Notes under the pieces: model-generated
Told to the model about the DNA's origin: nothing
What the model saw: the letters and a program-made list of their open reading frames with translations, nothing else
The model's database searches: none
Position numbers and translations under genes: made by a program
Part shown: one piece after another, positions 1 through 64,000 of the stretch
How positions within the stretch are numbered: position 1 is the first letter of the stretch
How the letters are laid out: every line of letters starts with the position of its first letter
Source: Candidatus Omnitrophota bacterium
Lineage (GTDB): Bacteria > Omnitrophota > Omnitrophia > Omnitrophales > Aquincolibacteriaceae
Assembly: GCA_903856085.1 (NCBI GenBank)
Contig: CAIOAT010000016.1
Span: 8,581-72,580 of the forward strand
Length of the DNA stretch: 64,000 nucleotides
Reading direction: 5' to 3'

Positions 1-22
1 TCAGCAAGAGAGCTTCGGACAT
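1..22 (-). CDS. 5' end (7 codons, MSEALLL) of the next ABC permease gene, expected to be pstA from gene order; runs off the window
   Basis: ATG at 20-22 (minus) lies 1 nt downstream of the pstC stop codon at 24-26. The canonical order is pstS-pstC-pstA. The fragment is far too short to verify by similarity. Confidence 0.3.
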
Positions 23-23
23 A

Positions 24-965
24 TTACATCCTCAATTTCTGGCGCATTTTATTCAGGACAATCTCGGAAACAAGGTTCAGGACAAACGTAAAAGTAAAAA
101 GCACGGCTCCGACTAGAAAAAGCGCGTAGTAGTGTTCGCTGCCCTGGGCTACGGAACCGAGCTCCGCAGCAATATTGGCGGTCATAGTCCGGACACTTGA
201 AAAAATATTACCTGTTACAAGTGCGGCATTGCCGGTCGCCATAAGCACGATCATCGTTTCCCCGAGCGCTCGCCCGAATCCAAGAATGATCGCCGCCGAG
301 ATCCCCGAAACTGCGGCCGGTACGACCGTTCCCCACACTGTCTGCCACTTCGTGGCACCTAAGGCATACGAGGCGTCCCGCAAGTCTTTGGGTACTGCCC
401 GCATCGCGTCCTCCGCAATGGTAATCATGATCGGCAGAACAGCCAGGGCTACCCCGCAAGCACCGACAAAAGCATTCAAGCGGAACTTGGTATGGAAAGT
501 ATTCTGAATAAAGGTCGCGATAAAAGCCAGCATCACAAATCCGATCACAACCGAGGGGATACCAGCCAAAAGCTCCAGTGTTGGCTTCAGAATTTCACGA
601 ACTTTGGAGGGGGCAAGTTCTGAAAGATAGATTGCACAGCCGAGTCCGAGAACGCCGGCAATGACCGTAGCGGGAAAAGCCACAAGAAGGCTGCCGCAAA
701 TAAGCGGAATGAGGGAATACTTTGGGACTTCGGATATCGATTGCCACATCATCTTGAAAACATAGTGTCCTTCCCAATCGTCGTACACCCATTTCCCAAT
801 CAGGTCAAATGGATTGGCCGTAAAAAAGAACCGCACAGCTTCTTTGAAAAGAAAAACAAAAATCAAGGCCATAATAAGCATCGACGAGATCCCTGCCAAA
901 AGCAAAAGCTTCTGGATCAGCCACTCTGAGAAATTCCCGCTTTTTTTCGTCAGTCGATGTCTCAT
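24..965 (-). CDS. pstC: Phosphate ABC transporter permease PstC
   Basis: 313-aa multi-TM ORF with an ABC-permease EAA-type loop (IAEDAMRAVPKDLRDASYALGATKWQT). It lies directly downstream of pstS on the same strand. Confidence 0.9.
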   Translation of the reverse strand: MRHRLTKKSGNFSEWLIQKLLLLAGISSMLIMALIFVFLFKEAVRFFFTANPFDLIGKWVYDDWEGHYVFKMMWQSISEVPKYSLIPLICGSLLVAFPATVIAGVLGLGCAIYLSELAPSKVREILKPTLELLAGIPSVVIGFVMLAFIATFIQNTFHTKFRLNAFVGACGVALAVLPIMITIAEDAMRAVPKDLRDASYALGATKWQTVWGTVVPAAVSGISAAIILGFGRALGETMIVLMATGNAALVTGNIFSSVRTMTANIAAELGSVAQGSEHYYALFLVGAVLFTFTFVLNLVSEIVLNKMRQKLRM

Positions 966-1048
966 TTTCCCCAGCTCATCTTAAAGGAAACAAGCGCCCC
1001 CAATGCGAGGGCGCCTGTTTCCCTTAATAATTTGGTTTCTTTACGATT

Positions 1049-1924
1049 CTACTTCTTCAGTTTCAATGGAACATACCCGATTTCTTCGACGATCTTCTGA
1101 CCTTCCGGACTCATGATCCAGTCCAGATAAGCTTTGATCTCGCCCTTGGGCTTAAAACCGGTGTACATATACAAATAGCGCCAAATAGGATACGTCCCGC
1201 TCCAGGCTGCTTCATAGTCAAGCGTTCCATCAGCCTTAACCGGGTTGATGGCCGGGGACTTATCATCCCTCTTCACGGAAAGGATCTTCACTCCCGGCTG
1301 CTTAATGTAATAAGCTGCGCCCCCGTAACCAATACCATTGGGATCCTTGGAAACCGCATTGGCAATCGCCGAGGTTCCGGGCATGGTCTGACAATCCGCC
1401 GCATAATCTTTGTTCTTGAGAACTTCTTCTTTGAGGAATGTATAGGTCCCGCTTGACGACTCACGGCAATACCGGAGGATGGGTTGATTGGGCCCGCCAA
1501 TTTCATTCCAGTTATTGATATTACCCATATAGATCCCCTGAATCTGTTTCAAGGAAAGTTCCTTGATAGGATTTGAAGCATTTACCACGATGGCCAAACT
1601 ATCCATCGCGACCTTGAATTCTTCAGGATAGTAACCGGCGGCTTTCGCTTTATCCATCTCGCTGGCCTTGATCTTGCGGCTGGCGTTCGCGATATCGGTA
1701 GTCCCATTGATCAGGGCTGCAATTCCGACACCTGAACCACCTCCGGTCACCTGGATCGCGGCTTCAGGGTGCTTCTGCATGTAGACTTCGGCCCACTTCT
1801 GCCCCATGACCACGATCGTGTCGGAACCCTTGACAGTGATGTTCTTCGCGGCGAAGGCTGACGGAATTATGGCCGCCAAAGCCATCACCAAAACACCCCT
1901 TATAACCCAACGCGTTGTTTTCAT
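1049..1924 (-). CDS. pstS: Phosphate ABC transporter substrate-binding protein PstS
   Basis: PstS-type blocks are present (ITVKGSDTIV, VTGGGSGVGIAALINGTTDIANASR). Signal peptide MKTTRWVIRGVLVMALAAIIPSAFA. SD AAAGGAG lies upstream of ATG 1924. The ORF-track start at 1966 lies upstream of the predicted -10 and adds a non-signal extension. Confidence 0.9.
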   Translation of the reverse strand: MKTTRWVIRGVLVMALAAIIPSAFAAKNITVKGSDTIVVMGQKWAEVYMQKHPEAAIQVTGGGSGVGIAALINGTTDIANASRKIKASEMDKAKAAGYYPEEFKVAMDSLAIVVNASNPIKELSLKQIQGIYMGNINNWNEIGGPNQPILRYCRESSSGTYTFLKEEVLKNKDYAADCQTMPGTSAIANAVSKDPNGIGYGGAAYYIKQPGVKILSVKRDDKSPAINPVKADGTLDYEAAWSGTYPIWRYLYMYTGFKPKGEIKAYLDWIMSPEGQKIVEEIGYVPLKLKK

Positions 1925-1949
1925 TTTAGCTTCTCCTTTTGACGCCTTC

Positions 1950-1994
1950 AGTTTAAATGAAAGCATCCTGGTTAGATGTAAAATTCCTGTAAAC
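1950..1994 (-). promoter_or_regulatory. Pho-box-like direct repeat plus candidate -10 in front of pstS
   Basis: Top strand has TGTAAAA (1977-1983) and TGTAAAC (1988-1994), 11 bp apart. On the gene strand this reads GTTTACA-N4-TTTTACA. A candidate -10, TAAACT (1950-1955), lies 21 nt downstream. The element sits between the porin stop (1997) and pstS. Confidence 0.5.
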
Positions 1995-1996
1995 TC

Positions 1997-3583
1997 TTAG
2001 AACTTATACGTCATATCGAGCTGAAACCGGCGAACCGATTGATCCGTTTGCATACCCGTCGTATAAATGGAGTTTCTCTGAGTGATCGGTCGAACGAGGT
2101 AACACGCGCCATTCACGGTCAGATAATCGGTGAGGTTGTATCCCAACTTGATGACACTGCCATCTTTGTCAGCACCACCATAGTTATACCCGCCAAAGTC
2201 GCTATCATTAAAAGCGCCAGGTACAGAGTTTGCACCGATATACTTGTATTGGTAGCTCGTCTGCCAATCCCCCTTTTTCACGAGCTTCCCGAGCGTGAGA
2301 CCTAGCGACCAGGCATACTCGCCACCCTGCATCGTGTAATTTTGGGCCGCTCCAGTCTGAGCACCAATTCCAGATGTGTTGCTCATATTCCGCGCAAATT
2401 CAGCGAATGGTTTTACGGGAACACCGTAAGGATAGAGATTAACCTCCTGATACAAGCTCAGAACATTAAACTTTCCTGCCGCCAACCTAGATCCGTCAAT
2501 CGGATTTCCATTAGCGAAACTCGTAGCAGGAGTGCTTCCATTATAGGCATTCCAATTGGAGTTCTCGGCGTAATGCTGATAATTGTAAACAGAAAGTGCC
2601 GTAAGCGCATCCACAGGCCTTTCCATTCCGGGAACATAGAAAACGGGATTCAACCCAACTTGATAAGCGAACAGGTTGGCGTCTTTTCCCTGGGAAGGTT
2701 GATTTGCCACGCCATTAGCGGTGGCATAGGTAGCTGTATTCCCATTCTCCTGGAGGATGAATTGGCCCAAGGTAGCGTAGGCTTTAAGATCCAGGTTATC
2801 GGTCTTTAAGAGCCGCGCATCGATCTTTTCATAGGCACCTTCCGGTTTCAGGTCCCGGTCCCAGATCATATCGGTAGAACCTTTTTCGAAAGGATTGTTG
2901 AATTTACCGCCAGTAACCTCCAAACCCGAGACTGCCAAATCCCCGACGGGATTGATCTTGGCCCATTCCGGAGTGTAGGTTGCGTAAGCCTTTTCGATCC
3001 AGATGTTTTTGAAGGTGAAATCATTACCAAGGGTTTGATTCGTAGAGATGGGGTCGGTGTTACCGTTGGCCGAAGTCGAACCGCCGCTGGCCATCGAAAA
3101 ACCGACTTTCATTTCCGGATTGAATGTTTTTTCAAATCCATAGCGCAGGCGGATACGAAACCGGTTTCTGTCCGGCTGGTAAGTATTAACGCCCGCAGGA
3201 GCTGTCGTTCCATTCCAGCGATTACCGGTTAGGCCAAACGCCTCATATCTCAAACGAAGATCTCCGCTGAACTTGAGGTCCTTGAGCCACTTGTTGGCAC
3301 CGCCGGTCGAATCGCTCAAGCGCTGATTGAATTCGGCTTCACTCATCGGAGGAGTTGCTTCCACGCCGCTAGGAGCCACAGCGATCTTCCCGCCGTTACC
3401 TGCCTTGAGCGCCTGGATCTCTGATTTCTGCGCCATGACGGTCGACTGCAGATCGTTCATCTGTTTCTGCATGTTCTTGACCATATCCATGAGCTGCGCT
3501 TCATCCGCGAACGCCGCAGACGAAAAAGTCATAAGGCAAACGACTAAAATGCTCGCCAGTTTTGTGAAAGGGTGGTATTTCAT
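1997..3583 (-). CDS. Outer-membrane beta-barrel porin with N-terminal coiled coil (candidate phosphate-regulon porin)
   Basis: SD GGAGGA precedes ATG 3583. Signal peptide MKYHPFTKLASILVVCLMTFSSAAFA. Heptad-like segment QLMDMVKNMQKQMNDLQSTVMAQKSEIQALKA. About 440 aa of G/Y/N-rich alternating strands follow, ending in ...LDMTYKF (terminal Phe typical of OMPs). The ORF-track start at 3784 is rejected because it has no SD and lies upstream of the predicted promoter. Confidence 0.7.
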   Translation of the reverse strand: MKYHPFTKLASILVVCLMTFSSAAFADEAQLMDMVKNMQKQMNDLQSTVMAQKSEIQALKAGNGGKIAVAPSGVEATPPMSEAEFNQRLSDSTGGANKWLKDLKFSGDLRLRYEAFGLTGNRWNGTTAPAGVNTYQPDRNRFRIRLRYGFEKTFNPEMKVGFSMASGGSTSANGNTDPISTNQTLGNDFTFKNIWIEKAYATYTPEWAKINPVGDLAVSGLEVTGGKFNNPFEKGSTDMIWDRDLKPEGAYEKIDARLLKTDNLDLKAYATLGQFILQENGNTATYATANGVANQPSQGKDANLFAYQVGLNPVFYVPGMERPVDALTALSVYNYQHYAENSNWNAYNGSTPATSFANGNPIDGSRLAAGKFNVLSLYQEVNLYPYGVPVKPFAEFARNMSNTSGIGAQTGAAQNYTMQGGEYAWSLGLTLGKLVKKGDWQTSYQYKYIGANSVPGAFNDSDFGGYNYGGADKDGSVIKLGYNLTDYLTVNGACYLVRPITQRNSIYTTGMQTDQSVRRFQLDMTYKF

Positions 3584-3655
3584 AAGATTGGATCTCCTCC
3601 GGTTGAATGGGAATGGGGCAGAATTCTTTTCTGTCCGTTTGATTTTCATGCCGGA

Positions 3656-3710
3656 AGTATAGAAAACCCGTGTCAGGTCTCCATGATGGAAATGTAAAGA
3701 AATTGTAAGG
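3656..3710 (-). promoter_or_regulatory. Four-half-site Pho-box-like array plus -10 upstream of the porin gene
   Basis: Gene-strand half-sites are CCTTACA (3710-3704), CTTTACA (3699-3693), TCCATCA (3690-3684) and CCTGACA (3677-3671), spaced 11, 9 and 13 bp. A 9-nt gap follows, then TATACT (3661-3656). The array lies about 70 nt upstream of ATG 3583. Confidence 0.55.
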
Positions 3711-3790
3711 AAAAAAGTGACGGCTTTCGGATGGAGCAAGGAACAACTTGCTAACAACCTGCTAGGAGCTAACATTGTGGACAAGATTCA

Positions 3791-3819
3791 GAAAAGCTCC
3801 CCCTCCCTGCAGGAAGAGG
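3791..3819 (-). terminator. Candidate rho-independent terminator after ppk2
   Basis: The minus strand reads CCTCTTCC-TGCA-GGGAGGGG, an 8-bp stem with two G-U pairs, followed by GAGCTTTTC. It lies 100 nt downstream of the ppk2 stop and upstream of the porin promoter array. Confidence 0.4.
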
Positions 3820-3918
3820 ACTGGAATGGAGGCGTGGGATCACCTGAAGACTTCCCATTGGTAGCGCAGTTTCACCTCGACGCAATTACTTAGAGGGGAC
3901 CCCGTTTTTCAGGGCTTC

Positions 3919-4776
3919 TTAGTAAACCGCCTGCACAAATCTCTGTTTGTTGAGAGGCGGGCGTTTGTAACCTTTATCTTTCTGGCGCTTTGGAATGACG
4001 AGTTTCTTTTGGGTCACATCTCTATAGGGGATCTGAGCCAATAGATGTGTCATGCAATTCAGGCGGGAACGTTTTTTGTCGTTCGAGTCCACCACATGCC
4101 AGGGAGAATCCTTGGTGTCCGTATGTTCAAACATGACATCCTTGGCTTTTGAATATTCCACCCAGCGAGCGCGGGCTTCTAAATCCATCGGGCTGAGTTT
4201 CCAGCGCCGGGCGGGATCCTTGAGCCTTTCCTGAAAGCGCGCTTCCTGCACGGCATCGCTGACCGAAAACCAGTATTTAATGAGAATAGTTCCGGAACGG
4301 ATCAGTTCTTTCTCGAATTGCGGGCAAAAATCCAAAAAATCCCGGTACTCCGCATCCGTGCAAAAGCCCATCACGCGTTCGACGCCCGCACGGTTGTACC
4401 AACTGCGATCAAAAAGCACCACCTCCCCGGCGGCCGGCAAATACGCGGCATACCGCTGGAAATACCACTGTGTTTTTTCCCGCTCCGTAGGAGTTCCCAA
4501 CGCCGCGATCCGGACAATGCGCGGGTTCGTGAGTCCCGTTATCCGTTTGATCACGCCCCCCTTACCGGCCGCATCACGCCCCTCAAAAAGCACCACGACC
4601 TTGAGCCCCTTAAACTTGACCCACTCTTCCAATTTGACCATCTCGGTTTGCAGCCGCTCGATTTCCCGGTCGTAAATCTTGTTTTTAAGTTTCTTGGGCA
4701 GGCCGTCGAGCTTTCCGGATTTTTTCTTCAGGATCTTCCTTATTTCTTCTTTCACATGTTGATCCTTCTTGCCCAT
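3919..4776 (-). CDS. ppk2: Polyphosphate kinase 2 (single-domain PPK2)
   Basis: 285 aa with a PPK2 P-loop region (VVLFEGRDAAGKGGVIKRI) and the FDRSWYNRAGVERVMGF block. Confidence 0.9.
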   Translation of the reverse strand: MGKKDQHVKEEIRKILKKKSGKLDGLPKKLKNKIYDREIERLQTEMVKLEEWVKFKGLKVVVLFEGRDAAGKGGVIKRITGLTNPRIVRIAALGTPTEREKTQWYFQRYAAYLPAAGEVVLFDRSWYNRAGVERVMGFCTDAEYRDFLDFCPQFEKELIRSGTILIKYWFSVSDAVQEARFQERLKDPARRWKLSPMDLEARARWVEYSKAKDVMFEHTDTKDSPWHVVDSNDKKRSRLNCMTHLLAQIPYRDVTQKKLVIPKRQKDKGYKRPPLNKQRFVQAVY

Positions 4777-4840
4777 AAGAATCCTCCGATCGTCTAAAGC
4801 CTTTTTACTTCTTTGAATGTTCCTGCCGCAAAACAGAGGT

Positions 4841-5398
4841 TCAGATCTTCACTTCGTTGGGGTAAGCGAGTTTCTTAAGCTCTTCTATCATTTGCTCGAC
4901 ATTTTTTGTTTCAGCGCTATCAGGGCCTATTTTTTTCAGACGAATATTCAGCGCCTTGTTGAGAATATCGATGGCGGCCGTGTATTTTTTTTGCATGGCA
5001 TAAGCAACACCAAGGTTAAAATAAATCGCCGCCATTTCCACGCCTTCTTTGTCCAACTTTTTAAGATCGATCAGGACAGCCAGCTTGTAGAGCTGCTCGG
5101 CTTCCGACGCACGCTTCAGGTACAAATAAAGATTTGCCAGATTATTCATGGTATCTGCGGCTTCCAGGCTGTCTTTCCCGTACTCCTCTTTCGCCACCTG
5201 AACGGCTTTTTCTGCGGCTTGAAGCGCTGCCGGCAAGTCCCTCGCTTCATTTGCGGCAACGAGCTGATCGTTCAAAGCTTGTATCTTTGCCGCACCTGCA
5301 CTGTGATCCTTCGCGAGCACAGGCTCCGCCTGCGCAGTAAGACAGATGAGAGCACTCAGAGTAAGCATTGAAATATAGCGGCATTTTTTCATCATCAT
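4841..5398 (-). CDS. Secreted tetratricopeptide-repeat protein
   Basis: Signal peptide MKKCRYISMLTLSALICLTAQA. TPR-like 34-aa repeats are present (ADTMNNLANLYLYLKRASEAEQLY; AAIYFNLGVAYAMQKKYTAAIDIL). SD GGAG lies upstream of a triple ATG (5392/5395/5398). Confidence 0.7.
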   Translation of the reverse strand: MMMKKCRYISMLTLSALICLTAQAEPVLAKDHSAGAAKIQALNDQLVAANEARDLPAALQAAEKAVQVAKEEYGKDSLEAADTMNNLANLYLYLKRASEAEQLYKLAVLIDLKKLDKEGVEMAAIYFNLGVAYAMQKKYTAAIDILNKALNIRLKKIGPDSAETKNVEQMIEELKKLAYPNEVKI

Positions 5399-5497
5399 TT
5401 TAAATCTCCGGATTCCTGAAACTATTTCTCTCCTTAAGACGCAGGATTGTAGTCCTTTGGAAAGCGGAAATCAAATCTTCCGAAGCTTTCTGATAGT

Positions 5498-5537
5498 TTT
5501 TACACATATTTATCATCACCGTCATGGGGTATTTACA
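5498..5537 (+). promoter_or_regulatory. Pho-box-like array on the plus strand (four half-sites)
   Basis: Half-sites are TTTTACA (5498-5504), TTTATCA (5509-5515), ACCGTCA (5518-5524) and ATTTACA (5531-5537). The 11/9/13 spacing is identical to the porin array. It lies 60-100 nt upstream of small ORF 5599 and in the upstream region of the divergent TPR-ppk2 unit. Confidence 0.45.
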
Positions 5538-5598
5538 TAGAAATGCGAGACTTGGGTCAGAATAAAGAATAAAACAAGCTTGCGAAAGGGGATCAACC

Positions 5599-5832
5599 AT
5601 GATCAGCCAATTAGACTGCCTCGAAGACTTGATGGATTGGAATTCTTGCACCGAAATCAAATCGGCGCCTACCGCACGCGTGGGAAAGAGTTTTTTCCCT
5701 GTTTTTATGATCGAGTCCGCAACGACATCACCGGCCGGCAAAGAAATGGACTCGTGGCTTATCCGGTCCGGGCTTTCTCCCCAAGCAAGCCTTGCCTTCA
5801 GCCGGATCGGGATCTACACGGATTTTTCTTAG
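5599..5832 (+). CDS. Orphan small ORF (77 aa), hypothetical
   Basis: ATG is preceded by GAAAGGGGA (SD-like, 7-nt spacer) and sits downstream of the plus-strand Pho-box-like array. I recognise no family. It is the only plausible plus-strand gene in the first 26 kb. Confidence 0.3.
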   Translation: MISQLDCLEDLMDWNSCTEIKSAPTARVGKSFFPVFMIESATTSPAGKEMDSWLIRSGLSPQASLAFSRIGIYTDFS

Positions 5833-5901
5833 CCCTAATCCAAAAAGATCGCGAATCTTGCCTCTTATTTTGAACTTCACGGAACGTTCGGGGATCTGTG
5901 A

Positions 5902-6717
5902 TCAAGAGACGGGAACAAACTGGGCCTGAGCGGCTTCCCAGAGCTGACGGGCCAGATCTTTCCGCTGACCCGCTCTTATCGGCCTGTCGCCAAAAACAAA
6001 ACGCGCCTTGAAGGTCCTCATCCGAAGCAGGTCCTTCAAGTGCGGCATGAATTCCATATCGCCCCACCAGCAAACAGACCGGCTGGCCGGGGTTTCTTCC
6101 CGGGGCGTTCGATAGAAGATCGTAACAAAATGGACAGGATAGAGCCTGTCGGCGGCCGATCTAAAAAGCGCCGCATTAAAAGGAAGGATCCCGCTTCCTG
6201 CGCTGCTGGTTCCTTCCGGAAAAAACAAGACACCTTTCCGTCCCTCGAACGCCTCTTCGATCTCCCGGTTGACGCGGATCGCATCCCGGGCATTGTCCCG
6301 GTCCACAAAGATACAATCGAAAGCTTTGATCACGCTTCCAAGAAAAGGCCATTCCTCGACTTCCCTTTTTGCAATAAAAACAGCGTCAAGCTGGGTCGCT
6401 AGGGCGATGATATCGACATAGCTTAGATGATTGCTAATAATAACATAGGGGGACTCCGGCGGCGTCCCGCGAACAGTGATGCGCATTCCAAGCACGGCAG
6501 CTGAGGCACGGGCCCAGAATCTGAAAACGATCTTCCTCCAGCGCCAGCCGGCCGCAGGAAGAAGGAACCTTCTGAAAAAAATAAGAAGGTAGGTCAATAC
6601 AAGCACCGAAAAAATCAAAAAGATGCGGACCCGGGCTCGGATCGAACCCCGGAGGCTCTCTACGAAACCGGCTATTTCAGTTATGAAAGAAGTCAAAGGT
6701 CTTTTCATCGAGATCAT
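5902..6717 (-). CDS. Lysophospholipid/lyso-aminolipid O-acyltransferase (PlsC/LPLAT family, OlsA-like)
   Basis: HX4D motif NHLSYVDI, FPEGTSS block and an N-terminal TM helix. The start is uncertain (ATG 6717 or 6708). Either start overlaps the 3' end of the upstream N-acyltransferase gene. Confidence 0.8.
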   Translation of the reverse strand: MISMKRPLTSFITEIAGFVESLRGSIRARVRIFLIFSVLVLTYLLIFFRRFLLPAAGWRWRKIVFRFWARASAAVLGMRITVRGTPPESPYVIISNHLSYVDIIALATQLDAVFIAKREVEEWPFLGSVIKAFDCIFVDRDNARDAIRVNREIEEAFEGRKGVLFFPEGTSSAGSGILPFNAALFRSAADRLYPVHFVTIFYRTPREETPASRSVCWWGDMEFMPHLKDLLRMRTFKARFVFGDRPIRAGQRKDLARQLWEAAQAQFVPVS

Positions 6718-7474
6718 CAATGTCGAGAAGTGTAAGAAAATCAATAGTGCCGAACGCGCGGTCCACGGCAGGTTCACTGCAGATCCGCGCCCCAAAATTC
6801 AGATAGGCCTTCAGCAAGCGAGGGATCGTCTTTTTTTTCAAGGGATACGGTGCCTCGAGAGGCTCCCCACATTCAAAATCAGGACAAACGCCAAGAAAAA
6901 TCTCCGGATGCAAATAGCCATGGGTGGATAAATAATCAAACGCATGCCAACCCTCACGGGGGTCCTGTTCCGTCAAAGAGGTGCAGCCGAAGAGGTACCG
7001 CTTCCCTTTCATCTCGAGATATTTCACAAGCCCCTTCCACAAGAGGAAAAGAACTTTGACGTTCCGATGCTCCTTTGCAATGCACGCGCGACCGATCTCG
7101 ATCCCGTTCTTCAAGTATGCGTTCGGGAACCTAGTAAAATCGAATTCCGCGGCAGAATAAAAACCAATATTCGCCTGCGCCATTTCGAAGGTTTGAAGAC
7201 GATAGGTCCCGACGGGCACCCCCGTCCTGTTCTCGCAGATAACAAGATGATCGCAATAGCGGTCAAAACCATCCTCGTCCTTACCGGACAAGTGCGACCG
7301 GAGAAGTCCCTCCTGCAGCTCCAGGTTAAAAACCCGATATCTTAAGCGGAGTACAGCATCCAGATCCGGTGAATCCCCTTTGAGAAAACGAATGTGGAAC
7401 CCTTTGTCCGGAGGAGCAGAGACAAGGTCCGAACGGACCTCCTGGCTTGCGCCTTTTTCCTGAACGGCGCTCAT
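6677..7474 (-). CDS. GNAT-type N-acyltransferase of the OlsB/hemolysin-like family (aminolipid synthesis)
   Basis: Blocks LRLRYRVFNLELQEG, FDRYCDHLVI and IGRACIAKEHR are typical of the Acetyltransf_5/OlsB family. ATG 7474 overlaps the PHP gene stop (ATGA). Confidence 0.75.
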   Translation of the reverse strand: MSAVQEKGASQEVRSDLVSAPPDKGFHIRFLKGDSPDLDAVLRLRYRVFNLELQEGLLRSHLSGKDEDGFDRYCDHLVICENRTGVPVGTYRLQTFEMAQANIGFYSAAEFDFTRFPNAYLKNGIEIGRACIAKEHRNVKVLFLLWKGLVKYLEMKGKRYLFGCTSLTEQDPREGWHAFDYLSTHGYLHPEIFLGVCPDFECGEPLEAPYPLKKKTIPRLLKAYLNFGARICSEPAVDRAFGTIDFLTLLDIDDLDEKTFDFFHN

Positions 7475-9231
7475 AAGCACCTCACCACAGATGGATTTTC
7501 AAAAAGTTCATTCCGCCGCTTAAAAAGAATCTTTTCTTGAGACTCATCCCCGCGATACTCCCCATCTGCGAGGTTGCAGAGATACTTCAGATATTTTTCA
7601 ACAGCCTCAAAAGTACCGTCTTCGGTATCGGGGAGATCGGCGCGGGAAACTTCCGGAGAAAACGTCACAAGACATTTGACATCCAGCATACGGGCCGCAA
7701 TAAACCCAAGCAATCCGATCGGCCCCGGCGTATCGATCACGATACGATCGGGATTCCATTTCTCGATCACCGAGAGCGCCCCGAGAACCGATGGAATCCT
7801 GAGCGAGAAACAACCGAAAAATCGTCTTCGAAGGAGCCCGATCATCGGCAGGTCGAGCGCCCCGGAACAACCCAGCGGCCTTCGCGGACGGGAACAGACA
7901 GCCACTCTGACAGACTGACCTCTGGCGAGGTTCCGCTTGGAGCGGAATTCTTCGAGATCCCTCAGCGACCTTACGGCATCCGAGAACCAGAGACTCCTTT
8001 CCGGGATTTTCGCCGACCTGGCCGGACATTCTTCATGGAACTCAAGGTCTTCCAACAGCCTCTTGTTATGGTTCAACAAACGGAGTGCAGCAAAGAACGG
8101 CGCACCGAGGAATGTGGTCGCAATAATGCCTTTTTTCAGCCAGCGGGCCTTTCCGGCACGCCCCTGCTTCGGCCCAAGAGCCTGGATCATGTTCCGGACG
8201 ATCTCATCGAGCAATATTGTCAGTTGTTTGTAAACAAGATCGATCCTCTGGACGGAGGAGAGGGAGCTATTCGAGGCATACCCTCGGAAAATACCAGAAA
8301 AGAATTTCCCGAGAACCTTATGAAAATTCCGTGGACTTCGTACAAGAAAAAATGAGAGGACGCGAAGTAATCCACCGTGGGATTTATTCCCCCGAAGCAT
8401 CCCGCCAATTTCGCGGGAGATGAACGCGGGGCTCTTTTTCCCAGCGAGATCACCATAAACGTGCCCCCCGATCAAGATAAAGCTCAAAGCCATGGACTTA
8501 TAATCGTGGTTACGGCCAAACCCGAATGTCTTTTTATCACGAAGAGATTGCAGAAAATCTTGCTTTGTCCTGCCAGAGGCCACCGTGAAGGTATCCCCGA
8601 TAAAAAGACCAGCATGATCATCCGACCCGCCTGTCAGTCCCTTAATCCAGCTGTCTTCCGAGAAAGGTTCGATCCGATGCTTGGCATGCAACCGTTCGAT
8701 ATCTTCGTGGGTCAAATGCTCGATGGCCTCGGTCCATTCCTGGTTATGACGGGTGGCATGAGCACCGTTCACACTTTCAAAAACATCGAAAAGCAAAATA
8801 AGCTTTTCAAGGCCGTCGCGATCAATCTTGCGATTCACGCTGAGCGTTGCGTGAGCAACCGAATAGGCGAGCCTTTCTGCACGGATATAATCCCTGAAAG
8901 CATAAATGTTCGAACGGAGCCCCAGGAGCTTCGCGAACTGTTTTTCTGTAAGATCGAAAACAAGGATGTGAACCTTGCAATGGTTCTCCGGGAAAACAAC
9001 CGAAAACTCACAACTAACAAAGGCTTCGGCGGGATACTTGTGGGCCAGACGGAGCGCTCCCTCAATAGAATTGTGGTCGGTCACCGTAACAAAATCCATT
9101 TTCTTGAATTTTGCAACGCGATAAATATGCTCGAGCTCCGTATAGGATTCACGGACCCCGAGCGCTTTCAACGTCCACTCATCTCCATCCAGAGAATACT
9201 TCGAATGCAAATGCAGATCGGCTCTAGCCAT
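7471..9231 (-). CDS. PHP-domain metal-dependent phosphoesterase fused to the N-terminal half of a GT-B (GT4-like) fold
   Basis: PHP motifs: DLHLHSKYSLDG, VTDHNSIEG, GGSDDHAG. The C-terminal ~170 aa resemble a GT4 N-domain (VRVAVCS..., PDRIVIDTPGPIGLLGFIAARML) with no C-half. ATG 9231 has SD GGAAAGGAA. The track start at 9255 is a TTG. Confidence 0.7.
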   Translation of the reverse strand: MARADLHLHSKYSLDGDEWTLKALGVRESYTELEHIYRVAKFKKMDFVTVTDHNSIEGALRLAHKYPAEAFVSCEFSVVFPENHCKVHILVFDLTEKQFAKLLGLRSNIYAFRDYIRAERLAYSVAHATLSVNRKIDRDGLEKLILLFDVFESVNGAHATRHNQEWTEAIEHLTHEDIERLHAKHRIEPFSEDSWIKGLTGGSDDHAGLFIGDTFTVASGRTKQDFLQSLRDKKTFGFGRNHDYKSMALSFILIGGHVYGDLAGKKSPAFISREIGGMLRGNKSHGGLLRVLSFFLVRSPRNFHKVLGKFFSGIFRGYASNSSLSSVQRIDLVYKQLTILLDEIVRNMIQALGPKQGRAGKARWLKKGIIATTFLGAPFFAALRLLNHNKRLLEDLEFHEECPARSAKIPERSLWFSDAVRSLRDLEEFRSKRNLARGQSVRVAVCSRPRRPLGCSGALDLPMIGLLRRRFFGCFSLRIPSVLGALSVIEKWNPDRIVIDTPGPIGLLGFIAARMLDVKCLVTFSPEVSRADLPDTEDGTFEAVEKYLKYLCNLADGEYRGDESQEKILFKRRNELFENPSVVRCL

Positions 9232-9385
9232 AAATGATTCCTTTCCTGGACTCAAGATCTACCCAGAATCATTATCGACGATCAACATGATGGGAGTGTT
9301 TGGCGGAGGAAAATTCCGTGTAAAATCATTTTGAAACGACGTAATCAGCTCTGGGGAAACAGGTTAAAGAAACCCTGCCGAACGC

Positions 9386-11455
9386 TCACTGCAGATTTTT
9401 ATTGGCCTTGGGACGCTGAGGCTTGAGATCAAGGGGAAGCTGTTTGTCATGCAAAGCTTCGTTCTCAAGCGCTTTTTGGCAAAGGTACTCTTGAACACGG
9501 AATTTCTTTTCGCCCGCAGGATCCTTTTTTTGATAGGTCCCATCGGGAGAAAGCCCCCAAGCCTTCTGGTTATCCTTGAAATAATGATGGAGGAGCTGAA
9601 TGAGTTCTTTTTTGTTTTTTCTATCCTCCACAGGAAACATGAGCTCAAGACGCTTATCAAAATTCCTCGGCATCCAATCTGCGCTGGAAAGATAAACTTC
9701 GTCGTCCCCTGCGTTCGAAAAATAAAAAATCCGACTGTGTTCCAGGAACATATCGACAATACTCACCACCTCGATATTTTCACTCAGGCCTTTGACTCCT
9801 GGCCGGAGGCAACAGATCCCGCGAACATTCAGTTTTATCTGAACCCCTTTTTGCGAAGCGCGATAGAGAGCATCAATGATCTCCTTATCCACCAAAGAGT
9901 TCATCTTCGCAATTATGAGGCCGGAGCGTTCGGGGGAACTCTGCGCAGACTCCCGAAAGATCAACCGTAAAAGCTTCCGGCGTAACCCATAGGGTGCCAT
10001 TTCGAGCTTGGAAAAATGACCGGGGCTTGAGAACCCCGTCATGAGATTGAAGAAGGAACTGACATCCGCGGCAAACTCATCATGACTCGTAAAAAGATTA
10101 AGGTCCGAATAGATCTGAGCGGTTTTTTCATTGTAATTCCCGGTTCCAAGATGCAGATACCGCTTGATCCCTGCGGCTTCACGACGAACAACCAAGCAAA
10201 CTTTGGAATGTGTTTTCAGACCAACCACCCCATAAAGGATCGTAGCCCCCGCTCTCTCCAAACGTTTGGCCTCTTCGATATTCCGCTCTTCATCAAAGCG
10301 CGCCTTCAGCTCAACTAAGACGGTAACCTGTTTTCCCTTTTCCACTGCTTTTTCAAGAGCATTAATGACCGGCGAATGATTCCCAGTCCTGTAAAGCGTC
10401 TGTTTGATAGCTAAAACATCCGGATCTTCTGCGGCAGTCGAAACAAACCGAAGAAAAGCACTGAAAGAATCGTAGGGATAATGCACCAACAGATCTTTTT
10501 CCCTGAGCAATCCCCAAAGGTCACCGGCTTCCGTCATTTCCAGAACGGGTCGCGGTATCCATGCGAGCCGCTTGAACCTTTCGAACCCGGGCTGGAATGC
10601 TAGCTGAGAAATGCTTTTAAGATCAAGCCATCCCTCACTTTTAAAGATCTCATGTCCCTCAATGCCCATTTTCTGTTTCAAATGGTCGATCATGTCATCG
10701 GACGCATCGATCTCAAGACGCACGACCCGGCTTTCCTTTCTAGACCGCAGAGCCTCACTCATAAGTTTTGCTAGGTCTTCGTCCTTTTCTTCATCGATCG
10801 TAAATTCCGCGCAACGCGTCACCCTAAGGGACCCCTGACGCCCGATCATAAACCCGAGAAAAAGCTCCTGCGCAAAAAGACCGATCACGTCTTCGATCAG
10901 AATGAACGCATGGCTAGATTCCGAGGGAAGCATGATCATGCGCGGACAATTTTTAGGGATCTCAACCAAGGCGTAACGTGCGGCTGCGAGATTGGTGGAT
11001 TCTGTGAGTTCAAAAATACGGTAAAGACTCAGGTTTGCGAGGCTCGGGAAAGGCTGTTCTTCATGAACCGCGAGCGGTGTGAGGAGCGGCAAGAACTCCG
11101 TCAAAAAAAGGTTTTTAATGAACAGGAACTGTTTCTCGTTCAGGGCTTGCGGAAGGACTCGCACAATACCGTCCCCTTCCATTTCATGGACAAGAAGTTC
11201 CTTGAAATAAAGCTGCTGCTTATGGATCAAGGAAGACGCCTGCTGATAGATCTCCAGCAGAAGTGGGTCTGTTTCAGGGACGCTGGCAACGCGAACCATA
11301 AAAAATTCGTCGAAATTGGAGCTGACGATCCCGACAAACTTCAAGCGCTCCAGAACAGGATTCGAGATATCCATTGCCTCTGCCAGAACGCGGGCATTGA
11401 ACCGAATCCATGATAATTCCCGATCAAAATATTTTTCTTGAGGGATATTTTCCAT
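9386..11455 (-). CDS. ppk: Polyphosphate kinase 1
   Basis: 689 aa with a PPK1 N-terminus (YFDRELSWIRFNARVLAEA) and the conserved blocks GLKTHSKVCLVVRRE and FLEHSRIFYF. Confidence 0.95.
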   Translation of the reverse strand: MENIPQEKYFDRELSWIRFNARVLAEAMDISNPVLERLKFVGIVSSNFDEFFMVRVASVPETDPLLLEIYQQASSLIHKQQLYFKELLVHEMEGDGIVRVLPQALNEKQFLFIKNLFLTEFLPLLTPLAVHEEQPFPSLANLSLYRIFELTESTNLAAARYALVEIPKNCPRMIMLPSESSHAFILIEDVIGLFAQELFLGFMIGRQGSLRVTRCAEFTIDEEKDEDLAKLMSEALRSRKESRVVRLEIDASDDMIDHLKQKMGIEGHEIFKSEGWLDLKSISQLAFQPGFERFKRLAWIPRPVLEMTEAGDLWGLLREKDLLVHYPYDSFSAFLRFVSTAAEDPDVLAIKQTLYRTGNHSPVINALEKAVEKGKQVTVLVELKARFDEERNIEEAKRLERAGATILYGVVGLKTHSKVCLVVRREAAGIKRYLHLGTGNYNEKTAQIYSDLNLFTSHDEFAADVSSFFNLMTGFSSPGHFSKLEMAPYGLRRKLLRLIFRESAQSSPERSGLIIAKMNSLVDKEIIDALYRASQKGVQIKLNVRGICCLRPGVKGLSENIEVVSIVDMFLEHSRIFYFSNAGDDEVYLSSADWMPRNFDKRLELMFPVEDRKNKKELIQLLHHYFKDNQKAWGLSPDGTYQKKDPAGEKKFRVQEYLCQKALENEALHDKQLPLDLKPQRPKANKNLQ

Positions 11456-11467
11456 AGTTTTGAAACT

Positions 11468-13030
11468 CTAAAGCGACGGGCCCGCGCCTTGCTTCAGATC
11501 GAGGGGTGCTCCAAAAACATCGGCGAACATGTCCCCTTTCCGTCGCAGGCTTTCCCGTTCAAGCGAAATATCCCCGATCTCTTTCGGCACCCAGATCGCA
11601 TAAGTGTCTTCCGAACGTTCCAGAGTAAACGACCGGATCTTCTGCTGGTGGCCGGTGTCCAAAGCGTCTGCAATGCGCAGGATGGAAGCAAGTTTTGAGA
11701 CGATTGCCCGGTCCGATTTCGCAAGAGACATGTAAGGTACGTGCGTTTCGCGCGGCGGCACACGGCGATGATACCGGACAACATTAGCGACAATATTCTT
11801 GTCGGTCCTCCTCAGCCCGAAGATCTCGGCGGCATCCACTAAATAATACGAATGCTTGTGGTGTCCCGAAGGAGAAACGTAGGTTCCAATATCATGTAAG
11901 ATACCGGAAACCTCGAGCAAAAGACGCTCGCGGGACCCCATGCCATGATCTCCCGCAAGCAGGTCATAAAGTTTCAATGAGAGTGAGGCCACGCAAACCG
12001 CATGCCCCTTGTCGTACATATATTTTGCCCCAAGGTGGTGGGCGGAATTAAGGACCTGCTTCGAGACGTCCGTTCTTCGGTAACCCGAAAAAAGCTGGGC
12101 CATTTCGAGCAAAAGACCGTCCCGAATACTTAATTTTGGGATAATGACCTCCTCCGCCTTGGTTTCATTTAAAAAATTCAAATAAAAAAGAAGCGCGGGG
12201 TAAAGGGACTCCGCATGCCCATAATCGAGAGAGTATTGCGCGGCAATCTCTTCGGGCGTCATTTTCCCCACCCGCCCCATAAAACTCACAAATTCTTTCT
12301 TTTCAAGAATGGTGAAACGGTCGAGAGTCTCCGGAAGAAGCTGCTGCGATACGAATCGCATATCTCCACCCAGAGCAACGAACGTATCGATCTGCTCCAT
12401 ACGAACTTCACGCGCCACGTTCTGTGCGATATCCCGGATACTCTTCTTCAGAACACGCTGTATGAGTCCCGCATCTTCTTTCCCGGCTACGGCCTGCTCG
12501 GGAAGCCTTACTGATCCTATCGGCAGGGTCCGCGTAACGCTCACCCGACCTTGATCCATGATGATCATTTCCGTACTGCCAGAGCCTACTTCGACGATCA
12601 GGCAATTCTTTTTTTCGAGATCGATCCTCCCCTCCAGCGCATGCTCGACCGCGATCAATTCGAGACGGTTTTCTTCCGGGCCCTCCAAGATCTCCACTTC
12701 GATGCCAGCGCGCACATAGATTTGATCGATGAAATTATCCCGATTCTGGGCCTCCCGGACAGCGCTCGTGGCGATCGCTTGGACTTTTTTGATTCCATAC
12801 GTATCGATCACAGACTTGAAGTCTCGGAGAATGTTCACACCCTGGCGCATGGAAGCACTGCTCAACCTGCCCGTTTTAAAAACATCTTTGCCGAAACGAA
12901 CCGGCTTTTGAAGCTGCTCCAAATAACGAATCTCGTTTTTGGCTCCAACCTCCGCAATCACCATGCGGATTGCAATGGTTCCGATGTCAATAACGGCGGC
13001 GATATGTTTTTGAATTTCTTGTTCAGGCAT
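11468..13030 (-). CDS. ppx: Exopolyphosphatase (Ppx/GppA family) with C-terminal HD domain
   Basis: ASKHA-fold motifs AAVIDIGTIAIRMVIAEV and VEVGSGSTEMI. The C-terminal HD region is ILHDIGTYVSPSGHHKHSYY. It lies 12 nt upstream of ppk1. Confidence 0.9.
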   Translation of the reverse strand: MPEQEIQKHIAAVIDIGTIAIRMVIAEVGAKNEIRYLEQLQKPVRFGKDVFKTGRLSSASMRQGVNILRDFKSVIDTYGIKKVQAIATSAVREAQNRDNFIDQIYVRAGIEVEILEGPEENRLELIAVEHALEGRIDLEKKNCLIVEVGSGSTEMIIMDQGRVSVTRTLPIGSVRLPEQAVAGKEDAGLIQRVLKKSIRDIAQNVAREVRMEQIDTFVALGGDMRFVSQQLLPETLDRFTILEKKEFVSFMGRVGKMTPEEIAAQYSLDYGHAESLYPALLFYLNFLNETKAEEVIIPKLSIRDGLLLEMAQLFSGYRRTDVSKQVLNSAHHLGAKYMYDKGHAVCVASLSLKLYDLLAGDHGMGSRERLLLEVSGILHDIGTYVSPSGHHKHSYYLVDAAEIFGLRRTDKNIVANVVRYHRRVPPRETHVPYMSLAKSDRAIVSKLASILRIADALDTGHQQKIRSFTLERSEDTYAIWVPKEIGDISLERESLRRKGDMFADVFGAPLDLKQGAGPSL

Positions 13031-13038
13031 GCTGTTCC

Positions 13039-14031
13039 CTACTTTTTGGCCGCTTTAAAAACTTCATGGGCCATTTTGGCGGCTCCTAAAATAACCGCAT
13101 TATCCTTCAGTTTGGACGGGACGATTTTCACCACTTTGGCGAGGGGCTTAAGCGCGTAAGCTTCCATCTCACGTCTGACCTCAGGAAGAATGATCTTTCC
13201 CATCGCCTCCATCATTCCTCCTCCCAAGAGGATCAATTCCGGATTCAAAATGTTCACCACATTCGCTAGCGCAACCCCGAGCCACCGGGAACGGCTCCGG
13301 ATCAGCTCCTCTAACGCGATATCCCCCGCTTTGATAGCGCGGGACAAAGCACCGCTGCGGATTTTTTTTACGTTATAACCGATCTCTTCGAGAAGATGCG
13401 GGCACTTCTGCCGCAGCAAGAGGAACCCCGCCTCCGATGCAATAGCATTCCTGCCGACCAAAGCTCCGACTTTTTGGCGCGACGTTTCAAAATCAGAAAA
13501 AGAAGGAAGTGACAGAAATGTCTGGCCGATCTCACCAGCTCCTCCAGAAGCGCCACGGTAAAGATGTCCGTTGATGATGAGCGCCCCGCCGATACCCGTT
13601 CCTAGGAAAACCCCCACGACTTCCCGATAACCCCGCGCTGCGCCGAATTGCTGTTCTCCGAAAAGCCCCGCATTGGCATCGTTTTCAATAAAGACCGGTG
13701 TTTTCAGCTTCGCTTTCAGTTTTTCAGCAAGTGAATAATTCTTAAAAAAAGATACGTTGGAGGAGACTTTGACGATCCCTTTATAGATATCAATGATTCC
13801 AGGACAACCCACACCGATGGTTACAAGATCACTCAGGTCCGACCCGGTTTCTTCCAGAACTTCCTCGATCCCGTCAATGAGCTTGTTGAAAAAGAACCTC
13901 TCGCCGCGATTACCGTCCATCTCAAGTTTGACGGTCTTTTTTAAACTAAATTTCCTGTCAAAAAGACCTATCAGAATCTTGGTCCCGCCCAGATCGATGC
14001 CAAGGATGAACTTCTTTTTCTTGCCCGCCAT
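13039..14031 (-). CDS. ROK-family sugar kinase lacking the zinc CxCGxxGC motif (candidate glucokinase, possibly polyphosphate-dependent)
   Basis: Motifs GIDLGGTKILIG, ENDANAGLFGE and GTGIGGALIING. The only cysteines are in GVGCPG and RQKCPH, so the usual ROK zinc motif is absent. SD GGGGAGAG precedes ATG 14031. The track start at 14061 falls inside the predicted -10. Confidence 0.75.
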   Translation of the reverse strand: MAGKKKKFILGIDLGGTKILIGLFDRKFSLKKTVKLEMDGNRGERFFFNKLIDGIEEVLEETGSDLSDLVTIGVGCPGIIDIYKGIVKVSSNVSFFKNYSLAEKLKAKLKTPVFIENDANAGLFGEQQFGAARGYREVVGVFLGTGIGGALIINGHLYRGASGGAGEIGQTFLSLPSFSDFETSRQKVGALVGRNAIASEAGFLLLRQKCPHLLEEIGYNVKKIRSGALSRAIKAGDIALEELIRSRSRWLGVALANVVNILNPELILLGGGMMEAMGKIILPEVRREMEAYALKPLAKVVKIVPSKLKDNAVILGAAKMAHEVFKAAKK

Positions 14032-14059
14032 AGACTCTCCCCTTTCAAAATTGATTTCC

Positions 14060-14103
14060 ATTATAATGGCTCAGGGAAGTTTTTATGTAAAGCATTTGTA
14101 AAG
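14060..14103 (-). promoter_or_regulatory. Pho-box-like repeat plus consensus -10 for the ROK-ppx-ppk1 operon
   Basis: Top strand has TGTAAAG (14086-14092) and TGTAAAG (14097-14103), exactly 11 bp apart. On the gene strand this reads CTTTACA-AATG-CTTTACA. TATAAT (14065-14060) lies 20 nt downstream, and ATG 14031 follows about 29 nt later. Confidence 0.6.
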
Positions 14104-14279
14104 TCTTGGTGGCTCTATCCATTCAGACCACCTAAAAAGCCCTTCCAGAAATTCCGTAGAGAAATCCACAGGCCCCTATCTTCACACAAAACACAGGGTA
14201 TTCCTCGCGATCTTTTAACGCAAACAAGCCATCACATAAACCTCTGTGCGAATGAACACGTTTTTCACAGGAACTGTTT

Positions 14280-17200
14280 TTATGCCGCTACTTTAACAGC
14301 CTTTGCATTTCTCCAGGAAGCAGCAAGGAACTCTGTGACAAGCATCAAGGCATCTTTCATGCCCCAAAGATCCCGTTTTCTTCCTAGCTCAAAAAGTTGC
14401 CGACTTGTGACAAGATACCAGAGAAGAGAAAAAAGAACCTCCGGGTCAGAGCTCTTCAACTCCTTATCGTAATAAACAAGATTCCCAACGCAACTCTTCA
14501 CCTTTTGGACTTCGCGGCGATCGATTCCGACATAAGCATAATCCAAGCGTTGATATTGAGGTCCGGTGACTAAGGGACGCAGGAATTTCAAAATGGAAGC
14601 ACTAATGCTATCAGATATCTCTACTAGCTGAAAATGTCCGGTAGGAAGCTCCATTTTCTTTATCTTTTGTTCGATTGCCTCTTTCCCGGGAAATCGACTC
14701 CTCTCGAACAGGATAATGACACGGAACGGCAGCCGCGAAAGCAGCAAAAGATGCTCATCGCGAATTCCGATCCTCGCGTCCAGGAAAAGGGTGTTCAAGG
14801 CATTGGCCCGCTGCGGAAGAGCGCGGAACATTCCCATTCCTTTTTGGAAGGCTAAAAAATCGTCCCCTGATAGCGCTAAAAGCTCCTTCAGATCCGGTCC
14901 TGTGCTTTCTGAAAGAAAACTCGCGTCACCCAAAAGAGATTTTAAGCGCGGTAAAAGTTTTACATCCTCCGGTCCTAGGATCCATTCCGTGATCTTGATG
15001 GCAACCAGAAGACGGACTTTCTCCGAAACAACCGGCGTCACGTCTTCTTGCAAGGAAATCTCACGCGTAACCTCTTTGGGATTGAGTTCTAACGCTGGGG
15101 GTTTTTCGGAAGTTCTGTCTTCTCTCAATTCGGAACGCAGCACCCCACCAGGGCCCACAGCAGCCAACGCGGTTGCAATCGCCGAAAAGTGCGTCGTTAG
15201 AATCTTGTAAGTACGCGGCGTAAAGACACCTCGTTTTTCACGCAACATCGTAGAAACATCCTCGGGGGAGAGGGCCACGATCTCAACGGCATCATCTCCC
15301 GGTCTAAATTCTTTCCAATTGAACTCTCCATTGAGCGAAAAATGAAACAACTTTACATCCTCTTTTCTTGTGGTGGGAACTTGCCTTCGCCCCTCATGAT
15401 GAACTTCATAGGAAAGAGGAGGGAGCTCCCGAACTGGTAATGAGGTTAAGGCCGCGGGAAGAGGGCGGCCATCACGGAGTTCTTCAAGGAACCCCCTCTG
15501 GATTGCGGCTTCCGGACTTTCTCCGGGCTCCAGATGCTCAAAAACGGGAAGATCCAATAGACCCGGATTACTGGAAGTTAAATTACTGCGCCGCTGAAAA
15601 ACAACTTTTCCATCCTTGGTCACAAATGCGGCAACCTTTAAGGCCGCCAGACCTCTTGCATGCCCCTGTTTTCTTGGCAAGTGTACGATTTGATCGCCTC
15701 GCGTATCACGAAACATAAAAATCTGCCGATCCGCGAGCAATGAACCTTCCCCCTCCAATCGCTCGACGGCTGTACGGTTCGCCAGCTCCGGAAAAGATAC
15801 CTCGAGGCGCTTCATCCGCTCCAAAATCCCAGCCCGATTGCTCCCAGATATAAAAAAATGATCGGAAGGCGCCGGAACAAAAGCCTCCACTTCAGGAGGC
15901 TTCTGCGCAGTCGCACGAAAGGTCTCCCACAGTTTTTTCCCCATCGTGCTATAAATCTTCGCATATGGATTGGCGGCATCTTGTCCATCCGAAAACGTTT
16001 TTTGATTATGAGCGAGCCTCTGAAGATTAGGCGACACCGAAGTATTCCCTCGAAGCTGAAGATCGAACTCAGCAACCACTCTCGCAAAATCCTCTACGAG
16101 ATCCACCACAAAAGCTCCATATTTTGAGATCAAGCTTTCTGTTTTTTTACGAAATACGTCTATCAATCCTTCCATCTGTTGACGTTCCTCCTCCGTCCTT
16201 GAAACAAGAGCCATGGGCCCTTTGGGAACTGCAAATTGAGGCGTGATCGCATTATCCAATGTCAGACCGGTCCCGAACAAATGCCCATACTGACCTAAGG
16301 CACCTTTCAATTCTTCTGGGCGACGAACCACATGCTCCACATCATGCCTCGGAGAACCGTTACGCCCCAACAACACGGGATGCCGATCTGTTTCAACTTC
16401 TTCCAGAGAAGCAAGCCGTGCGTCAATAACGATCTGACTTCCCTGGTTGTTATAGCTGATCACATTCGAGCTCAGGTCGCCTCCAGGGAAAATGATCTCT
16501 CCATGCTTCACGCCTTGCTCCCTGAAGTCGCCTGCCATCCGCAAAGCTTCGGCAAGATTCATCTTAAAGACCGCCATAGCAACCGCCAAAGGAATACCTG
16601 GCTGCGGGAACCAATAGATCTGTAATTTTTTACCCAACGACTCCGCCAGATCGCGAGCGGCAAAAAATTGTCCGGCATTCCCCGGGAAAAGGCCGTCGGA
16701 TTCCGCTACTTTGAAACGGAAATGTTTCAGAACATGATCCTGCGCTACCATTGTTTCAAAAAAATTCCGATTCTCTCCGTTTTTAGGCGGGAGCAAAATG
16801 ATCACCTCGACGTCCTCCCTCAAATTTTCATCCAAAAGCGCCCGGCTCATCTTTGCCATCATAAGATTTTCTCCGGCGACATCGTCCATCTGGGAAAGGG
16901 CAACTTCCCTCCTGGGTTCTGAGGCCGGTCGTGACATTTCATATTGTTTGTTTCTCATACGTTTCGCGGACGCCCGTAAGGATTGGATCTCACGTTTGAA
17001 AGTCCCGTAACCATTTCCACTAAGATTCCTCAACATCGGCCCCACATGCCTCCAAACTGAGAAAAGGGTCCACAAAACACCAAAGATTGTCGGAACTGTA
17101 ATCAACAACTGGTGCAAACCAAATATAAGGTTCAGGATGGGTACAATAAAAAGAATCGCCACTCCGGCCACCGCCAATGCCCGGCCAAGCCATCGTCCAT

Positions 17201-20200
17201 AAAAATGGTCTAGCTTGTTTCCTTCCAGCTCATCAAGTTCGGCTGTGGGATGGAACGCTTTATGGAGTCCTGCTTTTGCCACGCGCATGGCCTCACGTTC
17301 ATTTTCAAATCCGGATATTCCCAGTTTTTGCATATTGGCCGTCACGCGTCTAAAGCTGTTCAGCGTCACCCACCGATTGATCGCCACCATCAGCGTCACC
17401 CCGAGGCAAAGACGCCATATGGAAAAGGTCCAGAGAACCTTCCGATTGTGCAGGATCTTCTGCCAATCCGAGAACTTCATTCCGTCTTGAAGCAATAACT
17501 TGGGAGGATAAAGATCGATTACCTGGGAAAGGGCAATGAGCCGATTCGACAGATTGAATCCTTCATTAAAATTCTCTGCAAAATCGGCTGATTTTTCAAG
17601 AAACCTCAAAACCTCCTGCTCTTCGATATCATTCCCAGTCCCCCGAGTCGCCTGAAATTGACGGGAAGCCGTCTGAGCGGTCAGGATCGATAAGCGGGCC
17701 AAAATCCCACGGATCTTGACCAGAGAATGCGTGTCGGGTTTCCACATTTCAGAAAGGTCCTCAAAATGTTCCCGGGAAAATCTAAGCAGCGGATGCTGCG
17801 CCAACTCGCTGGCCTTTGTGGTGATCATATCCCTTTCGCCCGAACCCAAGTGCTCATTTTCTAAAAGAAGTCGAGTCCAAGCCTGAAGCGGCTCAACGAT
17901 TTCCTGGAACACCCGCATATCCACGTCATCACCGCGGACCGCTCTTTGTTTATTAGCGTTTCTTTTTAAACGCATCCCGATTTTTCCCGCCTCGTCAAAG
18001 AGAATCTCTAGAGATTCCACGGAATCTCTCCGGAAAAACTTCTCATGCCCTCTTTTTTTCATCAATGCGAAAAAAAGTTTTGGAAGATTCCAGACAAGTA
18101 GAACCAAAGCAAGAACCGGGAAAAAACGCCAACTGATGTAACGAGCCCCAAAAGGGTTCATGAAATACCTCAAGAGAGCCGCTCGCTGCGTGGGATTTTG
18201 TTCTTCCCTTACTAGCTCCAAAAGTCCCAGAACCCCGATCTTTTGTCCGGGATGCATTTGAAATTGTTCCTGAACGGATGCGGGAATCGAATCTATTAAG
18301 CGAAGAGGTGGCGACTTTCTTTCGACAAGATCGCCTTTCTTCTTCGCCCAGGCTGAGGCTTTGGCGGACCCATCGAAAGCAATATCCGCAACACTACCCT
18401 CGCCAAGAATTCCCTCCGTATCGTCGCTGCGGATCACAACTCCCTCCCGTTCACCCAAAAGCCATTGGCTGCTGTTCGCGAGAGGGATCACTGCATACAC
18501 TGTCCCCATCAAAACGCCGCGGGATGTCACGACAGAGACTTTATCTCCTGTTTTAACGCTTCCCGTTTCGACAGGGAGCAGAAAAGGATCCTCATTGGAA
18601 AGACGGCCTGTCCATTCTGCAGAACGGGGGTCAACGCTCGTTCCCAAAAAAACCTCTTTGTTTACAATGCCGGCTTTCGTCACCTGCCCCGCCGCCAACG
18701 TTTGTCCATCTAAAGCAGTAACGCCCAGAACACGACCCCCCACGGGAGCTTTGAGCAGGATGGGCAATCCGCTCCGCTGGATCCCTGCAACGGCCCGCTG
18801 AGCTCTTTTTTCATAGTCCTGGAGAGAGCTTTCGGGAAGAGTCCTAAAGTCCTGGTTCGCCTTACGCATTGTCCGTGCAAGAGTCTCAAGCTGTCTGGCA
18901 ATCTTGAGCTGCCCACCTTGCCCCACAGGGATCCATTCCCCCAAGGAGTCCCCGGCCTTAACCGTTTGTCCATCCCGAACTGTAGCTCGAAAAATTCCGG
19001 CGTCGATCCCGGGAACGGGAGGAACACCGACCGGGATGAACTGTGAAGATGGAATAGTGGTGTGAAATCCGGCATTGTGATGCAATCCTAACGATTCGAC
19101 GCTCGGAGTATTATCTTTTATCAGCTTAATATCATATGCACAACTCGCCCCATGGGCCGGAAGAGATGTGGAAGATGGGAAGCTGAAATGAACTGTTAAA
19201 ATAAATTCGCCGTCCACTCCTTTCGCAAGGTCAAAATGACTTGCTTCCCAATCCAACACATTCACGGAATGCCCATTGACGGAAAGTTCGATATCATCGG
19301 CTCCGGAATATCCCGGAGGAAGAGCAATCTTTATGACCCCCTCATCCAGAGGAACGATCCCCACGGCATAACTACCAGCCGTTGCCGGCCCCTGATCCAG
19401 TGTTTGAACGATTGCCGGGCGGGGCGAAACCAGGATGTCGGCTTCTGCTTCCGCCTTCAGTTGAGCGAGCTCCAGTTGATGTTCGATCCTCTCAAATTGA
19501 TATTGAAATATTGTGTCCCGGTCGAGAGTCCCCGCATCTTTTTCTCCTCTGGCCACCAACCCGCCAAGTTCTCGGATCCTATCTTCCAGAAATTGAGTCC
19601 TGTTATCGCGTTCTGTATCCTCTCCTCTCGCAAGCAGGTCGCCTTTTTTGACAACATCTCCAGGTTTAACGGCATAAGTCATCTTATCTGCCGTCAATGG
19701 GGCTTTGAGCATGACCGCACCGGGAGGATTCACGATTGCTTGTCCTTTGCCTGTATACAAGACAGTTGCTGTGTTTGCGACAGAGTGTTGCTCTTCAAAC
19801 ACTGGTTTGACCTCTGTCCTATCAGAAACAAGGGAGGCTGATGCGACGGAAGACGGCTCTTTCACGGAAGCCTCCTCGTTCGTGACATTCAAAGCATTGG
19901 CAGTCCCGGCTGGGCTTTGAAATGGTATCCCGGAAAAATCTTTCTTCGTGAGTTTCTCCTTTGCGCCTGACGAAGTCATTACCTGTTCTCCTTGAGAAAC
20001 CGCATCGGCCAAGGTTTCGCGCCCATCCACGTTGCCTACACCAAGAATTTCGATGACGGAACTATCCGGAGAGACCGATTGGGGGTTGGATGTCGCATGA
20101 TCGGCTTCAGAAATTTTTGGGCTCTCCGCGGTGGTTGGAAGTGCGGAAGATGGCCCATCCGCAGAAACCCTGTCGGAGAGGACCGATGATGCCGCTGCAA

Positions 20201-23200
20201 CCGGAGAAATATACGCTCTCGATACTTTTGAAGAATGCCCGTTCTCTGGAACGGAAGACGCTCCCTCCAAAGAAACAATTCGGAAATAGCCTTGGTGTTG
20301 GGGCACCACCACGAATGTTGCTTCATAAGGATTCTTGGTTTCCTTGCGTAATGTCCAGATCCCCTTTCTTTCCGTTTTAAGAAATTTCGCACCCTGCAGG
20401 TCTTTTCCTAAAAAAGTCACTGTAGAGGAGGGAACGCCCCGCTGCATTAAAAGCTGCGCTCCTTTCATGTTTTCGGTGATCATTTGTTTGCCCACCAATT
20501 TCTGAATCGCCAATTCATTGGTTTGAGCCAAGGCTGACGAAGCCATGAGAAAAGCCCCCAGCAAAAATCCTCCCATTATTTTTAACAAGAAATGGATTCC
20601 CAGCTTTCGGCGAACTTCTGAACGCTGTGGTGCAATTCCTAGCCCGAAGAAATTTGCCCCGGTGATAACATTCAAAGGTTCTACCCACGTTTCGGATGCG
20701 CGCAGATCTGTAAAACCCTTCGTAGTCCATACTTTTTCGGATACAACTTGAGCATTCAACCAATCTCTTAGTTCGTCCGGGATAGTTTTTGATCCCACCA
20801 GTCTCCACGAGAAAACCTTCCGGGAAAAACCTAAGACGATTTGGATATCAGCAATGGGTGGGGCGTTTTGATTCGTCTTCACGTGAAATAGGGTGCCATT
20901 TATGCCAAGCTTGTGCCCTCGTCTTAAAAATCCCTGCAATTCTGGAGACATCTCCAAAACAATTTTGCCAAGATCAACCCTGTAAACCAACCCCGCAACC
21001 TTTGTCTCTGGCCCAAAAGCTTCAATGTGCTTCGCCGAAAGAGAGGCTGCGCTCCGCATTTCGAATCTTGTCACACCCTTCTTGAAAGACCGATAAGCCT
21101 GCATCAAAAGGCCTGCGGCGATTGCTGACGCTTCCTCTTTTTCTTCAGCCCTTAGCTTTGATTCCCGCGTGTTCAATTCGATATATTCACGAATTCGAAC
21201 GTTAAGTCCAGATAGCGCAGAGGAGGTAAAATTCATCTCGAAAGATTCGATCGCTTTAGCGGCTAGCGCGTAAGGAACCAAGGTATCCGGCAGATCCTTG
21301 GCCTGTCCAAGATCGTTTCTAACCGATTCCAAATCGGCAAAAGTAACCCCGCCATTCCGTTCTTTTCCATAAATGAGTCCCCACGCAAGCGCCCAAGCCG
21401 CCATCGCCTGCTCAGCAGGGATTCGAATGGCCCCCTTAGCCGACGTCATAAGCTCGAGTGACACGGCGAGCATAGACGTCGGGATCATTGCATCCGCATC
21501 ATCCAACAACCCGCCATCGATCAAGCTCACGATCGCATGATGGGCAAGAGCACGCACGGTTCCGCAATCACTGAGATTAAGTTGCAAAAGCACTTCTGCA
21601 CGCTTCAAAGCTTCCCCAAGGATTTCCTTATTCATAACGGGATCAAGATAATTTGAACGCGCCTCCGAACGAACGACGATTTGCGCTTTCACCGATCCCG
21701 GTTCAGAACGGCCAGACGCTGCCTTTTCGCGAGAAAACCGATGGCGAGAGAGTTTCGAATCAACATTGGAACGCCGAAAGGCCTCTGAAATCAAAACACC
21801 CAGATGAATTTTTTTAATCATTTTCAAAGCCACCCAGGAAAAGGCAATATCCCCCGTAAGGATGACGAGCTCTGAAAGGTAGGGGCTTACAAGCTTGTTG
21901 ATAATCATCGCCATCCCCTCAACAGGAAGGAACCATAACAACAATTGACGGCGACTCTCCTTAAAAGATCCGTGGCTTTTGAAGAGTCGTAGAGATTCGA
22001 AGTTATTTTCAGGATAGATGTTTGTATAATATTTCCAGAGCATAAGTGGATAAAAAATATAAAAATTGATCAAAGCATCCCCCATGGTTTTAAGGACGAT
22101 CTCAGACCACACATCAAGCCATGGGGAAAGATTTAATTTCCCGATTAAGGCATAATAAACGGTAAAAAATAAAGCGAACAAGCTAGCTGGAGCTGCGGCT
22201 TTCCTGGAGTCTTTCCAGAATGTTTTCATGAACACTCCTCGAAAGCCATGGCGAAGATAATCCTGCATCCAGACACAATATGCCGCAATCATGCCAGCCC
22301 AGGCGATACTCACGCCAAGTGAAAGAACTAAAGAATGCCATGACGCGTTCTGAAGATGCGGTTTAAGGATAAACGCCAGCCCCAGAGTGGCGGCTGAAAA
22401 TCCAGCTGTCCCCATCGCGGCAGGTGTGATTTGTTTGAGATGAGCGAGTTTGGATCTCTGGTTCCTTATTTCGGACCGGCCGAGCAAGACTTGGGGCAAT
22501 CCCTTTACGTCCCGAGTAAGCACTTGCAGCTCTTTGGCTGCCAATGTGGCCGCCTTGCGAGAGAATAGGATTTGGATCTGATTACTGGGGATCTTTAAAG
22601 CGTCCACAATAAGCCGGTCCTCGGTAACGCCAGCCCCACGAGCCTTTTTCAGATAGCCATCAATCCTTGCATTCTCGGCCTCCGCAATCCGTATCGTCTC
22701 ATTTTCAGCCACAATCGTTTGAAGAAGACCTGCAATCTTCTCTTCGATTTTGTCATGAACTGTCAAGAGCTCGGCTTCCGCTACACGAGTCTCCAGAAGA
22801 GCTATTTCCCGATTGGCTCGCTCAGCGCCCCCGAAAGTCACCTTCCCGCCGAGACCTACGGCCTGCTGATCCTCCGTGCGTTGTTTTGCCTCCGGAACAA
22901 CTCTTGTATTGAACACATCCGGAACTTTTGTCCCATAGGAATCGAAATAGTTGAATCCCTTAAGACCGATCGAGTAACCGTTCTCTCTTGCAGCCAATCT
23001 CGCGGCCGTTGCGGCAGTCAAACGGGCCTCATAAGCCAACGCAAGTTCACGGTTTGCCGGAAGTTTGACGCCTTCTTTGGAGGTTGCTTTAAGACCAAGC
23101 GCTATTCGTTGATCGGTTGTGATCGTCCACCCTTCCGGAAATCGCACATAATTCAAGGCATTGGAAAAAGTCGCACATCCTAAGATGTTTTGGCCATAGA

Positions 23201-25985
23201 GTGTCCTCAAAGGCAATGCCGCCTTCTCCAACTTGGAACGATGCTCATTAAGACGTAAAAGCCACTCCGCCTTAAGATCTCCGATCGCCTGGCGTTTTGC
23301 GGCTGTTGACTGCGAGTTCTTGCCGGCGACTTCGCTAGCATGATCGATCGCCTCAAGGGCTGCTTCAATAATTGGGCCTTGTGATTCAAGCGTTTTCATT
23401 TCGTAGGCGGCCCCCAAGAAATCGAGGTATCGTTCACCCGCCACCTGCTGAAGTTCCAGTCCGGCTGTTTCAACCATCTGCTGCGCCAGTTCTCGCGCCA
23501 GGATATCCTGACCTTTCCAGTATTTGCTAATCTCCGCTGCAAGGGATAACACCGCACTGGCCGCCGAATCCAAACCGATCCCCGTTAATTGTATCTGCCC
23601 AAGATTCGGCAAAGTTCCTTCGACGCCAAGCCCAAGCACCGGTTTCCCATCTGCGAGACCTAGGGTAGGCATGAGAGAAATGCTCCCGGACAAACTTCTT
23701 TTTTTGGATTCCCGGATACTCACCTCAAAACGGTGTCTCAGAATGACCGGATCGCGAGTAACCAATGCTTCAGCCAGGGAGCTTTCATTCACCAGAATCG
23801 GACCGGACAGAGAAATTTCTTTTTGCGGCAAAATGTACTGACGATCCGATTCGATCTGTTGTCTCGCATGGTCACGGCCCAAATTCGCACAACCGCTGAG
23901 AATGCCTGCCATTACAACCCAAAGAACCGCCTTCATGAACGAGGAGGGCTTCCATCGGATCTCGGCGCGCGAGAACAAATTGTTTTTTCCCTGGATCGCG
24001 TCGGGGAGCAATGCCAAAAGTCCCTTCTCCGCCCCGGGAGATAGCAAGGGAGTCGGATCTAAAATGAATCCGACATGGGTATTCATTCTCTGAAATAAGA
24101 AGCTCAAAACGTGTTGCTCTAATGCTTGACGAACTTCATGCATCCCTTTGTAAAATTTCTCCGGAATGGCTGCGAATATCCGTTGTCCCTCCCCATCCAT
24201 GAATGCCGACTTTCCCGTCTGGGATCTTTGGGCCAACACGCTGTGTTCTCCCTCGGAAACATCGACCACCGCCACTTGATGTTTTTTAAGTGATCTTTCG
24301 ATCTGTCCCATAGCCGCTTCAAAATGGTCAAATGCTGGCTCTCCGACCATCTGCCTCGCCTCGGAGTGTTCCATCACGGGGAGCTGCGCGGGAGCGATCG
24401 TAGACGTCCCGGGATACCGCCCCATCAAGAGATCACTATAGGGAAGCATCTTTTCTTCCGGGTTGAAATACGGCGTCACAAGATTGAACGGTATCCCAAG
24501 CGCTTCTGTTCGCCTGAGTAGTCCTTCCTTATGGTAGCCTCCGGCAACAATCACAATGTTTCTGGTTTTATTCCCCTGTCCATTCAAAAAAAGAGGATCT
24601 TGAATCCTTTTTTTGATGATATCAAAAAAAACATCTTCGCGAGCTTCTGCCTGAGCATAAAAATCCAAAACAAGGTCGACAAGGGGCGCTATCGTCTCTT
24701 CGTGAGGGAGTGATGGCTCCCGGAGAAAGCGCTTGTAAGCCTGCACCCAGTTCTTGCGAAAATGGTCGCGAAACCGGGCCACGCACTCCCTTTTAAGTTC
24801 AAGGGAAAGCGCCTGTTTCAGGAGGAAAAAATCCTGGTAAAAGGCAAGCCATCGTCCAGCTACCGGATCACTGCGACGGAGGGTCTCATACAACCTGTTC
24901 TCGAGCGTCTGGATTTCGTCAAAAAGTCTTTCGGCTATAAGTTCGCTTTCAAATACCTGCAAAGCAAGAAACTTCCGAATCATCGGATAACGTCCCCAAG
25001 AAAGCTCCCGTGCCAAAAATTTCTCCATGATGCGTTCCGCCATAACGCGAGAAGTCACGCTTCCAGTCTGAAGTGCGCGTGACCGGAAAGTTGCATTCGA
25101 AGCGGCGCTCTCGAGCCATTCGATTTCCGATCGAGAATCCGGACCAAGCACCCGTTTAAGCTGTCCGATTTCTTTCGTGACTGCGCTACAATCCGGTGCT
25201 GTTTCCGTATTCAAAACACGGAAAAACCGAACTAGCTGAGGCCAATCTTTTTGCGTCGAAAGATCCCGCCAATCGATTCCCAAATGCTTCGAAGAGCAAT
25301 CAAAAAGAAACTTCATGTACTCGCTTAAATCATTTTGGCTTTCCTGATGAGATCTCCACATTTTCAAGAAATGGAATACCTGCGGATCAATAACTTTTTT
25401 GATATCTTGAATTAATGATGCCTCCACCTGATCAAGAAACTCTCGAATCTCACCATGGTTGCGCATAACGGCCCGGTAAGTTTCGAGGTTCTTTCGGTAA
25501 AGCCCTGCCTCCTCAATCCCGTACACGCGTATGCCGGAGTGATTTGCAAAGAATTGAGTGGCGCCATTAACGAATCCCGCTTGGAAAAGGCTTCCCAAAA
25601 AGATCCTGTTCTTTTCATCATCCTGGAAAGGCTTCAGAGCCTCGGGAGACAGAGGGCCTGATGCACCTTCAATAAAAAGCATATCGAGTTTCTTTTGCTC
25701 TAGAAGGGACTCTAGTATCTTCGTAATATTCTTTTGAGCCTCTTCCGAAGCATGCGCATCTTGGATATGGTAGAAACTGAAAGGCACGGACCTTTCCGGG
25801 GGCGGGGACTTTTCAAGGCTTCCTACTTTGGGGGATAAAAAAACGGGGGCTTCGGCAACAGCGCCGGTATAAAAATATGCCGTCACAGCACGCACTTCTT
25901 GGGAAGGAAAAATGGTTTCAAAAACAAAAATGGCCACAACAGCAAATGCTACGATCCGGATCAATTTGCTTTTCTTGGCTTTCAT
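14280..25985 (-). CDS. Giant multi-module envelope protein or polyprotein (3,901 aa from ATG 25985; the frame is open from TTG 26015 = 3,911 aa)
   Basis: A single uninterrupted frame of 11.7 kb. The N-terminus is MKAKKSKLIRIVAFAVVAIFVFETIFPSQEVRA (signal anchor). The modules are listed as separate features below. Confidence 0.8.
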   Translation of the reverse strand: MKAKKSKLIRIVAFAVVAIFVFETIFPSQEVRAVTAYFYTGAVAEAPVFLSPKVGSLEKSPPPERSVPFSFYHIQDAHASEEAQKNITKILESLLEQKKLDMLFIEGASGPLSPEALKPFQDDEKNRIFLGSLFQAGFVNGATQFFANHSGIRVYGIEEAGLYRKNLETYRAVMRNHGEIREFLDQVEASLIQDIKKVIDPQVFHFLKMWRSHQESQNDLSEYMKFLFDCSSKHLGIDWRDLSTQKDWPQLVRFFRVLNTETAPDCSAVTKEIGQLKRVLGPDSRSEIEWLESAASNATFRSRALQTGSVTSRVMAERIMEKFLARELSWGRYPMIRKFLALQVFESELIAERLFDEIQTLENRLYETLRRSDPVAGRWLAFYQDFFLLKQALSLELKRECVARFRDHFRKNWVQAYKRFLREPSLPHEETIAPLVDLVLDFYAQAEAREDVFFDIIKKRIQDPLFLNGQGNKTRNIVIVAGGYHKEGLLRRTEALGIPFNLVTPYFNPEEKMLPYSDLLMGRYPGTSTIAPAQLPVMEHSEARQMVGEPAFDHFEAAMGQIERSLKKHQVAVVDVSEGEHSVLAQRSQTGKSAFMDGEGQRIFAAIPEKFYKGMHEVRQALEQHVLSFLFQRMNTHVGFILDPTPLLSPGAEKGLLALLPDAIQGKNNLFSRAEIRWKPSSFMKAVLWVVMAGILSGCANLGRDHARQQIESDRQYILPQKEISLSGPILVNESSLAEALVTRDPVILRHRFEVSIRESKKRSLSGSISLMPTLGLADGKPVLGLGVEGTLPNLGQIQLTGIGLDSAASAVLSLAAEISKYWKGQDILARELAQQMVETAGLELQQVAGERYLDFLGAAYEMKTLESQGPIIEAALEAIDHASEVAGKNSQSTAAKRQAIGDLKAEWLLRLNEHRSKLEKAALPLRTLYGQNILGCATFSNALNYVRFPEGWTITTDQRIALGLKATSKEGVKLPANRELALAYEARLTAATAARLAARENGYSIGLKGFNYFDSYGTKVPDVFNTRVVPEAKQRTEDQQAVGLGGKVTFGGAERANREIALLETRVAEAELLTVHDKIEEKIAGLLQTIVAENETIRIAEAENARIDGYLKKARGAGVTEDRLIVDALKIPSNQIQILFSRKAATLAAKELQVLTRDVKGLPQVLLGRSEIRNQRSKLAHLKQITPAAMGTAGFSAATLGLAFILKPHLQNASWHSLVLSLGVSIAWAGMIAAYCVWMQDYLRHGFRGVFMKTFWKDSRKAAAPASLFALFFTVYYALIGKLNLSPWLDVWSEIVLKTMGDALINFYIFYPLMLWKYYTNIYPENNFESLRLFKSHGSFKESRRQLLLWFLPVEGMAMIINKLVSPYLSELVILTGDIAFSWVALKMIKKIHLGVLISEAFRRSNVDSKLSRHRFSREKAASGRSEPGSVKAQIVVRSEARSNYLDPVMNKEILGEALKRAEVLLQLNLSDCGTVRALAHHAIVSLIDGGLLDDADAMIPTSMLAVSLELMTSAKGAIRIPAEQAMAAWALAWGLIYGKERNGGVTFADLESVRNDLGQAKDLPDTLVPYALAAKAIESFEMNFTSSALSGLNVRIREYIELNTRESKLRAEEKEEASAIAAGLLMQAYRSFKKGVTRFEMRSAASLSAKHIEAFGPETKVAGLVYRVDLGKIVLEMSPELQGFLRRGHKLGINGTLFHVKTNQNAPPIADIQIVLGFSRKVFSWRLVGSKTIPDELRDWLNAQVVSEKVWTTKGFTDLRASETWVEPLNVITGANFFGLGIAPQRSEVRRKLGIHFLLKIMGGFLLGAFLMASSALAQTNELAIQKLVGKQMITENMKGAQLLMQRGVPSSTVTFLGKDLQGAKFLKTERKGIWTLRKETKNPYEATFVVVPQHQGYFRIVSLEGASSVPENGHSSKVSRAYISPVAAASSVLSDRVSADGPSSALPTTAESPKISEADHATSNPQSVSPDSSVIEILGVGNVDGRETLADAVSQGEQVMTSSGAKEKLTKKDFSGIPFQSPAGTANALNVTNEEASVKEPSSVASASLVSDRTEVKPVFEEQHSVANTATVLYTGKGQAIVNPPGAVMLKAPLTADKMTYAVKPGDVVKKGDLLARGEDTERDNRTQFLEDRIRELGGLVARGEKDAGTLDRDTIFQYQFERIEHQLELAQLKAEAEADILVSPRPAIVQTLDQGPATAGSYAVGIVPLDEGVIKIALPPGYSGADDIELSVNGHSVNVLDWEASHFDLAKGVDGEFILTVHFSFPSSTSLPAHGASCAYDIKLIKDNTPSVESLGLHHNAGFHTTIPSSQFIPVGVPPVPGIDAGIFRATVRDGQTVKAGDSLGEWIPVGQGGQLKIARQLETLARTMRKANQDFRTLPESSLQDYEKRAQRAVAGIQRSGLPILLKAPVGGRVLGVTALDGQTLAAGQVTKAGIVNKEVFLGTSVDPRSAEWTGRLSNEDPFLLPVETGSVKTGDKVSVVTSRGVLMGTVYAVIPLANSSQWLLGEREGVVIRSDDTEGILGEGSVADIAFDGSAKASAWAKKKGDLVERKSPPLRLIDSIPASVQEQFQMHPGQKIGVLGLLELVREEQNPTQRAALLRYFMNPFGARYISWRFFPVLALVLLVWNLPKLFFALMKKRGHEKFFRRDSVESLEILFDEAGKIGMRLKRNANKQRAVRGDDVDMRVFQEIVEPLQAWTRLLLENEHLGSGERDMITTKASELAQHPLLRFSREHFEDLSEMWKPDTHSLVKIRGILARLSILTAQTASRQFQATRGTGNDIEEQEVLRFLEKSADFAENFNEGFNLSNRLIALSQVIDLYPPKLLLQDGMKFSDWQKILHNRKVLWTFSIWRLCLGVTLMVAINRWVTLNSFRRVTANMQKLGISGFENEREAMRVAKAGLHKAFHPTAELDELEGNKLDHFYGRWLGRALAVAGVAILFIVPILNLIFGLHQLLITVPTIFGVLWTLFSVWRHVGPMLRNLSGNGYGTFKREIQSLRASAKRMRNKQYEMSRPASEPRREVALSQMDDVAGENLMMAKMSRALLDENLREDVEVIILLPPKNGENRNFFETMVAQDHVLKHFRFKVAESDGLFPGNAGQFFAARDLAESLGKKLQIYWFPQPGIPLAVAMAVFKMNLAEALRMAGDFREQGVKHGEIIFPGGDLSSNVISYNNQGSQIVIDARLASLEEVETDRHPVLLGRNGSPRHDVEHVVRRPEELKGALGQYGHLFGTGLTLDNAITPQFAVPKGPMALVSRTEEERQQMEGLIDVFRKKTESLISKYGAFVVDLVEDFARVVAEFDLQLRGNTSVSPNLQRLAHNQKTFSDGQDAANPYAKIYSTMGKKLWETFRATAQKPPEVEAFVPAPSDHFFISGSNRAGILERMKRLEVSFPELANRTAVERLEGEGSLLADRQIFMFRDTRGDQIVHLPRKQGHARGLAALKVAAFVTKDGKVVFQRRSNLTSSNPGLLDLPVFEHLEPGESPEAAIQRGFLEELRDGRPLPAALTSLPVRELPPLSYEVHHEGRRQVPTTRKEDVKLFHFSLNGEFNWKEFRPGDDAVEIVALSPEDVSTMLREKRGVFTPRTYKILTTHFSAIATALAAVGPGGVLRSELREDRTSEKPPALELNPKEVTREISLQEDVTPVVSEKVRLLVAIKITEWILGPEDVKLLPRLKSLLGDASFLSESTGPDLKELLALSGDDFLAFQKGMGMFRALPQRANALNTLFLDARIGIRDEHLLLLSRLPFRVIILFERSRFPGKEAIEQKIKKMELPTGHFQLVEISDSISASILKFLRPLVTGPQYQRLDYAYVGIDRREVQKVKSCVGNLVYYDKELKSSDPEVLFSLLWYLVTSRQLFELGRKRDLWGMKDALMLVTEFLAASWRNAKAVKVAA
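15156..15665 (-). other. Giant ORF Nudix-hydrolase module (aa ~3451-3620) with a variant Nudix box
   Basis: LKVAAFVTKDGKVVFQRR...LDLPVFEHLEPGESPEAAIQRGFLEELR fits GX5EX7REUXEEXGU, except that RE is replaced by RG. The box is at nt 15477-15554. Confidence 0.6.
18336..19763 (-). other. Giant ORF module E (aa ~2085-2560): HlyD/membrane-fusion-protein-like periplasmic adaptor segments
   Basis: Lipoyl-like hairpin motifs YAVKPGDVVKKGDLLARGE and ATVRDGQTVKAGDSLGEW. Coiled-coil stretch FERIEHQLELAQLKAEAEA. Beta-barrel-like segments LKAPVGGRVLGVTALDGQTLAAGQ and VKTGDKVSVVTSRGVLMGTVYAVIP. Confidence 0.5.
19791..20213 (-). other. Ser/Pro/Ala-rich low-complexity linker (aa ~1935-2075)
   Basis: Sequence SPVAAASSVLSDRVSADGPSSALPTTAESPKISEADHATSNPQSVSPDSS...EPSSVASASLVS. 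Confidence 0.6.
20526..20609 (-). other. Internal Sec-type signal peptide (aa 1803-1830: RKLGIHFLLKIMGGFLLGAFLMASSALA|QT)
   Basis: A basic n-region, a hydrophobic core and an A-L-A cleavage motif, starting immediately after RSEVR. Confidence 0.55.
21672..22463 (-). other. Giant ORF module C (aa 1185-1448): roughly six-helix integral membrane module, unknown family
   Basis: Hydrophobic stretches occur near aa 1201-1217, 1226-1249, 1275-1293, 1305-1327, 1356-1376 and 1381-1400. The module is bounded by RSEIR and RSEAR. Confidence 0.5.
22479..23888 (-). other. Giant ORF module B (aa 710-1179): TolC/OEP-like outer-membrane factor
   Basis: About 470 aa, the typical OMF size, with a two-fold internal organisation. 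N-terminal block SLAEALVTRDPVILRHRFEVSIRE...MPTLGL; second half LALAYEARLTAATAARLAARENGYSIGLKG. Long Ala/Glu/Leu-rich helices are present, and a lipobox precedes it as in NodT-type OMFs. Confidence 0.5.
23889..23936 (-). other. Internal lipoprotein-type signal peptide with lipobox (aa 694-709: MKAVLWVVMAGILSG|C)
   Basis: A hydrophobic core is followed by I-L-S-G-C, which matches the L-[AS]-[GA]-C lipobox. The Cys709 codon (tgt) is at 23889-23891. The signal starts 7 residues after RAEIR. Confidence 0.6.
24456..25784 (-). other. Giant ORF module A (aa ~78-520): candidate Tiki/TraB/ChaN-superfamily fold
   Basis: FYHIQDAHASEEAQKNITKILESLLEQKKLDMLFIEGASG resembles the GExH...H...E pattern. The late block RNIVIVAGGYHKEGLLRRTEALGIPF resembles the G..H block of ChaN/TraB proteins. 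This is pattern memory only. Confidence 0.35.
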
Positions 25986-26096
25986 TTTTTGCCCTTTTCC
26001 AATGGTGGAAGACAACTCTTTAAGGTTTTATAAAAGTTTTTCCTTCTGATCTCACGGAAAGCTTAACTTCGTTGTGAAAACTCTGCATCACATCCC

Positions 26097-26114
26097 GGTA
26101 AAGATAATGTAAAA
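26097..26114 (-). promoter_or_regulatory. Pho-box-like repeat 85-130 nt upstream of the giant ORF start
   Basis: Top strand has GGTAAAG (26097-26103) and TGTAAAA (26108-26114), 11 bp apart. On the gene strand this reads TTTTACA-TTAT-CTTTACC. No convincing -10 was found at the expected distance. Confidence 0.4.
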
Positions 26115-26283
26115 ACAATATTTCCGGGGGGTTAGGACCTTTTATCGTTTGATAGCTTTTGCTATCCCCCGGGAAATCCTTAACGACGAAATGCTCGAAC
26201 AGGAATCTGGGGCGCAAAGTCTGAATCTCTCTATTTGCTCTTCACTGTGCTTTTGAAATGCTCGCAGCAAGGCACATCTCTCC

Positions 26284-26337
26284 ATTTCAAAAATTTCTTG
26301 GAAACCTTCCTTTCAGAAGTGTAAAGAGTTGGTAAAG
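26284..26337 (-). promoter_or_regulatory. Pho-box-like repeat plus candidate -10 in the giant-ORF/phoB divergent region
   Basis: Top strand has TGTAAAG (26320-26326) and GGTAAAG (26331-26337), 11 bp apart. A weaker in-phase site, GTTTCCA, is at 26305-26299. A 9-nt gap follows, then TGAAAT (26289-26284) on the minus strand. The repeat is also about 100 nt upstream of phoB. Confidence 0.45.
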
Positions 26338-26390
26338 CTTCTATCTGTTACGCTGAAACAGGTTATGTCCGATTTGAAACTCCTCCGATT

Positions 26391-26419
26391 TTTCAACCTG
26401 TAACGAACTGTGGTACAAT
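26391..26419 (+). promoter_or_regulatory. Candidate sigma70-type promoter of phoB
   Basis: TTTCAA (26391-26396), a 17-nt spacer, then TACAAT (26414-26419). SD GGAG is at 26431-26434 and ATG at 26440. Confidence 0.4.
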
Positions 26420-26439
26420 GAACTAACTTTGGAGTTCAT

Positions 26440-27129
26440 ATGGCAAGCGAAACGATTCTCCTCATTGAAGACGAAAAGAACATCCTTGAGCTTGTGAAAT
26501 ACAACCTCGAGCAGGAGGGTTTTCGCGTCCTCACCGCGACCAAAGGCAACGCAGGTCTTGAGACAGCGCTTAAAGAAAAACCAGCCCTTGTGCTCCTCGA
26601 CCTCATGCTCCCGGAAATCAATGGCCTCGAGATTTGCAAAACCCTAAAACAGACCGAAAAAACACGCAGGATCCCTATCATCATGCTTACGGCCAAAGGC
26701 ACCGAGTCCGATAAAGTCGTCGGCCTCGAACTCGGCGCCGATGATTACATCACCAAACCTTTCAGCCCCCGGGAACTCGTAGCTCGCATCAAAGCCGTCC
26801 TTAGACGCTCTCAGGAAAAAGCCCCGGAAGAGATCTTGAGATCCGGAACGATCGAGCTTGACGTGACAAAGCATGAGCTGCGATTAAAAGGAAAGCCCGC
26901 CGAAATTACCGCCAAAGAATTCGAACTCTTGCGCGTACTCATGAGTTCCAAGGAACGGGTCCTGACGCGCGAGGTTCTCTTATCAAAAGTTTGGGGTTAT
27001 GAGAATTCTGTGAATATCGAAACGCGGACTGTCGACATGCACGTCGGACAGCTACGAAAAAAACTTGGCAAAGAAGCGGATCGGATCGTCACGGTTAAAA
27101 GCGTCGGCTACCGTTTCGACGGAGAATAA
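26440..27129 (+). CDS. phoB: OmpR/PhoB-family response regulator (phosphate regulon regulator)
   Basis: Receiver domain (ILLIEDEKNILELV, LVLLDLMLPE, MLTAKG) plus a winged-helix C-terminus (TRTVDMHVGQLRKKL, VKSVGYRF). It is adjacent to a PhoR-like kinase and to the pst/ppk genes. Confidence 0.8.
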   Translation: MASETILLIEDEKNILELVKYNLEQEGFRVLTATKGNAGLETALKEKPALVLLDLMLPEINGLEICKTLKQTEKTRRIPIIMLTAKGTESDKVVGLELGADDYITKPFSPRELVARIKAVLRRSQEKAPEEILRSGTIELDVTKHELRLKGKPAEITAKEFELLRVLMSSKERVLTREVLLSKVWGYENSVNIETRTVDMHVGQLRKKLGKEADRIVTVKSVGYRFDGE

Positions 27130-27130
27130 G

Positions 27131-28903
27131 ATGGGCTTTCCAAAGATCGGTTTCGCCAAACGTCTCCTCGTGCTGTATGGCATTATTTTCATCCTCGTCC
27201 TGCTCGTAACCGATTGGACGCTTTCTCATTTCCTCCAAAAGCGTGACCTCCAACAGCTTCAGAGCTCTCTTTCGCGTCAGTCGACCCTGATCCGCGAGAT
27301 TGCGACTCCTCTATTAAAGGAGGCTCCCAAGCTCCAATCCAAAGTCAAAAAGCTAGCCGAGGGGACCGATCTTCGCATCACGATCATCGATCCCGAAGGC
27401 GCGATCCTTGCCGATTCCAGTGAAACCAGCGAGGCTCTCGCGAAAATGGACAATCACGCGACCCGGCCCGAGGTTGCGTCCGCACTGAGAAAAGAAACGG
27501 GCATGAGCATCCGTTACAGCATGACTGTTCAGACCAAAATGCTTTATATCGCTATCCCCATCCTGGAACACTCCCAGATCCTAGGGGTCGTTCGCACCGC
27601 GATGCCGATCACACGCGTCGATGAGATCCTGGCCTCGGTCCGCCGACCCGTGATGCTCGCAGCGGTCCTCGGCATTTTGATCGTCCTCGTTGCCGGCATT
27701 CTCTTCGGCGGTCGCCTCACCCAACGCATAGGACGCATCACCTCCGTAGCCGAACGTTATGCCCGCGAGGACTGGTCTGAAAAAATCCTGATGGACGGCC
27801 GCGACGAGCTCAAAATGCTCGCAGATACCATGAATCAAATGGCCACATCCCTGCGCTCAAGGATCGAAGACCTGGAAAGTGAGAAAGGTAAGATTTCCGT
27901 CATTTTGAGCAATATGAACGAAGGGGTGATCGCGATTAGCCGGCGCAAACAGTTTGTTATGGCAAATCCCGCAGCGGAAAAAATCTTTGGATTCACTGCC
28001 GCCCATACGCAGGAGAAAAGTCTGATCGAAATCACACGCCACCCTCAACTCGAAAGGATCGTGGACCACGCCTTCCAGGAGCAAAAAAACGCCTCCTCCG
28101 AAATCCAGATCTCCGGCAAGATAAAAAAGACACTTCTTGCAAATGTGATCGTTCTCGATGCCCACGCCCGCGATATCGGCGGCATCCTTGTTTTTCATGA
28201 CATGACGGAGCTCCGTCGACTCGAGAATATCCGGAAGGAATTCGTAGCCAATGTTTCCCACGAACTCCGCACGCCCCTCACCTCGATTAAGGGATTCATT
28301 GAAACGTTGCTGGGCGGCGCCTTAAAAGATCCCCCGACCAGCGAACGGTTCCTGAAAATTGTTTCGGAGGAGACGGATCGACTCGGAAGGCTGGTGGAAG
28401 ATATTCTGACGCTTGGCGAGATCGAACAGGGCGCGGCTCTGGTCAGGAAAGAAAAGATCGATCTTGCCTCTGAACTCCCGGCCATCCTGGAACGATTTAA
28501 GACCCAGCTCCAAGAAAAAAAGATCGCGGTCGAAAACCGCATCTCCGGGAAACCTCTCCCGCTATCTGGAGACAGGGACAAAGTCCATCAGGTCTTCGTC
28601 AATCTCATCGACAATGCGATCAAATTCAATAAGCCTGAAGGGATGATCGTCCTGTCTGCCGATCAAAGTCCGAAAGGCGTGGTGATTACCATCGAGGATA
28701 CGGGGATCGGTATTCCTGAAGAGTCCCTAGGACGGATTTTTGAGCGGTTCTTTCGTGTGGATAAAGCACGTTCAAAGGAGCTTGGAGGAACCGGATTGGG
28801 CCTAGCCATCGTTAAACACATCATGGAAGCGCATGGCGGCCACGCCACATGCCAAAGCACCCCCGGCCAGGGTTCCCGCTTTTCGGTTTTTTTTCCCGCC
28901 TGA
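27131..28903 (+). CDS. phoR: Sensor histidine kinase, PhoR-like
   Basis: Two TM helices flank a ~150-aa loop. PAS segment NMNEGVIAISRRKQFVMANPAAEKIFG, H-box FVANVSHELRTPLTSIKG, N/G boxes NLIDNAIKFN, DTGIGIP and GGTGLGLAIVKHI. ATG 27131 is separated from the phoB stop by a single nt. The track start at 27065 is rejected. Confidence 0.8.
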   Translation: MGFPKIGFAKRLLVLYGIIFILVLLVTDWTLSHFLQKRDLQQLQSSLSRQSTLIREIATPLLKEAPKLQSKVKKLAEGTDLRITIIDPEGAILADSSETSEALAKMDNHATRPEVASALRKETGMSIRYSMTVQTKMLYIAIPILEHSQILGVVRTAMPITRVDEILASVRRPVMLAAVLGILIVLVAGILFGGRLTQRIGRITSVAERYAREDWSEKILMDGRDELKMLADTMNQMATSLRSRIEDLESEKGKISVILSNMNEGVIAISRRKQFVMANPAAEKIFGFTAAHTQEKSLIEITRHPQLERIVDHAFQEQKNASSEIQISGKIKKTLLANVIVLDAHARDIGGILVFHDMTELRRLENIRKEFVANVSHELRTPLTSIKGFIETLLGGALKDPPTSERFLKIVSEETDRLGRLVEDILTLGEIEQGAALVRKEKIDLASELPAILERFKTQLQEKKIAVENRISGKPLPLSGDRDKVHQVFVNLIDNAIKFNKPEGMIVLSADQSPKGVVITIEDTGIGIPEESLGRIFERFFRVDKARSKELGGTGLGLAIVKHIMEAHGGHATCQSTPGQGSRFSVFFPA

Positions 28904-28918
28904 TCCACCCTTACGTTT

Positions 28919-30373
28919 CTAGTTAAAATTGAGAACGATGGCCTTGCAACGCGTCATAGCCTCGATCGAATAGCGGATCCCCTGGGTCCCCATTCCTGAA
29001 CTTTTAACCCCGATGAACGGAAAATGATCCGGGCCGCGTTCTGTTTTTCCATTGACCTGAATCGTCCCTACCTCTAGACGCGCCGCAACTCTGAATGCCT
29101 CATCCATGCTCTTCGTGAAGACGGAAGCTTGCAGGCCATATTCGGAATCGTTTGTAATCTTGATCGCTTCGTCGATCGTTTTCACGCGCAAGATCGGGAG
29201 TACCGGCCCAAAAGGCTCTTCCCAAGCAATTCGCATATCCACCGTCACCCGGTCAAAGAGGGTCGGGAAAATAATATTCTTTTCGCGTTTATTTCCGGTC
29301 AAAAGTTTGGCGCCTTTTTGGACTGCATCATCGATAAGCTCCTGAACAAAATCCGCGGCTTCTTTTGAGATCAGCGGGGTAATATCCGCATCATCCTCCG
29401 GTAAACCCACGCTCAATTTTTGCACAAGCGGCAAAATCTTTTCGATCAGTTTGTCGGCCACGGACTCCAACACGAGGATCCGTTTCACCGCTGTACACCG
29501 CTGTCCGGAAAAAGAGAAGGCCCCGCCGACGATATGTTGGGCGGCTAACGAAAGATCGGCATCTTCCAAAACGATCGCCGCATCCTTGCCGCCGAGCTCC
29601 AAAAGTAGCGGCTTCATACCGACAAGAGAAGCGATATGTTTTCCGACCTTGCTGCTTCCCGTAAAGGCGACCATGTTGACGAGCGGATGGCTGACCAAAT
29701 AATCCCCGATCGCACGGCCTTGCCCCGTAATGACATTAAGAACGCCCGCCGGCAGCCCTGCTTCGCAGAAGACACGCGCCAAATAAAGGGCGCTGATGGC
29801 TCCCTGCGTCGGAGGTTTGAAGACCACCGAGTTTCCCGCCACAAGAGCCGGCGTGATCTTGGAAGCGGCTAGATTGATGGGATAATTGAATGGAGCGATC
29901 GCAAGCACGACCCCCAGCGGAACACGATTTACGATCGAAAGTTTCGTTTCATGAAAGCCGGGGAACGCTCCCGACGAAAGACTTTCGCCCGTGACGCGCT
30001 TCCCTTCTTCCGCCGTAAAATGGATCAGGTCCGCAGTCCGGGTCACCTCGGAAAGAGAGGATTTTTTATTCTTGGCGATCTCGCGCATCAGGACATCTGC
30101 GATCGCATCCTTCTCGCGAACAAGGATCTCGGCCGCCTTGTGGAGAACGGCGGCACGCTCGCTCACCGGGACCGCGGCCCAGGACTTTTGCGCCGCAGCC
30201 GAACATTTTAAAAATTCATCGGCCTCTTCTTGGCTCATCGCGGGCACTTCCCCGACAAGCGACCCGTCGGTGGGTGAGAAAATCTTATCCCGCTTCCCGG
30301 AGCGCGAAGTCACCCATTGACCATTAAGAAGATTCTTATATTTTTGCCCTTCACTAAAAATACAACGGAACAT
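28919..30373 (-). CDS. gapN: Non-phosphorylating NADP-dependent glyceraldehyde-3-phosphate dehydrogenase
   Basis: 484 aa. It is collinear throughout with GapN-type ALDHs (KYKNLLNGQW..., PFNYPINLAASKI, ELGGKDAAIVLEDADL, FSFSGQRCTAVKR, EEPFGPVLPILRV). Confidence 0.9.
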   Translation of the reverse strand: MFRCIFSEGQKYKNLLNGQWVTSRSGKRDKIFSPTDGSLVGEVPAMSQEEADEFLKCSAAAQKSWAAVPVSERAAVLHKAAEILVREKDAIADVLMREIAKNKKSSLSEVTRTADLIHFTAEEGKRVTGESLSSGAFPGFHETKLSIVNRVPLGVVLAIAPFNYPINLAASKITPALVAGNSVVFKPPTQGAISALYLARVFCEAGLPAGVLNVITGQGRAIGDYLVSHPLVNMVAFTGSSKVGKHIASLVGMKPLLLELGGKDAAIVLEDADLSLAAQHIVGGAFSFSGQRCTAVKRILVLESVADKLIEKILPLVQKLSVGLPEDDADITPLISKEAADFVQELIDDAVQKGAKLLTGNKREKNIIFPTLFDRVTVDMRIAWEEPFGPVLPILRVKTIDEAIKITNDSEYGLQASVFTKSMDEAFRVAARLEVGTIQVNGKTERGPDHFPFIGVKSSGMGTQGIRYSIEAMTRCKAIVLNFN

Positions 30374-30397
30374 TTTGACCTGCCCTTTCGTGGAACT

Positions 30398-30850
30398 TTA
30401 TTTACTTCGCTTTTTTGTCGCGGCTTTTTGGGTGAGAGGAACACGCTCGTGGGCTTTTTTCCCAAGCGGACGGTAATAACAAACACTGGGCTCACCGAGC
30501 TGCCAGGAAAAATAAACCTCCTGGCCCTCATGTGTACCAAAGAATTCGACATGGCCTTTTTCGATATTACGGAGAAGACAGCCCCTCGCAAAGATCGCTT
30601 CAATATCTTTGGCCAGGTCCTCGATCGCATCTTCAAGCGCGTGAATGCCGTCTTCCAGATCATCTTTTTCTTCTAAAAGCCCGTGTGTCCGCTCGGCCGT
30701 GCAAACAAGCTCATGCATAAAAAGAAGATCGTGAGTGCGGCTGTAGGCTTCTTTCTTGGTCTGGAGAAGTTTAAGGCATTTTTCAAGTTCGGGAAGTAAA
30801 GCATCGGCTTCTTCTTTCGAAAAAATGCGTTTCTTCTTCAAAGGCTTCAC
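30398..30850 (-). CDS. DUF2203-family protein
   Basis: 150 aa. FSKEEADALLPELEKCLKLL... and ...GCLLRNIEKGHVEFFGTHEGQEVYFSWQLGEPSVCYY match my memory of the DUF2203 pattern. Confidence 0.55.
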   Translation of the reverse strand: MKPLKKKRIFSKEEADALLPELEKCLKLLQTKKEAYSRTHDLLFMHELVCTAERTHGLLEEKDDLEDGIHALEDAIEDLAKDIEAIFARGCLLRNIEKGHVEFFGTHEGQEVYFSWQLGEPSVCYYRPLGKKAHERVPLTQKAATKKRSK

Positions 30851-30902
30851 AGTCTCCTCCGGGTCACAAGTTTCATTAAGCTACACCTCGCTTGCTTCCA
30901 CT

Positions 30903-32267
30903 TCAAGCTCCAAAATGCTCCGGTGCGACATCCGACCAAAGGGCGGGCATCAGACCGCCGCCCGTCGCCACATTGATCACGCTCTCATCGCTCAAACGGA
31001 CAAACCCTCCGGCGTATTTTCCTCCAAACACCAGCATATTGAAATTGTATTTCTTGTAAATAAAGTCCAGCTTCTGGTTCACAACATCGGGAACGGTCAT
31101 CGCCGGGACCGAAACTTGTTCCTGAATCACCCAATCTTCTTCTTTAAGCGCTTTATCCACCACCGCATTCCAGTCGCCATCCGGCGTCTCGCGGCCAATA
31201 TGAACCCGCCGGGCACCGTGGCTTGAGCCCGAGGGTTTTAGAACGATGGTATCCTTCTCATCTTTCAAAAAATCGATCAGAAAGACCTTCCGGTGACCGT
31301 AGAAATCTTCGGCGTCCGAAAGGCATCGCGTCCACGGAAGGTGCTGACGCTTCATCGCGTTTTCGTTCTCCGTAAAGAAACGATCAAACTCCGGGGTGGT
31401 CAAAAGCGAGAAGATCGATTTGCTTGCGGCAAGCCTTGAACGCAACGGATTGACGACGCAGACGGCTTTGTCCTTATAGGCTCGCAGCAGGTCCTGAACC
31501 TCATCGAGCCGTTCCAGCAACTCATCAAAGATCACGCGCCGGTAAATCAGGTGTACGCGAAAACCTTTGTGATAAAGTTTGCCGCCTTTGTACTGAAGTT
31601 CACGCGGATCGGCGATCGTGGTTTTATAGCCCTTGGACTCGAAATGACTTTTCATGTGTTCGAATTCCGCGGCAGTCCTCGCATGCCGCCAATCTACGAT
31701 CGCGATCTGAGGCGTTTCATAGCCCCCGAACTCTTCATAGACCGAAAGGAGCGTTGAGAGAATGCTTTGAACGCGTTCGCTGGCGGCCAAATGGTGCTCC
31801 TCAGCAAACGGCCAGACAAGTTCTTCGGAAAGGAATGCGGCCTCCATCTGATCCGCGTAGGCGGCGCCGGCCGGAGCATCGCAATTAAACTCCAAAAGCT
31901 TCAGGCTCTCGCCTTCCAGAAGCGCGTCGAAGCGGCTGAAGACGACATGCTGGGAATAACCCGGATCGATCTGCACGAGCTCTTCGGCTTCGGGAGAAAG
32001 GCGGAAATGGGACCTCAGCTGCGTTTCTTCAAAATAAAGACGTGCGGTCTTGTTGAGAATCTGGGAAAAAGTCGCGGCAGCACGCTTGAGAAGATGCTGC
32101 TGCTTGGGGGTGACAAAATAAGCTTTGTAGAAAGCCGGGACTGTGAAGCGGCCGTACGCGAACGATGAGTTTTTGAGCTTTTCCTTGAACCGGCCAATGG
32201 CGGGAACAGCGCGGGCCTCATGGATCTTCAGGTATTGGTCGTACGCGTAATCAAGATTCGCGGCCAT
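30903..32267 (-). CDS. ATP-grasp-fold protein (glutathionylspermidine-synthase-like/circularly permuted type), function unknown
   Basis: 454 aa with the blocks FSRFDALLEGESLKLLEFNCDAPAGAAY and IVLKPSGSSHGARRVHIG...NFNMLVFGGKYAGGFVRLS. Confidence 0.4.
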   Translation of the reverse strand: MAANLDYAYDQYLKIHEARAVPAIGRFKEKLKNSSFAYGRFTVPAFYKAYFVTPKQQHLLKRAAATFSQILNKTARLYFEETQLRSHFRLSPEAEELVQIDPGYSQHVVFSRFDALLEGESLKLLEFNCDAPAGAAYADQMEAAFLSEELVWPFAEEHHLAASERVQSILSTLLSVYEEFGGYETPQIAIVDWRHARTAAEFEHMKSHFESKGYKTTIADPRELQYKGGKLYHKGFRVHLIYRRVIFDELLERLDEVQDLLRAYKDKAVCVVNPLRSRLAASKSIFSLLTTPEFDRFFTENENAMKRQHLPWTRCLSDAEDFYGHRKVFLIDFLKDEKDTIVLKPSGSSHGARRVHIGRETPDGDWNAVVDKALKEEDWVIQEQVSVPAMTVPDVVNQKLDFIYKKYNFNMLVFGGKYAGGFVRLSDESVINVATGGGLMPALWSDVAPEHFGA

Positions 32268-32350
32268 GAACCGTCCAAACTTTTGACTTTATTTCTTCAA
32301 AGGTAGCCAGTGCTGCCAGGTTGCCGATGACAACAAAAAACGCTCTCGAA

Positions 32351-33505
32351 TTACTTACGCTCTTCGTGCGGAATGTAATACTGTTCCTGCGGACCGATGT
32401 ATTCAGCGAGCGGCCGTATAAGACGGTTGTCCAACTGCTGCTCGATGATGTGACCACTCCAGCCAGCGACGCGACTTGCCGCAAAAACAGTTGTGAAAAA
32501 ATCCGGAGGGAATCCGAGCACATAAAGCACGGGGGCTGAGAAAAAATCCACATTGCAGGGGATCTTTTTTCTTTCCATCATCACTTTCTCGACATGCGTC
32601 CCGATCTCCAACCAGTCCATTTTTCCCGCTTTGATGCATAGGTCATGCGCGATCTGGCGAAACGCTTCGGCGCGCGGGTCGCGGGTCTTATAAATCCGGT
32701 GCCCGAAACCCATAACCTTCTTTTTCTCGTCCAAGAGTTTATTCACATAAGCAACCGCGTTCGCAGGCGTTCCGATCTCCAGGATCATTTCCATCGCATA
32801 CTGGTTCGCCGCGCCGTGGAGTTCGCCGGCTAAGGTCCCGACCGCGGAAGTGACCGCCGAATAAAGGTTCGACAAAGTCCCCGTCGTGACACGCGCCGCA
32901 AAAGTCGAGGCATTGAGCCCGTGGTCCGCCAGGAGGATCAGGTACGCGTCTAGCGCCTTCTCCATTTCCGGCGTCGGTTTCTTGCCGCTCATCATATAAA
33001 GAAAATTCGCCGCGTGGGAAAGGCTCATGTCAGGCTGAAGGGGCTCTTTGCCTTCGCGAAGCCTGTGAAAAGCCGCAATAATGGTCGGAAAAACACCCGT
33101 CAGATGATAGGCCTTCCGCTGGGATTCCTCGGGATTGACGATGTGGGCCCTGGGATCCAGACTCCCCATGAGCGAACACATGGTTCGGAGAGCGCTCATA
33201 GGATGGGTGGTGGTCGGAATAAGCCTGAGAACCGCAAGCGCCAGCTCGGAGAGAGGTCTCTGCGCCTTCAAAGTTTCTTTGAAAGTCTTGAGTTCTTCCG
33301 TGTTGGGAAGTTTCGCGTACCAAAGATGATAGGTCACTTCTTCAAAATGGGATTTTTCAACAAGCTCGCTGATCGGAATGCCGCGATAAAAAAGCCGTCC
33401 GTTCTCACCATCCACATCACTTAGAGACGTCTGAGCGGCGACGACGCCTTCCAAGCCCTTGATCAGTTTTGATGCGCTTGAAGGTTCCTTTTTCCTGTTG
33501 GGCAT
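32351..33505 (-). CDS. gltA: Citrate synthase
   Basis: 384 aa with LILLADHGLNASTFAARV, GELHGAANQ and GFGHRIYKTRDPRA. Confidence 0.9.
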   Translation of the reverse strand: MPNRKKEPSSASKLIKGLEGVVAAQTSLSDVDGENGRLFYRGIPISELVEKSHFEEVTYHLWYAKLPNTEELKTFKETLKAQRPLSELALAVLRLIPTTTHPMSALRTMCSLMGSLDPRAHIVNPEESQRKAYHLTGVFPTIIAAFHRLREGKEPLQPDMSLSHAANFLYMMSGKKPTPEMEKALDAYLILLADHGLNASTFAARVTTGTLSNLYSAVTSAVGTLAGELHGAANQYAMEMILEIGTPANAVAYVNKLLDEKKKVMGFGHRIYKTRDPRAEAFRQIAHDLCIKAGKMDWLEIGTHVEKVMMERKKIPCNVDFFSAPVLYVLGFPPDFFTTVFAASRVAGWSGHIIEQQLDNRLIRPLAEYIGPQEQYYIPHEERK

Positions 33506-33647
33506 TTTCTGTCATCTCCTTTAAAGAAATTCACAAAGCAGGGTTATTATACTCAAAGCCGTAAAAACAGGAACTGCTCTTTTGAGAAAATCCTACCAAA
33601 CATACGGTCTGAGGCAGAACTCAGATTTTTTCGCTCCTTCGACCCGC

Positions 33648-34346
33648 TTAGACGGGTTTTGTGATCTTCCAAAGCCGGATCAGAAATATCCGGCGAGGAT
33701 CAATCAGCCGGTCGACGAGAAGCTGCGCATCCCTTTCAAAGAATGCTCTGGCATCCGGGTCCGCGAAATCCTTCATTCTTAGTTTCAGGGAAGAAAATAA
33801 AAAATTGGTCTTATAAGACACGATCCCGAGCCTCCTCACCCGTTCCTCAAAATAGCGAACGTTGATGTCCTTTTCATCCGGCGAATCGGTCTTTTCAAAA
33901 GCAATGATGAAAAAGGCTTCGCGAAAAAACCCGGTGTTTTCCTTATAAATCGTTTCTCCAGGCTTGTCAAAATAAACGGAGGCGGGCATGCTCAAGTAGC
34001 GGGAACCGTCCTGTTCGTGCAAGATCTTATAAAGCGTCACGCGCATCCCCGGCAAAGGCGCCGACAGTTCGAGCCGAAGATCCTCCCCTTCGCGCGCTCC
34101 GAGGGCATAAACCTGGATGCGTTCATCACCATGCGCCCGGTTATTCCTTTCAACCAACAACCGCAACGGCCGGGTGCCAAAGCCCGATAAATCCTGAATC
34201 GTCAGAGCTATCGGTTTGCCGTTCAAATAAAACTTGGGCAATGGGGGGACGCCCTCTTCCGCCCTGAGCGGGCTCGAGAACAAGCCGGATTGAGAAAGAA
34301 GGAATGCTACCGCGAATACGATTAAAACGCGTCTCATTGGTTTCAT
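33648..34346 (-). CDS. Secreted hypothetical protein
   Basis: Signal peptide MKPMRRVLIVFAVAFLLSQSGLFSSPLRA starts from ATG 34346 (alternatives 34358 and 34337). The long track ORF start at 34535 would overlap the upstream gene. Confidence 0.5.
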   Translation of the reverse strand: MKPMRRVLIVFAVAFLLSQSGLFSSPLRAEEGVPPLPKFYLNGKPIALTIQDLSGFGTRPLRLLVERNNRAHGDERIQVYALGAREGEDLRLELSAPLPGMRVTLYKILHEQDGSRYLSMPASVYFDKPGETIYKENTGFFREAFFIIAFEKTDSPDEKDINVRYFEERVRRLGIVSYKTNFLFSSLKLRMKDFADPDARAFFERDAQLLVDRLIDPRRIFLIRLWKITKPV

Positions 34347-34351
34347 TTTTG

Positions 34352-34642
34352 TCAGCATTTCTGCCAAAATTTTGGTATAAAAAACGGCGTCTTTTTTTTG
34401 TAATCGCAATAGGCATCCCCGAAGCGTTGCTTGAGCTCTTTTTCCTCGATAAGCTTGATCTCGAGAATGAGAAGGATCATCAGGATAACAGCTCCCTTTT
34501 CCCCGAGTCCTAAAATCCAGACTAGCACTGGCCATCCAGCGATAAAAAGTATCACGCCAAGCACCGTTGCCACCGTCCTGTAGCCCGCGGAGTATTCCTG
34601 GCCCACCCTCGCTACCAAATATCCGATTAATTGATCGAACAT
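34352..34642 (-). CDS. Short ICMT/PEMT-like membrane methyltransferase fragment (96 aa)
   Basis: The C-terminal block EEKELKQRFGDAYCDYKKKTPFFIP is typical of the isoprenylcysteine carboxyl methyltransferase family. Only about 2 TM helices are present, with no clear RHPxY block. It may be a truncated or minimal form. Confidence 0.4.
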   Translation of the reverse strand: MFDQLIGYLVARVGQEYSAGYRTVATVLGVILFIAGWPVLVWILGLGEKGAVILMILLILEIKLIEEKELKQRFGDAYCDYKKKTPFFIPKFWQKC

Positions 34643-34713
34643 AAATTCCTCCTCATTTCAAAAACCACCGGACCAGCGCCAATAATGACCGCTCTTTTTT
34701 TGCTCAGAGCGGC

Positions 34714-36279
34714 CTATCCCCCTCCGTCATCGACCTTGATATGCTGCTCCCGAACAAGCTGTCCCCGATTGTTAAAAGCCATGAGAACACCCCTCTTGGC
34801 CCCTGTCCGCTTTAGAAATTTCAGAGCGTCCAGCTTACTCTTCCAGAGAGCGATATTCCTATGGGCGTAAAAAACAATCTGAGGGAGGATCAACGCGCCC
34901 GGACGCTCCGGCTTGAGGAAGATCACCTCTCCTTTATCCGCCACCCGGGCGATCTCTTTGCCGACGGCCTCGAAGTTCCCCGCGACAATATCTTTATTGG
35001 CTTCTAAATAGCCGCCTACGGACAATACCGTCATGAAACAAAAGCAGAGAATCAATCCCCCCGTTCTTAAAACTTGAGAAAGGCCCGAACCCCATTTTTG
35101 AAAAAAATAACCATCGATCTTCGAATAGATCAGGCCTGTAAGAAGCGCTATCAAAAAGCCGGTTTTCAGAACCGAGAAATCATGGAGAGTCGTGAAATCC
35201 CATAAAACCAGGTGGTGCATAAGAACGGGCCAAAGACACAAGAAAAGCAGGATTCTTTCAAGCCTTCCGTTTCGGCTCTCCTCCACAAAACATTTTTTGA
35301 TGAAATAAATATATATTAGATTTATAAAGAACCCCCCATAACCCAGAATATAATAATTCGTGATGGCCTGCCATGCCGTCAGATCCCAGATGTTTTGTCC
35401 TGGATGAATTTTTTGAAAAACCCCAGATCTCTCAAGATATTTTTCAGACAATGTCCGCATCAAGCTCTGAACCCCGGCTATCTGGGAATAGTGCCAAAGG
35501 AGCAGCGCAAGCGCGACCAACGAAGAAACGCTCACGACTCCAAAAACAATCCTCATCGATCTTTTTCGGAAATTGAATAGGCAATAAATGAGCAGCGTTA
35601 AAGAAAAGAATGCCCCGAGCCACTCAGTAAAAATCATCAAAAAGACCGAAAGCCCAAGAAGTGCATAGTAAATGCCTTTGTGAGACGCGGTCATCAATCT
35701 CAAAAAGACATAGACCCCGGCGATAAAGAACACCTGGACAAACATTTCGCTGAAATAAACATTGGAGTGGTTCCATAATGCGACGGGTGAGAATAAATAG
35801 ACGGCAAGTCCCATCAAGGCCGGAATGTTCGAACGGCCCCGGCAATTTTTCCGGGTCAATGCGGAAACGATCAGGTAGACAAGCAGACAGCAGGAAAAAT
35901 GTACCGCCAATCCAAAGATCTGGAGGGCTGTGACATCGGGGTAAACGTGGAGGGCCTTAAAGATTAAATAGGGGACCATGTGGGCAAGCGGCCCGTAGCT
36001 CACATAATAATAATTCCCCTCCTGATCTTTGATCCGTCCTTGATTTTTAATGTTTTTATCATTTGGATTGTCATAGGTCATGATCGGTAAAAATTTATGG
36101 TTTAAAGCGCCGCCCTCATACCAGATCTGCTGAATGCGGAGAGTGTGTGCCGTCAAGTACTCATGCCCCTCTCCCAGGGGCCTGCTCATATAAGACAATC
36201 GGATGCCAGTACTTAAAGCGAACAATGCGACAATAATCAGCGCGCTCTTCAACTGATGGGATGCCAAGCTGCTACGCAA
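34714..36279 (-). CDS. Polytopic membrane protein, GT-C/ArnT(GT39)-like glycosyltransferase candidate
   Basis: 521 aa with about 11 hydrophobic helices and then a ~100-aa soluble C-terminal domain. The N-terminus is SALIIVALFALSTGIRLSYMSRPLGEGHEYLTAHTLR. It lies next to other glycan genes. Confidence 0.4.
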   Translation of the reverse strand: MRSSLASHQLKSALIIVALFALSTGIRLSYMSRPLGEGHEYLTAHTLRIQQIWYEGGALNHKFLPIMTYDNPNDKNIKNQGRIKDQEGNYYYVSYGPLAHMVPYLIFKALHVYPDVTALQIFGLAVHFSCCLLVYLIVSALTRKNCRGRSNIPALMGLAVYLFSPVALWNHSNVYFSEMFVQVFFIAGVYVFLRLMTASHKGIYYALLGLSVFLMIFTEWLGAFFSLTLLIYCLFNFRKRSMRIVFGVVSVSSLVALALLLWHYSQIAGVQSLMRTLSEKYLERSGVFQKIHPGQNIWDLTAWQAITNYYILGYGGFFINLIYIYFIKKCFVEESRNGRLERILLFLCLWPVLMHHLVLWDFTTLHDFSVLKTGFLIALLTGLIYSKIDGYFFQKWGSGLSQVLRTGGLILCFCFMTVLSVGGYLEANKDIVAGNFEAVGKEIARVADKGEVIFLKPERPGALILPQIVFYAHRNIALWKSKLDALKFLKRTGAKRGVLMAFNNRGQLVREQHIKVDDGGG

Positions 36280-36392
36280 CGCTCTTCCTCCCTTTTGTTA
36301 GACACCCAGGACTGCCTTGCAACCGATTTTGCGGGTTCGCAGTACTGCTGAAGTCTTTATTTTTATTCAGAGGATCGAGGAACATTTTTCTA

Positions 36393-36575
36393 TTATCTTT
36401 GTTTTCTCTTCCAATGTTTGCAGCCTTTTTCCACCAAGGTGGGAGGAATGCCCTTATTCGGACCTTTCCCGTGAGCCTCGAACCAAACGCAAACACCCAG
36501 AAAAGAATCCCCGAGGTCCCTGCGAAAGTCACAATCCCAGCAAGCGGTCATCACTGCCTTTTTTGAATCAGTCAT
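36393..36575 (-). CDS. Small Cys-rich protein (60 aa), hypothetical
   Basis: A strong SD (AAGGAG) lies 7 nt upstream of ATG 36575. The pattern C-W-D-C ... G-V-C ... C-K-H-W suggests a 4-Cys metal site. Confidence 0.45.
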   Translation of the reverse strand: MTDSKKAVMTACWDCDFRRDLGDSFLGVCVWFEAHGKGPNKGIPPTLVEKGCKHWKRKQR

Positions 36576-36663
36576 TTTGCAACTCCTTATTTTCTACTGT
36601 CCGGCCGTTGACCGCTCCTGCGTTCGATGAGAAGCGCAAAAGCCGCGCCCCTCTAACAACAAT

Positions 36664-37884
36664 TTACCCCTTCATTTCCAAAGCCTTATACTTATGCCAA
36701 ATAGCTTTTTCTTTGCGCTCGGAAAGAACGGTTTTCTCAAAACCCAAGTCAGGAAACCATTCCTTGCCGAAAGCTGAATAATACTCAAAGAGCCTCTGCT
36801 TCACCCACTCATCACTTCGATGTGTTATTCCCAGCTTAACTTCCAGATCACGATATAAAAAATAAGCTGCGAGCATATTGGCGTATTCATTCCAATGGCC
36901 TTCATGTTGGAATCTCAAACGGGACGGGGGAAAAAGGTGGGAACCGCTAAAGAGTTTGTAAAGATTAAGAGAGTCGATCCCCTCAGGGATTAAAGACTCG
37001 TCCTTCCCTTCGGTATGAAAAGGAAGAAGAACAACAGAAAATCGAGCGTTCTGAGCAGCCGCCCGCTTCGACCATGCCTGAAGTATCGTTTGATAGACTT
37101 TGATGGTCTGATCAACTTCAGGGGAAGGTTTTCCTGATAAATGATCGTTTTGAAAACGCTTGACCGCTGACGAATGGCGCTCTTTGTGAAAATGTTTTTT
37201 GGGCTGCAGATTAAGCCAAGAAACGAATTTTGTTTTGGCGTCTAAAAATAAGTAGGTTATGTAAAACCTAGAAACGACTCTGTTCCAAAAGGAAGAACCT
37301 TTCTTTTTTCGGGGAAAAATTAAGTGTCCCTCTCTATCCACGGAAATCAGCTTGTTTTCATAAATATTCATAAGATCATTGTCGCAATAAACATAAAACA
37401 CAAACTGCAGACCCCTGGCCACGGGCCGCTCAAGAAAGGACAAATAGGCATCATCCGTTCCATAACCATTCATCCCAAAATTAATTACTTCAAACTTGTC
37501 TTTGTTACTGTTAAGCAAATAATCGAGAACATTCACAAAGCCGTATTCGATGCTCAAGCCCGTATTTTCCACGAAAGAATCCCCGAAGAAACCGATGCGG
37601 AGCCGGCGAGCACTGGACGCCCGATCAACATCCCAACTCTGTCGCAAACCGAGATTATTATAAACCGCTAAATGCTGCTTCCCTGTATCCGGATGCTTTC
37701 GAAGAGAGCGGGTATTGGGAACCCGCTTAAGAAAATCCTCACGCGTTAATCTAGACTCAGCAGCTTCCTGGTATTTTGGAAGAAAGATTCTAAGACCTAT
37801 CTCTGCGATCATCAGCGAAATGAATACCGCGCCCAATACCAAAAGACCCTTTTGGATAAATTCTTTTGTATTTTGTTTCAGCAT
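36664..37884 (-). CDS. SGNH/GDSL-family hydrolase or acyltransferase with N-terminal membrane anchor
   Basis: N-terminal TM helix LLVLGAVFISLMIAEIGL, GDS block IGFFGDSFVENTG and a late block HEGHWNEYANML. It is adjacent to an MBOAT remnant, an AlgI/AlgJ-like pairing. Confidence 0.6.
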   Translation of the reverse strand: MLKQNTKEFIQKGLLVLGAVFISLMIAEIGLRIFLPKYQEAAESRLTREDFLKRVPNTRSLRKHPDTGKQHLAVYNNLGLRQSWDVDRASSARRLRIGFFGDSFVENTGLSIEYGFVNVLDYLLNSNKDKFEVINFGMNGYGTDDAYLSFLERPVARGLQFVFYVYCDNDLMNIYENKLISVDREGHLIFPRKKKGSSFWNRVVSRFYITYLFLDAKTKFVSWLNLQPKKHFHKERHSSAVKRFQNDHLSGKPSPEVDQTIKVYQTILQAWSKRAAAQNARFSVVLLPFHTEGKDESLIPEGIDSLNLYKLFSGSHLFPPSRLRFQHEGHWNEYANMLAAYFLYRDLEVKLGITHRSDEWVKQRLFEYYSAFGKEWFPDLGFEKTVLSERKEKAIWHKYKALEMKG

Positions 37885-37992
37885 GATTTCAACACATCCT
37901 TAGGCGCTTGGAAAATCCTAGGTTCGCTAGAACAAACGAAAGAAAATGGACGCGATAACAACAACGGTCGGCCCCGACAACGGAAAGTGACA

Positions 37993-38630
37993 TTATTTAA
38001 TCAGCCCCGCATCATAAATCGCTTCTGCCAAAAGCGCTGAATGGATTTCCCTTCCCCGCCTATTGTTGTGCATCTTATCACTGTAGAGCAACCCGTCATT
38101 TAATTCTTCAAACTGATTCATGTCCAGAACCCTCACCCCTTTCAGCCGAACATAGTTTGTAAATTCATTATAGGTAGGCATTCCTTTTCAGGCTCGATTT
38201 CGCCCCGATAGACATCCACCACACAACTTATCGCTTGAAAGGTATGAAAAGACATCCCGATAGGAAGAATAATGGATAGATGAAGGCTGTCGACACTGAC
38301 ATGCAACGGGCTGAGAAGCGCGTTTAAGCTGCCTAGGAAAAAACCAAAGTATTTGAAAAATCCAAGAATAACCAAGTTGACGCTTATGCTTAGAATAAGA
38401 AGTGCTTTTCTATATTTTGGATCCTTCGACCGAGTGATGGCCTTGGCCGAGAAAAAATCTATAGAGGTCGAAGAAAGGATGAGAAAAAGAAATCTCCAAT
38501 TCCAGCTACCATAAAAAAACAGGCTAGCCACCAGAAGGATGCGATTCTGTGTGTTTTTTGGAGAAATCCAATAGAGGGATGTTACGACGAACAAAAAAGC
38601 GATGTATTGCCAAGAGTTAAAAAGGATCAT
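37993..38630 (-). pseudogene. Deletion remnant: MBOAT (AlgI/DltB-like) N-terminal 150 aa joined out of frame to the C-terminal ~60 aa of an SGNH-type protein
   Basis: ORF 38142-38630 has the MBOAT start (MILFNSWQYIAFLFVV...FYGSWNWRF...VVDVYRGEIEPEK) but stops at 162 aa, against about 470 expected. Overlapping ORF 37993-38181 carries a DxxH-type SGNH end (YSDKMHNNRRGREIHSALLAEAI). Confidence 0.55.
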
Positions 38631-38640
38631 TTTTTGGATT

Positions 38641-41580
38641 TTATCTTACGCAAATGGATCGAAAAAGTTCCTTATATTTACCCCCGATAGCACTGATACC
38701 ATACTCGCCAAGGATTTTATCGCGATCGCAAAGACCGACCTGCTGGCGCACCTTGACATCTCTGAGCGCGAGGAGGGCCTCGACCCATTCATCAACGGTC
38801 CTGGCCAAATAGGCATTCCTCCGGTGATCGATCAGTTTTTCATACGAAGGGATAGGAGAACATACCATCGGAATCCCAAGCGACTTGAACAGGGTGAACC
38901 GATTGGTCGATTTCCCGAGATGCTGTGAAGAGTCCATATTAAACGGAACGACCGCTATATCGCTGGCAAGAATTTCTTTCCACACAGCCTTCAGGTCCCA
39001 TTTGACGGCCTTATCGTTTTTTGTGATCGCGGTCAGACGATAATTTTTCAACGCGGGAGTCCGCAGGGCTTTCTCAACAAGCGTAAGGTTCGTTAAACTA
39101 TCGGGGTTCCCAACACAAATAATGCGAATATCCGTCTTTTCGACGTTCACGTCATAATGCTTACACAGACTGGGAGGTGTTTCGATGGCATCATCAATCA
39201 CGCTAACACGTAAAGGATCTATGCCGCAGATAATCAGCTCTTCCGCCAAACGTTCAGAAACGACCACCAGGTGATCATAGGTTTCCGACATCCTTAATTC
39301 ATCCTTACTCCTCGGGAGATCGGCCAATAACAAGACCGTCTTGATGCCCTTTGCCCTGCACTTTTTAGAAAGACTGGGAGCGCCCCCCCAATAGACTTTC
39401 TGAAAAATTAGAATATCCAACCCGGAATGAAGGATAATCCAACGGAAGAACCTTGAGAGCAACAACCGGGGGGAATAGACCAAAGGCTTATAAAGAATGA
39501 CCGAATGCCACCCTTCGCCTTTCAAATAGGAATGGATGTTGATGCCCTGAATGCGACTGCTGGCATTGTTCTCATCGCCAAAAAGTACCCACCCAACGGA
39601 CGGTCGTTTAGCGGAAAAAAATCGCTTTAAAAAAAAAGCTCCTAGATTCCCTATTTTAAAAGTTCCTGATGGAAATCGAAATTTCTTTTTGGCCTCTTTT
39701 TTCATCAGGGTATTTCCAAGGGTTTTGGAACGAAAATAAGAGGGGCGATTCACGTCCCGATGGTTAACCCACTTGAAGTAAGGGTTGATCCTATAGTTTC
39801 CGGGAATCACTGCACATTTCACACGGTTCCTATAAAGAACGGGGGTTAAACTGACCTGGTCCCGCCAGCTATTTTCTTGAAACTCTCGCCACCAATCCTC
39901 CATGGCCTTGATAACAACGCTTTCGTGATGCTTCCGCAAAAGAATAGCGCCGGCAAACAAACCATTTCCGGCAGGATACCGCTCCGCTTGATACTTTTCG
40001 ATCTGTTTCTGAATGATCGCGACATCATCGAGCTCACTTTGAATGCATTTATCCGCTTCTTGGTAAATGCAATTCCTTTCCGGATGCTGAAAGCAAGCCA
40101 TGTCATCATTCGCCAGGTTTTCAGTTAAAAACCTGGATATGCTTCCAATGGGATGATAGGTGGCATCTACCCAAATGCTTTGCTCGTGGTGCGGGAAGAG
40201 CTTATGCGGGTTCATTTTGTAATAACGGGAGGTCAGAATCGGATTATCGTCGATCAGGCCGACTTTTCTGATCTGCCACGCCGGAGAAAAAGGAATGTCC
40301 TTATTTGTAAAACACACATAATCCACATCCGCCTCAAGCGCCAGCGCGGAGGGAGCTTTGAGTGTATCGGTCCCCCCGAAGATTGCCGTATAAACCACGA
40401 TCTTCCTTTGCCGCTTCGAGTTTCTCTGCCACGCATACCACAAGGAGGCCAGGAGATCACTGAGAGGATTCAGGCTAGCCTTCCTCGGGAGACGGCGCCA
40501 TAAACGCCCCTCCTTCCATCCGCTATTCCTCCAGTGCCTTATTGCGGCCTTCTCATCCTTGACCCCTTTTTCCAAAAGATCCGGATACTTGGCGAGATAG
40601 TATTCCCAATCAAAATCAGCTGGCGTTTTCTGTATCACCCAGCCCACTTTGTAGCTCCGACATTCTTTTTTCCCATAAATGACCCAATGACGCTTGGCCG
40701 CCGCTTCGGTCACGATGCCGGCACGCGAAAGATCCGGATGCTTGGCAAGATAATATTTCCAATCAAAATCCAAAGGGACATCCGAAAAAGACACCTGCCC
40801 CACCGACCTGCTCGGCACATTCCTCCGACAGGACTTCACGGCATCCTTCACTCGTGGAACATACTTCAGCATTTCCGTATCTTCTACCGCATTCGAGGGA
40901 AGATTCCTCATGGACCAAACCTCTTTCAGTTTTTTCAACCGGATGTCCGCCATTTTCCCCATCGAATCGCCCCGGTCTACACGCCCCATAAAAGTTTGAT
41001 AAGAGCGGGCAAAATAATGATTCACATGAGCTTTTTCAGAACTCACCCACTGCGTCTCTCCGGAAACACGGAATTGATGAGGAGACGGGATATCGATAAC
41101 TTTGGCAGGCCTGACAATCGCCTTCGTTTGGTTGAACCATTTTTCCGTGACCGCATCGTGATCAGCTCGCCTCGTAAGCTTTTCTAATATGAACTCGGGA
41201 TCTTGGATATGCCCATTATTCCCAAAAACGCGCCAATTCAGCATAATTTGCGAGTACGGCTCATAGTTTTTCAAGAAAGCCTTAACATCGTCATGCTCTT
41301 TTAAAACGATAAATTCATCGCCATCCACGAAGGCCATCCATTCGCACTGTCTGAATTCCTGGCAAAGGTGACGATACGCCTTAATTTGCAACGGCTGTCC
41401 CTTGCTATCAGGCCAATTGATGACGGTCACGTAATCCAAATGGCCGAAGATCTTGCGCAAAGGTAAAGCCGGATCGTTGTCGCACAAAAAGAAATGATCG
41501 AACCCGATCATCCTGTGATAAGCCAACCACTCCCTGACAAAGCGATCCTCTTCCTTCAACATCGCCGCTAAAGCAATCAT
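38641..41580 (-). CDS. Multi-domain glycosyltransferase (GT92/GT2-like + two PDL-repeats + DUF616-like + C-terminal GT-B-like), 979 aa
   Basis: N-terminus: FVREWLAYHRMIGFDHFFLCDND...FVDGDEF. Middle: KIVVYTAIFGGTDTLK...CFTNKD...LTSRYYKMNPHKLFP...WVDA (DUF616-like). C-terminus: HLVVVSERLAEELIICGIDPLRVSVIDD. There is a 4-nt start/stop overlap with the sulfotransferase gene. Confidence 0.65.
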   Translation of the reverse strand: MIALAAMLKEEDRFVREWLAYHRMIGFDHFFLCDNDPALPLRKIFGHLDYVTVINWPDSKGQPLQIKAYRHLCQEFRQCEWMAFVDGDEFIVLKEHDDVKAFLKNYEPYSQIMLNWRVFGNNGHIQDPEFILEKLTRRADHDAVTEKWFNQTKAIVRPAKVIDIPSPHQFRVSGETQWVSSEKAHVNHYFARSYQTFMGRVDRGDSMGKMADIRLKKLKEVWSMRNLPSNAVEDTEMLKYVPRVKDAVKSCRRNVPSRSVGQVSFSDVPLDFDWKYYLAKHPDLSRAGIVTEAAAKRHWVIYGKKECRSYKVGWVIQKTPADFDWEYYLAKYPDLLEKGVKDEKAAIRHWRNSGWKEGRLWRRLPRKASLNPLSDLLASLWYAWQRNSKRQRKIVVYTAIFGGTDTLKAPSALALEADVDYVCFTNKDIPFSPAWQIRKVGLIDDNPILTSRYYKMNPHKLFPHHEQSIWVDATYHPIGSISRFLTENLANDDMACFQHPERNCIYQEADKCIQSELDDVAIIQKQIEKYQAERYPAGNGLFAGAILLRKHHESVVIKAMEDWWREFQENSWRDQVSLTPVLYRNRVKCAVIPGNYRINPYFKWVNHRDVNRPSYFRSKTLGNTLMKKEAKKKFRFPSGTFKIGNLGAFFLKRFFSAKRPSVGWVLFGDENNASSRIQGINIHSYLKGEGWHSVILYKPLVYSPRLLLSRFFRWIILHSGLDILIFQKVYWGGAPSLSKKCRAKGIKTVLLLADLPRSKDELRMSETYDHLVVVSERLAEELIICGIDPLRVSVIDDAIETPPSLCKHYDVNVEKTDIRIICVGNPDSLTNLTLVEKALRTPALKNYRLTAITKNDKAVKWDLKAVWKEILASDIAVVPFNMDSSQHLGKSTNRFTLFKSLGIPMVCSPIPSYEKLIDHRRNAYLARTVDEWVEALLALRDVKVRQQVGLCDRDKILGEYGISAIGGKYKELFRSICVR
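40498..40770 (-). repeat. Tandem ~40-aa protein repeat inside the glycosyltransferase
   Basis: DFDWKYYLAKHPDLSRAGIVTEAAAKRHWVIYGKKECRSY (aa 271-310) and DFDWEYYLAKYPDLLEKGVKDEKAAIRHWRNSGWKEGRLW (aa 322-361). Confidence 0.8.
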
Positions 41581-42218
41581 GAGCCATATTCCTTCGTGGT
41601 TTTCCGAAGGATCGTATCCGGTTTTATATATTTTGTATAAAGCGGTATGCCCGACTTTGGGAGTCCTAAAAAAGATAGAATGCGAACCTGGATATCCTGA
41701 TCCAGGATGGAGATGCTTCTCCCCGGATGCACAAAATCCTCATAATGCAACTCCAGATGAGGGACCCCTTTCAACACTTCTTTGTATTTCACCTGCTCTT
41801 GTTCGATAGAGCGCGCCAGATCCTCTAGGCCCGACAGATCGGGAATTCCTCCTTGAGGCAAAGTTTCGCCTTCATAATAATGAGCCCGATACTGTTTTCT
41901 AAGAACCTTTTTGTCCGCTTGTACCTGCAATCGACTTTGGGCAACGGCCTTCGGGTCTCTCAATAAATGGATGATCTTCTGTTGCAAGAGAGTCCCCCCC
42001 AAGCTTTCCATGGTAAGAACTTGGTTGTACATCAGTATCCCCATATTTAATTTTCCGGGGATGTTCTCCGTGATTGTTCCCGTTCTTTCATACCGGAGGA
42101 ACGCCTCTCCTCGGACATGGATCTGGGGGTGCTGCTCGAAAAAGGATGCCAACAAATGCGTCCCGCTTCTTTGCGTGCTAAAGATCAAAACCTGCGGAAT
42201 AATATCCTTCATTTCCAT
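41577..42218 (-). CDS. Sulfotransferase-family protein
   Basis: 213 aa. A PAPS-binding 5'-PSB-like loop (IFSTQRSGTHLLASFF) and a later block IHLLRDPKAVAQS. The stop overlaps the downstream GT start (ATGA). Confidence 0.65.
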   Translation of the reverse strand: MEMKDIIPQVLIFSTQRSGTHLLASFFEQHPQIHVRGEAFLRYERTGTITENIPGKLNMGILMYNQVLTMESLGGTLLQQKIIHLLRDPKAVAQSRLQVQADKKVLRKQYRAHYYEGETLPQGGIPDLSGLEDLARSIEQEQVKYKEVLKGVPHLELHYEDFVHPGRSISILDQDIQVRILSFLGLPKSGIPLYTKYIKPDTILRKTTKEYGS

Positions 42219-42317
42219 AACCCCTCACTCTCACTCCCTAAAAAACATTAACTCTCTTAGAACATTAAAAAATTTCCGCGATACGTTTTGAGATACGGGT
42301 TCTCTTAATATCCTTGC

Positions 42318-43067
42318 CTAGATTATGAACTGCTGCTCCGTATTTAAGAATGAATCGAAACAGCGCGGGATCGCCGAAGTAAATTTTACAAGCTCTTCCG
42401 TCCAAGGATGACGAAATTGTAATCGGGATGCATGCAAAAGAAGACGTTCGGCCTTCACGATGGGCCGCATCTCCTCCAGCCATCCCTCGTGGATGTAACG
42501 TTCGAAGATCCGCGGATCAATGTAGATCTTGTCGCCCACGATGGGATGTCCCAAAAAGGAGAGGTGTGCGCGAATCTGATGCGTGCGGCCTGTCCGCGGC
42601 ATCACCTTTAAAAGCGAATACTCTCCTGCGTTGCTTAAAACCTGATAATCCGTTTGGGCCTTCTCTCCGTGGGGATCTGATGTGCGGATATTGTGACCAC
42701 TTTGAATGTCGAGCCCAAGCGATTCCGAGATCGTCCCCTCTTGAGCCTTAGGCGCTCCAAAGACAATAGCGTGATATTCTTTCGTCACCTGTCTGTTTTC
42801 AAAAAGGATCCCGAGCTTCCCGGCCGCCAGGGCCGATTTCGCAACCAGCACGATCCCGCTTGTCTCCGAATCAAGCCGGTTCACGATCCGGAGTCCCTCG
42901 GAACCCGAACCTACGTCCCGGATCAAAAGACTCAGCAGGTTTTTTTCCTTGAAGCGCCCCACGGGATGGACCGGAAGCGGGGCCGGCTTATCCACCACGA
43001 GAAAAAACTCATCCTCGTAAAGGATCTTGTAGTCTGTCTCCACATAAAGATCTTCTTCGGCGCGCAT
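42318..43067 (-). CDS. RluA-family pseudouridine synthase
   Basis: Blocks VDKPAPLPVHP, the catalytic NRLDSETSGIVLVAK and GRTHQIRAHL. ATG 43067 is preferred over GTG 43082. Confidence 0.85.
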   Translation of the reverse strand: MRAEEDLYVETDYKILYEDEFFLVVDKPAPLPVHPVGRFKEKNLLSLLIRDVGSGSEGLRIVNRLDSETSGIVLVAKSALAAGKLGILFENRQVTKEYHAIVFGAPKAQEGTISESLGLDIQSGHNIRTSDPHGEKAQTDYQVLSNAGEYSLLKVMPRTGRTHQIRAHLSFLGHPIVGDKIYIDPRIFERYIHEGWLEEMRPIVKAERLLLHASRLQFRHPWTEELVKFTSAIPRCFDSFLNTEQQFII

Positions 43068-43138
43068 GGAACAACCTTCCACTTTTTATAAAAAAAGTTT
43101 GCTTGATTGCCGCCCACTGGCTTTTTGCAGGATTCTCA

Positions 43139-45829
43139 TTATTTCAATAACTGTCGCAGGACGTAGTGCAGGATACCGCTATGGCGGTAGTATTCGATTT
43201 CGACGGGAGTGTCAATGCGGCAAACCGCTTCAAAGACCTTGGTTTTCCCCGCGCCCAAGGCCTTGACTGTGAGGATCTTGCCAGGCTTCAACCCCTTGGC
43301 GACCCCTTCGATCGCGTAGACCTCTTCACCGGTCAGTTTGAACGAAGCGGCGTTCTGACCTTGGAAGAATTGCAGCGGCAAAATACCCATCCCGATCAAA
43401 TTGCTGCGATGGATCCTTTCATAGCTTTCCGCGATCACGGCACGGACCCCTAGAAGCGCGGGACCTTTGGCTGCCCAGTCGCGCGAAGACCCGGAACCGT
43501 ATTCTTTCCCAGCAAGGATCACAAGCGGCCGGTTCTCTTCGCCATACTTCATAGCGGCGTCAAAGATCGGCATCGCCACGCTCTTTCCCTTTTCTGAAAA
43601 ATACTTCGTCATCCCACCTTCCACGCCCGGAACCAGCAAGTTTTTCAGGCGAATGTTCGCGAACGTGCCGCGCATCATCACTTCGTGATTACCGCGCCGC
43701 GCTCCGTAAGAATTAAAATCCTTGGGTTCGATCCCCTGTTCAATCAGATATTTCCCGGCAGGACTCGCCGGCGCGATGGAGCCCGCAGGAGAAATATGGT
43801 CGGTCGTGATCGAATCCCCGAGCACGGCCAACACGCGGGCGTTCTTGATATCCTTAAGGTCGGAGGGGAAAGCCGGCATTCTCTTGAAATAGGGCGGAGA
43901 TTTTACATAAAGAGACTTTTTATCCCAAACGAAGGTGTCGCCCCCTGGAGCGTTCAACGCGCGCCATGACTCGTTCCCCTCAAAAACATTTTTATAGCGA
44001 TTTCTGAACATCGACGGGTCCACACTCTTCAAAGCTTCCCGGATCTCCGCGGAGCTTGGCCAGATATCCCGCAGATAAACGGGTTTACCGTTTTTTCCGA
44101 GTCCAAGAGGATCCTTTTCAAGGTCGATCATGACGGTTCCCGCGATCGCGTAGGCAACGACCAGCGGCGGAGACGCGAGATAATTCGCGCGAACCTGCGA
44201 ATGTACCCGCCCTTCGAAATTCCGGTTCCCGGAAAGAACAGACGCCACGACCAGGTCTTTTTCCTTGATCGCTTTGGACACGGGTTCCGGCAATGGCCCC
44301 GAGTTCCCAATACATGTCATGCATCCATACCCCACAAGATTGAATTTCAACACTTCAAGGCAGGACAGAAGTCCGCTTGCCGCAAGATAATCCGTCACGA
44401 CCTGAGAGCCGGGCGCAAGACTCGTTTTTACCCAGGGCTTCACGGTCAGACCTTTTTGAAGCGCTTTTTTTGCGAGGATCCCGGCCGCCAGCATCACGGA
44501 AGGGCTGGAGGTGTTAGTGCAACTTGTGATAGACGCGATCACGACTGCCCCTTGCTGTAAGTCGCATTTTTCGCCCGCGATCTCGATTACGGCTTTTTTC
44601 GCAAGATCGGCCTTGTTTTTCACCGTCTCCGCGAGGGCCTTCTTGAAGGAAAGCTTTACTTCCTTGAGCGCGACTCGGTCTTGAGGCCGCTTCGGGCCGG
44701 CAAGGCTCGGAACTACGCTGGCAAGATCGAGCTCCAGAGTTTCGGAATAAACGATTTTTTCCTCCCCGCCTTCGCGGAAAAGGCCCTGCTCTTTCAGATA
44801 AGTTTCTGCGAGCTTGATCTGCTCCTCACTCCTTCCGGTCAGCCTGAGAAAATATAGCGTTTCCTGGTCGACCGGGAAAAATCCGGCCGTAGCGCCGTAC
44901 TCGGGAGCCATATTCGCGACCACCGCTCGGTCCGCGAGCGATAATTCGCTGACACCGTGTCCAAAAAATTCCACGAATTTTCCGACCACACCCTTTTTAC
45001 GAAGCATTTGTGTTGCAGTCAGCACCAAGTCTGTGGCCGTCACACCTTCGGATAATTTTCCGGAGAACTTAAAACCCACCACCTCAGGGATCAACATGGA
45101 GATCGGCTGACCAAGCATCGCGGCCTCCGCCTCAATCCCTCCAACCCCCCAGCCCAGCACCCCGAGACCGTTGATCATGGTGGTGTGTGAGTCCGTTCCG
45201 ACCAGCGTATCCGGATAAAGGAAGGTCTTCCCACCTTCTTTTCTGCTGAAGATCACGGGGGAAAGGTATTCAAGGTTCACTTGGTGGATGATCCCCGTAG
45301 CGGGAGGGACGACGCGGAAATTATGGAAAGCCTGCTGGCCCCATTTGAGGAATTGATAGCGTTCCTGATTGCGCTCGAATTCTTTCGCGATATTTTTCGC
45401 GAAGGCCTCGGAGGTCCCCGAAAAATCCGTTTGCACCGAGTGGTCGATGACGAGATCCACGGGCTGAAGCGGATTGATCTTCTTGGGATCGCCGCCCATC
45501 TTGACCATGGCTTCACGCATGGCCGCAAGATCCACAACCGCCGGAACGCCTGTAAAATCTTGCAACAAAACACGCGCCGGCGTGAAAGCGATCTCGTGCT
45601 CGCCTTTCCGCGTCGGGTCCCAGGTCGCAAGCCTCTCGATGTCTTTCCGCGTGACGTTCTTGCCGTCTTCATTGCGAAGCAGGTTCTCAAGAAGCACCCG
45701 TATGGAATAGGGAAGCTTCAGGACCTTGGCAATGCCGCATTCCTGAAGCGCGCGCAGCCGGTAGATCGTGTAGTCCTTGCCCGCAATCTTGAGCGTGACC
45801 TTACTTCCAAAGCTGTTCAAAAGACTCAT
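43139..45829 (-). CDS. acnA: Aconitate hydratase A
   Basis: 896 aa with blocks typical of AcnA/IRP-type aconitases: [65 protein letters not shown] and [16 protein letters not shown]. Confidence 0.95.
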
Positions 45830-46236
45830 CAGCGAATCCCTTTTTCATTCAGAAACGCGCTATATTCCTTGTCGACAGTTAAGATGTGATGACTGAGCCA
45901 GCTCATCAAGAAATGCACTATATCGATAGAAAGCGTTGTCTTGTCTTTTTCAAGATCTCGTTGAAAAATCGCGACCTTGGACCTGAAGACTTCGTGTTCT
46001 TTTTTGTGCTGTTCGTAGCCGGGGAAATAATACTCACTCAGAAGCAGTTCTTCCGCGTCAAAGTGCCCCGTGGCATAGCGAGCAAGCTCCCACACATCCA
46101 CACCGAGGGCCTCTCGATCGTCTTTTTTTCCCATTCTGTCAAAAATATTCCCAAAAATCTCGAAAAGCCTTTTATGCTGTTCGTCGATCATCTTGATATT
46201 CACGCTGTATTTTTCTTCCCAGATGATATGCGGCAC
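45829..46236 (-). CDS. Hemerythrin-like (bacteriohemerythrin) protein 1
   Basis: From GTG 46236, with a G-rich SD 5 nt upstream, the protein reads [28 protein letters not shown]...HFDAEELLL...HKKEHEVF...[13 protein letters not shown]. The stop overlaps the acnA ATG (TGATG). The track start at 46326 would overlap paralog 2. Confidence 0.8.
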
Positions 46237-46253
46237 GACACCCCCCCGTCTTA

Positions 46254-46661
46254 TTAGAAAACCCCGCGTGCGTTCAGGAAAGGGGCGTATTTTTTGTCCG
46301 CTTTCATCACATGCTCTGCGATCCAATGTGTCATGAACTGGACGACGTCACCGGTAAGCGTCTCCCTGCCTTCCTGAAAATTCTTCTGAAACCCCAGGAT
46401 CTTGTTACGAAAGACCTCGTGCTCCTTATGATGTTCTCCGAACTCTGGATAGTGATGCTTGATCATCAGCTGCTCTTCGGCATCGAAGTGATAGCCTGCA
46501 TACGCGACTAATTCCCGCAAGATCTCGGAAAGCGCGCTTTGCGGACGCCCCGCTTCGATGGCTTCAAAGAGCATGTCGAGCATAGCCGTGAACTTTTGAT
46601 GTTGCTGGTCAATCTCAGCAATATGAACGCTGTAGGTCTCGTCCCAAATAATGTCTAACAC
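46254..46661 (-). CDS. Hemerythrin-like (bacteriohemerythrin) protein 2
   Basis: GTG start with SD GGAGG 5 nt upstream. The sequence is MLDIIWDETYSVHIAEIDQQHQKF...HFDAEEQLM...HHKEHEVF...WIAEHVMKADKKY, a tandem paralog of 45829-46236. Confidence 0.85.
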   Translation of the reverse strand: MLDIIWDETYSVHIAEIDQQHQKFTAMLDMLFEAIEAGRPQSALSEILRELVAYAGYHFDAEEQLMIKHHYPEFGEHHKEHEVFRNKILGFQKNFQEGRETLTGDVVQFMTHWIAEHVMKADKKYAPFLNARGVF

Positions 46662-46726
46662 AAAACCTCCGCGGAAAACGTTTCTCGGGGAACGAAAAAC
46701 AGAAAAGGTTTTTCGCTCATTTACCG

Positions 46727-47824
46727 TTAACGGCCGCCCGTAACCCGCAGCTTTCTAATGATCGCCTCGCCCATTTCCCGGGTCCCAACAGCCGTGGGAT
46801 CGTTGCGGTCTTCTTTTAGATCGTAAGTCACATCTTTGCCTTCACGGATCACATCAGCCACAGCTTTTTCTAAACGCTTCGCGGCCTCGTTCTCTCCGAG
46901 ATGCTGAAGCATCAGAACACCCGAGAGGATCATCGCGACGGGATTCACTTTATTGAGTCCTTTATACTTCGGGGCAGAACCATGGGTCGCTTCGAAAAGA
47001 GCGCCATTCATTCCGATGTTGGCACCGGGTGCCACGCCCAGCCCGCCGACAAGTCCCGCGCAAAGATCCGAGAGAATATCGCCATACAGGTTCGGAAGGA
47101 CCAGCACGTCATAAAGCTCGGGCTTTTGCACAAGCTGCATGCACATATTATCCACGATGCGGTCCTCGAATTGGATGTCGGGATACTTTTTCGCCACTTC
47201 GCGCGCAACCTCGAGGAAAAGCCCGTCTGAGAATTTCATGATATTGGCCTTATGGACGGCCGTAACTTTTTTCCGTTTGTACTTCCGCGCATAATCGAAC
47301 GCGAATTTTACAATGCGTTCGCTTCCGGTCACAGAGATCGGCTTGATGCTCACGCCGGAATCCGGGCGGATTTTTTTTTGGGAAAGTCTTTCGATGTGAG
47401 CGATCAATTCCGTCACCTCGGGCGTCCCTTTCTGGAACTCAATGCCGGCATAAAGGTCTTCGGTGTTCTCACGCACAATCACAAGATCGATATGCTTGTA
47501 GCGGGAACGGACGCCGTCGTAGGATTTGCAGGGCCGGAGACATGCGTAAAGATCGAGCTCCTTACGAAGCGCCACATTCACAGAACGAAATCCTGTGCCA
47601 ACGGGTGTCGTCAGAGGGGCTTTGATGGCGACCTTGTTCTTGCGAATGGACTCCAAGACACGCTCCGGGAGCGGCGTTCCTTCGCTTGCCATAACATCCA
47701 TTCCGGCGGTCTGGATGTCCCAGTCAAATGGAACGCCTGTAGCTTCAAGACACGCCTTGGTTGCTTCCGCCAGTTCAGGTCCGACTCCGTCGCCGGGAAT
47801 AAGTGTCACGCGATAGGATTTCAT
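46727..47824 (-). CDS. icd: Isocitrate dehydrogenase (NAD-IDH/isopropylmalate-dehydrogenase family)
   Basis: 365 aa with [42 protein letters not shown] and [10 protein letters not shown]. It is upstream of the hemerythrin-hemerythrin-acnA string. Confidence 0.8.
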
Positions 47825-47936
47825 GAAATTCCTCGTTTTTTAGGGTTTTCGCGTTCCCGTGAGAACGCTGCGGTCCAAAACGCCTCCGGCTATCCTTGTC
47901 TATGCTTTGATTTCTAAATAGTGACAAGGACAGCCC

Positions 47937-47959
47937 CAATTTCAACTTCGTTGAAATTG
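47937..47959. promoter_or_regulatory. Perfect 10-bp inverted repeat (CAATTTCAAC-ttc-GTTGAAATTG) in the icd/suhB divergent region
   Basis: Read directly from the sequence. A second 7-bp inverted repeat, CCTTGTC (47894-47900) / GACAAGG (47923-47929), lies just upstream. Confidence 0.5.
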
Positions 47960-48026
47960 ATAGGTATTGGGACTAGAATGCTTCGTTCCAAAAAGACCAG
48001 CCTCATCAAAAGAGTCCATATTTTAT

Positions 48027-48827
48027 ATGAAGAACACTAAAATTAAAAGAACGCTCTTGGATGCCCTTGCGACGGCCGGAAAGATCATCCGTTCGAATTT
48101 CGGCAAGGAACAGACGATCACAAAAAAAGGCCGGTTCAACCTTGTAACCGAGATCGATAAAGCCTCGGAAAAAGCCGTGGTCGGGCTTATTTTGAAACGT
48201 TTTCCGGATCATTCGATCCTGGCCGAGGAATCCCCTGCCATACTGGGCTCCGAATACCGCTGGATCATCGATCCAATCGACGGCACCACGAACTTCGCGC
48301 ACGGCTTCCCGATCGTTTCAGTCTCGATCGGGCTGGAGAGGGATGGCCGACTTGAAATGGGCGGCGTTTTCGATCCCTTTCGTAAGGAGCTTTTTTTCGC
48401 TGAGCGCAGCCAAGGTGCAACCCTGAACGGCAAGCGCATCCATGTCTCCAAAGCAAAAACCCTCGAGGACTCGCTCCTTGCGACCGGTTTCCCCTACGAT
48501 CGCAACATAAAGCCGGATGATTATCTCGGAATGCTCCGCGTCTTTCTGCCCCGGATCCAGGGCATACGCCGCGGCGGATCTGCAGCGATCGATCTTTGCT
48601 ACGTAGCCTGCGGCCGTTTTGACGGTTATTATGAAATGAAACTCGCGCCGTGGGACAAGGCGGCAGGCATGATGATCGTCGAGGAAGCAGGCGGAAGGCT
48701 TACGGATTTTTCAGGAGCTTCTTTAACTCTTGAGGGATTGCAGAATCTCGCCACCAATGGTTTGATTCATGCCGAAATGCTGGCGGCCCTTGAACCGTTC
48801 AAACATCTGGGGCGATCTTTTTCTTAG
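48027..48827 (+). CDS. suhB: Inositol monophosphatase family protein (SuhB-like)
   Basis: Blocks LAEESP, WIIDPIDGTTNFAHG and GSAAIDLCYVACGRFDGYYE. ATG 48027 is preferred over the TTG at 47967. Confidence 0.8.
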   Translation: MKNTKIKRTLLDALATAGKIIRSNFGKEQTITKKGRFNLVTEIDKASEKAVVGLILKRFPDHSILAEESPAILGSEYRWIIDPIDGTTNFAHGFPIVSVSIGLERDGRLEMGGVFDPFRKELFFAERSQGATLNGKRIHVSKAKTLEDSLLATGFPYDRNIKPDDYLGMLRVFLPRIQGIRRGGSAAIDLCYVACGRFDGYYEMKLAPWDKAAGMMIVEEAGGRLTDFSGASLTLEGLQNLATNGLIHAEMLAALEPFKHLGRSFS

Positions 48828-49004
48828 GAAAAGTTTGAATGCCACAGAAAAAAATCTCGAAGACCCCCAGGCCTCGTCACGGCTGGACCATCCATCCCAA
48901 AACACGCCTTAAACCTTCGGAGAAAAGTTGCCCCCGGAAAACCGCGAAAAAGGCTGAAAAGCATTGGGTGGACGAACTTTTTGATTGAGCAGACAGGCGC
49001 TAAA

Positions 49005-49045
49005 AACAAAAAGCGCCGGGTTTTGAGGCCCGGCGCTTTTGAAAA
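49005..49045 (-). terminator. Rho-independent terminator (bidirectional shape) downstream of small gene 49059-49400
   Basis: Stem AGCGCCGGG (49011-49019) / CCCGGCGCT (49028-49036). It is flanked by AAAAACAAAA on the left, which is the U-run on the minus strand, and TTTTG on the right. Confidence 0.75.
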
Positions 49046-49058
49046 TCCGAAATTCTTT

Positions 49059-49400
49059 TTACTTCTTTGCTCCGCCGCTGAGATCCACACCATTTTGCGG
49101 GAGCGGAAGATCCGCAGGAATCGGGAAGGTAACGAGCTGGAGCGCGCCGCCGACCGTATCCACAGTTGCTTCAACTAAGCCCTGACCAATGCCGGACCAA
49201 ACATTCTTTCCTGCGCTGGCATATTGGTTAGGAACAGCGAAGAGCTGAATCCAGCCGAGCAGCGTGTTCTGGAGACCGAACACCAGCTTGCCGGTAACCC
49301 TGTCACCGTATGTTTTCTCTTCCGTCCACGGACTCGCCGCGAAAGCCAACGGTGCGAGAATCATGGAAAGTATCACTACGAGACTCATGATCTTCTTCAT
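49059..49400 (-). CDS. Small secreted protein, paralog family 1 of 3 (resembles the exosortase-associated TIGR04073 family)
   Basis: SD GGGAGGA precedes ATG 49400. Signal peptide MKKIMSLVVILSMILAPLAFA. Core KLVFGLQNTLLGWIQL...GIGQGLVEATVDTVGGALQLVTFPIP. Confidence 0.6.
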   Translation of the reverse strand: MKKIMSLVVILSMILAPLAFAASPWTEEKTYGDRVTGKLVFGLQNTLLGWIQLFAVPNQYASAGKNVWSGIGQGLVEATVDTVGGALQLVTFPIPADLPLPQNGVDLSGGAKK

Positions 49401-49590
49401 TGTATTTCCTCCCTTGGTTTTTAAAGCCTTGGTATGGCACCACCTTCGAATTTTATTCTGCCACAACTTGGCAACCTCTACAACCTTAATATTCCCAAAA
49501 GTTATCGTCCTCCCACGCATTTCCTTTATCTTTTTTATCACCTTTTATCCTCCCCTTGTCGACCCGCCCCTGACCCGATATGATACTCCC

Positions 49591-50706
49591 ATGCATAAAA
49601 TTCACTTTCCGCCAGAAAAACTCCGCCGAACGCTTCTTCGGTGGTATTCCCTGCATAAAAGGAACCTTCCTTGGCGCCATACTTGCGATCCTTACAAGAT
49701 CTGGGTTTCTGAGATCATGCTGCAGCAGACTCAGGTCGCGACGGTCATTCCATACTATGAACGCTGGTTCAAAAGCTTCCCTTCTCTCTCCGCGCTGGCG
49801 GAGGCTCCTTTGTCAAAGACTTTAGAGCTTTGGGCTGGCTTGGGTTATTACAGACGGGTCCGAATGCTCCATCAAGCCGCATGCTACATTCAAGAAAAGC
49901 TTCAGGGAAAGATTCCCGAGACTGCGGAAGAGTTGAGAAAACTACCCGGAATCGGCCGCTATACCGCCGGCGCGATCGCCAGCATCGCGTGGGGCGAAAA
50001 AACGCCGGTCCTGGACGGGAATGTGATCCGCATTTTCACAAGGATCTTCGCTGTCGCGCAAAGCGTAGATCGACCCGCGACCCTGGAAAGACTTTGGTCG
50101 ATCGCGGCTTCGTTCGTCGCGGGCAAAAACCCCGGCGACCTTAATCAAGCACTTATGGAATTGGGCGCAACAGTATGCTTCCCCTCAAATCCGCACTGCG
50201 CTCGCTGTCCGGTGAAAAAAAGTTGCGCGGCCCATCGAAAAGGAAGAGAACTCTTTTATCCCGTTCGTTCTCAAAAAGACCGCTATGAAAAACTAACGAC
50301 AGCAGCGCTAGTATTGAAAAACAAGAAAAATGAGGTCTGGCTAGAAAAACAACCTGAGCAGGGCCGTTGGGGCGGGCTTTGGATGTTCCCGTTTTGGACA
50401 CATAAAAAAGAGATGCTGGAAGAGCTCTCGCCTTCCTGCTCAAAACCCGTCCTTTTTTTAATCGTCCCACACGCTTTTACAAAATACAGGATCACCCTTG
50501 AGGTTTTTGGATCGTTGGCTAAAACGAGAGTGTCTTGGAAGCGGCCATGCGGAAGATGGTTTCCGATTGGGAAATTGGCCCGGATCGCTTTCCCATCTCC
50601 ACACAGGAAAATTGCTCAAGCGCTTATAGCTCGAAATGGGCTGTTAAATCCTCTTTTCCCCGGAAGAGGCCTTGCAGAAAGAAAACCCAGGGCCCGACGC
50701 ACCTAA
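49591..50706 (+). CDS. mutY: A/G-specific adenine DNA glycosylase MutY
   Basis: From ATG 49591: LLRWYSLHKRNLPWRHTCDPYKIWVSEIMLQQTQV, an HhH-GPD block LPGIGRYTAGAIASIA, an Fe-S loop CFPSNPHCARCPVKKSC and a C-terminal Nudix-like domain. Confidence 0.9.
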   Translation: MHKIHFPPEKLRRTLLRWYSLHKRNLPWRHTCDPYKIWVSEIMLQQTQVATVIPYYERWFKSFPSLSALAEAPLSKTLELWAGLGYYRRVRMLHQAACYIQEKLQGKIPETAEELRKLPGIGRYTAGAIASIAWGEKTPVLDGNVIRIFTRIFAVAQSVDRPATLERLWSIAASFVAGKNPGDLNQALMELGATVCFPSNPHCARCPVKKSCAAHRKGRELFYPVRSQKDRYEKLTTAALVLKNKKNEVWLEKQPEQGRWGGLWMFPFWTHKKEMLEELSPSCSKPVLFLIVPHAFTKYRITLEVFGSLAKTRVSWKRPCGRWFPIGKLARIAFPSPHRKIAQALIARNGLLNPLFPGRGLAERKPRARRT

Positions 50707-50749
50707 AAATCGTTATCGTAATGATAGCCGTCGTAAGCCCGGGAATTCC

Positions 50750-50971
50750 TTATTGGGTCATGCGGTCGGTCAACCAAGCATCCAGGACGTCTTTTTTGAA
50801 ACGCCACTGCCCGCCGATCTTCGTCGCCGGAACTTCACCCTTCTTCAGCAAGCGATAGATCGTCACGAGATGGAATCCAAGATATTTCGCCGCTTCCTTT
50901 GGCGTCATAATCTGGGTTCGCTCTTTCCTGGGATATTGGAATTCTGGCCCCTGCTCTTTTGTTTGTTCCAT
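50750..50971 (-). CDS. Excisionase-family (MerR-superfamily) helix-turn-helix DNA-binding protein, 73 aa
   Basis: MTPKEAAKYLGFHLVTIYRLLKKGEVPATKIGGQWRFKKDVLDAWL. A strong SD (AAGGAGAA) precedes ATG 50971. Confidence 0.75.
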   Translation of the reverse strand: MEQTKEQGPEFQYPRKERTQIMTPKEAAKYLGFHLVTIYRLLKKGEVPATKIGGQWRFKKDVLDAWLTDRMTQ

Positions 50972-50992
50972 TTTGGTTCTCCTTGTACAGCA

Positions 50993-51090
50993 TTGCTACT
51001 TTTGATTTTACTATAGCTATATGCTACAACATAACCTATCCTACATACTATAAATTGTCAACAGTTGCTAGTTTTTACGCTTTTTGCTAC
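50993..51090. repeat. Dispersed TTGCTAC motif copies in an AT-rich 350-bp intergenic region
   Basis: TTGCTAC at 50993-50999, TGCTAC at 51022-51027, TTGCTAG at 51065-51071 and TTGCTAC at 51084-51090. An 8-bp inverted repeat, GTACCGTT (51215-51222) / AACGGTAC (51245-51252), lies further downstream. Confidence 0.5.
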
Positions 51091-51326
51091 TTCTTGTAAC
51101 CTATTGTCGTGACTCCTCTTACAAAAAATCAGCCTCAAAAATAAAAATATTATTGCTTGTTATTTTTATTCATTGTAGTATCTGTGCCTGTCCGCTTCTC
51201 AGGAAATGTTTCTAGTACCGTTTTCCATTTGATTCTAAGGGGTTAACGGTACAGTACTGCAAACCAATAACAGCAGTGCTAGCCTGTCAGCCATTTTCAA
51301 AAAATCATTAAAAAGGGAGGTTGTTC

Positions 51327-51842
51327 ATGAAGAAAGCAAAGGTATTGCTAGCTCTTGTGGTCTGCGCTTTTTTGCTGGTCCCGATGAGCTTCGCGAAAGA
51401 TGTTTGGGAAATGGCTAAATCGGATGTCTATAAGGAAAAGACCGGCGGAATGTTGGGTCGCGGTCTCGTAAACGCGGCGACAAGCCCCGTTGATATCTTT
51501 GTCCAAACCGTCAACAAAACGAAGACGGAAACTCCCTTGATCGGAACTCTGACTGGTATGGCGGGCGGTCTCGGTTGCACAGCGCTTCGCGCCGGCTCGG
51601 GCATTGTAGACGTTGCTCTCTTCTGGGTCCCAGGATTTAACGGCTTCCCCGTGTCACGTTCTTATGACAACTGCTTGGAAGAATCTTCCGAGGTCGCACA
51701 ACCCATCCAAGCGCCCGTTCAGCCGGTTGCTGTGGCAAGCGCGCCTCAAGAGCCCCTCGTAACGGTCACGGAAGCACAACCTGCTGCTGTCCACAAACAT
51801 GTGATCAAAAAACATAACGCTTACGATTACGTGAAGAAATAA
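51327..51842 (+). CDS. Small secreted protein, paralog family 2 of 3, with Pro/Ala/Val-rich C-terminal tail
   Basis: SD AAGGGAGG lies 6 nt upstream of ATG 51327. Signal peptide MKKAKVLLALVVCAFLLVPMSFA. Core MLGRGLVNAATSPVDI...LTGMAGGLGCTALRAGSGIVDVALFWVP. Confidence 0.6.
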   Translation: MKKAKVLLALVVCAFLLVPMSFAKDVWEMAKSDVYKEKTGGMLGRGLVNAATSPVDIFVQTVNKTKTETPLIGTLTGMAGGLGCTALRAGSGIVDVALFWVPGFNGFPVSRSYDNCLEESSEVAQPIQAPVQPVAVASAPQEPLVTVTEAQPAAVHKHVIKKHNAYDYVKK

Positions 51843-51864
51843 AATAGACTTTCGGAACGGAAAA

Positions 51865-51906
51865 TAAAAAAAGCGCAGGACGGGTTATCGTCTTGCGCTT
51901 TTTTTA
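51865..51906. terminator. Bidirectional rho-independent terminator between 51327-51842 (+) and pyrE (-)
   Basis: 12-bp stem AAGCGCAGGACG (51871-51882) / CGTCTTGCGCTT (51889-51900) with one G-U pair and the loop GGTTAT. It is flanked by an A-run and a T-run. Confidence 0.85.
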
Positions 51907-51918
51907 TTGTTTGAAGGA

Positions 51919-52464
51919 TTACAGTCCCAAATCGCTCAGCGTGAAAATCGGTGCGTAGTGGTAACTGGCGAGCATTTCCGAAGCCCCTTCGTTGCGATCC
52001 ACGAGACAAATTGTTTTAACGATTTTTGCCCCGAGTGCTTCCACCTCCTTGATCGCCTTCAGAACTGAACCTCCGGTTGTGATCACATCTTCAAGCATGA
52101 CCACTTTGTCGCCCGGCGCCAGGGCAGGCCCTTCGATCATTTTCTGCATCCCGTGATCTTTAGCCTCTTTGCGAACGATAAACGCCTTGAGAGGCTTCCC
52201 GCTCTGAGAACTCAAAACTGACACGGCGGCTGCGAGAGGATCCGCACCAAGCGTTGGTCCGCCCACAGCATCGGCTCCTACCGCTTGAGCCATGTGAAGA
52301 ATCACCTTCGCCGCAAGAAAGAGTCCTTGCGCATCCAGTGTCACCTGCTTGCCATCGATGTAGTACTGCGAGATCTTCCCGGAGGCCAGCTTCCGCTCCC
52401 CGCGAACCACAGCCTTCTCTTGGATCTGCTTCAACAGTTCTTGTTTCAGCGCTTGTTCATCCAT
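51919..52464 (-). CDS. pyrE: Orotate phosphoribosyltransferase
   Basis: 181 aa with the PRPP-binding block VVMLEDVITTGGS and the N-terminal block SGKISQYYIDG. Confidence 0.9.
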   Translation of the reverse strand: MDEQALKQELLKQIQEKAVVRGERKLASGKISQYYIDGKQVTLDAQGLFLAAKVILHMAQAVGADAVGGPTLGADPLAAAVSVLSSQSGKPLKAFIVRKEAKDHGMQKMIEGPALAPGDKVVMLEDVITTGGSVLKAIKEVEALGAKIVKTICLVDRNEGASEMLASYHYAPIFTLSDLGL

Positions 52465-52595
52465 GATCTTATGACTCCTTTTGAGTTATTCTATGCTGTA
52501 TGGCTCCGGAAAACACCTCGCTAGCGGCCCAGCGCCCTTTTCGAGATTATACTCCACAGGGACCGCTGAAGAAACTTGCATAAAAAATCAAACCT

Positions 52596-53363
52596 TTAAC
52601 CGGGCGAGCCCATCTTTTCTCGAATCTTTCGTGAAAGACCTTTGATCATTTGTGCTTCAGGCTCCAAAAGCCCGCTTCGTTTGATGAGCCCCCGCAGAGT
52701 CCGAAGGATTCTCGGCAAAAGATCCGCCCCGCCTTTTTTGTATCCCAACGCCTTCAGAGCTTTCTCAAAATGTTCGATCGTGACCTCAATCTCTTTTTTA
52801 TCCAAAACTCTCGCATGCACGGCCGCTTCTTTTGCGCTTGGGTCTTCACACCGATCAAGCGGAGCGCGACAGGAACTTGAACCATCCCAGGAAAGAGCAA
52901 ACAGCGTGACCATCACGGCTTGCGCCAGATTAAGCGACGGATAGGAAGGCCCCGTGGGAATCGTCACCAAGTGATCGCATAAGGCACTGTCCTCATTTTC
53001 AAGGCCTTTGGATTCGCGGCCAAAAACAATCCCGATCTTCTGCTGGCGTGAACTCCCTCGAATCTTTGCAACCGTCTTATCGAAAGAAAGAAAAGTCCCC
53101 CGATGCCCGCCCAAGCGCCGCGTCGTCCCGATCACAACCCCCAAGTCCTGGATCGCGTCCTGAAGAGAAGCGTAAGCCTTCCCTTTTTTCAGGATGTCCG
53201 ATGCCGACATGGCCATCTTTTTGGCTTTCGCCCGCCAGGCTCTCGGCGGGCTCACAAGACGCAGATCCGCGAACCCCATGTTCTTGACAGCTCGGGCTAC
53301 CGCTCCGATATTGTCCGGGTTTTCAGGAGAAACAAGAATGATCGCTATCTTTTCTTTTTTCAT
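52596..53363 (-). CDS. trmJ: SpoU/TrmH-class tRNA 2'-O-methyltransferase (TrmJ-like)
   Basis: Blocks IAIILVSPENPDNIGAVARAVKNMGF, FGRESKGLENE and PSLNLAQAV. Confidence 0.8.
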   Translation of the reverse strand: MKKEKIAIILVSPENPDNIGAVARAVKNMGFADLRLVSPPRAWRAKAKKMAMSASDILKKGKAYASLQDAIQDLGVVIGTTRRLGGHRGTFLSFDKTVAKIRGSSRQQKIGIVFGRESKGLENEDSALCDHLVTIPTGPSYPSLNLAQAVMVTLFALSWDGSSSCRAPLDRCEDPSAKEAAVHARVLDKKEIEVTIEHFEKALKALGYKKGGADLLPRILRTLRGLIKRSGLLEPEAQMIKGLSRKIREKMGSPG

Positions 53364-53397
53364 CGAAAGAGTTTTTCAGCTGCAGAATGCCGCGTGT

Positions 53398-53760
53398 CTA
53401 TTCTTTTTGCCAGACATAATCCGGCAGATCGAATTGCCGCGTCAGAGGCGCAGCGTCACTCCCCACCGCATACCAGGGGAGAACAAAAACATCATTCACG
53501 CTGGATCCCCACCGTACCGCGGTATCCGTAAAGACACGCGGGATATAGGTTAACGGCCAGGCTCTGGGATGGTCTTTTCTTTCTTCTTTAAATGCATACA
53601 CGACTTCCCCGGGCGAAGTGAGAAAGCTCACCCACCCGCGCTTCTCGATGGAAACGATCTGTTTCAAAGCGCTTTCTTTTTTTCCGGTTTCCATCGCGAA
53701 AAGAGAGCTTGTCCCAAGCAATAAAACCCCGGCAAGCATCCACGCTATCTTTTTTTCCAT
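53398..53760 (-). CDS. Small secreted protein, paralog family 3 of 3 (more divergent)
   Basis: Signal peptide MEKKIAWMLAGVLLLGTSSLFA. Core IEKRGWVSFLTSPGEVVY...TDTAVRWGSSVNDVFVLPW. It overlaps the rsmB 3' end by 16 nt. Confidence 0.5.
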   Translation of the reverse strand: MEKKIAWMLAGVLLLGTSSLFAMETGKKESALKQIVSIEKRGWVSFLTSPGEVVYAFKEERKDHPRAWPLTYIPRVFTDTAVRWGSSVNDVFVLPWYAVGSDAAPLTRQFDLPDYVWQKE

Positions 53761-55076
53761 GTTTTTTTCCCTTCCGTTGGGCCTTCATTGATTTTTTTAA
53801 AAACTGCAAGAAAAAAACCATCCGTCCCACTCTCCGGCGGCCATAGCTTGAAGAATGTCGCCCCCGCTTCCCCGCAAGGGACAATCTCCAACTCGGGATG
53901 CGCCACGAGGAACGTCTTGACCACATTTTCGTTCTCCGCAGCCTCTACCGAACAAGTCGCGTAATAGAGCCTGCCGTTTTCCGCAAGATAAGGTAATGTT
54001 TTTTCCAGGATCGCGAGCTGCTCTTTCGGAAGCGCTTCGAACCAGGATGGCGCGAGCTTCCATTTCGCGTCGGGGTTCCGGCCAAGCGTCCCGGTCCCGG
54101 AACACGGCGCGTCCACCAAAATCCTGTCAAATCCTCTCTGCGCAAGCTTAAGGTCTGCCATGCGGTCCAACTCCGCCGGAAAAATATTAAAAACCCCGGC
54201 CCGCTTGGCTCTCTTTTTAAGTTCCTCCAGCTTATAGGATCGCAGGTCTGTTGCTACGATTCGCCCTTTATTCTCCATCATCGCCGCCAAAAGCAAACTT
54301 TTCCCGCCGCCGCCCGCGCAAACGTCCCAAATGCTTTCTCCGGGCTGGGGATCCATTTTTTGACAGACCATTTGACTGCCTTCATCCTGAACCTCGAACC
54401 ATCCGTCGCGAAAGGCTGGCGTATCGAATACATTGCGCCGCTCCTGAAGGATCAAGCCGAAATAAGACATCACGGTCTGGTTGGCCTCGACGCCGAAGCG
54501 CCGGAACATATCCACGAGCTTTTTGCGGCTGATCTTAAGCGTATTGGCGCGCAGCACAAGAAGCGGCCTCTGCTGGAAGAATGCCACCAAGCGTTCTGTT
54601 TCATGCACGCCAAACATCTCAGCCCATCGCTGGATAAGCCACAAGGGGAAGGAATAAAGGAGCGCCATCATTTCTTCTTTGGATTTCGGGCCTTCTCCTT
54701 CAGGGAGAAGATGTTCCTGCAGGGCGGCATAGACCCTTTCGCTTTGCTTGAAAAATTCGCGAAAATCTTCTTTGCTGACAAGTCCTTCCTTTGCGGCAGC
54801 ATAAAGGCAAAGGCATTCTGCCTTTTCGAGAGCGCTCATGATCGGTCGCGGTTTGGCCTTTTCGACCCAAGCCTCCAGGAAACTTTTGTGACGAAAGATC
54901 GCAAAGATCGTTTCGGAGAGGAACTTGCGATCGCGGGAACCGACTTTTTTCCGGTTTTGATAAAAGTAGCGCGCGAGCCAACGGTCCGACGGCATCGGGT
55001 CTTTCTCAACGCCTTGCCAAACCTCCGTGACCATGCGAAGCTGCGAAAAAATGAGCCTTCTTTGACTGTCTTTCAT
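53745..55076 (-). CDS. rsmB: 16S rRNA (cytosine-C5)-methyltransferase RsmB/Sun
   Basis: NusB-like N-terminus, SAM motif DVCAGGGGKS and catalytic motif DAPCSGTGTLGRNPD. Confidence 0.85.
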   Translation of the reverse strand: MKDSQRRLIFSQLRMVTEVWQGVEKDPMPSDRWLARYFYQNRKKVGSRDRKFLSETIFAIFRHKSFLEAWVEKAKPRPIMSALEKAECLCLYAAAKEGLVSKEDFREFFKQSERVYAALQEHLLPEGEGPKSKEEMMALLYSFPLWLIQRWAEMFGVHETERLVAFFQQRPLLVLRANTLKISRKKLVDMFRRFGVEANQTVMSYFGLILQERRNVFDTPAFRDGWFEVQDEGSQMVCQKMDPQPGESIWDVCAGGGGKSLLLAAMMENKGRIVATDLRSYKLEELKKRAKRAGVFNIFPAELDRMADLKLAQRGFDRILVDAPCSGTGTLGRNPDAKWKLAPSWFEALPKEQLAILEKTLPYLAENGRLYYATCSVEAAENENVVKTFLVAHPELEIVPCGEAGATFFKLWPPESGTDGFFLAVFKKINEGPTEGKKTWKKR

Positions 55077-55243
55077 GAAATCCTTTGGGTTAGAAAAAAA
55101 AGGCCTGATCGCATGGACCAGGCCTGTCCGAACATCAAAAAATCAAAGAGCAACTTTGTTAATTCCGCCCAAGCCTTCCTTTTTATTTCTTTTATGCGAC
55201 TTGGACTGCCCTGATTCCCCTTTGATTTTCGAATGAATGAGAA

Positions 55244-55684
55244 TCAGGACTGTTCGCCTGCGTTCAGGATCCTCTGGCGAATATCGGATTCCCGGTCAAA
55301 ACGGTTCTGCCGGGACACGTCCAGGGTCCTTTGCGCCGAAGAAAGTTGCTGCTGGATATACGGATCGTTGTTGTTGCCGCTACGTGCCGTCTTGAAAGCG
55401 TCCGTGGCACTCCACGCATGGTTGGCAATAAGGGGCCCCAGACCGACCCAAAAAAGACCTCCGGTGGTCAATGTAGCAAGAAGGATTGTGGTAGTCACGG
55501 CGGCTACTTCAATACCTGCCATGATCTTGGTTTTGGTGGCCCCGATCTCGCCGTTCATGGCCTGACCCGTGGTCGGCAAAAGCAGCGAAGCTCCAAATTG
55601 CTTGCCGCCCATTGCAAAAGCCGAAGGAGACAAGGACGCGAAAATCATCAAAAAAACAATAAGATAAGAGAGTGTTTTTTTCAT
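55244..55684 (-). CDS. Small membrane/secreted hypothetical protein (146 aa)
   Basis: SD AAGGAG precedes ATG 55684. Signal peptide MKKTLSYLIVFLMIFASLSPSAFA. Two further hydrophobic segments and a polar Q/N/R-rich tail follow. Confidence 0.5.
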   Translation of the reverse strand: MKKTLSYLIVFLMIFASLSPSAFAMGGKQFGASLLLPTTGQAMNGEIGATKTKIMAGIEVAAVTTTILLATLTTGGLFWVGLGPLIANHAWSATDAFKTARSGNNNDPYIQQQLSSAQRTLDVSRQNRFDRESDIRQRILNAGEQS

Positions 55685-55757
55685 AGGCGTTCTCCTTAAA
55701 TTGGTAATTCTCTCACCCGTAATCAACGGCTTCCCGAGGAAAATCTTTACCTTTTCC

Positions 55758-57281
55758 CTACTTCTTGGAAACGTTCCCGGAGCTCCAGTTCGAAAGAACT
55801 TCGGTAAAAAGCCGCACGCCAAAACCGTTCGCGCCTTTCGGACAATCGAAACGATTCGCCGTACAGTTCGCAGTTCCCGCGATATCTAAATGTACCCAGG
55901 GTGTTTTTTCCGGCACGAATTCTTTAAGGAACATCGCTGCCGTGATCGTCCCGGCATAGCCATCGCCTACATTCTGAAGGTCCGAGTGATGTGACTTGAT
56001 GCACTCTCCGTATTCTTCCCAGAGCGGAAGCTGCCAGCATCGTTCGCCGACCGTTTCTCCAGCTTTTTGAACAGCTTCGATCAATTTTTGATCCGTCCCA
56101 AGGATCCCGCAGGTCTTGTCCCCAAAGGTGTGGTGACACATCCCCGTCAGCGTGGCTGCATCGATAATAGCCATCGGTTTAAACTCCGCACAATAAGACA
56201 AAGCATCCGCAAGGATAAGGCGTCCTTCGGCGTCAGTATTCATCACTTCCACCGTCTTTCCATTGTACATCCGGATGATATCCCCGGGACGTTGGGGGTC
56301 TGCAGCGACATTATTTTCTACGGAAGGCGCAAGACCGACAATATGAAGCGGCAGTTTCAGATCCGCCACAAGCCCCATTGTTGCGATCACTGCGATCGCG
56401 CCGGATTTGTCATATTTCATTTCTTCCATCCCTTTCGAAGGCTTGATGGAAATACCTCCCGTGTCGAAAGTCACGCCCTTACCGACAAGGCAAACGGTTC
56501 CTTGGTCTTTGTATTCTTTTCCGTATTCCAGGATGATCAGGGCCGGAGGCGTTACGCTCCCCTGGTTCACGGCCAGGATCCCGTTCATGCCCATTTTCTT
56601 GAGTTCGTTAAGCCCAAAAACCTTACACTCGAGTTTCTTTTCAGCCGCAAGTTTCTTGGCCTCGCTGGCAAGCCGCGGCGCGTTCATCACATTTCCAGGC
56701 TCATTGTTAAGATCCCGGGCAAAAAGAACAGCACGGGCGATCTTCTCGGAACGAACCAGGGCCGGCCGGAGAGAAGAAACCCACTCCTTTTTTTCCGTAA
56801 CAAGTTCTACGGATTCCGGAGCTTTCGGCGGATCGTCTTTTTTCTTCGTTTTATACTGCGTAAAACGGTAGGCTGCCAAAAAAGATATCTCTGTGAAGAT
56901 CTTCACCGCTTCTCCGGCGGGAACAGTTTCCGTCAGGAAAGAATCGAAAGCGATGCGAACCTTCATGGCTTTGCGCCCGTTCGCAAGTCCGATCAAAGCT
57001 CCGATGGATTTTCTTAAAGAAGCGGGTTTAAGATCTTTTTTTTCGCCCAGCCCTAAAAGTATCATTTCCGGCGCTTGGCGGTATCCGGCCTGGTAGGAGC
57101 TAAAAGTTTCGCCCGCTTTTCCCGCAAAGCGTTTTTTTGAAATGGCCGCTTCTGCTGTTTTCGCGAACGCAGGATCGATCCTCTTAAGCGCTTTCAGATC
57201 CTTTTCGCCTTTAAAAAAACCCGCCACAAAAAGATCCGCCTTGGCCCCAGATCTTTTTACTCCCGCTAATGAGACTTTCAT
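55758..57281 (-). CDS. pepA: Leucyl aminopeptidase (M17)
   Basis: 507 aa with VGKGVTFDTGGISIKP and the M17 signature NTDAEGRLILADAL. Confidence 0.9.
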   Translation of the reverse strand: MKVSLAGVKRSGAKADLFVAGFFKGEKDLKALKRIDPAFAKTAEAAISKKRFAGKAGETFSSYQAGYRQAPEMILLGLGEKKDLKPASLRKSIGALIGLANGRKAMKVRIAFDSFLTETVPAGEAVKIFTEISFLAAYRFTQYKTKKKDDPPKAPESVELVTEKKEWVSSLRPALVRSEKIARAVLFARDLNNEPGNVMNAPRLASEAKKLAAEKKLECKVFGLNELKKMGMNGILAVNQGSVTPPALIILEYGKEYKDQGTVCLVGKGVTFDTGGISIKPSKGMEEMKYDKSGAIAVIATMGLVADLKLPLHIVGLAPSVENNVAADPQRPGDIIRMYNGKTVEVMNTDAEGRLILADALSYCAEFKPMAIIDAATLTGMCHHTFGDKTCGILGTDQKLIEAVQKAGETVGERCWQLPLWEEYGECIKSHHSDLQNVGDGYAGTITAAMFLKEFVPEKTPWVHLDIAGTANCTANRFDCPKGANGFGVRLFTEVLSNWSSGNVSKK

Positions 57282-57508
57282 GGATTCCTCCTTTGAGATA
57301 TTAAGATTGCTTGAAGAAAACGCGTTTGAGTGACATCTGGGTCCCGCGCCAAATACCCATCATGCTAAAAATTCAAGAAACTACCGCCGCTCTTGCTCAA
57401 TCCATAGCTTTTCTCTGGCGGAAAGAGTAAAGCATCCAGAGCACGGCAAAAGCAAACTGCCTTCTCTGCACGCGCCTCCGCATGTCTGGCGTCGTACGTA
57501 TCAGTGTT

Positions 57509-57922
57509 TCAGTGTCCCGCGTGATCGAGCGCCAGATTCACGAGCCGGTCAACATGCTTGATCTTCGGATGCTCACGCGGCACGTGAAAATAAGTGACGC
57601 GCTTGAATTTCTTCTCGAGATCTTTGACCTGGATAAAGAACGGCTTGAGATGCTCGGCCTTGAGCCTATAAATGCCGGAGAGTTGGCGCGCAACAAGCTC
57701 GCTGTCTAAAAAATAATCCGCTTCGGAGATGCCAAGCTCTGCGGCGAGCGTCAGCCCTCGGACCACGGCCGTATATTCCGCTACGTTGTTGGTGGTCTCG
57801 CCGATCGTTTCGCCATGATCGGCCAGTTTATTGTCCTTCTCGTCACAAACCAACACACCGATCGCCGCAGGCCCCGGGTTTCCGCGAGCTCCGCCGTCCG
57901 AATAGATTTTGGCTTTTTTCAT
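57509..57922 (-). CDS. rnhA: Ribonuclease HI
   Basis: From ATG 57922: MKKAKIYSDGGARGNPGPAAIG...TNNVAEYTAVVRGL...DSELVARQ. The track start at 58117 would overlap cysE. Confidence 0.8.
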   Translation of the reverse strand: MKKAKIYSDGGARGNPGPAAIGVLVCDEKDNKLADHGETIGETTNNVAEYTAVVRGLTLAAELGISEADYFLDSELVARQLSGIYRLKAEHLKPFFIQVKDLEKKFKRVTYFHVPREHPKIKHVDRLVNLALDHAGH

Positions 57923-57941
57923 AAAACCAGCTAGGCGAACG

Positions 57942-58616
57942 CTAGTCCTTTTTAAGGTTCTGACCCTTGTGATGAGCTTCGAGGGATTCGACTTCTTTTT
58001 GAAGTTCGCGAACGCGATTTTTGAGCTCTCGGACCGGATCCGGAAGATCCCCATGATCGAGATCGACCTCTTCGATTTTTTTTCCGTCAATGCGAACGAT
58101 CTCGGCCGGTACGCCAACCACGGTGCAATGATCCGGCACAGAGTGGATCACGACCGATCCGCCGCCGATCTTCACGTGATCCCCGATCTTGATATTTCCG
58201 AGCACCTTCGCCCCCACGCCGACCACCACATTATGTCCGAGTGTCGGATGCCGCTTCCCTCGTTCTTTCCCCGTTCCGCCGAGCGTCACACCCTGATAGA
58301 TCGTTACATTCTCCCCGATCTCAGTCGTTTCCCCGATTACCACGCCCATGCCGTGGTCAATGAAAAATCCGGGCGCGATCTGCGCGCCGGGATGGATCTC
58401 GACGCCCGTCAGAAATCGCGCGATCTGGGAAATAAGTCGCGGGACAAAAGGAATACGCCATGTGTAAAGAATGTGCGCGAAACGATAGAAAAGTACGGCG
58501 TGAAGTCCCGAGTAGAGAAAAATGACCTCGAGCGCGCCAAACGGCGTGCGCGCAGCCGGATCACGCTCAAAACAGGCCTTGAAGTCCCGATAAATGGAAT
58601 AGAAGGGGTTTCTCAT
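57942..58616 (-). CDS. cysE: Serine O-acetyltransferase with C-terminal coiled-coil tail
   Basis: ERDPAARTPFGALEVIFLYSGLHAV, the hexapeptide region GVEIHPGAQIAPGFFIDHGMGVVIGETTEIGENVTIYQGVTLGG, and the tail RELKNRVRELQKEVESLE. Confidence 0.9.
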   Translation of the reverse strand: MRNPFYSIYRDFKACFERDPAARTPFGALEVIFLYSGLHAVLFYRFAHILYTWRIPFVPRLISQIARFLTGVEIHPGAQIAPGFFIDHGMGVVIGETTEIGENVTIYQGVTLGGTGKERGKRHPTLGHNVVVGVGAKVLGNIKIGDHVKIGGGSVVIHSVPDHCTVVGVPAEIVRIDGKKIEEVDLDHGDLPDPVRELKNRVRELQKEVESLEAHHKGQNLKKD

Positions 58617-58637
58617 GGGAGCATTATATACGGGAAA

Positions 58638-58718
58638 TGGAGAACGTGGAACGGGGAACGCAAAATTTTTTGCACAAACATCGGGCGTTCGTTTGCCGTT
58701 CCCTGAGAAATGTTCCCC
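58638..58718. repeat. GGAACG repeat array: three tandem direct copies and three inverted copies (interrupted hairpin) in the ychF-cysE spacer
   Basis: GGAGAACG (58638-58645), TGGAACG (58646-58652) and GGGAACG (58653-58659) face CGTTCG (58685-58690), CGTTCCC (58696-58702) and GTTCCCCG (58711-58718). Confidence 0.6.
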
Positions 58719-58729
58719 GATTTTTCGCT

Positions 58730-59824
58730 TTAGACGCTGAACCTGAAAAGCATGACGTCGCCGTCCTGGGTCACGTATTCCTTGCCTTCAGAGCGAAGCA
58801 GGCCTTTTTCCCTGACGGCGAGTTGGGAACCATATTTCATAAGATCTTCGTAGCGCATGACTTCGGCACGAATGAACCCGCGTTCAAAATCCGAATGGAT
58901 CACGCCCGCGGCCTGCGGCGCCTTGGATCCTTTGCGAACGGTCCAGGCGCGGACTTCTTTTTCGCCCGCCGTGAAGTAGGTGATGAGCTGAAGGGCCTTA
59001 TAGCCGGTCCGGATCAGCGAATTGAGGCCCGGTTCTTCCAGGCCTAGGTCTTTAAGAAAAACCTGCTGATCCTCTTCCGAAAGATCGATAAGTTCGGATT
59101 CCACCTTGCCAGAGATCACCACGACTTCAGCGCCTTCTTTGGCTGCACGCTGACGCAAAAGATCAACAAAAGGCCCACCGCCCGGTAAATCCTTTTCCGC
59201 TACGTTCGCACAATAAAGCACGGTCTTAAGCGTAAGGAACGCCATATCCTTCACAAGCAGCCGCTCTTCTTCCGTGAGCCCGATATTGCGAAGAGGCGTG
59301 CCCTCTTCAAGCGCTTTTTTCACTTTTTCATAGACCGGCATTCTTTCCTTGGATTCTTTATCGCCGGTTTTTGAAAGTTTTTCGGTCTTACTGTAGCGCG
59401 TATTAATGGTGTCAAGATCCTTAAGGCAAAGCTCGGTGTCAATCACGTCAATATCTCGCGCAGGATCAATCGTTCCCGACACATGAACAATATTCGAATC
59501 CTCAAAGCAACGAACCACATGAAGAATGGCTTCGACTTCTTTGATGTGTCCGAGAAATTGGTTGCCGAGCCCTTCGCCTTTGGATGCTCCGGCGACAAGA
59601 CCGGCGATATCATAGAATTCGACCGTGGTCGGTGTTGTTTTCTGAGGATTATAAAGCTTACTCAGTTCCCAGAGCCGCGGATCGGGCACAGGGACCATGC
59701 CCACATTCGGCTCGATCGTGCAGAAGGGATAGTTTGACGCCGCGGCGTGCGCCTTGGCGATCGCGTTGAAAATGGTGGATTTGCCTACATTCGGCAGGCC
59801 AACGATACCGCATTTGAAACCCAT
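58730..59824 (-). CDS. ychF: Ribosome-binding ATPase YchF
   Basis: MGFKCGIVGLPNVGKSTIFNAI and FYDIAGLV, plus the C-terminal TGS-like block IHSDFERGFIRAEV. Confidence 0.95.
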   Translation of the reverse strand: MGFKCGIVGLPNVGKSTIFNAIAKAHAAASNYPFCTIEPNVGMVPVPDPRLWELSKLYNPQKTTPTTVEFYDIAGLVAGASKGEGLGNQFLGHIKEVEAILHVVRCFEDSNIVHVSGTIDPARDIDVIDTELCLKDLDTINTRYSKTEKLSKTGDKESKERMPVYEKVKKALEEGTPLRNIGLTEEERLLVKDMAFLTLKTVLYCANVAEKDLPGGGPFVDLLRQRAAKEGAEVVVISGKVESELIDLSEEDQQVFLKDLGLEEPGLNSLIRTGYKALQLITYFTAGEKEVRAWTVRKGSKAPQAAGVIHSDFERGFIRAEVMRYEDLMKYGSQLAVREKGLLRSEGKEYVTQDGDVMLFRFSV

Positions 59825-59888
59825 AGTTCTAATGCCTTTCCATTTTTACAGGCGGTCCCAGTACTTTTCAATTATCGCAAAGCGTTAA

Positions 59889-59903
59889 TTGGGACCGTCC
59901 CAA
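59889..59903. promoter_or_regulatory. 15-bp palindrome TTGGGAC-C-GTCCCAA with symmetric outlying half-sites
   Basis: Palindrome at 59889-59903. GTCCCA at 59855-59860 and TTGGGAC at 59931-59937 are equidistant from the palindrome centre (59896). It lies in the ychF / 60207 divergent region. Confidence 0.55.
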
Positions 59904-60145
59904 CTACCCTGTCGTGAACAAAATTTTAAGTTGGGACAGTGTGCGGCACTATATCAAAAAAGCTCTCCCCGCACAATGTGAACCTCCGCCTCAGGCAACG
60001 AACACTAAGAAACAGTTGTTCCCAAAGGCTTAAGTAGCCATCCCCGGACTTTTAAAATGGTTATTTTTAGACCTTATTGGGCTACTAAGCGATCAGCTAA
60101 AGTTCTTTTCTTCCCTGCAGATTATTAAAAAACAGCAACTGGGTA

Positions 60146-60174
60146 TTGACTTATTTGAATAATATGAATATATT
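60146..60174 (+). promoter_or_regulatory. Sigma70-type promoter of gene 60207
   Basis: TTGACT (60146-60151), a 17-nt spacer, then TATATT (60169-60174). SD AAGGAGG precedes ATG 60207. Confidence 0.6.
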
Positions 60175-60206
60175 ATATGATAATAGTTAATATTAAGGAG
60201 GTTCCC

Positions 60207-61898
60207 ATGTTAAAAACGAATAAGAAAGTAGCGGGAATATTTGCGGCGCTTTTACTTTGCTGCGTTCTAGGCTTCCAATTACCGGCTCCGGCTGAATGGC
60301 AACGGCCTATTCAGCCCTCGCTGGTAGGCGGAGCCCTCACCTGCCTTGCTTCCCATCCGCTCGACGGAACTAAGTTCCTGGTTGCTTCCGGACAACAGGT
60401 TTTCGAGGCCGGAAAAGAAAGCGCCTGGCAGCCACTCTGGTCCCAAGCCGACGCGAGCGCGCCGATCAAGCGGTTATTTTCCTTCGGTGTGTTGCCGGAC
60501 ATTATTTTCGCGATCACCAACCGAAGCGTTTTTATGGGAAACTTGAAAGACCGTTCCTGGCACGTGGTCTACAAAGACTCGGAAAAAACGCCTCTCTCTT
60601 TCGCGATCGACCCCAAAGATCCCAACCGCTGGTTCCTGGGAACCCAAAAAGGTCTTTTGGAAACAGAAGATGCCGGAAAAACATGGTCGCCCTCCAGGAT
60701 CTTTGGCGGCTCTGGTGCCGTGCCCCTTATTTTTTTTGTTGAGAACCGGCTATTTGTCGGAAGCGAAAATGCTCTTTTCCTTTCGCTTGCTGGAGGCGCC
60801 GCACAGCAGGTCTTTACCCTTCCCGGAACCGAAGGCGAACCCGCGGAAGCGACAAGTGACGATGCGCCCAGCGACGCGTCTTCTTATCTTTTCAAGCTCC
60901 ACGATTTGATCGCCTCGAAGCGCAACCCGCAAGAGCTGTTCCTCGGAACCACAAACGGCGTCTTCCAAAGCCATGACGGCGGGCACCGCTGGGAACCTTT
61001 ATCCAAAAGTGGTCTTCAAAGCACAACGGTGTTTCAGCTGGCTTATTCGTCAAAAGGAAACCGTCTTTATGCGGCAACACCCCGCGGTGTTTATGCGTAT
61101 GATCCTCACTCGCAGCGGTGGACCGGTCTTTTTGAAGGGTTGGCCCGTGATCGTGCGCAGAGCATCGCGGTACTTAATGAGGAAAAATTGCTCGCGATCA
61201 CGGAAGAAGGTTTCGTTCAATACCCGCTGGGACCTTTCACGCCGGAGGCTGGACCCGCGCTGACGATCTATCAGCCGCAGGAGGAAACACTTACTCTTTT
61301 AAAAGAATTGATTGCTCGGGAGCCTTCCGCCCGCGAAATTCATAAACGCGTCATTCAATACGCCGACGTCGCAAACGGCAAGATCAAGCGATGGCAAGCG
61401 TTGTCTCGGATCGCCGGAGCCCTTCCAACCTTTTCGTTTGGCAAAAACCTGGATCGAGGCACTTCTATCAGCACCTACAGCGGCAAGTACATTACGGGCC
61501 CTGAAGATGTAAGCAAAGGATGGGATGCAGATGTTAGTTGGGATTTTGGCGACATGCTCTACAGCTCCGACCAAACCTCGATCGATTCGAGAGAAAAAAT
61601 GATGGTGGAACTTCGAAACGATCTGCTGTCGGAGGCCACACGTATCTACTATGAGCGGCGGCGGCTCCAGATCGCACTCGTCTTCACGCCGCCCGTCTCG
61701 GAACAAGAACATCTTGAAAACCTCTTGCGCATGGACGAGCTCACCGCGCTTCTGGACGGAATGACAGACGGATTCTTTTCGAAGCGATTAGAACGGATTT
61801 ATGAGGATCGGCCGGAGTTTAATAAGTTGTGGGGTTTTAACCCGGAAAGTGTGCGGAGCGCGGCGTACGGCAACAGCCCACAAGAAAAGGGGGAATAA
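60207..61898 (+). CDS. Secreted protein with Asp-box (BNR) beta-propeller repeats and an unknown C-terminal domain
   Basis: Signal peptide MLKTNKKVAGIFAALLLCCVLGFQLPAPA. Asp-box motifs TEDAGKTWSPS and SHDGGHRWEPL. The C-terminal ~200 aa are helical with no recognised family. Confidence 0.6.
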   Translation: MLKTNKKVAGIFAALLLCCVLGFQLPAPAEWQRPIQPSLVGGALTCLASHPLDGTKFLVASGQQVFEAGKESAWQPLWSQADASAPIKRLFSFGVLPDIIFAITNRSVFMGNLKDRSWHVVYKDSEKTPLSFAIDPKDPNRWFLGTQKGLLETEDAGKTWSPSRIFGGSGAVPLIFFVENRLFVGSENALFLSLAGGAAQQVFTLPGTEGEPAEATSDDAPSDASSYLFKLHDLIASKRNPQELFLGTTNGVFQSHDGGHRWEPLSKSGLQSTTVFQLAYSSKGNRLYAATPRGVYAYDPHSQRWTGLFEGLARDRAQSIAVLNEEKLLAITEEGFVQYPLGPFTPEAGPALTIYQPQEETLTLLKELIAREPSAREIHKRVIQYADVANGKIKRWQALSRIAGALPTFSFGKNLDRGTSISTYSGKYITGPEDVSKGWDADVSWDFGDMLYSSDQTSIDSREKMMVELRNDLLSEATRIYYERRRLQIALVFTPPVSEQEHLENLLRMDELTALLDGMTDGFFSKRLERIYEDRPEFNKLWGFNPESVRSAAYGNSPQEKGE

Positions 61899-61952
61899 CA
61901 TGAACGCTCAAAAATGTTTCCGCCCCACAAGCCAGGGGCCACGCCCCACGAA

Positions 61953-63065
61953 TCAGTCTTGCCGCCTCATTCGGTCAAGCCTGAGCTGCCCGCACGCCGC
62001 ATCGATTTCCCGGCCCTCAGTCCGGCGGAGCGTGACCCGGAGACCGCGCCGTTCGAGCTGGTCACAAAAGCGTTCCGTTGCTTCAGGCGTGGGTGCTTTG
62101 TGCGGAAACTCTGCGATCGGGTTGTAAGGAATGACATTGATCTTGGCCCGGAGCGGTTTTGCGATCATGGAAACACCCTCGGCTTCCTCTTCCGAATCGT
62201 TCACGCCGGCGATCAACGTATATTCAAACGTGATCTCTCGCTTCAGGTCCTGATTGATCTTCCTCAGGGCGCTCACAAGCTCTTTAAGCGGGTAACGGCG
62301 GTTGATCGGAACAAGGCTGCTGCGAACCTCATCGATCGAGGAGTGGAGCGACACGGAAAGCCGGACGCGTCCGTCCACGGCTTTTACAAATTCCAGGATC
62401 TTCGGGGTGATCCCGGAAGTCGAGATCGTCACTCTTCGCGCCCCAAAGGCGAAACCCCAAGGTTCGATCAAAATACGGACCGCCTTCAGAGTGGCGTCAT
62501 AATTATCGAGCGGTTCTCCCATCCCCATAAAAACAACGTTCGTGATCTTTTTTCCCGTCATGCGGCTGATCCGCGCAACTTGCTCGACGATCTCGCCGGC
62601 CGTAAGATTGCGTGTGAATTTCCCCTGCCCGCTCGCGCAAAACGCACATTGGATCTTGCATCCCAACTGCGTCGAAACACATACTGTTTCTCGCCGTCCC
62701 CGGATGTTTACGTCCTCGCCCTCCTCGTCCTCAATGGAATCCTTTTGCGAAATGAGAACGCTTTCAAGAAAATGTCCGTCTGCGGTTTTGAAAAGGAACT
62801 TTGTCGGCCCCCCGGTCACAGCTTTTTTTTCCTCACCGGGTTCAAGTGCGGTAAGGCGGATCTCCCCGGAAAGTTTTTGGAGCATGTCTTGGGCCAGGTT
62901 CCTGATCTCTTCCCAAGCGAGAACATTCTTTTGATAGATCCAATCCAGGAGTTGGGCCGCACGATATTTGGGAAGGCCTTGGGCCGTGACAAAATTCTCT
63001 ATTTCTTCAGGAGTGGAGCCATAGAGGGTTTTCATGGGCTGTTTTTTGTCCGTCTCTGCGCTCAT
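61953..63065 (-). CDS. rlmN: Radical-SAM 23S rRNA/tRNA (adenine-C2)-methyltransferase RlmN
   Basis: CVSTQLGCKIQCAFCASG (CX3CX2C), NVVFMGMGEPLDN and the C-terminal DAACGQL. The start is ambiguous (63065 or ATG 63035). Confidence 0.9.
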   Translation of the reverse strand: MSAETDKKQPMKTLYGSTPEEIENFVTAQGLPKYRAAQLLDWIYQKNVLAWEEIRNLAQDMLQKLSGEIRLTALEPGEEKKAVTGGPTKFLFKTADGHFLESVLISQKDSIEDEEGEDVNIRGRRETVCVSTQLGCKIQCAFCASGQGKFTRNLTAGEIVEQVARISRMTGKKITNVVFMGMGEPLDNYDATLKAVRILIEPWGFAFGARRVTISTSGITPKILEFVKAVDGRVRLSVSLHSSIDEVRSSLVPINRRYPLKELVSALRKINQDLKREITFEYTLIAGVNDSEEEAEGVSMIAKPLRAKINVIPYNPIAEFPHKAPTPEATERFCDQLERRGLRVTLRRTEGREIDAACGQLRLDRMRRQD

Positions 63066-63087
63066 AGCGCCGTACGCCTTGTAACCA

Positions 63088-64000
63088 TTAGATCCATTTC
63101 TTGAACTTCATCCAGACAAGCGTGGCCAAAGAGGAAAGCACGCAAAGGCCGATGGCGAACGGATAGCCCATCGCCCATTCCAATTCGGGAAAATGCTTGA
63201 AGTTCATTCCGTAAATGCTTGCGATGATGACAGGCGGCATGGTAACCGTGGCCAGGACTGTAAGATGTTTTAGAACTTCGTTCAGCTTGAAAGAGGAGTA
63301 GGAAAAATAGACCTGGAGAATGTTGTTCAGATTCTCATGATATGCTTCGGCCATACCATAGATCCTGAAAAGGTGATCATAGATATCACGAAAATACATC
63401 AGATGCTCTGCCTTGATAAAGACGCTGGAATCACGGGTCAGAGAATAAAGCGTGTCGCGTTGGGGGCCGACAATCCGCCGCAGATGAAAAACGTCTTGTT
63501 TGAGCTGCAACAGGGTTTTTAGAAAATCCTTCGAGGTGTGACGGAACATTTCTTTTTCAAGGGCGTCGATTTTCTCGTCATATTTATCCAACACAGGAAG
63601 ATACCGATCCACCAAATGATCCAGCAGAGAATGCGCGAGCATATCGGAACCGCTTGCCATTAGCGTCGAGGTCTTCCTTTGCACAAGCTCGCGAACCTGG
63701 GTTACGCTCCCCAGCGGTTCTTTATGAACCGTCACGACAAAATTCTCCCCCATGAAAAGATTAAGCTCTATGGTTCGAAGTTCTCTTTTCGAACCCTTTT
63801 CGCGCAGGGTCATCGCATGGACGACCATGAAAAGATACTCTCCGTAGTCGTCAAGCTTGGGTTGCGATTGGTCGGTCATACAGTCTTCGACTGCCAGAGG
63901 ATGAAAGTTAAAGATCTCTACCAACAAATCGCTCTCAGATTCGGTGGGCTCTTCGAGATCAACCCATAGAAGACCGTCTTTTTCGTCCAAAACGGAAAGA
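63088..64000 (-). CDS. corA: Magnesium/cobalt transporter CorA (5' end probably beyond the window)
   Basis: The YGMNF signature lies before two C-terminal TM helices. The frame stays open to nt 64000, and the track start at 63990 is a TTG. Confidence 0.85.
   Translation of the reverse strand, partial: LSVLDEKDGLLWVDLEEPTESESDLLVEIFNFHPLAVEDCMTDQSQPKLDDYGEYLFMVVHAMTLREKGSKRELRTIELNLFMGENFVVTVHKEPLGSVTQVRELVQRKTSTLMASGSDMLAHSLLDHLVDRYLPVLDKYDEKIDALEKEMFRHTSKDFLKTLLQLKQDVFHLRRIVGPQRDTLYSLTRDSSVFIKAEHLMYFRDIYDHLFRIYGMAEAYHENLNNILQVYFSYSSFKLNEVLKHLTVLATVTMPPVIIASIYGMNFKHFPELEWAMGYPFAIGLCVLSSLATLVWMKFKKWI

Follow-up and report, generated by a model that had tools for sequence, protein, structure and literature searches.

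Genes and repeats at the locus

The window (the whole 64-kb stretch of DNA analysed) opens within a phosphate-uptake operon of an uncultured Omnitrophota bacterium, and its first 28,903 nucleotides carry genes for phosphate uptake, polyphosphate turnover, candidate lipid remodelling and a two-component system, together with one giant reading frame (Table 1). Functional claims on this block are in silico throughout; what we established directly are the identities of the genes, how often motifs occur and how far they are conserved, synteny and fold assignments. Every gene named in an earlier note on this DNA was found in its place, and Pfam, NCBIfam and TIGR matches show that gene list to be correct, with start codons reassigned for pstS, the ROK kinase, phoR and the giant ORF. 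Its pstS-pstC-(pstA) order has to be amended: pstS and pstC are in the window, whereas pstA lies outside, just beyond base 1 of the same contig, where pstB and phoU continue as well (seen in L008/L009).

Table 1. Features of the block, with positions in the window (nt) or in the giant ORF (aa)
Feature	Position	Strand	Basis or remark
pstC, phosphate ABC transporter permease	24-965	-	TIGR02138, 244.7 bits (cutoff 196)
Inverted repeat between pstS and pstC	986-1022	-	read from sequence
pstS, periplasmic phosphate-binding protein	1049-1924	-	TIGR02136, 248.9 bits (cutoff 206.6)
Pho-box-like repeat TTTACAGGAATTTTACA upstream of pstS	1977-1993	-	exact pattern match
Outer-membrane porin, Porin_5 family	1997-3583	-	PF16930, E 3e-40
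Pho-box-like repeat CTTACAATTTCTTTACA upstream of porin	3693-3709	-	one mismatch
Terminator-like stem-loop after ppk2	3798-3820	-	sequence scan
ppk2, class-I polyphosphate kinase 2	3919-4776	-	TIGR03707, 353.6 bits (cutoff 301.8)
TPR protein, 185 aa	4841-5398	-	Pfam TPR families (TPR_12)
77-aa ORF	5599-5832	+	no family match
PlsC-family O-acyltransferase, OlsA-like	5902-6708	-	PF01553 (Pfam Acyltransferase)
OlsB-like GNAT N-acyltransferase	6677-7480	-	PF13444 (Acetyltransf_5), E 7e-27
PHP protein, 586 aa	7471-9231	-	weak Pfam PHP
Weaker element TTCAAA-N5-TTTACA-N5-TTTTCC before PHP-olsB-olsA	9308-9335	-	two overlapping matches, two mismatches each
ppk1, polyphosphate kinase 1	9386-11455	-	TIGR03705, 785.7 bits (cutoff 466)
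ppx, Ppx/GppA-family exopolyphosphatase, HD domain III	11468-13030	-	PF02541, PF21447, PF01966
ROK-family sugar kinase, glucokinase-like	13039-14031	-	PF00480, E 1.6e-54
ROK-ppx-ppk1 promoter	14061-14102	-	Pho box TTTACAAATGCTTTACA at 14086-14102, TATAAT 20 nt downstream
Giant ORF, 3,901 aa	14280-25985	-	start ATG 25985
Giant ORF: TM anchor and Tiki/ChaN/Ere-like module	aa 1-560
Giant ORF: lipoprotein signal peptide and TolC-like channel	aa 692-1185
Giant ORF: 4-TM segment	aa 1186-1455
Giant ORF: soluble segment	aa 1456-1805
Giant ORF: Sec signal peptide and periplasmic segment	aa 1806-2720		weak biotin-lipoyl-like motifs
Giant ORF: TM segment	aa 2720-3040
Giant ORF: orphan cytoplasmic domain	aa 3040-3460
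Giant ORF: NUDIX domain	aa 3461-3597
Giant ORF: C-terminal domain	aa 3630-3911
Giant ORF: R[SA]ExR motifs	aa 683, 1180, 1449, 1798, 3627
Pho-box-like repeat TTTACATTATCTTTACC	26097-26113	-	112-128 nt upstream of giant ORF ATG
Second repeat TTTACCAACTCTTTACA, divergent giant/phoB gap	26320-26336	-	104-120 nt from phoB ATG; giant ORF's orientation
phoB-like OmpR-family response regulator	26440-27129	+	best NCBIfam match TIGR02154 PhoB, 265 bits, below cutoff 296
phoR-like sensor histidine kinase, PhoR/PnpS type	27131-28903	+	NF046044 PnpS, 413 bits (cutoff 400)

The porin gene opens the porin-pst unit, as it does in L012 and at the P0087 locus, and pstS likely starts at ATG 1924, with AAGGAG in front; the inverted repeat behind it is a possible attenuator or mRNA stabiliser. 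The kinase consists of Cache-like, HAMP, PAS, HisKA and HATPase domains and scores 309 bits with TIGR02966 (PhoR), below the cutoff of 334; E. coli PhoR, in contrast, has no Cache-like periplasmic domain. The ppx product scores 175 bits with TIGR03706, below the cutoff of 307, and the closest solved relatives of the ROK kinase, whose true start is ATG 14031, are glucokinases. Terminator-like sites are no more frequent in the region than in shuffled sequences.

Four further members, the PHP protein, the giant ORF, the TPR protein and the 77-aa ORF, had been taken as likely parts of the same physiology. This is plausible for the first two. The TPR protein has a signal peptide, and so appears to be secreted, and it is syntenic in L003, L010, L012 and the P0087 locus, while a box scan of the 64-kb window found no canonical Pho box upstream of the TPR-ppk2 unit. 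The 77-aa ORF is probably not a gene, since it matches no family and is not conserved: it has no counterpart in L003, L005, L010 or L012, though neighbouring proteins are 80-86% identical in relatives. A 113-aa ORF at 5400-5741 found no support.

The Pho-box-type (PhoB/PhoP) pattern TTTACA-N5-TTTACA was counted five times in 64 kb with at most one mismatch, against 0.12 expected (none of 100 shuffles reached five), although part of this signal may be ordinary promoter structure, since TTTACA resembles the sigma-70 -35 hexamer. All five repeats are intergenic and lie within the block on the gene strand, and in the 35 kb of the window outside it profile-based gene annotation found no phosphate gene; the "tight clustering" noticed earlier is therefore above chance. 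Nor is the arrangement unique to this assembly, as a check of synteny made clear. It is common to the close relatives L003, L005, L010-L013 and L017, and the more distant P0087 locus (48% identity in the PHP protein) reads ROK-ppx-ppk1-179aa-PHP-olsB-olsA-TPR-TPR-porin-pstSCAB-phoU, without the giant ORF and without ppk2. Synteny alone proves little, since most of these relatives are so close that non-phosphate flanks are equally syntenic. Taken as a whole, the block is supported as a coherent phosphate-economy island, and its gene identities hold.

The giant reading frame as a probable polyprotein

Residues of the giant ORF are numbered from TTG 26015, 10 codons upstream of its ATG. The 44 best Foldseek matches of the TolC-like part are all outer-membrane factors (E down to 1e-9, TM-scores 0.57-0.66 for the top matches), Pfam OEP is matched in six of nine homologues, and a lipobox, LSGC, stands in front. 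For the N-terminal module there was no significant Foldseek match (best E 0.036) and no sequence-level match in the PDB; a helical insertion of ~300 residues sets it apart from the Tiki/ChaN/TraB/erythromycin-esterase superfamily. The NUDIX box reads RGFLEEL, not REUxEE. Tripartite TolC/OprM export systems, which span the envelope with a periplasmic adaptor and an inner-membrane component, are similar in several respects: the outer-membrane-factor fold is of full length and carries an OprM-like lipobox, the periplasmic segment opens with a signal peptide and shows weak biotin-lipoyl-like motifs, and there are multi-TM segments. Unlike in those systems, all parts share one reading frame, support for an adaptor stays below threshold, and no RND, ABC or MFS pump domain is recognisable in the giant ORF.

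The giant ORF is best read as a polyprotein, in which several envelope proteins are fused in one frame. R[SA]ExR motifs stand between its parts, so that proteolytic processing is probably needed; RSExR occurs 187 times in the giant family against 6.6 expected (28-fold enriched), with varying codons, and in no other real ORF of the window. Cleavage at R[SA]ExR would yield a membrane-anchored, Tiki/ChaN/erythromycin-esterase-like putative hydrolase module, a TolC-like lipoprotein channel, inner-membrane and periplasmic segments and a cytoplasmic orphan-NUDIX part. The first of these may act as a protease, an esterase or a binder. One may also consider a single uncut multi-domain membrane protein, in which R[SA]ExR links parts or serves in sorting or binding and the TolC-like part is no outer-membrane channel. 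This would agree with the fact that a hydrophobic stretch follows only 13% of the motifs and that the Tiki/ChaN-like fold also takes in esterases and haem binders, and the cutting protease is itself putative. However, the chain contains, directly after motifs, both a Sec signal peptide and a lipoprotein signal peptide of textbook form, the membrane topology is inconsistent unless the chain is cut, and a full-length outer-membrane factor tethered by TM segments on both sides could hardly reach the outer membrane. We consider the uncut protein rather unlikely, if the most serious of the alternatives weighed here.

For the giant mosaic proteins of Omnitrophota post-translational cleavage has been suspected, with cut points unknown (bioRxiv 10.1101/2023.11.21.568195; 10.64898/2026.06.07.730766), and R[SA]ExR is a candidate cleavage point. 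The putative polyprotein described here comes from the same phylum and shares with them many TM segments, scattered enzyme domains, including NUDIX, and the suspicion of cleavage. Unlike them, it is about 10 times shorter and carries no SecA-DEAD, C39 or S8 peptidase domain; an N-terminal Tiki/ChaN-like module defines its family, it includes a complete TolC-like protomer, and a Pho box stands in front of it.

A candidate lipid-remodelling unit

The PHP protein had been described as a fusion, and alignment to PHP-GT4 fusions bears this out: a PHP phosphoesterase is joined through a conserved, hydrophobic helical linker to half of a GT4 glycosyltransferase, the N-terminal one, which is vestigial. 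Over ~530 residues the protein shares 39% identity with the N-terminal region of 800-aa PHP-GT4 fusions, with the PHP metal-binding and catalytic motifs conserved and the Glycos_transf_1 half missing. Such GT4-fused relatives adjoin pstB-phoU in Desulfobacula and alkaline phosphatase in Marispirochaeta, a relative in L018 lies near a methyltransferase gene and a DUF3419 gene (PF11899, which we take to be the BtaA, or betaine-lipid, family), and homologues also adjoin a second glycosyltransferase gene. The PHP protein is plausibly tied to the phosphate response.

The OlsB-like gene overlaps its neighbours on both sides, and the overlap with the PHP gene suggests translational coupling. The earlier call of OlsB-like and PlsC-like acyltransferases stands for family membership but not at the level of ornithine-lipid equivalogs: the OlsB-like protein scores 121.6 bits with NF052554 (cutoff 350) and the OlsA-like protein, whose HX4D motif reads HLSYVD, 141 bits with NF052553 (cutoff 300), so that the assignment is of family level only and the amino-acid head group is not specified. 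The olsBA operons of Pseudomonas aeruginosa (PA4350-PA4351) and Sinorhizobium meliloti (OlsB/OlsA) are induced by phosphate limitation. The unit resembles such operons in its pairing of a PF13444 protein with a PlsC-type HX4D acyltransferase behind a Pho-box-like element, and differs from them in these scores and in the overlapping PHP gene that precedes olsBA.

In the remodelling that we propose, the PHP phosphoesterase would recover phosphate from phospholipids or their precursors, and the OlsB/OlsA-type acyltransferases would build a phosphorus-free acyloxyacyl amino-acid lipid. PlcP, of the PlcP-Agt remodelling system, is a calcineurin-type metallophosphoesterase, whereas the enzyme here is PHP-fold, with a vestigial glycosyltransferase half that OlsB/OlsA may functionally replace. 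The proposed logic is similar to that of PlcP-Agt, a system of marine and soil bacteria (PMC4796936), in that a phosphoesterase strips head groups that carry phosphate and a neighbouring enzyme makes a phosphorus-free lipid; moreover, PHP relatives are fused to GT4, the family of Agt, next to phosphate-starvation genes.

Alternatively, the PHP protein may be a TrpH/pAp-phosphatase-type enzyme that scavenges soluble organophosphate, its link to olsBA being only transcriptional. To our knowledge, characterised PHP enzymes act on soluble substrates, one JGI record labels a homologue 'metal-dependent phosphoesterase TrpH', and a search for solved-structure relatives of the PHP protein found none. 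Set against this are the overlap with olsB, the hydrophobic linker and the homologues that are covalently fused to GT4 or adjoin the second glycosyltransferase and DUF3419 genes, and we hold a soluble substrate to be unlikely.

Predicted common control and the phosphate response

A common Pho-box-like repeat predicts that most units of the block are co-regulated. Its half-site, TTTACA, differs from the CTGTCAT of the E. coli Pho box and is similar to the Bacillus PhoP site, TT(A/T/C)ACA. Thirteen more boxes were found in 134 kb of seven related Omnitrophota loci, each preceding the porin gene, the PHP gene, ROK or the giant ORF. The porin box has orthologues in L010 and L012; the ROK box-to-TATAAT arrangement recurs with fixed spacing in L005, L006, L011 and L017; and the PHP promoter block with its GATAAT -10 element is kept in six loci, with one-mismatch boxes in L003 and L005. 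The two-box giant/phoB gap is the same in L006.

The giant ORF is 24-62% identical among relatives, compared with 73-96% for its neighbours; it is a rapidly evolving, accessory insertion that the more distant island lacks. It is plausibly tied to the phosphate response. It could instead be an envelope or prey-contact giant of Omnitrophota that came to lie next to phoBR by chance, the boxes in the gap serving phoBR autoregulation. Its fast evolution, the P0087-type island without it and a distant homologue (P0009) with no phosphate genes nearby would all fit, and the phylum has many giant mosaic proteins (bioRxiv 10.1101/2023.11.21.568195; 10.64898/2026.06.07.730766). Yet the boxes are oriented with the giant ORF, the proximal one being 112-128 nt from its ATG and ~330 nt from phoB; a box precedes it in all six loci with upstream DNA (the window, L003, L005, L006, L017 and L016), including L016, where phoBR is not nearby; and the phoBR-giant pairing is kept in L006 and L017, although the gene beyond the kinase, an aldehyde dehydrogenase in the window, is a different one there. 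A giant ORF unrelated to phosphate therefore seems improbable to us.

A conserved neighbourhood without common control, its repeats being -35-like elements or sites of another OmpR-family regulator, is very unlikely: TTTACA is one base off the consensus TTGACA, a scan of the ROK promoter gives TTTACA-17-CATTAT, non-phosphate flanks are equally syntenic in L003 and L005 and TPR-ppk2 has no box, but the exact 11-bp tandem form has five occurrences in the island and none in the rest of the window (35 kb), boxes return at orthologous promoters in seven loci, and the sole OmpR-family regulator nearby is PhoB-like.

From these data we infer that the regulator binds the boxes, that phosphate limitation induces the units, what the PHP protein acts on, which type of lipid is made, that the giant chain is cut and what the envelope apparatus does. 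Under phosphate limitation the PhoR/PnpS-type kinase would phosphorylate the PhoB-like regulator, which would bind (C/T)TTTACA repeats arranged in tandem with 11-bp spacing, either at the -35 element or immediately upstream of it. The induced units would be porin-pstSCAB-phoU, for high-affinity uptake; ROK-ppx-ppk1, for synthesis and mobilisation of polyphosphate, with a sugar kinase; PHP-olsB-olsA, for membrane remodelling; and the giant ORF, for an envelope-spanning apparatus under phosphate stress. We think it likely that positions 1-28,903, with ~3 kb past the left edge, are the core Pho regulon of this bacterium, this full mechanism included. Like the Pho regulon of E. coli or Bacillus subtilis, it has a PhoR/PnpS and PhoB-type two-component system, a pstSCAB-phoU operon and tandem direct repeats with an 11-bp period at the -35 region, binding and induction being predicted from sequence here; in contrast to both, the polyphosphate and lipid genes and the giant ORF lie within one block.

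The phosphate block and its predicted regulon

The earlier note had seen, at the left end of the window, a 29-kb block of genes for phosphate economy. This observation is confirmed, each gene that it listed being recovered by ORF listing and family scans (see the table below), and its interpretation is supported in the main line, although several details had to be corrected. As a Pho regulon, the island belongs to a well-known kind. What goes beyond routine is the compactness of the block, a unit in which a PHP-domain gene is joined to olsB- and olsA-like genes, and a box-preceded, polyprotein-like giant gene with an internal TolC-like channel and a recurrent R[SA]ExR motif. All functional statements made here are predictions, drawn from sequence, modelled structure and comparative context. 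Omnitrophota are an uncultured phylum, mostly of very small cells, and the island gives the first picture of their phosphate-starvation response that can be tested, with a concrete predicted regulator-binding motif and a defined set of target operons.

Features of the island and of its counterparts in related loci (L003, L005, L006 and L012 are loci of other genomes; L008 is the window's own contig extended past the left edge)
Feature	Locus	Position	Strand	Family-model result or remark
pstC	window	24-965	-	passes NCBIfam cutoff
pstS	window	1049-1924	-	passes NCBIfam cutoff
Porin_5 porin	window	1997-3583	-	
class-I ppk2	window	3919-4776	-	354 bits vs cutoff 302
TPR protein	window	4841-5398	-	
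PlsC/OlsA-like acyltransferase	window	5902-6708	-	141 bits vs cutoff 300
OlsB-like N-acyltransferase	window	6677-7480	-	121.6 bits vs cutoff 350
PHP protein	window	7471-9231	-	
ppk1	window	9386-11455	-	786 bits vs cutoff 466
ppx	window	11468-13030	-	Pfam Ppx-GppA
ROK kinase	window	13039-14031	-	
giant ORF, 3,901 residues	window	14280-25985	-	
PhoB-like regulator	window	26440-27129	+	divergent from giant ORF
PhoR/PnpS-type kinase	window	27131-28903	+	
Pho box upstream of pstS	window	1977-1993		
Pho box upstream of porin	window	3693-3709		
Pho box upstream of ROK-ppx-ppk1	window	14086-14102		
Pho box upstream of giant ORF	window	26097-26113		
Pho box in giant/phoB gap	window	26320-26336		
weaker three-half-site element upstream of PHP gene	window	9308-9335		
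178-residue secreted protein	L003	19949-20485		
178-residue secreted protein	L005	27031-27567		
178-residue secreted protein	L008	13618-14154	-	
small Cys-containing protein	L003	14717-15025		
small Cys-containing protein	L005	21661-21942		
small Cys-containing protein	L006	21985-22209		
small Cys-containing protein	L012	7880-8359		

The island is more complete than the window shows, since pstA, pstB and phoU are found 3' of pstC, just past the left edge of the window on the same contig, and form with pstS and pstC one complete operon set; this contig is present, identical, in several public assemblies. The kinase scores above the equivalog cutoff for PnpS (413 bits vs 400) and below that for PhoR (309 vs 334), and the best match of the regulator is PhoB, at 265 bits and below the cutoff of 296. 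PPX, which passes its Pfam model, falls below the exception-level cutoff of TIGR03706. An assignment of the ROK sugar kinase as a polyphosphate glucokinase is unsupported, the equivalog model giving 54 bits against a cutoff of 250, though such an activity is conceivable. A 113-aa ORF (5400-5741) was rejected, having no family match and being uncalled in every public annotation, and the 77-aa ORF that had been counted as an island member, which has neither a family match nor a counterpart among relatives, is probably not a gene. The TPR protein carries a signal peptide.

When reading the intergenic regions we noticed a direct repeat, TTTACA-N5-TTTACA, which with at most one mismatch occurs at five sites in the 64-kb window, compared with 0.12 expected; none of 100 shuffles reached five. 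All five sites are intergenic, on the gene strand and within the island, and no box of this kind was found upstream of TPR-ppk2. Seven related loci (134 kb in total) contain 13 more such boxes, again with no more than one mismatch, every one of them gene-oriented and upstream of the giant ORF, ROK, the PHP gene or the porin. The ROK promoter has, in every locus, a TATAAT 20 nt 3' of the repeat; because the annotated ROK start falls within this promoter, the true start is the ATG at 14031. The block upstream of the PHP gene (repeat and GATAAT) is kept in six loci. Tandem repeats with an 11-bp period at the -35 region are a hallmark of activators of the OmpR/PhoB family, and the TTTACA half-site resembles the Bacillus PhoP site; it is also near a -35 hexamer in sequence. 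The conserved repeat is the strongest argument for a regulon, as a prediction from sequence.

Several smaller elements were observed in the same non-coding regions. Within 3656-3692, between the porin box and a TATACT -10-like hexamer, lies an element, GACCTGACACG, that is kept in three genomes, being found also 3' of the boxes in the related loci L010 (6229-6245) and L012 (12966-12982), and that may be a second regulatory site. The pstS-pstC gap contains a strong inverted repeat, GGAAACAGGCGCCC...GGGCGCTTGTTTCC (986-1022, minus strand), which may act as an attenuator or stabiliser boosting pstS over the permease genes. An Rfam scan of the window returned no RNA families, and a generic promoter and terminator scan of the region gave counts not above those of shuffles. 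In L006 an element is inserted 3' of a ROK-type promoter (Pho box and TATAAT) at 22625-22941, with flanking hairpins CCCCACCCGT(G/A)AGGGTGGGG and, inside, a short ORF fragment that presumably resembles an IS200/IS605 transposase.

A synteny check in relatives, for which loci were drawn from Omnitrophota metagenome-assembled genomes, showed that the gene order is not unique to the window's assembly. In L003 and L005 it runs aldh - kinase - regulator <> giant - (small ORF) - ROK - ppx - ppk1 - (178-aa gene) - PHP - olsB - olsA - TPR or PAP2, and the partial contigs L010, L011, L013 and L017 fit the same order. Such synteny among close relatives (ROK 93-96% and PPX 85-92% identical) says little alone, because the non-phosphate flanks are equally syntenic. 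Three other observations carry more weight. In L006 and L017 the regulator pair is still divergent from the giant ORF, though the gene beyond the kinase differs. In L012 ROK-ppx-ppk1 and ppk2 are gone, while giant - PHP - olsBA - TPR - porin - pst is retained. In this locus (Omnitrophota MAG fen_1321) a remnant of the ppk1 C-terminus, 31 residues long, is left at 8650-8742, flanked by the giant ORF and the PHP gene, and indicates a recent loss of the polyphosphate genes. A more distant version of the island, the P0087 locus, whose PHP protein is 48% identical, has the order ROK-ppx-ppk1-179aa-PHP-olsB-olsA-TPR-TPR-porin-pstSCAB-phoU, so that the TPR protein is retained even in this lineage. 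Neither the giant ORF nor ppk2 is present there; since this locus is without the giant ORF, the core island predates the presence of that gene within it.

Two small proteins emerged from the same comparison. In relatives, ppk1 and the PHP gene are separated by the gene of a secreted protein of 178 residues with no Pfam match on record. The window's genome has this gene past phoU instead, relocated but still with a one-mismatch Pho box, and the protein is likely a further member of the regulon. In four relatives a small conserved Cys-containing protein with the motif Y-[AS]-Y-C-(E/G)-x-C is encoded directly 3' of the giant ORF. No such gene is present in the window, whose positions 14062-14279 are 218 nt of non-coding DNA.

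The PHP-olsB-olsA unit

The coding sequences of this unit overlap, PHP with olsB and olsB with olsA. The OlsB/OlsA-type pair recognised in the earlier note holds at the family level, with its Pfam domains and HX4D motif, but not at the level of ornithine-lipid equivalogs; as both proteins fall below those cutoffs, we call the pair OlsBA-like and leave its head group unassigned. Proteins of ~800 residues that end in a GT4 glycosyltransferase make up a large family, and to their N-terminal 600 residues the PHP protein itself (586 residues) is 35-41% identical across ~90% of its length. Its metal-binding motifs are kept (DLHxHS, TDHN, H-LVF and GGSDDH). Of the GT4 domain the protein retains the N-terminal half in degenerate form and, unlike the 800-aa relatives, lacks the Glycos_transf_1 half; Pfam reports only PHP and a weak Glyco_transf_4 match.

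Members of the PHP family lie near phosphate or lipid genes in three unrelated genomes. The relative in Desulfobacula toluolica is near pstB-phoU and genes for phosphonate-binding proteins and has a second glycosyltransferase gene directly 3', the one in Marispirochaeta is near an alkaline phosphatase gene, and at L018 (8001-14278) PHP relatives with the GT4 half are found near genes for a glycosyltransferase, a methyltransferase and a DUF3419 protein, which we take to be of the BtaA family (betaine-lipid synthesis). At L014 (8001-11519) the gene next after a full PHP-GT4 fusion encodes a second glycosyltransferase.

On the most economical view, the PHP protein would be a lipid-remodelling phosphoesterase, PlcP-like in action although of a different fold, which here would be coupled to the synthesis of aminolipids rather than glycolipids. 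PlcP-type enzymes are calcineurin-like metallophosphoesterases; the protein described here has the PHP fold instead, making it a possible analogue of the PlcP-Agt system and not a member of it, and the functional GT4 partner is missing. The rival explanation is that of a phosphatase acting on soluble substrates; a comparison of the protein sequence with solved structures gave no significant match, and a full-text literature search returned no paper tying a PHP domain to PlcP-type remodelling. A first lead beyond the ordinary Pho regulon is this family of PHP-fold phosphoesterases, recurrently found in fusion with, or next to, phosphorus-free-lipid genes: in anaerobic and candidate phyla it may stand in for PlcP as a counterpart not yet recognised, and outside Proteobacteria it may serve as a lipid-remodelling module of general use.

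The giant gene and its R[SA]ExR motif

A second lead goes past the ordinary Pho regulon: a giant gene, led by a Pho box, that holds a complete outer-membrane channel and whose parts are split by an enriched motif. The gene is real, as 14 contigs from five sources carry identical copies. Each of the six loci with available upstream sequence has a Pho-box-like repeat ahead of the giant ORF, among them that of a distant homologue without phosphate genes nearby, and the divergent arrangement of the gene with those of the regulator pair is conserved. The giant ORF is nonetheless a hypervariable locus within a conserved block, being 24-62% identical between genomes (L003, L005, L006, L011 and L012) as against 73-96% for the neighbouring proteins. 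In L006 its middle part has been replaced by one that includes an HATPase_c domain. Its relatives fall into two tiers, namely seven proteins that have most modules in common with it (30-53% identity) and ~70 giants of 2,000-6,500 residues that share only the N-terminal 560 residues, each with different enzyme domains; the few of these that are named by source come from Omnitrophota, Auribacterota, Elusimicrobia and Endomicrobiaceae. Membership in the Archaeovorin/Dockerin class was rejected on size and domains, as those giants have >10,000-30,000 aa with SecA-DEAD and C39/S8 peptidase domains.

A Pfam scan of the whole ORF matches NUDIX only. The N-terminal module consists of a TM anchor and a domain (predicted model, pLDDT 83) for which Foldseek ranks the Tiki/ChaN/TraB/erythromycin-esterase family first, below significance. 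Its invariant residues (counted, like all residues here, from the TTG at 26015) are H88, E116, R459 and H495, and Cofac_haem_bdg of Pfam weakly matches 5 of 25 homologues. A textbook signal peptide of the lipoprotein type (MKAVLWVVMAGILSGC), with the lipobox LSGC, occupies residues 692-710. The ~480 residues that follow are predicted to fold as a complete outer-membrane factor (OMF) of the TolC/OprM type (pLDDT 70.8, the beta-barrel strands being of low confidence); the best 44 Foldseek matches are all OMFs, with E-values down to 1e-9 and top TM-scores of 0.57-0.66. Pfam OEP scores 20.3 bits on this part, below its cutoff of 22, and matches six of nine homologues. Profiles of the N-module and the TolC-like part gave no significant match among sequences of solved structures.

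After the TolC-like part come four TM helices and a soluble segment, then a Sec-type signal peptide heading a periplasmic stretch of ~900 residues, and then more TM helices. Biotin-lipoyl matches in the periplasmic stretch are all below threshold, and a periplasmic adaptor (MFP) is kept as a tentative assignment. The chain ends in a NUDIX domain (31.4 bits vs a cutoff of 21.1 on the isolated segment) and a C-terminal domain. An orphan cytoplasmic domain of 420 residues follows the TM helices and precedes NUDIX; scored together with the latter against 1.84 billion representative proteins, it has no more than four strong relatives, every one within this clade, and they gave no clue to a function. 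The NUDIX box reads E-x7-RGFLEEL, with Gly replacing Glu after the Arg of GX5EX7REUXEEXGU, whereas the distant homologues P0006 and P0199 retain REFxEEL.

The motif R[SA]ExR stands at module boundaries of the giant ORF, at residues 683, 1180, 1449, 1798 and 3627, and in none of the window's other real ORFs. In the giant-protein family RSExR occurs 187 times, compared with 6.6 expected by composition (28-fold), with up to 19 copies per protein, and RAExR occurs 74 times; shuffled-order controls occur 1-26 times. The motif punctuates part of the N-module family, in giants of ~2,000-6,500 residues with very different enzyme cargoes. A lipoprotein signal peptide directly follows it in four close homologues, and across the family signal peptides or lipoboxes sometimes come directly after it. 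A nucleotide-level signal, such as an in-frame Shine-Dalgarno sequence or an RNA site, is ruled out, since all codon positions vary; because the codons vary, selection acts on the peptide.

Most likely, the chain is proteolytically processed at or near these motifs. We infer this because an OMF that stays embedded in a multi-TM chain is unable to get to the outer membrane, and because the topology set by the first TM helix conflicts with internal signal peptides. The N-module is a candidate for the protease by analogy only. With considerable doubt, one may go further and picture the giant ORF as a collapsed operon, a polyprotein that phosphate starvation induces and that is cleaved at its R[SA]ExR motifs, with the Tiki/ChaN-like module at its own N-terminus as a possible protease. 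The products would be a TolC-like channel that is a lipoprotein, parts in the membrane, one in the periplasm, and a NUDIX enzyme in the cytoplasm, and they would assemble into an envelope-spanning machine.

Papers on the giant proteins of Omnitrophota describe the cleavage points as unknown (bioRxiv 10.1101/2023.11.21.568195; 10.64898/2026.06.07.730766), and a literature search for the motif strings gave irrelevant matches only, with no description of R[SA]ExR in the searchable literature. If the polyprotein picture is true, R[SA]ExR would be the cleavage code that this literature is missing. Were the motifs processing sites, the giants of these phyla could be divided in silico into analysable units, and one giant protein would be tied to nutrient stress, beyond predation alone.

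The rest of the window

The other 35 kb of the window contain housekeeping genes and no phosphate genes; among them are genes for aldehyde dehydrogenase, citrate synthase, aconitase, isocitrate dehydrogenase, MutY, RsmB and an aminopeptidase. Citrate synthase (32351-33505), aconitase (43139-45829) and isocitrate dehydrogenase (46727-47824) all lie within 15 kb. Citrate synthase is uncommon in Omnitrophota, being found in 21 of 176 genomes (2026 preprint), and the window's lineage may be metabolically richer than most of the phylum. Three ORFs without a Pfam or NCBIfam match (33648-34535, 34714-36279 and 36664-37884) adjoin a GT92/GT2/TOD1-like protein of 979 residues (38641-41580). The GC content of this stretch (33648-41580) is 0.44-0.45, compared with ~0.50 elsewhere, and it may be an acquired glycosylation segment.

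Follow-up and report, generated by a model that had tools for sequence, protein, structure and literature searches.

A conserved three-gene unit in an Omnitrophota phosphate island may couple a PHP-GT4 family protein to aminolipid synthesis

We analyzed a 64,000-nucleotide window of a Candidatus Omnitrophota bacterium genome (GCA_903856085.1 CAIOAT010000016.1:8581-72580). Encoded on its minus strand are three consecutive genes. The first (7471..9231; ATG at 9231, TGA at 7473..7471) specifies a 586-aa protein comprising a PHP region, a helical linker and the N-terminal half of a GT4 glycosyltransferase. It is followed by genes for a putative OlsB-like aminolipid N-acyltransferase of 265 aa (6677..7474; ATG at 7474..7472, TGA at 6679..6677) and a putative OlsA/PlsC-like lyso-aminolipid O-acyltransferase of 268 aa (5902..6708). 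In the ORF listing the first gene can be extended to a TTG at 9255; ATG 9231 was taken as the start because all homologues open with MAR(A)DLH.

The genes are tightly packed. Read directly on the minus strand, the stop codon of the PHP gene and the start codon of the olsB-like gene overlap as ATGA (7471..7474), as an earlier sequence-only reading had stated, and an SD-like GGTGAGGTG (7486..7478, minus strand) lies ahead of ATG 7474. The 3' end of the olsB-like gene overlaps the start of the olsA-like gene by 32 nt (6677..6708, also read directly from the minus strand), within the 30-40 nt given previously. Two in-frame ATGs, at 6717 and 6708, are available to the OlsA-like ORF, and use of the first would extend the overlap to 41 nt; ATG 6708 is preferred because it yields the 268-aa product that gene callers give in relatives. 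An ATGA of 4 nt is the most frequent form of overlap between bacterial genes and would not be notable alone, so the significance of this junction is its conservation. The ATGA and the SD-like motif are identical in 5/5 orthologous loci of a clade at about 80% identity (the window, L001, L007, L008 and L009), across which synonymous sites are about 50-60% diverged. The 32-nt overlap is the same in relatives at 79% and at about 48-49% identity. At the PHP/olsB junction of the 49%-identity clade, the ATGA overlap gives way to a spacer of 58 nt that carries a GGAGG of its own. The proposal of a three-gene unit stands, given its conservation in relatives and its own conserved upstream region, whereas the fixed stoichiometry once read into the overlaps does not follow from them; nor does the 49%-identity clade keep the PHP/olsB overlap.

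Upstream of the trio, we identified a conserved box, GATTTTACACGGAATTTTCC (9308..9327, minus strand), that consists of two ATTTTMC half-sites 12 nt apart. It is kept in 5/5 aligned Omnitrophota loci, including the 49%-identity clade, occurs once in the window and is absent from the other island promoters; it is a candidate site for a regulator. A hexamer resembling a -10 element, GATAAT (9271..9276, minus strand), lies inside a CGATAAT conserved in the five-locus alignment, 40 nt upstream of the PHP start codon. A simple sigma-70 scan did not report it; it may serve as the -10 element of the operon. No Pho-box-like motif was found to be shared by the trio promoter region and the remainder of the island. 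Regulation of the operon by phosphate is predicted.

The trio lies inside a phosphate-acquisition and polyphosphate island, all of it on the minus strand and annotated using Pfam. Upstream (9386..14061) are genes for a ROK kinase (14061..13039), Ppx/GppA (13030..11468) and PPK1 (11455..9386), in the same order in relatives. Downstream (24..5398) are genes for a TPR protein (5398..4841), PPK2 (4776..3919), Porin_5 (3784..1997), PstS (1966..1049) and PstC (965..24); this order is also the same in relatives, where it runs on into PstA/PstB. Relatives at 79% and at 48% identity share this arrangement of PstC, PstS, Porin_5, PPK2, PPK1, PPX and ROK on either side of the trio.

Both downstream proteins match acyltransferase families. 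The OlsB-like protein matches Pfam Acetyltransf_5 (E 7e-27, 94.5 bits vs a cutoff of 22.4). Its best NCBIfam matches are full length and below the equivalog cutoffs (OlsB, 121.6 bits vs 350; second, 119.6 vs 320), and the GlsB (glycine) model is absent from its NCBIfam matches at E <= 0.01. The OlsA-like protein matches Pfam Acyltransferase (E 1.6e-22, 80.2 bits vs 23) and, again at full length and below the equivalog cutoffs, the NCBIfam OlsA models (141.5 bits vs 300; second, 137.7 vs 300). Its translation contains the HX4D motif as NHLSYVD and FPEGT within FFPEGT. The OlsB-like gene is thus encoded with an OlsA-type partner, adjacent and with a conserved 32-nt overlap. We propose that the product of the pair is a phosphorus-free acyloxyacyl amino-lipid, probably ornithine lipid or a close analogue.

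The first gene is not the plain PHP phosphoesterase it had been taken for, but a truncated relative of a PHP-GT4 fusion that lacks the donor-binding half of the glycosyltransferase. The PHP domain occupies residues 1-243 (8503..9231, minus strand). Its Pfam match (PF02811, 23 bits, E 1.1e-4) is below the gathering cutoff of 26.4, and a precomputed match is present on some close homologues. The AF2 model of the 586-aa protein (pLDDT 81.7, pTM 0.81) has the distorted (beta/alpha)7 PHP barrel, and the metal-ligand motifs (HxH, DH, E, H, H and DxH; D5 H7 H9, D52 H53, E75, H88, H127 and D204 H206) are intact and are invariant or at least 90% conserved in 80 homologues. Membership of the PHP superfamily is confirmed by fold and metal ligands despite the sub-threshold score. 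At 13-19% identity, the solved structures nearest to this domain are RNase AM, BAD_1165, Cv1693, TM0559, PsfC and EndoQ. The closest PHP folds with known structures have nucleotides or nucleic acids as substrates, which counts against a lipid role.

An all-helical middle region specific to the PHP-GT4 family follows (residues 244-394, from AF2 secondary structure; 8050..8502, minus strand), in which Y334, D342, F374, P378 and F379 are conserved in alignments. Within it is a hydrophobic helix with basic flanks, GIIATTFLGAPFFAALRLL (residues 365-386; 8074..8139, minus strand), that has a Kyte-Doolittle value of 1.66 over 19 residues; the enclosing helix (358-387) carries a net charge of +6, and an equivalent segment is present in 15/15 aligned relatives. 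The helix is a candidate membrane anchor, although its hydrophobicity is borderline for a membrane segment and it could be buried. Residues 410-555 (7567..8004, minus strand) are the remnant of the N-terminal Rossmann domain of a GT-B (GT4) enzyme.

Through all three regions, the protein is collinear with homologues of about 770-906 aa that carry Glyco_transf_4 and Glycos_transf_1 (E 1e-106 to 1e-118, 34-41% identity, 88-98% query coverage). In the homologue search as a whole, with E down to 1e-110, coverage of the query was 88-99%. The long homologues belong to a PHP-GT4 fusion family, typically about 820 aa long, found in at least 444 species genomes. The window protein stops at about residue 586, just past the GT N-domain, with loss of the YHTDF motif. 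Pfam gave no Glycos_transf_1 match to it, and tblastn with GT C-halves found nothing across the window. The length of 586 aa is shared, without gaps, by all five clade members. dN/dS is about 0.1 overall (PHP 0.05-0.09, linker 0.09-0.15, GT remnant 0.10-0.23), so the remnant is under purifying selection. Such short forms (565-660 aa) make up about one third of the best 150 family representatives and occur in at least two separate clades. For the GT domain of full-length relatives, the best curated matches, all below threshold, are the lipid-acceptor GT4 enzymes GpgS, MGlcDAG synthase and IagA/BgsA; also among the weak NCBIfam matches are LPS and EPS GT4 families, MshA and SPS.

We compared gene neighbourhoods at 82 loci of relatives, with phosphate genes scored within 6 kb. 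Pst/PhoU/PhoA/PPK/PPX genes occur in 29 of the 82; the P0100 copy directly follows Porin_5-PstSCAB/PhoU and that of D. toluolica is near PstB-PhoU. Lipid or GT genes occur in 31/82. An MJ1255-family GT is directly downstream in 12 loci, Psd is present in five, a DUF3419 and methyltransferase pair (btaAB-like) in L004 and L087, and at two loci (L051 and L056) the truncated form is followed by a stand-alone GT4. olsBA adjoins full-length forms in Denitrovibrio and Deferribacterales (L073, L079 and L081), and an OlsF-like gene lies nearby in a Lentisphaerae locus (L049). As for the expected association of PHP with olsB across genomes, olsBA is a conserved partner in Omnitrophota and appears again in Deferribacterota and Lentisphaerota, yet the family as a whole does not generally have it: L003 has no olsBA, and keeps ROK-PPX-PPK1 with a CHAD-domain gene directly upstream. 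Gene context thus supports a tie between the family and both phosphate starvation and phosphorus-free lipid synthesis in several phyla.

In Omnitrophota-type lineages, conservation of the link with ppk1/ppx/ROK equals or exceeds that of the link with olsBA. The window and 8-9 of the 82 relatives' loci, from several phyla, have PPK1/PPX/ROK beside the gene. Together with the CHAD gene of L003, this could indicate that the protein acts in polyphosphate metabolism with PPK1, PPX, ROK and PPK2, as a polyphosphatase or granule-associated phosphatase, and that the olsBA link is incidental. Such a role seems improbable, as polyphosphate genes are absent near most family members, a dedicated PPX is already there, and the GT4 fusion and the recurrent GT, ols and bta-like neighbours would be unaccounted for. 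The PHP domain might instead be a phosphate-scavenging esterase for soluble substrates (pAp, NDPs, short RNAs as for RNase AM, or UDP from the fused glycosyltransferase), adjacent to olsBA solely because of a common phosphate-starvation regulon. The Pho-island context is equally expected on this account, and SurE nucleotidase or RNase II-type genes are found nearby in a few loci. We nevertheless consider it unlikely. Hundreds of lineages have the domain permanently joined to a lipid-type GT4 or to the acceptor-side half of one, together with a family-specific helical linker and a hydrophobic helix, and identity to nucleotide enzymes is only 13-19%. Short forms, moreover, cannot produce UDP, yet their GT N-half is under purifying selection.

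Genetic information is available from Desulfovibrio alaskensis G20, in which Dde_3613 (the "Agt homolog") is annotated with a PHP N-terminal region and GT group 1; the mutant makes no glycolipids at all (MGDG/GADG), retains more phospholipid and loses fitness only when phosphate is limiting (PMC5193443). The PHP domain was neither mentioned nor tested in that study. Dde_3613 is a putative member of the family of the window protein, matched by its annotated architecture, and has a complete GT, whereas the window protein lacks the donor half. A point against enlisting it is that the same strain encodes a metallophosphoesterase, Dde_3469, whose starvation phenotype is mild. These data bear on two further alternatives. 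One is that the family, instead of acting on bulk phospholipids, modifies another phosphorylated envelope molecule at the cytoplasmic membrane face, for instance by dephosphorylating and glycosylating a lipid A precursor or an intermediate linked to polyprenyl phosphate. Sugars that replace lipid A phosphates are known in other bacteria, GT4 enzymes have many envelope acceptors, and LPS/EPS families are among the weak matches. This is quite improbable, as the loss in the G20 mutant is specific to MGDG/GADG, the neighbouring genes belong to glycerolipid and aminolipid metabolism, and relatives occur in MAGs labelled Thermotogaceae and Eubacteriales, groups mostly not known to make lipid A. The other is that full-length members make a soluble glycoside, with GT4 forming a sugar-phosphate glycoside that the PHP domain dephosphorylates (cf. 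sucrose-phosphate synthase/phosphatase, or MshA plus a phosphatase), which would leave the window protein as a leftover phosphatase with a new role or none. Weak matches to the MshA and SPS models point this way; we give it very little credence in view of the Pho-regulon and membrane-lipid context, the G20 glycolipid phenotype, the conserved hydrophobic helix and the purifying selection on short forms that lack a donor half.

Our preferred reading, to which we assign a probability of roughly one half, is that the trio is a phosphate-starvation membrane-remodelling operon, in which the PHP enzyme encoded by the first gene hydrolyses a lipid phosphoester and is coupled to an aminolipid route. 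It is favoured because of the fusion architecture, the maintained GT remnant, the phosphate and lipid contexts, the genetics of Dde_3613, the lipid-acceptor GT4 matches and the hydrophobic helix with its basic flanks. The OlsB-like and OlsA-like enzymes would make a phosphorus-free amino-lipid from acyl-ACPs. The first protein, a predicted PHP-fold multi-metal phosphoesterase, is probably held on the cytoplasmic face of the inner membrane by the hydrophobic helix and the acceptor-side half of a lipid glycosyltransferase. There it would cleave the phosphoester of a glycerophospholipid or precursor, in the manner of a phospholipase C or as a phosphatidate or lyso-lipid phosphatase, to free phosphate and leave a diacylglycerol-type lipid. 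In the presumed ancestral form of about 820 aa, which is still widespread, the fused complete GT4 would turn this product into a glycolipid, making the protein a one-polypeptide analogue of PlcP-Agt; in the lineage of the window, the sugar-donor half was lost and the module would be coupled to the aminolipid route instead. The analysis establishes the gene structure, the homology, the loss of a domain, the purifying selection and the conserved context; from these we infer phosphate regulation, membrane location and, most conditionally of all, a lipid substrate for the PHP domain. The PlcP-like role suggested from sequence is strengthened but unproven. Against it, ornithine-lipid synthesis makes no use of diacylglycerol; the surroundings of the operon showed no enzyme that consumes DAG, and no GT C-half was found in the window, which leaves the fate of the proposed product without an explanation here.

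The unstudied PHP-GT4 family may remove phosphate from membrane lipids under phosphate scarcity. Tentatively, its PHP domain could be a type of membrane-lipid phosphoesterase that has so far escaped notice (phospholipase C or phosphatidate phosphatase), a portable module for the DAG-forming, phosphate-releasing step. The module would be paired, by fusion or operon, with each lineage's own phosphorus-free pathway (glycolipid, aminolipid or betaine lipid) and would serve many anaerobic and uncultured lineages (Desulfobacterota, Omnitrophota, Lentisphaerota, Spirochaetota, Deferribacterota and others), with the family present in at least 444 species genomes. We know of no PHP-family enzyme that hydrolyses lipids, and this would be a new catalytic activity for the superfamily. 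Replacement of phospholipids by phosphorus-free lipids is a major microbial answer to phosphate scarcity and serves as a geochemical signal that phosphate is limiting. Its phosphate-releasing step is assigned to PlcP, mainly of aerobic Proteobacteria and Flavobacteria; the literature searched identified no enzyme that removes phosphate head groups in sulfate reducers and many candidate phyla. If correct, the proposal would account for the PHP domain on the G20 "Agt" and yield a marker gene by which lipid remodelling under phosphate stress could be recognised in anoxic settings. The truncated, olsBA-coupled Omnitrophota form would then be an esterase module that works independently of glycolipid synthesis.

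Several known systems share parts of this arrangement. The small PHP phosphoesterases (RNase AM/TrpH, BAD_1165, the Cv1693 pAp phosphatase, TM0559 and PsfC) have the fold and metal-ligand pattern of the window protein, from which they differ in identity (13-19%), in having nucleotide or RNA substrates or functions that are not known, and in lacking the helical linker, hydrophobic helix and GT domain. Lipid-acceptor GT4 enzymes (the GlcNAc-PG synthase GpgS, PMC12713373; the MGlcDAG synthase Mgs; IagA/BgsA) are the best curated matches both for the GT part of full-length relatives and for the stand-alone GT4 behind truncated forms, at scores far below cutoff (85-272 bits vs 400-480); unlike them, the window protein keeps just the N-terminal Rossmann half. 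The OlsB/OlsA ornithine-lipid pathway (NCBIfam models from Sinorhizobium, Rhodobacter and Brucella) provides the best full-length matches of both downstream genes and has the same order of N-acyltransferase and HX4D O-acyltransferase, adjacent and overlapping. The scores of 121.6 and 141.5 bits are far below the cutoffs of 350 and 300, and the phylum here is Omnitrophota.

The closest functional parallel may be PlcP-Agt. PlcP is a calcineurin-type metallophosphoesterase, whereas the window protein is a PHP barrel. Pfam and NCBIfam gave no Metallophos match to it, in agreement with the sequence-only reading that a lipid phosphoesterase of this kind would be non-orthologous to PlcP. Phospholipase C activity is demonstrated for PlcP and predicted for the PHP-GT4 family. 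In PlcP-Agt the genes are separate, whereas here the esterase is fused to a GT or half GT. The window protein is not a complete Agt-type GT4 acting on a UDP-sugar and diacylglycerol, as its donor-binding half is missing, and its partner is, unlike that of PlcP, an aminolipid pathway independent of diacylglycerol. The likenesses are in organization: as in the PlcP-Agt pair of Sinorhizobium, Phaeobacter and SAR11, a phosphoesterase gene is coupled to genes for phosphorus-free lipids, and PlcP neighbourhoods are of the types agt, other GTs and btaBA (PMC4796936). The PHP-GT4 family likewise has a GT4-type glycolipid synthase, other GTs and betaine-lipid genes as neighbours, in the same context of phosphate starvation.

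The most economical reading of the trio is a phosphate-starvation remodelling operon, the regulation of which is predicted from sequence. OlsB and OlsA would produce a phosphorus-free aminolipid, and the PHP module would act at the membrane, taking phosphate off glycerophospholipids or precursors of these. The OlsB/OlsA aminolipid pathway does not need diacylglycerol. Pairing of the PHP protein with this pathway suggests that the putative PHP activity would mainly serve to recover phosphate and not to supply substrate.

Direct reading of the sequence places every gene of the region on the minus strand. The PHP gene extends from ATG 9231 to a TGA at 7473..7471; TTG 9255 was rejected as its start because homologues begin MAR(A)DLH. 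ATG 7474..7472 opens the OlsB-like gene, which ends at 6677, and the ATGA overlap of the two genes (7471-7474) is preceded by an SD-like sequence, GGTGAGGTG (7486..7478). For the OlsA-like gene the most likely start is ATG 6708, which yields 268 aa, as called in relatives, and an overlap of 32 nt with the OlsB-like gene. The two proteins match Acetyltransf_5 and Acyltransferase, respectively, in Pfam, and OlsB and OlsA are their top NCBIfam matches, both far below the equivalog cutoff. A 503-nt gap (5399-5901) separates the olsA-like stop from a TPR gene. We found no Rfam match and no convincing terminator in this gap, and a relative has two small ORFs of 77 and 80 aa called there on the opposite strand.

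A 4-nt gene overlap by itself is ordinary, but the ATGA and the SD-like motif are kept in five orthologous loci in which synonymous sites are 50-60% diverged, and conservation at such divergence is not. In the 49%-identity clade the 32-nt olsB/olsA overlap is retained, whereas a 58-nt spacer separates the PHP gene from olsB. The sequence-only reading was therefore correct about the ATGA overlap and about an overlap of roughly 30-40 nt between the OlsB-like and OlsA-like genes. Its proposal of translational coupling was overstated, and a fixed stoichiometry for the three-gene unit was an over-reading.

Nor is the first gene product a plain PHP phosphoesterase, as had been supposed; it is a truncated relative of PHP-GT4 proteins. 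In Pfam its PHP match is sub-threshold only. Database searches identified a family in whose typical members (~770-906 aa) a helical linker connects an N-terminal PHP domain to a complete GT4 (Glyco_transf_4 plus Glycos_transf_1); the protein shows 34-41% identity to such members at 88-98% query coverage. In alignments, the metal ligands of the PHP domain (D5 H7 H9, D52 H53, E75, H88, H127, D204 H206) are conserved and the first GT4 motifs (LWFSD, TPGPxGLLG) are kept, while the YHTDF motif and the whole donor-binding half of the GT are lost. The GT remnant is not a decaying or pseudogenic sequence, because all five members of the clade align without gaps at 586 aa each and dN/dS in the remnant is 0.10-0.23 (vs 0.05-0.09 for the PHP domain). 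A split gene with the C-terminal half of the GT nearby was rejected for the window; in two relatives' loci, L051 and L056, the GT4 downstream of the truncated form is an entire enzyme and no mere half. Roughly one in three of the 150 best family representatives is a short form of 565-660 aa, and a neighbour-joining tree places the short forms in at least two distinct clades. We consider it highly improbable that the family serves a soluble glycoside-phosphate pathway.

A hydrophobic helix with basic flanks (residues 365-386) is conserved family-wide and suggests that the PHP protein may be membrane associated. A PDB sequence search gave no match at E <= 1; fold searches alone succeeded, and the closest folds are nucleotide enzymes. 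We know of no PHP enzyme with a lipid substrate. A phosphate scavenger acting on a soluble substrate is an unlikely identity for the protein.

The trio lies in a contiguous phosphate island (24-14061, minus strand, PstC to ROK kinase). On the minus strand the order is giant ORF, ROK, PPX, PPK1, PHP, olsB, olsA, TPR, PPK2, Porin_5, PstS, PstC. The window is DNA of an Omnitrophota bacterium. The closest loci belong to Omnitrophota MAGs (80-82% identity), and gene order around the trio is unchanged at 79% and 48% identity, extending into PstA/PstB. The ROK kinase is possibly a polyphosphate-dependent sugar kinase. Directly upstream of its gene is the giant ORF (14280-26015, minus strand, 3911 aa), which has a counterpart of 3836 aa, with no Pfam hit on record, at the matching place in a relative's contig (P0006). 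Upstream of the PHP gene, within 9271-9327 on the minus strand, five Omnitrophota loci from both clades, the 49%-identity one included, share a conserved 20-nt box (GATTTTACACGGAATTTTCC) and a conserved GATAAT hexamer. This argues for a separate promoter predicted to serve the trio. The box occurs nowhere else in the window, and no Pho box or motif shared with other island promoters was found. Its half-site pattern is no commoner in the window than in shuffles, a simple promoter/terminator scan gave nothing exceeding background, and an Rfam scan of window positions 1-15000 had no match.

Relatives of the PHP protein occur in at least 444 species-level genomes. ORFs were called in 82 loci and neighbours within 6 kb were clustered. 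Of these loci, 22 have PAS/CBS sensor kinases, 16 an MJ1255/VC2487-type GT (12 directly downstream), 12 each a radical-SAM gene and a PstB-like ABC ATPase, 11 DksA, 9 PPK1, 8 each PstS, PPX and OlsA-like, 7 each PstC/A and PhoU, 6 each PhoA and OlsB-like, and 5 Psd. Pho/polyphosphate genes are present in 29/82 loci, lipid/GT genes in 31/82 and either in 50/82. The association of olsBA with the PHP family has arisen independently in several lineages: in Denitrovibrio and Deferribacterales olsBA adjoins PHP-GT4 genes of full length, and the Lentisphaerae copy has an OlsF-like gene close by. In other lineages a complete stand-alone GT4 comes after truncated forms (L051, L056). One truncated form directly follows Porin_5-PstSCAB/PhoU. 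The PHP module is the common element, since it persists through fusions, truncations and changes of partner. In related lineages the polyphosphate-gene link equals the olsBA link in strength and weakens the lipid reading. We judge it improbable that the protein is a polyphosphate enzyme. Action on some other envelope substrate seems quite improbable as well.

Several further partners recur. The radical-SAM gene (L031:8334-9611, and present in 11 further loci) immediately follows PHP-GT4 in 8 loci, among them those of Denitrovibrio, Desulfobacula and Omnitrophota, and its weak NCBIfam matches include the tetraether lipid synthase Tes. Beside truncated PHP-GT4N genes, L004:10005-14278 and L087:10117-16612 encode a conserved set made up of an rSAM/SPASM protein, an MJ1255-type GT, a methyltransferase and DUF3419 (in L087 also GH2). 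The last two shared proteins presumably resemble BtaB and BtaA of betaine-lipid synthesis, although no NCBIfam match confirmed the BtaA assignment of DUF3419 in either locus. The rSAM/SPASM gene recurs with the MJ1255-type GT and/or GH2 in L023 and L024 (Moduliflexus MAGs), L043 and L080. A DksA-like gene (L005:11555-11968 and 10 other loci) lies two genes downstream from PHP-GT4 in 9 loci, whose MAG titles are all either Desulfobacterales-type or unclassified-proteobacterial. This suggests regulatory ties to the stringent response or to starvation. A ~573-aa protein lacking Pfam and NCBIfam matches occurs in 7 loci (L040:12442-14163, L013, L015, L052, L055, L068, L074), and in 5 of these it immediately follows the PHP-GT4 gene. 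Among the contig titles are MAGs of Victivallales, Lentisphaerales, Fibrobacterota and Spirochaetes.

The PlcP-like role envisaged by the sequence-only reading is partly supported: the comparative support is real, the genetic support is indirect, and the activity is a proposal. The role would work like that of PlcP or a phosphatidate phosphatase, although the PHP protein is outside that family. The neighbour partners of the PHP family are the same set as in the PlcP neighbourhoods described previously (PMC4796936). Our literature search found no PHP-glycosyltransferase fusion or lipid-active PHP enzyme; the sole link is a supplementary annotation of Dde_3613 of Desulfovibrio alaskensis G20, which places this protein in the PHP-GT4 family by annotation rather than alignment. 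Dde_3613, named an Agt homologue in the text, is needed for all MGDG/GADG in G20, and the mutant keeps more phospholipid and is unfit at low phosphate only; its PHP domain is never discussed (PMC5193443). G20 further encodes a metallophosphoesterase, Dde_3469, for which a mild fitness defect is listed under one condition of phosphate starvation (PMC5193443, Table 1); this enzyme could be of the PlcP type and coexist with the PHP-GT protein.

Follow-up and report, generated by a model that had tools for sequence, protein, structure and literature searches.

The window analysed here, a 64,000-nucleotide stretch of DNA from a Candidatus Omnitrophota bacterium, contains one very long minus-strand ORF which, on balance, probably encodes a bacterial polyprotein, that is, gene-equivalent proteins made as one chain and cut at their junctions. 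In the proposed arrangement, the chain would open with a signal peptide, then a hydrolase domain of the TIKI/TraB family, and continue with five cargo modules: an outer-membrane-factor (OMF)-like lipoprotein, a polytopic membrane protein, a soluble protein, a multi-part protein of ~200 kDa and a C-terminal module. These would be joined by short linkers containing the motif R-[S/A]-E-(V/L/A/M/I)-R (Table 1). Several gene-sized modules in one ORF and a conserved short junction motif were both found, as polyproteins have them.

The frame was followed without interruption from position 14280 to an in-frame TTG at 26015 (3,911 codons in the ORF listing), in agreement with the single 11.7-kb minus-strand ORF of the preliminary description. 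Its start is likely the ATG at 25985, downstream of the TTG; an AAAGGG Shine-Dalgarno-like box lies upstream of this ATG, similar boxes precede other genes of the window, and public gene calls have chosen the same start. Since the longest other ORF in the window does not exceed 979 aa and the GC content of the window is ~0.49, the length of the frame is not a product of chance. Ordinary separate genes surround the ORF, and nothing viral was present in the window.

R-[S/A]-E-x-R was found at module borders five times, as compared to 0.2 expected occurrences, and none of 20,000 shuffles yielded five. In a six-frame scan of the window, all other ORFs of more than 44 codons lacked the motif; its recurrence is not due to chance. 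Codon choice differs among all five sites, so the motif acts as a protein signal. In the alignment column of junction 2, R[SAP]ExR was observed in 9/9 orthologues, and the motif was kept at orthologous junctions, within gap-rich linkers, in proteins only 21-55% identical. The preliminary description, which had not seen this motif, held that processing of the chain is implied, and that claim is strengthened by it.

Table 1. Features of the ORF, with positions counted from the first nucleotide of the window
Feature	Position	Strand	Details
Whole ORF	14280..25985	(-)	3,901 codons from ATG 25985; stop 14280-14282
N-terminal Sec-type signal peptide	25887..25985	(-)	MKAKKSKLIRIVAFAVVAIFVFETIFPSQEVRA; V-R-A at -3 to -1; read from sequence
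TIKI/TraB/EreA-like hydrolase domain	24291..25814	(-)	aa 58-565; helical insertion of ~300 residues
Candidate catalytic D76	25758-25760	(-)	
Candidate catalytic H78	25752-25754	(-)	
Candidate catalytic E106	25668-25670	(-)	
Candidate catalytic R449	24639-24641	(-)	
Candidate catalytic H485	24531-24533	(-)	
Degenerate motif	24354..24368	(-)	HSEAR, aa 541-545; RPEAR or RSEAR in orthologues
Junction motif 1	23955..23969	(-)	RAEIR, aa 673-677
Module 2	22479..23954	(-)	~55 kDa; lipoprotein signal and OMF-like domain
Lipobox Cys of module 2	23889-23891	(-)	LSGC
Pfam OEP match in module 2	22674-23039	(-)	
Junction motif 2	22464..22478	(-)	RSEIR, aa 1170-1174
Module 3	21672..22463	(-)	~30 kDa; polytopic membrane protein, 4-6 hydrophobic helices
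Junction motif 3	21657..21671	(-)	RSEAR, aa 1439-1443
Module 4	20625..21656	(-)	~38 kDa; soluble
Junction motif 4	20610..20624	(-)	RSEVR, aa 1788-1792
Module 5	15138..20609	(-)	~200 kDa
Tandem MexA-like adaptor region	18141-19898	(-)	module 5
Nudix domain	15225-15635	(-)	module 5
Junction motif 5	15123..15137	(-)	RSELR, aa 3617-3621
C-terminal module	14283..15122	(-)	280 aa; ends ...KAVKVAA

The N-terminal signal proposed earlier is present in the sequence, and 161 of 199 family members have an N-terminus of the same Sec-type kind. As a transmembrane helix soon follows this signal in only 22% of members, the domain behind it (the N-domain) is predicted to be periplasmic. The earlier assignment of a Tiki/TraB/ChaN-like module stood with respect to fold and catalytic residues. 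[quoted passage not shown] The N-domain thus has the 2His/2Glu set and conserved Arg that characterize catalysis in the superfamily (PMC6254334), the correspondence being one of motif order and spacing and not of superposition; the +28 residues from H78 to E106 equal the distance from H3902 to E3930 in RRSP (PMC6254334). With respect to curated models the assignment failed: no Pfam or NCBIfam family matched the N-domain at E<=0.1, including TraB_PrgY_gumN, Cofac_haem_bdg and Erythro_esteras (the TraB, ChaN and erythromycin esterase models), and a PDB sequence search returned zero matches. The domain also departs from the TIKI/TraB/PrgY/EreA/ChaN superfamily in that its core is split by the helical insertion. 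All catalytic positions of active TIKI hydrolases are thus retained, and the domain looks like an active enzyme. Esterases and non-enzymes are also included in the TIKI superfamily. The HSEAR segment within the domain, modelled as a helix (pLDDT 83-90), may be a first site that has decayed, or else a pseudo-substrate.

An internal lipoprotein signal followed by a TolC-like module had been described next in the chain, and our data moderately support module 2 as an OMF-like lipoprotein. Pfam OEP matched a single stretch of the window copy at 20.3 bits, under the cut-off of 22, and was matched by 5/9 orthologues (best E 2.4e-6; 23.9 bits in P0003), while a profile of the region found no match among PDB sequences. 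A lipobox, L-[SA]-G-C, lies 12-40 residues past junction 1, and its Cys is invariant in 9/9 orthologues, as expected of a lipidated OMF. The transmembrane clusters described earlier are present in the sequence; family searches with module 3 gave no match, and module 4 had neither a family nor a PDB match.

Module 5 consists, in order, of a signal/anchor, a Ser/Pro-rich linker, a tandem MexA-like adaptor, 4-5 transmembrane helices, a ~450-aa region and a Nudix domain. The second internal Sec signal reported earlier was found right behind junction motif 4, as signal peptide RKLGIHFLLKIMGGFLLGAFLMASSALA/Q (...SSALA/Q). The HlyD-like adaptor also held: the top six matches of a profile of this region against the PDB were MexA and MexC (E 6e-4), and all 50 Foldseek matches listed were membrane-fusion proteins (E from 4e-8). 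In a low-confidence AF2 model (pLDDT 60.6) two beta/hairpin/beta units were seen, in keeping with the architecture of such adaptors, in which lipoyl halves lie on either side of an alpha-hairpin and a beta-barrel comes next. No Pfam HlyD-family model scored above its cut-off in the region, where only Biotin_lipoyl_2 appeared (21.4 bits vs 29.8); HlyD_3 matched it in 2/8 orthologues (E 1.7e-3). The Nudix assignment was borne out by Pfam NUDIX (26.7 bits, cut-off 21.1) together with a weak PDB Nudix match (E 0.0047), the Nudix box, as read from the sequence, being only partly canonical (...GESPEAAIQRGFLEEL...). The 280-aa C-terminal module is likewise present, and its terminal [AS]A is common to 129 of 207 family members.

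No RND, ABC or MFS pump was recognisable in any module in the Pfam and NCBIfam searches, and the idea that the ORF holds a whole tripartite operon was not sustained; a complete tripartite efflux or secretion system was rejected for want of a recognisable energised inner-membrane transporter. Like tripartite systems, the ORF pairs an OEP/TolC-family-like lipoprotein with a MexA/AcrA/MacA-like adaptor, and this pair suggests an envelope-spanning conduit whose pump was not found. Unlike those systems, all parts lie in one ORF, and the adaptor is tandem and fused to transmembrane helices, the ~450-aa region and Nudix.

A profile search with the N-domain retrieved 10,049 cluster representatives (50% identity), 7,173 of them at E<=1e-30; in all 150 representatives listed the match was N-terminal, and the family proteins listed ranged from 554 to 7,376 aa. 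The 76 homologues (2,170-6,482 aa) have only the N-terminal ~500 aa in common, and this was the sole universal module (87/87). In GTDB species genomes 212 loci were confirmed; the 80 loci kept belong to Omnitrophota or unclassified MAGs, with four or fewer per genome. As many as 24 copies of the motif occur in one protein, and 689 copies were counted vs 34 expected; the density is 1.84 per 1,000 aa in family ORFs vs ~0.03 per 1,000 aa in ordinary neighbour ORFs. A logo of 679 sites reads [SAGP]-R-[S/A]-E-[VLAM]-R-[AST], beyond which the flanks are uninformative. The internal modules delimited by the motif (n=539) have a median length of 309 aa (IQR 185-534), and Pfam domains stay within them, none spanning a site. 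R-[S/A]-E-x-R is the repeated motif in roughly half of the long members; in other lineages AxSLG, GARLA or AARLS is repeated instead. Flavours are genome-specific, such as RSESR in four loci of one genome and RAE[KR]R in two of another, and the probability of identity at position 4 was 0.345 for loci within an assembly vs 0.132 between assemblies. Members whose N-domains are closest in sequence have the same motif class, a relationship confounded by phylogeny. Counting against a polyprotein reading are the 55 of 163 long members with no recognisable repeated motif, and module 5, where parts of periplasmic, membrane and cytoplasmic type are fused over 1,829 aa and an internal motif is absent.

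Hydrophobic stretches followed 10.7% of the family's sites; they preceded sites in 2.1% of cases, and the figure for random positions was 4.4%. A lipobox followed nine sites vs one at random. Because signal peptides follow the junctions, a cut would have to be cytoplasmic. We propose that cleavage, which probably does occur, takes place at or beside the motifs on the cytoplasmic side and would free new N-termini; those of modules 2 (LSGC) and 5 (AxA) could then serve as ordinary export signals for Sec, module 2 additionally undergoing lipoprotein processing. The topology problem raised in the preliminary description would be resolved in this manner, as cutting would expose the export signals as new N-termini. 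As the only component common to the whole family, and one with a full catalytic set, the N-domain is the most likely candidate for a site-specific protease, and we tentatively suggest that it may perform the cleavage itself. Its predicted export and a cytoplasmic cut present a paradox. Predicted periplasmic location, lack of a curated family match and the existence of cargo-less members of ~1,000 aa, which may point to a separate role for the N-domain, count against it as junction protease.

One alternative explanation, which we consider unlikely, is that a separate protease encoded elsewhere cuts the RSExR junctions in the cytoplasm, the exported TIKI-like N-domain having another periplasmic role. 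The canonical Sec N-termini, usually with no stop-transfer helix past the domain, would fit this scenario, as would the cytoplasmic cut needed by signal peptides and lipoboxes at junctions, the cargo-less members, and the flavour that paralogous loci within a genome have in common, as a single trans-acting enzyme would predict. However, the universal, consistently N-terminal position of the N-domain and its complete catalytic set argue against such an arrangement, and no conserved neighbouring protease gene was found in the window. A second, still less probable scenario is an uncut, membrane-anchored mega-protein of ~430 kDa in which RSExR is a linker feature (docking, regulatory or flexibility). 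Cleavage is indeed an inference and not an observation, giant Omnitrophota ORFs are treated in the literature as single proteins with a signal peptide and transmembrane helices (10.64898/2026.06.07.730766), and module 5 is evidence that large fusions are tolerated. Yet in an uncut chain the internal lipobox, with its invariant Cys, and the AxA signal right after the motifs would be functionless, and the OMF-like part would lie in the cytoplasm; gene-like module sizes, unrelated housekeeping contents and a motif specificity that differs by genome also speak against it.

Separate synthesis of the modules from one mRNA, by internal initiation or termination-reinitiation, is very improbable. In-frame ATGs do occur 7-21 codons past sites 1-4, but they have no Shine-Dalgarno-like boxes, unlike real genes of the window, and are not conserved as starts in the orthologue alignment; past site 5 there is no ATG within 40 codons, and stop codons are absent. 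What is conserved is a run of five residues written in differing codons, a protein and not a DNA motif. On these grounds the earlier suggestion of internal initiation was not supported. An assembly or frameshift artefact, or a pseudo-fusion through lost stop codons, for which nothing was found in favour, can be dismissed, since the identical 3,901-aa product occurs on 14-18 contigs of independent assemblies (NCBI, JGI, ENA, Logan and GEM; longest contig 414 kb), relatives with at least 90% identity have the same length, orthologues of 31-53% identity keep the module order within one ORF and not as separate genes, and thousands of family members are built alike.

The earlier statement that no described bacterial system is built this way was too strong. 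MARTX toxins, which are processed multi-effector chains, are also bacterial chains of several thousand residues with unrelated modules, in which an in-chain protease cuts the inter-module linkers. In MARTX the cutting is done by a cysteine protease domain, internal to the chain, which inositol hexakisphosphate activates within the host cell; MARTX chains use type I secretion and carry toxin cargo. The candidate in the present ORF is instead a TIKI-type domain at the N-terminus, preceded by a Sec signal. The junctions of the ORF carry R-[S/A]-E-x-R, and its cargo modules resemble housekeeping and envelope proteins. The MARTX effector RRSP has a TIKI fold, as does the N-domain (PMC6254334). Giant multi-enzyme ORFs have been described in Omnitrophota, with speculation on their cleavage and discussion of C39 and S8 peptidase domains (bioRxiv 10.1101/2023.11.21.568195; 10.64898/2026.06.07.730766); polyproteins, a motif or TraB are mentioned in neither report. 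Those ORFs, from the same phylum, similarly tile unrelated enzyme domains behind a signal peptide, with scattered transmembrane helices, whereas the present one is shorter (3.9 kaa).

The polyproteins of picornaviruses, flaviviruses and nidoviruses are similar in having gene-sized products in one frame, short conserved junction motifs and a protease encoded in the chain, for which the N-domain is here only a candidate; flaviviruses also combine internal signal sequences with junction cleavage, which in our case is proposed. They differ in that the present ORF lies in a cellular genome and its candidate protease belongs to another family. Taken together, these findings suggest that Omnitrophota may make some of their protein sets in the manner of viruses, as a single chain that is then cut.

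The minus strand was found to carry a single unbroken ORF of 3,911 codons from a TTG at 26015, or 3,901 from the ATG at 25985; an AAAGGG box resembling those upstream of other window genes precedes this ATG, which is also the start in public gene calls. Residue numbers are counted from the ATG unless marked, TTG numbering being higher by 10. The next longest ORF in the window (GC ~49%) has 979 aa. The giant ORF is genuine: five independent sources together supply 14-18 contigs with an identical 3,901-aa product, and the order of the modules, in a single frame, is retained in orthologues of 31-53% identity. The single frame noted in the preliminary description was thus borne out, and, as to its question of whether relatives carry a fusion or separate genes, these orthologues show the same one-frame fusion. 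The identity of the product on independently assembled contigs rules out an assembly artefact or frameshift, and an altered genetic code is not needed because the neighbouring genes have normal lengths. These neighbours, which sit in 90%-identity clusters bearing Candidatus Omnitrophota names, are ordinary separate genes (ROK kinase, Ppx, Ppk, a two-component pair, TCA-cycle enzymes, MutY and RsmB), the polyphosphate cluster lying directly downstream on the same strand. Elsewhere in the window, a dip in GC coincides with the 979-aa ORF, a GT92/GT2/TOD1-like glycosyltransferase, and with ORFs of 521 and 406 aa, for which no Pfam match was obtained. Neither a tRNA nor an Rfam scan gave any match in the window.

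Features of the giant ORF and of the surrounding window
Feature	Window position	Strand	Residue(s)	Remark
ORF from TTG	14280..26015	(-)		3,911 codons
ORF from ATG	14280..25985	(-)		3,901 codons
N-domain (TIKI-like)		(-)	58-565	
HSEAR segment	24354-24368	(-)	541-545	aligns with RPEAR or RSEAR of orthologues
Junction motif RAEIR		(-)	673	first residue
Junction motif RSEIR		(-)	1170	first residue
Junction motif RSEAR		(-)	1439	first residue
Junction motif RSEVR		(-)	1788	first residue
Junction motif RSELR		(-)	3617	first residue
Adaptor-like region	18141-19898	(-)		two consecutive lipoyl/alpha-hairpin units, model helices 95-153 and 327-375
C-terminus ...RNAKAVKVAA	14283-14312	(-)		
Polyphosphate cluster, separate genes	9386-14061	(-)		ROK-family kinase, Ppx/GppA with HD domain, Ppk1
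Segment with GC dip	34714-41580			GC 0.44-0.45 at 36-40 kb

The module borders of the ORF bear five copies of a common motif, R-[S/A]-E-x-R, written in different codons at each junction. Composition predicts 0.2 copies, and not one shuffle out of 20,000 produced five; scanning the 64-kb window in all six frames revealed the motif in no other ORF of more than 44 codons. RFEMR at aa 1650 (TTG numbering), considered as a sixth site, was rejected as it is not conserved in the orthologues.

A search with the whole protein returned 76 homologues, all of them giants (2,170-6,482 aa) from MAGs of Omnitrophota, Auribacterota, Elusimicrobia and Endomicrobiaceae. Common to them are the N-terminal ~500 residues only; the downstream cargo consists of unrelated enzymes and other proteins, among them PTS EI, HPr, phosphoglucomutase, glucose-6-phosphate isomerase, glycogen synthase and phosphorylase, kinases, sigma factors and methyltransferases. 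An N-domain profile recovered 10,049 cluster representatives (7,173 at E<=1e-30), and in all 150 matches listed, proteins of 554-7,376 aa, the domain was N-terminal. A narrow peptide pattern, from a narrower alignment, confirmed 212 loci in GTDB species genomes, 80 of which were kept (Omnitrophota or unclassified MAGs, up to four per genome); a genome scan with the whole window protein gave no match. At five loci (L004, L007, L020, L034 and L035) the upstream flank holds an RSExR-rich giant ORF of 2,600-3,200 aa that runs off the locus and shares its strand with another N-domain ORF there; such genes appear to cluster, and we infer that they are adjacent in tandem.

Across the family the motif is present in up to 24 copies per protein, with 689 observed in total compared to 34 expected, and at a density of 1.84 per 1,000 aa in family ORFs versus ~0.03 in flanking ORFs, other giant ORFs being set aside. 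The logo of 679 sites reads [SAGP]-R-[S.75 / A.25]-E-[V/L/A/M]-R-[A/S/T], and its flanks are uninformative. At orthologous junctions the motif remains in register within otherwise gap-rich linkers, and one alignment column holds it in 9/9 orthologues. In silico cutting of 87 motif-bearing proteins yielded 539 internal modules, whose median length of 309 aa (IQR 185-534) is that of ordinary bacterial proteins; Pfam domains fall inside the modules, and only the N-module is universal among the 87. A hydrophobic signal-like stretch follows 10.7% of sites and precedes 2.1%, compared to 4.4% for random positions, and a lipobox follows nine sites versus one at random. Position 4 is genome-specific, P(same residue) being 0.345 within an assembly and 0.132 between assemblies; four loci of one genome use RSESR, and two loci of another use RAE[K/R]R. 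Other lineages repeat AxSLG (up to 10 times), GARLA (11 times) or AARLS (7 times) in place of RSExR, and KSExR, RPExR and RSDxR are also repeated in members without it. These alternatives (in P0022, P0026, P0030, P0184, P0058, P0036 and others) suggest lineage-specific junction codes. A recognisable motif is missing in 55 of the 163 long members.

The cargo of the window ORF had been described as the outer-membrane factor (OMF), periplasmic adaptor and inner-membrane parts of a tripartite system together with a Nudix module, and this interpretation was supported in part. Only NUDIX exceeded its Pfam cut-off (26.7 bits), OEP (20.3 bits) and Biotin_lipoyl_2 falling below theirs in the divergent window sequence, and an NCBIfam search of the ORF gave no match. 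In module 2 the lipobox Cys is invariant in 9/9 orthologues, 5/9 of which match OEP (best E 2.4e-6); this OMF-like module had no match among PDB sequences, and the homologue search returned no stand-alone relatives of it. Among PDB entries, a profile of the HlyD-like region matched MexA and MexC (E 6e-4). Its model is of low confidence (pLDDT 60.6), yet two beta/alpha-hairpin/beta units are visible, and all 50 Foldseek matches listed are membrane-fusion proteins; as modelled, the region is a tandem membrane-fusion-protein-like arrangement inside one module. The inner-membrane part was not supported, as no pump family was detectable in the ORF. Module 3 could be placed in no family, searches with module 4 gave no match, a ~450-aa region of module 5 had no Pfam match even at E 5, and when this region was compared with the PDB together with the Nudix part, only the latter matched.

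In sum, the motif has the properties expected of a recognition site at which gene-equivalent units are separated by a genome-encoded enzyme. The window chain is best read as a polyprotein, and it is probably cleaved. A cytoplasmic cut would turn the lipoprotein signal of module 2 and the AxA signal of module 5 into N-terminal export signals, and would thereby remove the problem, raised in the preliminary description, that internal signals of an intact chain face the wrong way. In the closest orthologue, P0002, the stretch that links the N-domain to the OMF-like module has an extra transmembrane helix (AVVIGVMFLSIGSLIGALLAAKL, aa ~640-665) and three additional copies of the motif; all are absent from the window protein, and they bear on the topology question.

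The N-domain is the leading candidate for the protease because it is the sole universal part and has a complete catalytic set; it could be the enzyme that does the cutting, an assignment we make tentatively. Active TIKI enzymes are defined by 2His/2Glu plus Arg, which in RRSP, a MARTX effector with a TIKI fold, are E3900, H3902, E3930, R4001 and H4030 (PMC6254334). Candidate equivalents occur in a corresponding order and spacing (D76-x-H78, E106, R449 and H485), E106 lying 28 residues beyond the His as in RRSP, and H78, E106, R449 and H485 are invariant among the 76 homologues. The model of the N-terminal module is confident (pLDDT 85.7); the domain had no match among PDB sequences. The HSEAR segment, a confident helix packed against the N-domain in the AF2 model, may represent a first site that has decayed, or else a pseudo-substrate. 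Between the RSExR and AxSLG classes, the N-domain columns revealed no clear charge switch determining specificity, and the clustering of motif classes by N-domain is confounded by phylogeny. Complete members without cargo (~740-1,100 aa; L007, L017, L022, L025, L035, L041, L052, P0176, P0190, P0256 and others) consist of the N-domain and a C-terminal region of up to ~500 aa, and often end in [AS]A and lack a junction motif.

A canonical Sec signal (n-region net +3, AxA) opens the N-domain in 161/199 members, with a transmembrane helix soon after it in only 22%, and the domain should therefore be periplasmic, yet junctions preceding export signals would have to be cut in the cytoplasm. Either the N-domain acts prior to its own export or a different enzyme does the cutting; cleavage by such a separate protease we regard as unlikely. 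Somewhat less likely still is an uncut mega-protein in which RSExR is a linker feature; the conserved lipobox and the genome-specific co-variation of the motif contradict such a chain. Module 5, which stays a 1,829-aa fusion, does not fit the polyprotein reading, and the members without cargo, the 55 long members with no recognisable motif and the shared [AS]A ending are likewise at odds with it. Internal initiation, which the preliminary description had offered as a source of separate modules, is very improbable and was not borne out, Shine-Dalgarno-like boxes and conserved starts both being missing. An artefact has practically no chance.

The C-terminal module has no Pfam match and its homologue search returned one fragment only. 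A role as a hidden protease or a universal second bookend was rejected, as its homology is confined to the seven closest relatives; from one subgroup to another, only the closing 30-90 residues and the [AS]A terminus are alike. AA or SA ends 129/207 family members after an amphipathic helix; an ssrA-like degron and a docking tail are two possible roles for this ending.

Giant genes of Omnitrophota have been described before (10.1101/2023.11.21.568195; 10.64898/2026.06.07.730766). Their cleavage by C39 or S8 domains was speculated upon, the cleavage points being stated as unknown (10.1101/2023.11.21.568195), and 'multi-enzyme metabolic clusters' were defined and interpreted as single SP+TM proteins (10.64898/2026.06.07.730766); neither paper mentions TraB (10.1101/2023.11.21.568195; 10.64898/2026.06.07.730766). 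The literature searched held no account of such bacterial polyproteins or motif strings, and papers beyond the scope of that search may exist. Giant Omnitrophota ORFs and processed polyproteins are known kinds, and new here is a concrete candidate cleavage code. The polyprotein reading is directly testable, as the motif, five putative catalytic residues and the expected products (about 74, 55, 30, 38, 200 and 31 kDa) are all defined. Should cleavage take place at the motif, these giants would gain the cut points they have lacked and could be split computationally into their real products, which could then be annotated, have their structures predicted and enter metabolic reconstructions.

It is possible, at a little short of an even chance, that in Omnitrophota and, by MAG labels, some Elusimicrobiota and Auribacterota, polyproteins widely stand in for operons, a hitherto undescribed mode of gene expression. 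Sets of ordinary cytoplasmic, membrane and exported proteins would each be encoded as one chain, headed by a dedicated TIKI-family protease with a genome-specific junction code as its target (R-S/A-E-x-R, or AxSLG and others in other lineages), the window ORF being one of ~10,000 known clusters. A cleavage-site role of the motif would give the TIKI/TraB protease superfamily a new class of substrate, and a compact, programmable pair of protease and site might result. In that case polyproteins would give fixed stoichiometry and many proteins from one promoter and one start site, and cellular organisms, beyond viruses and a few toxins, would be using them at large scale in place of operons.
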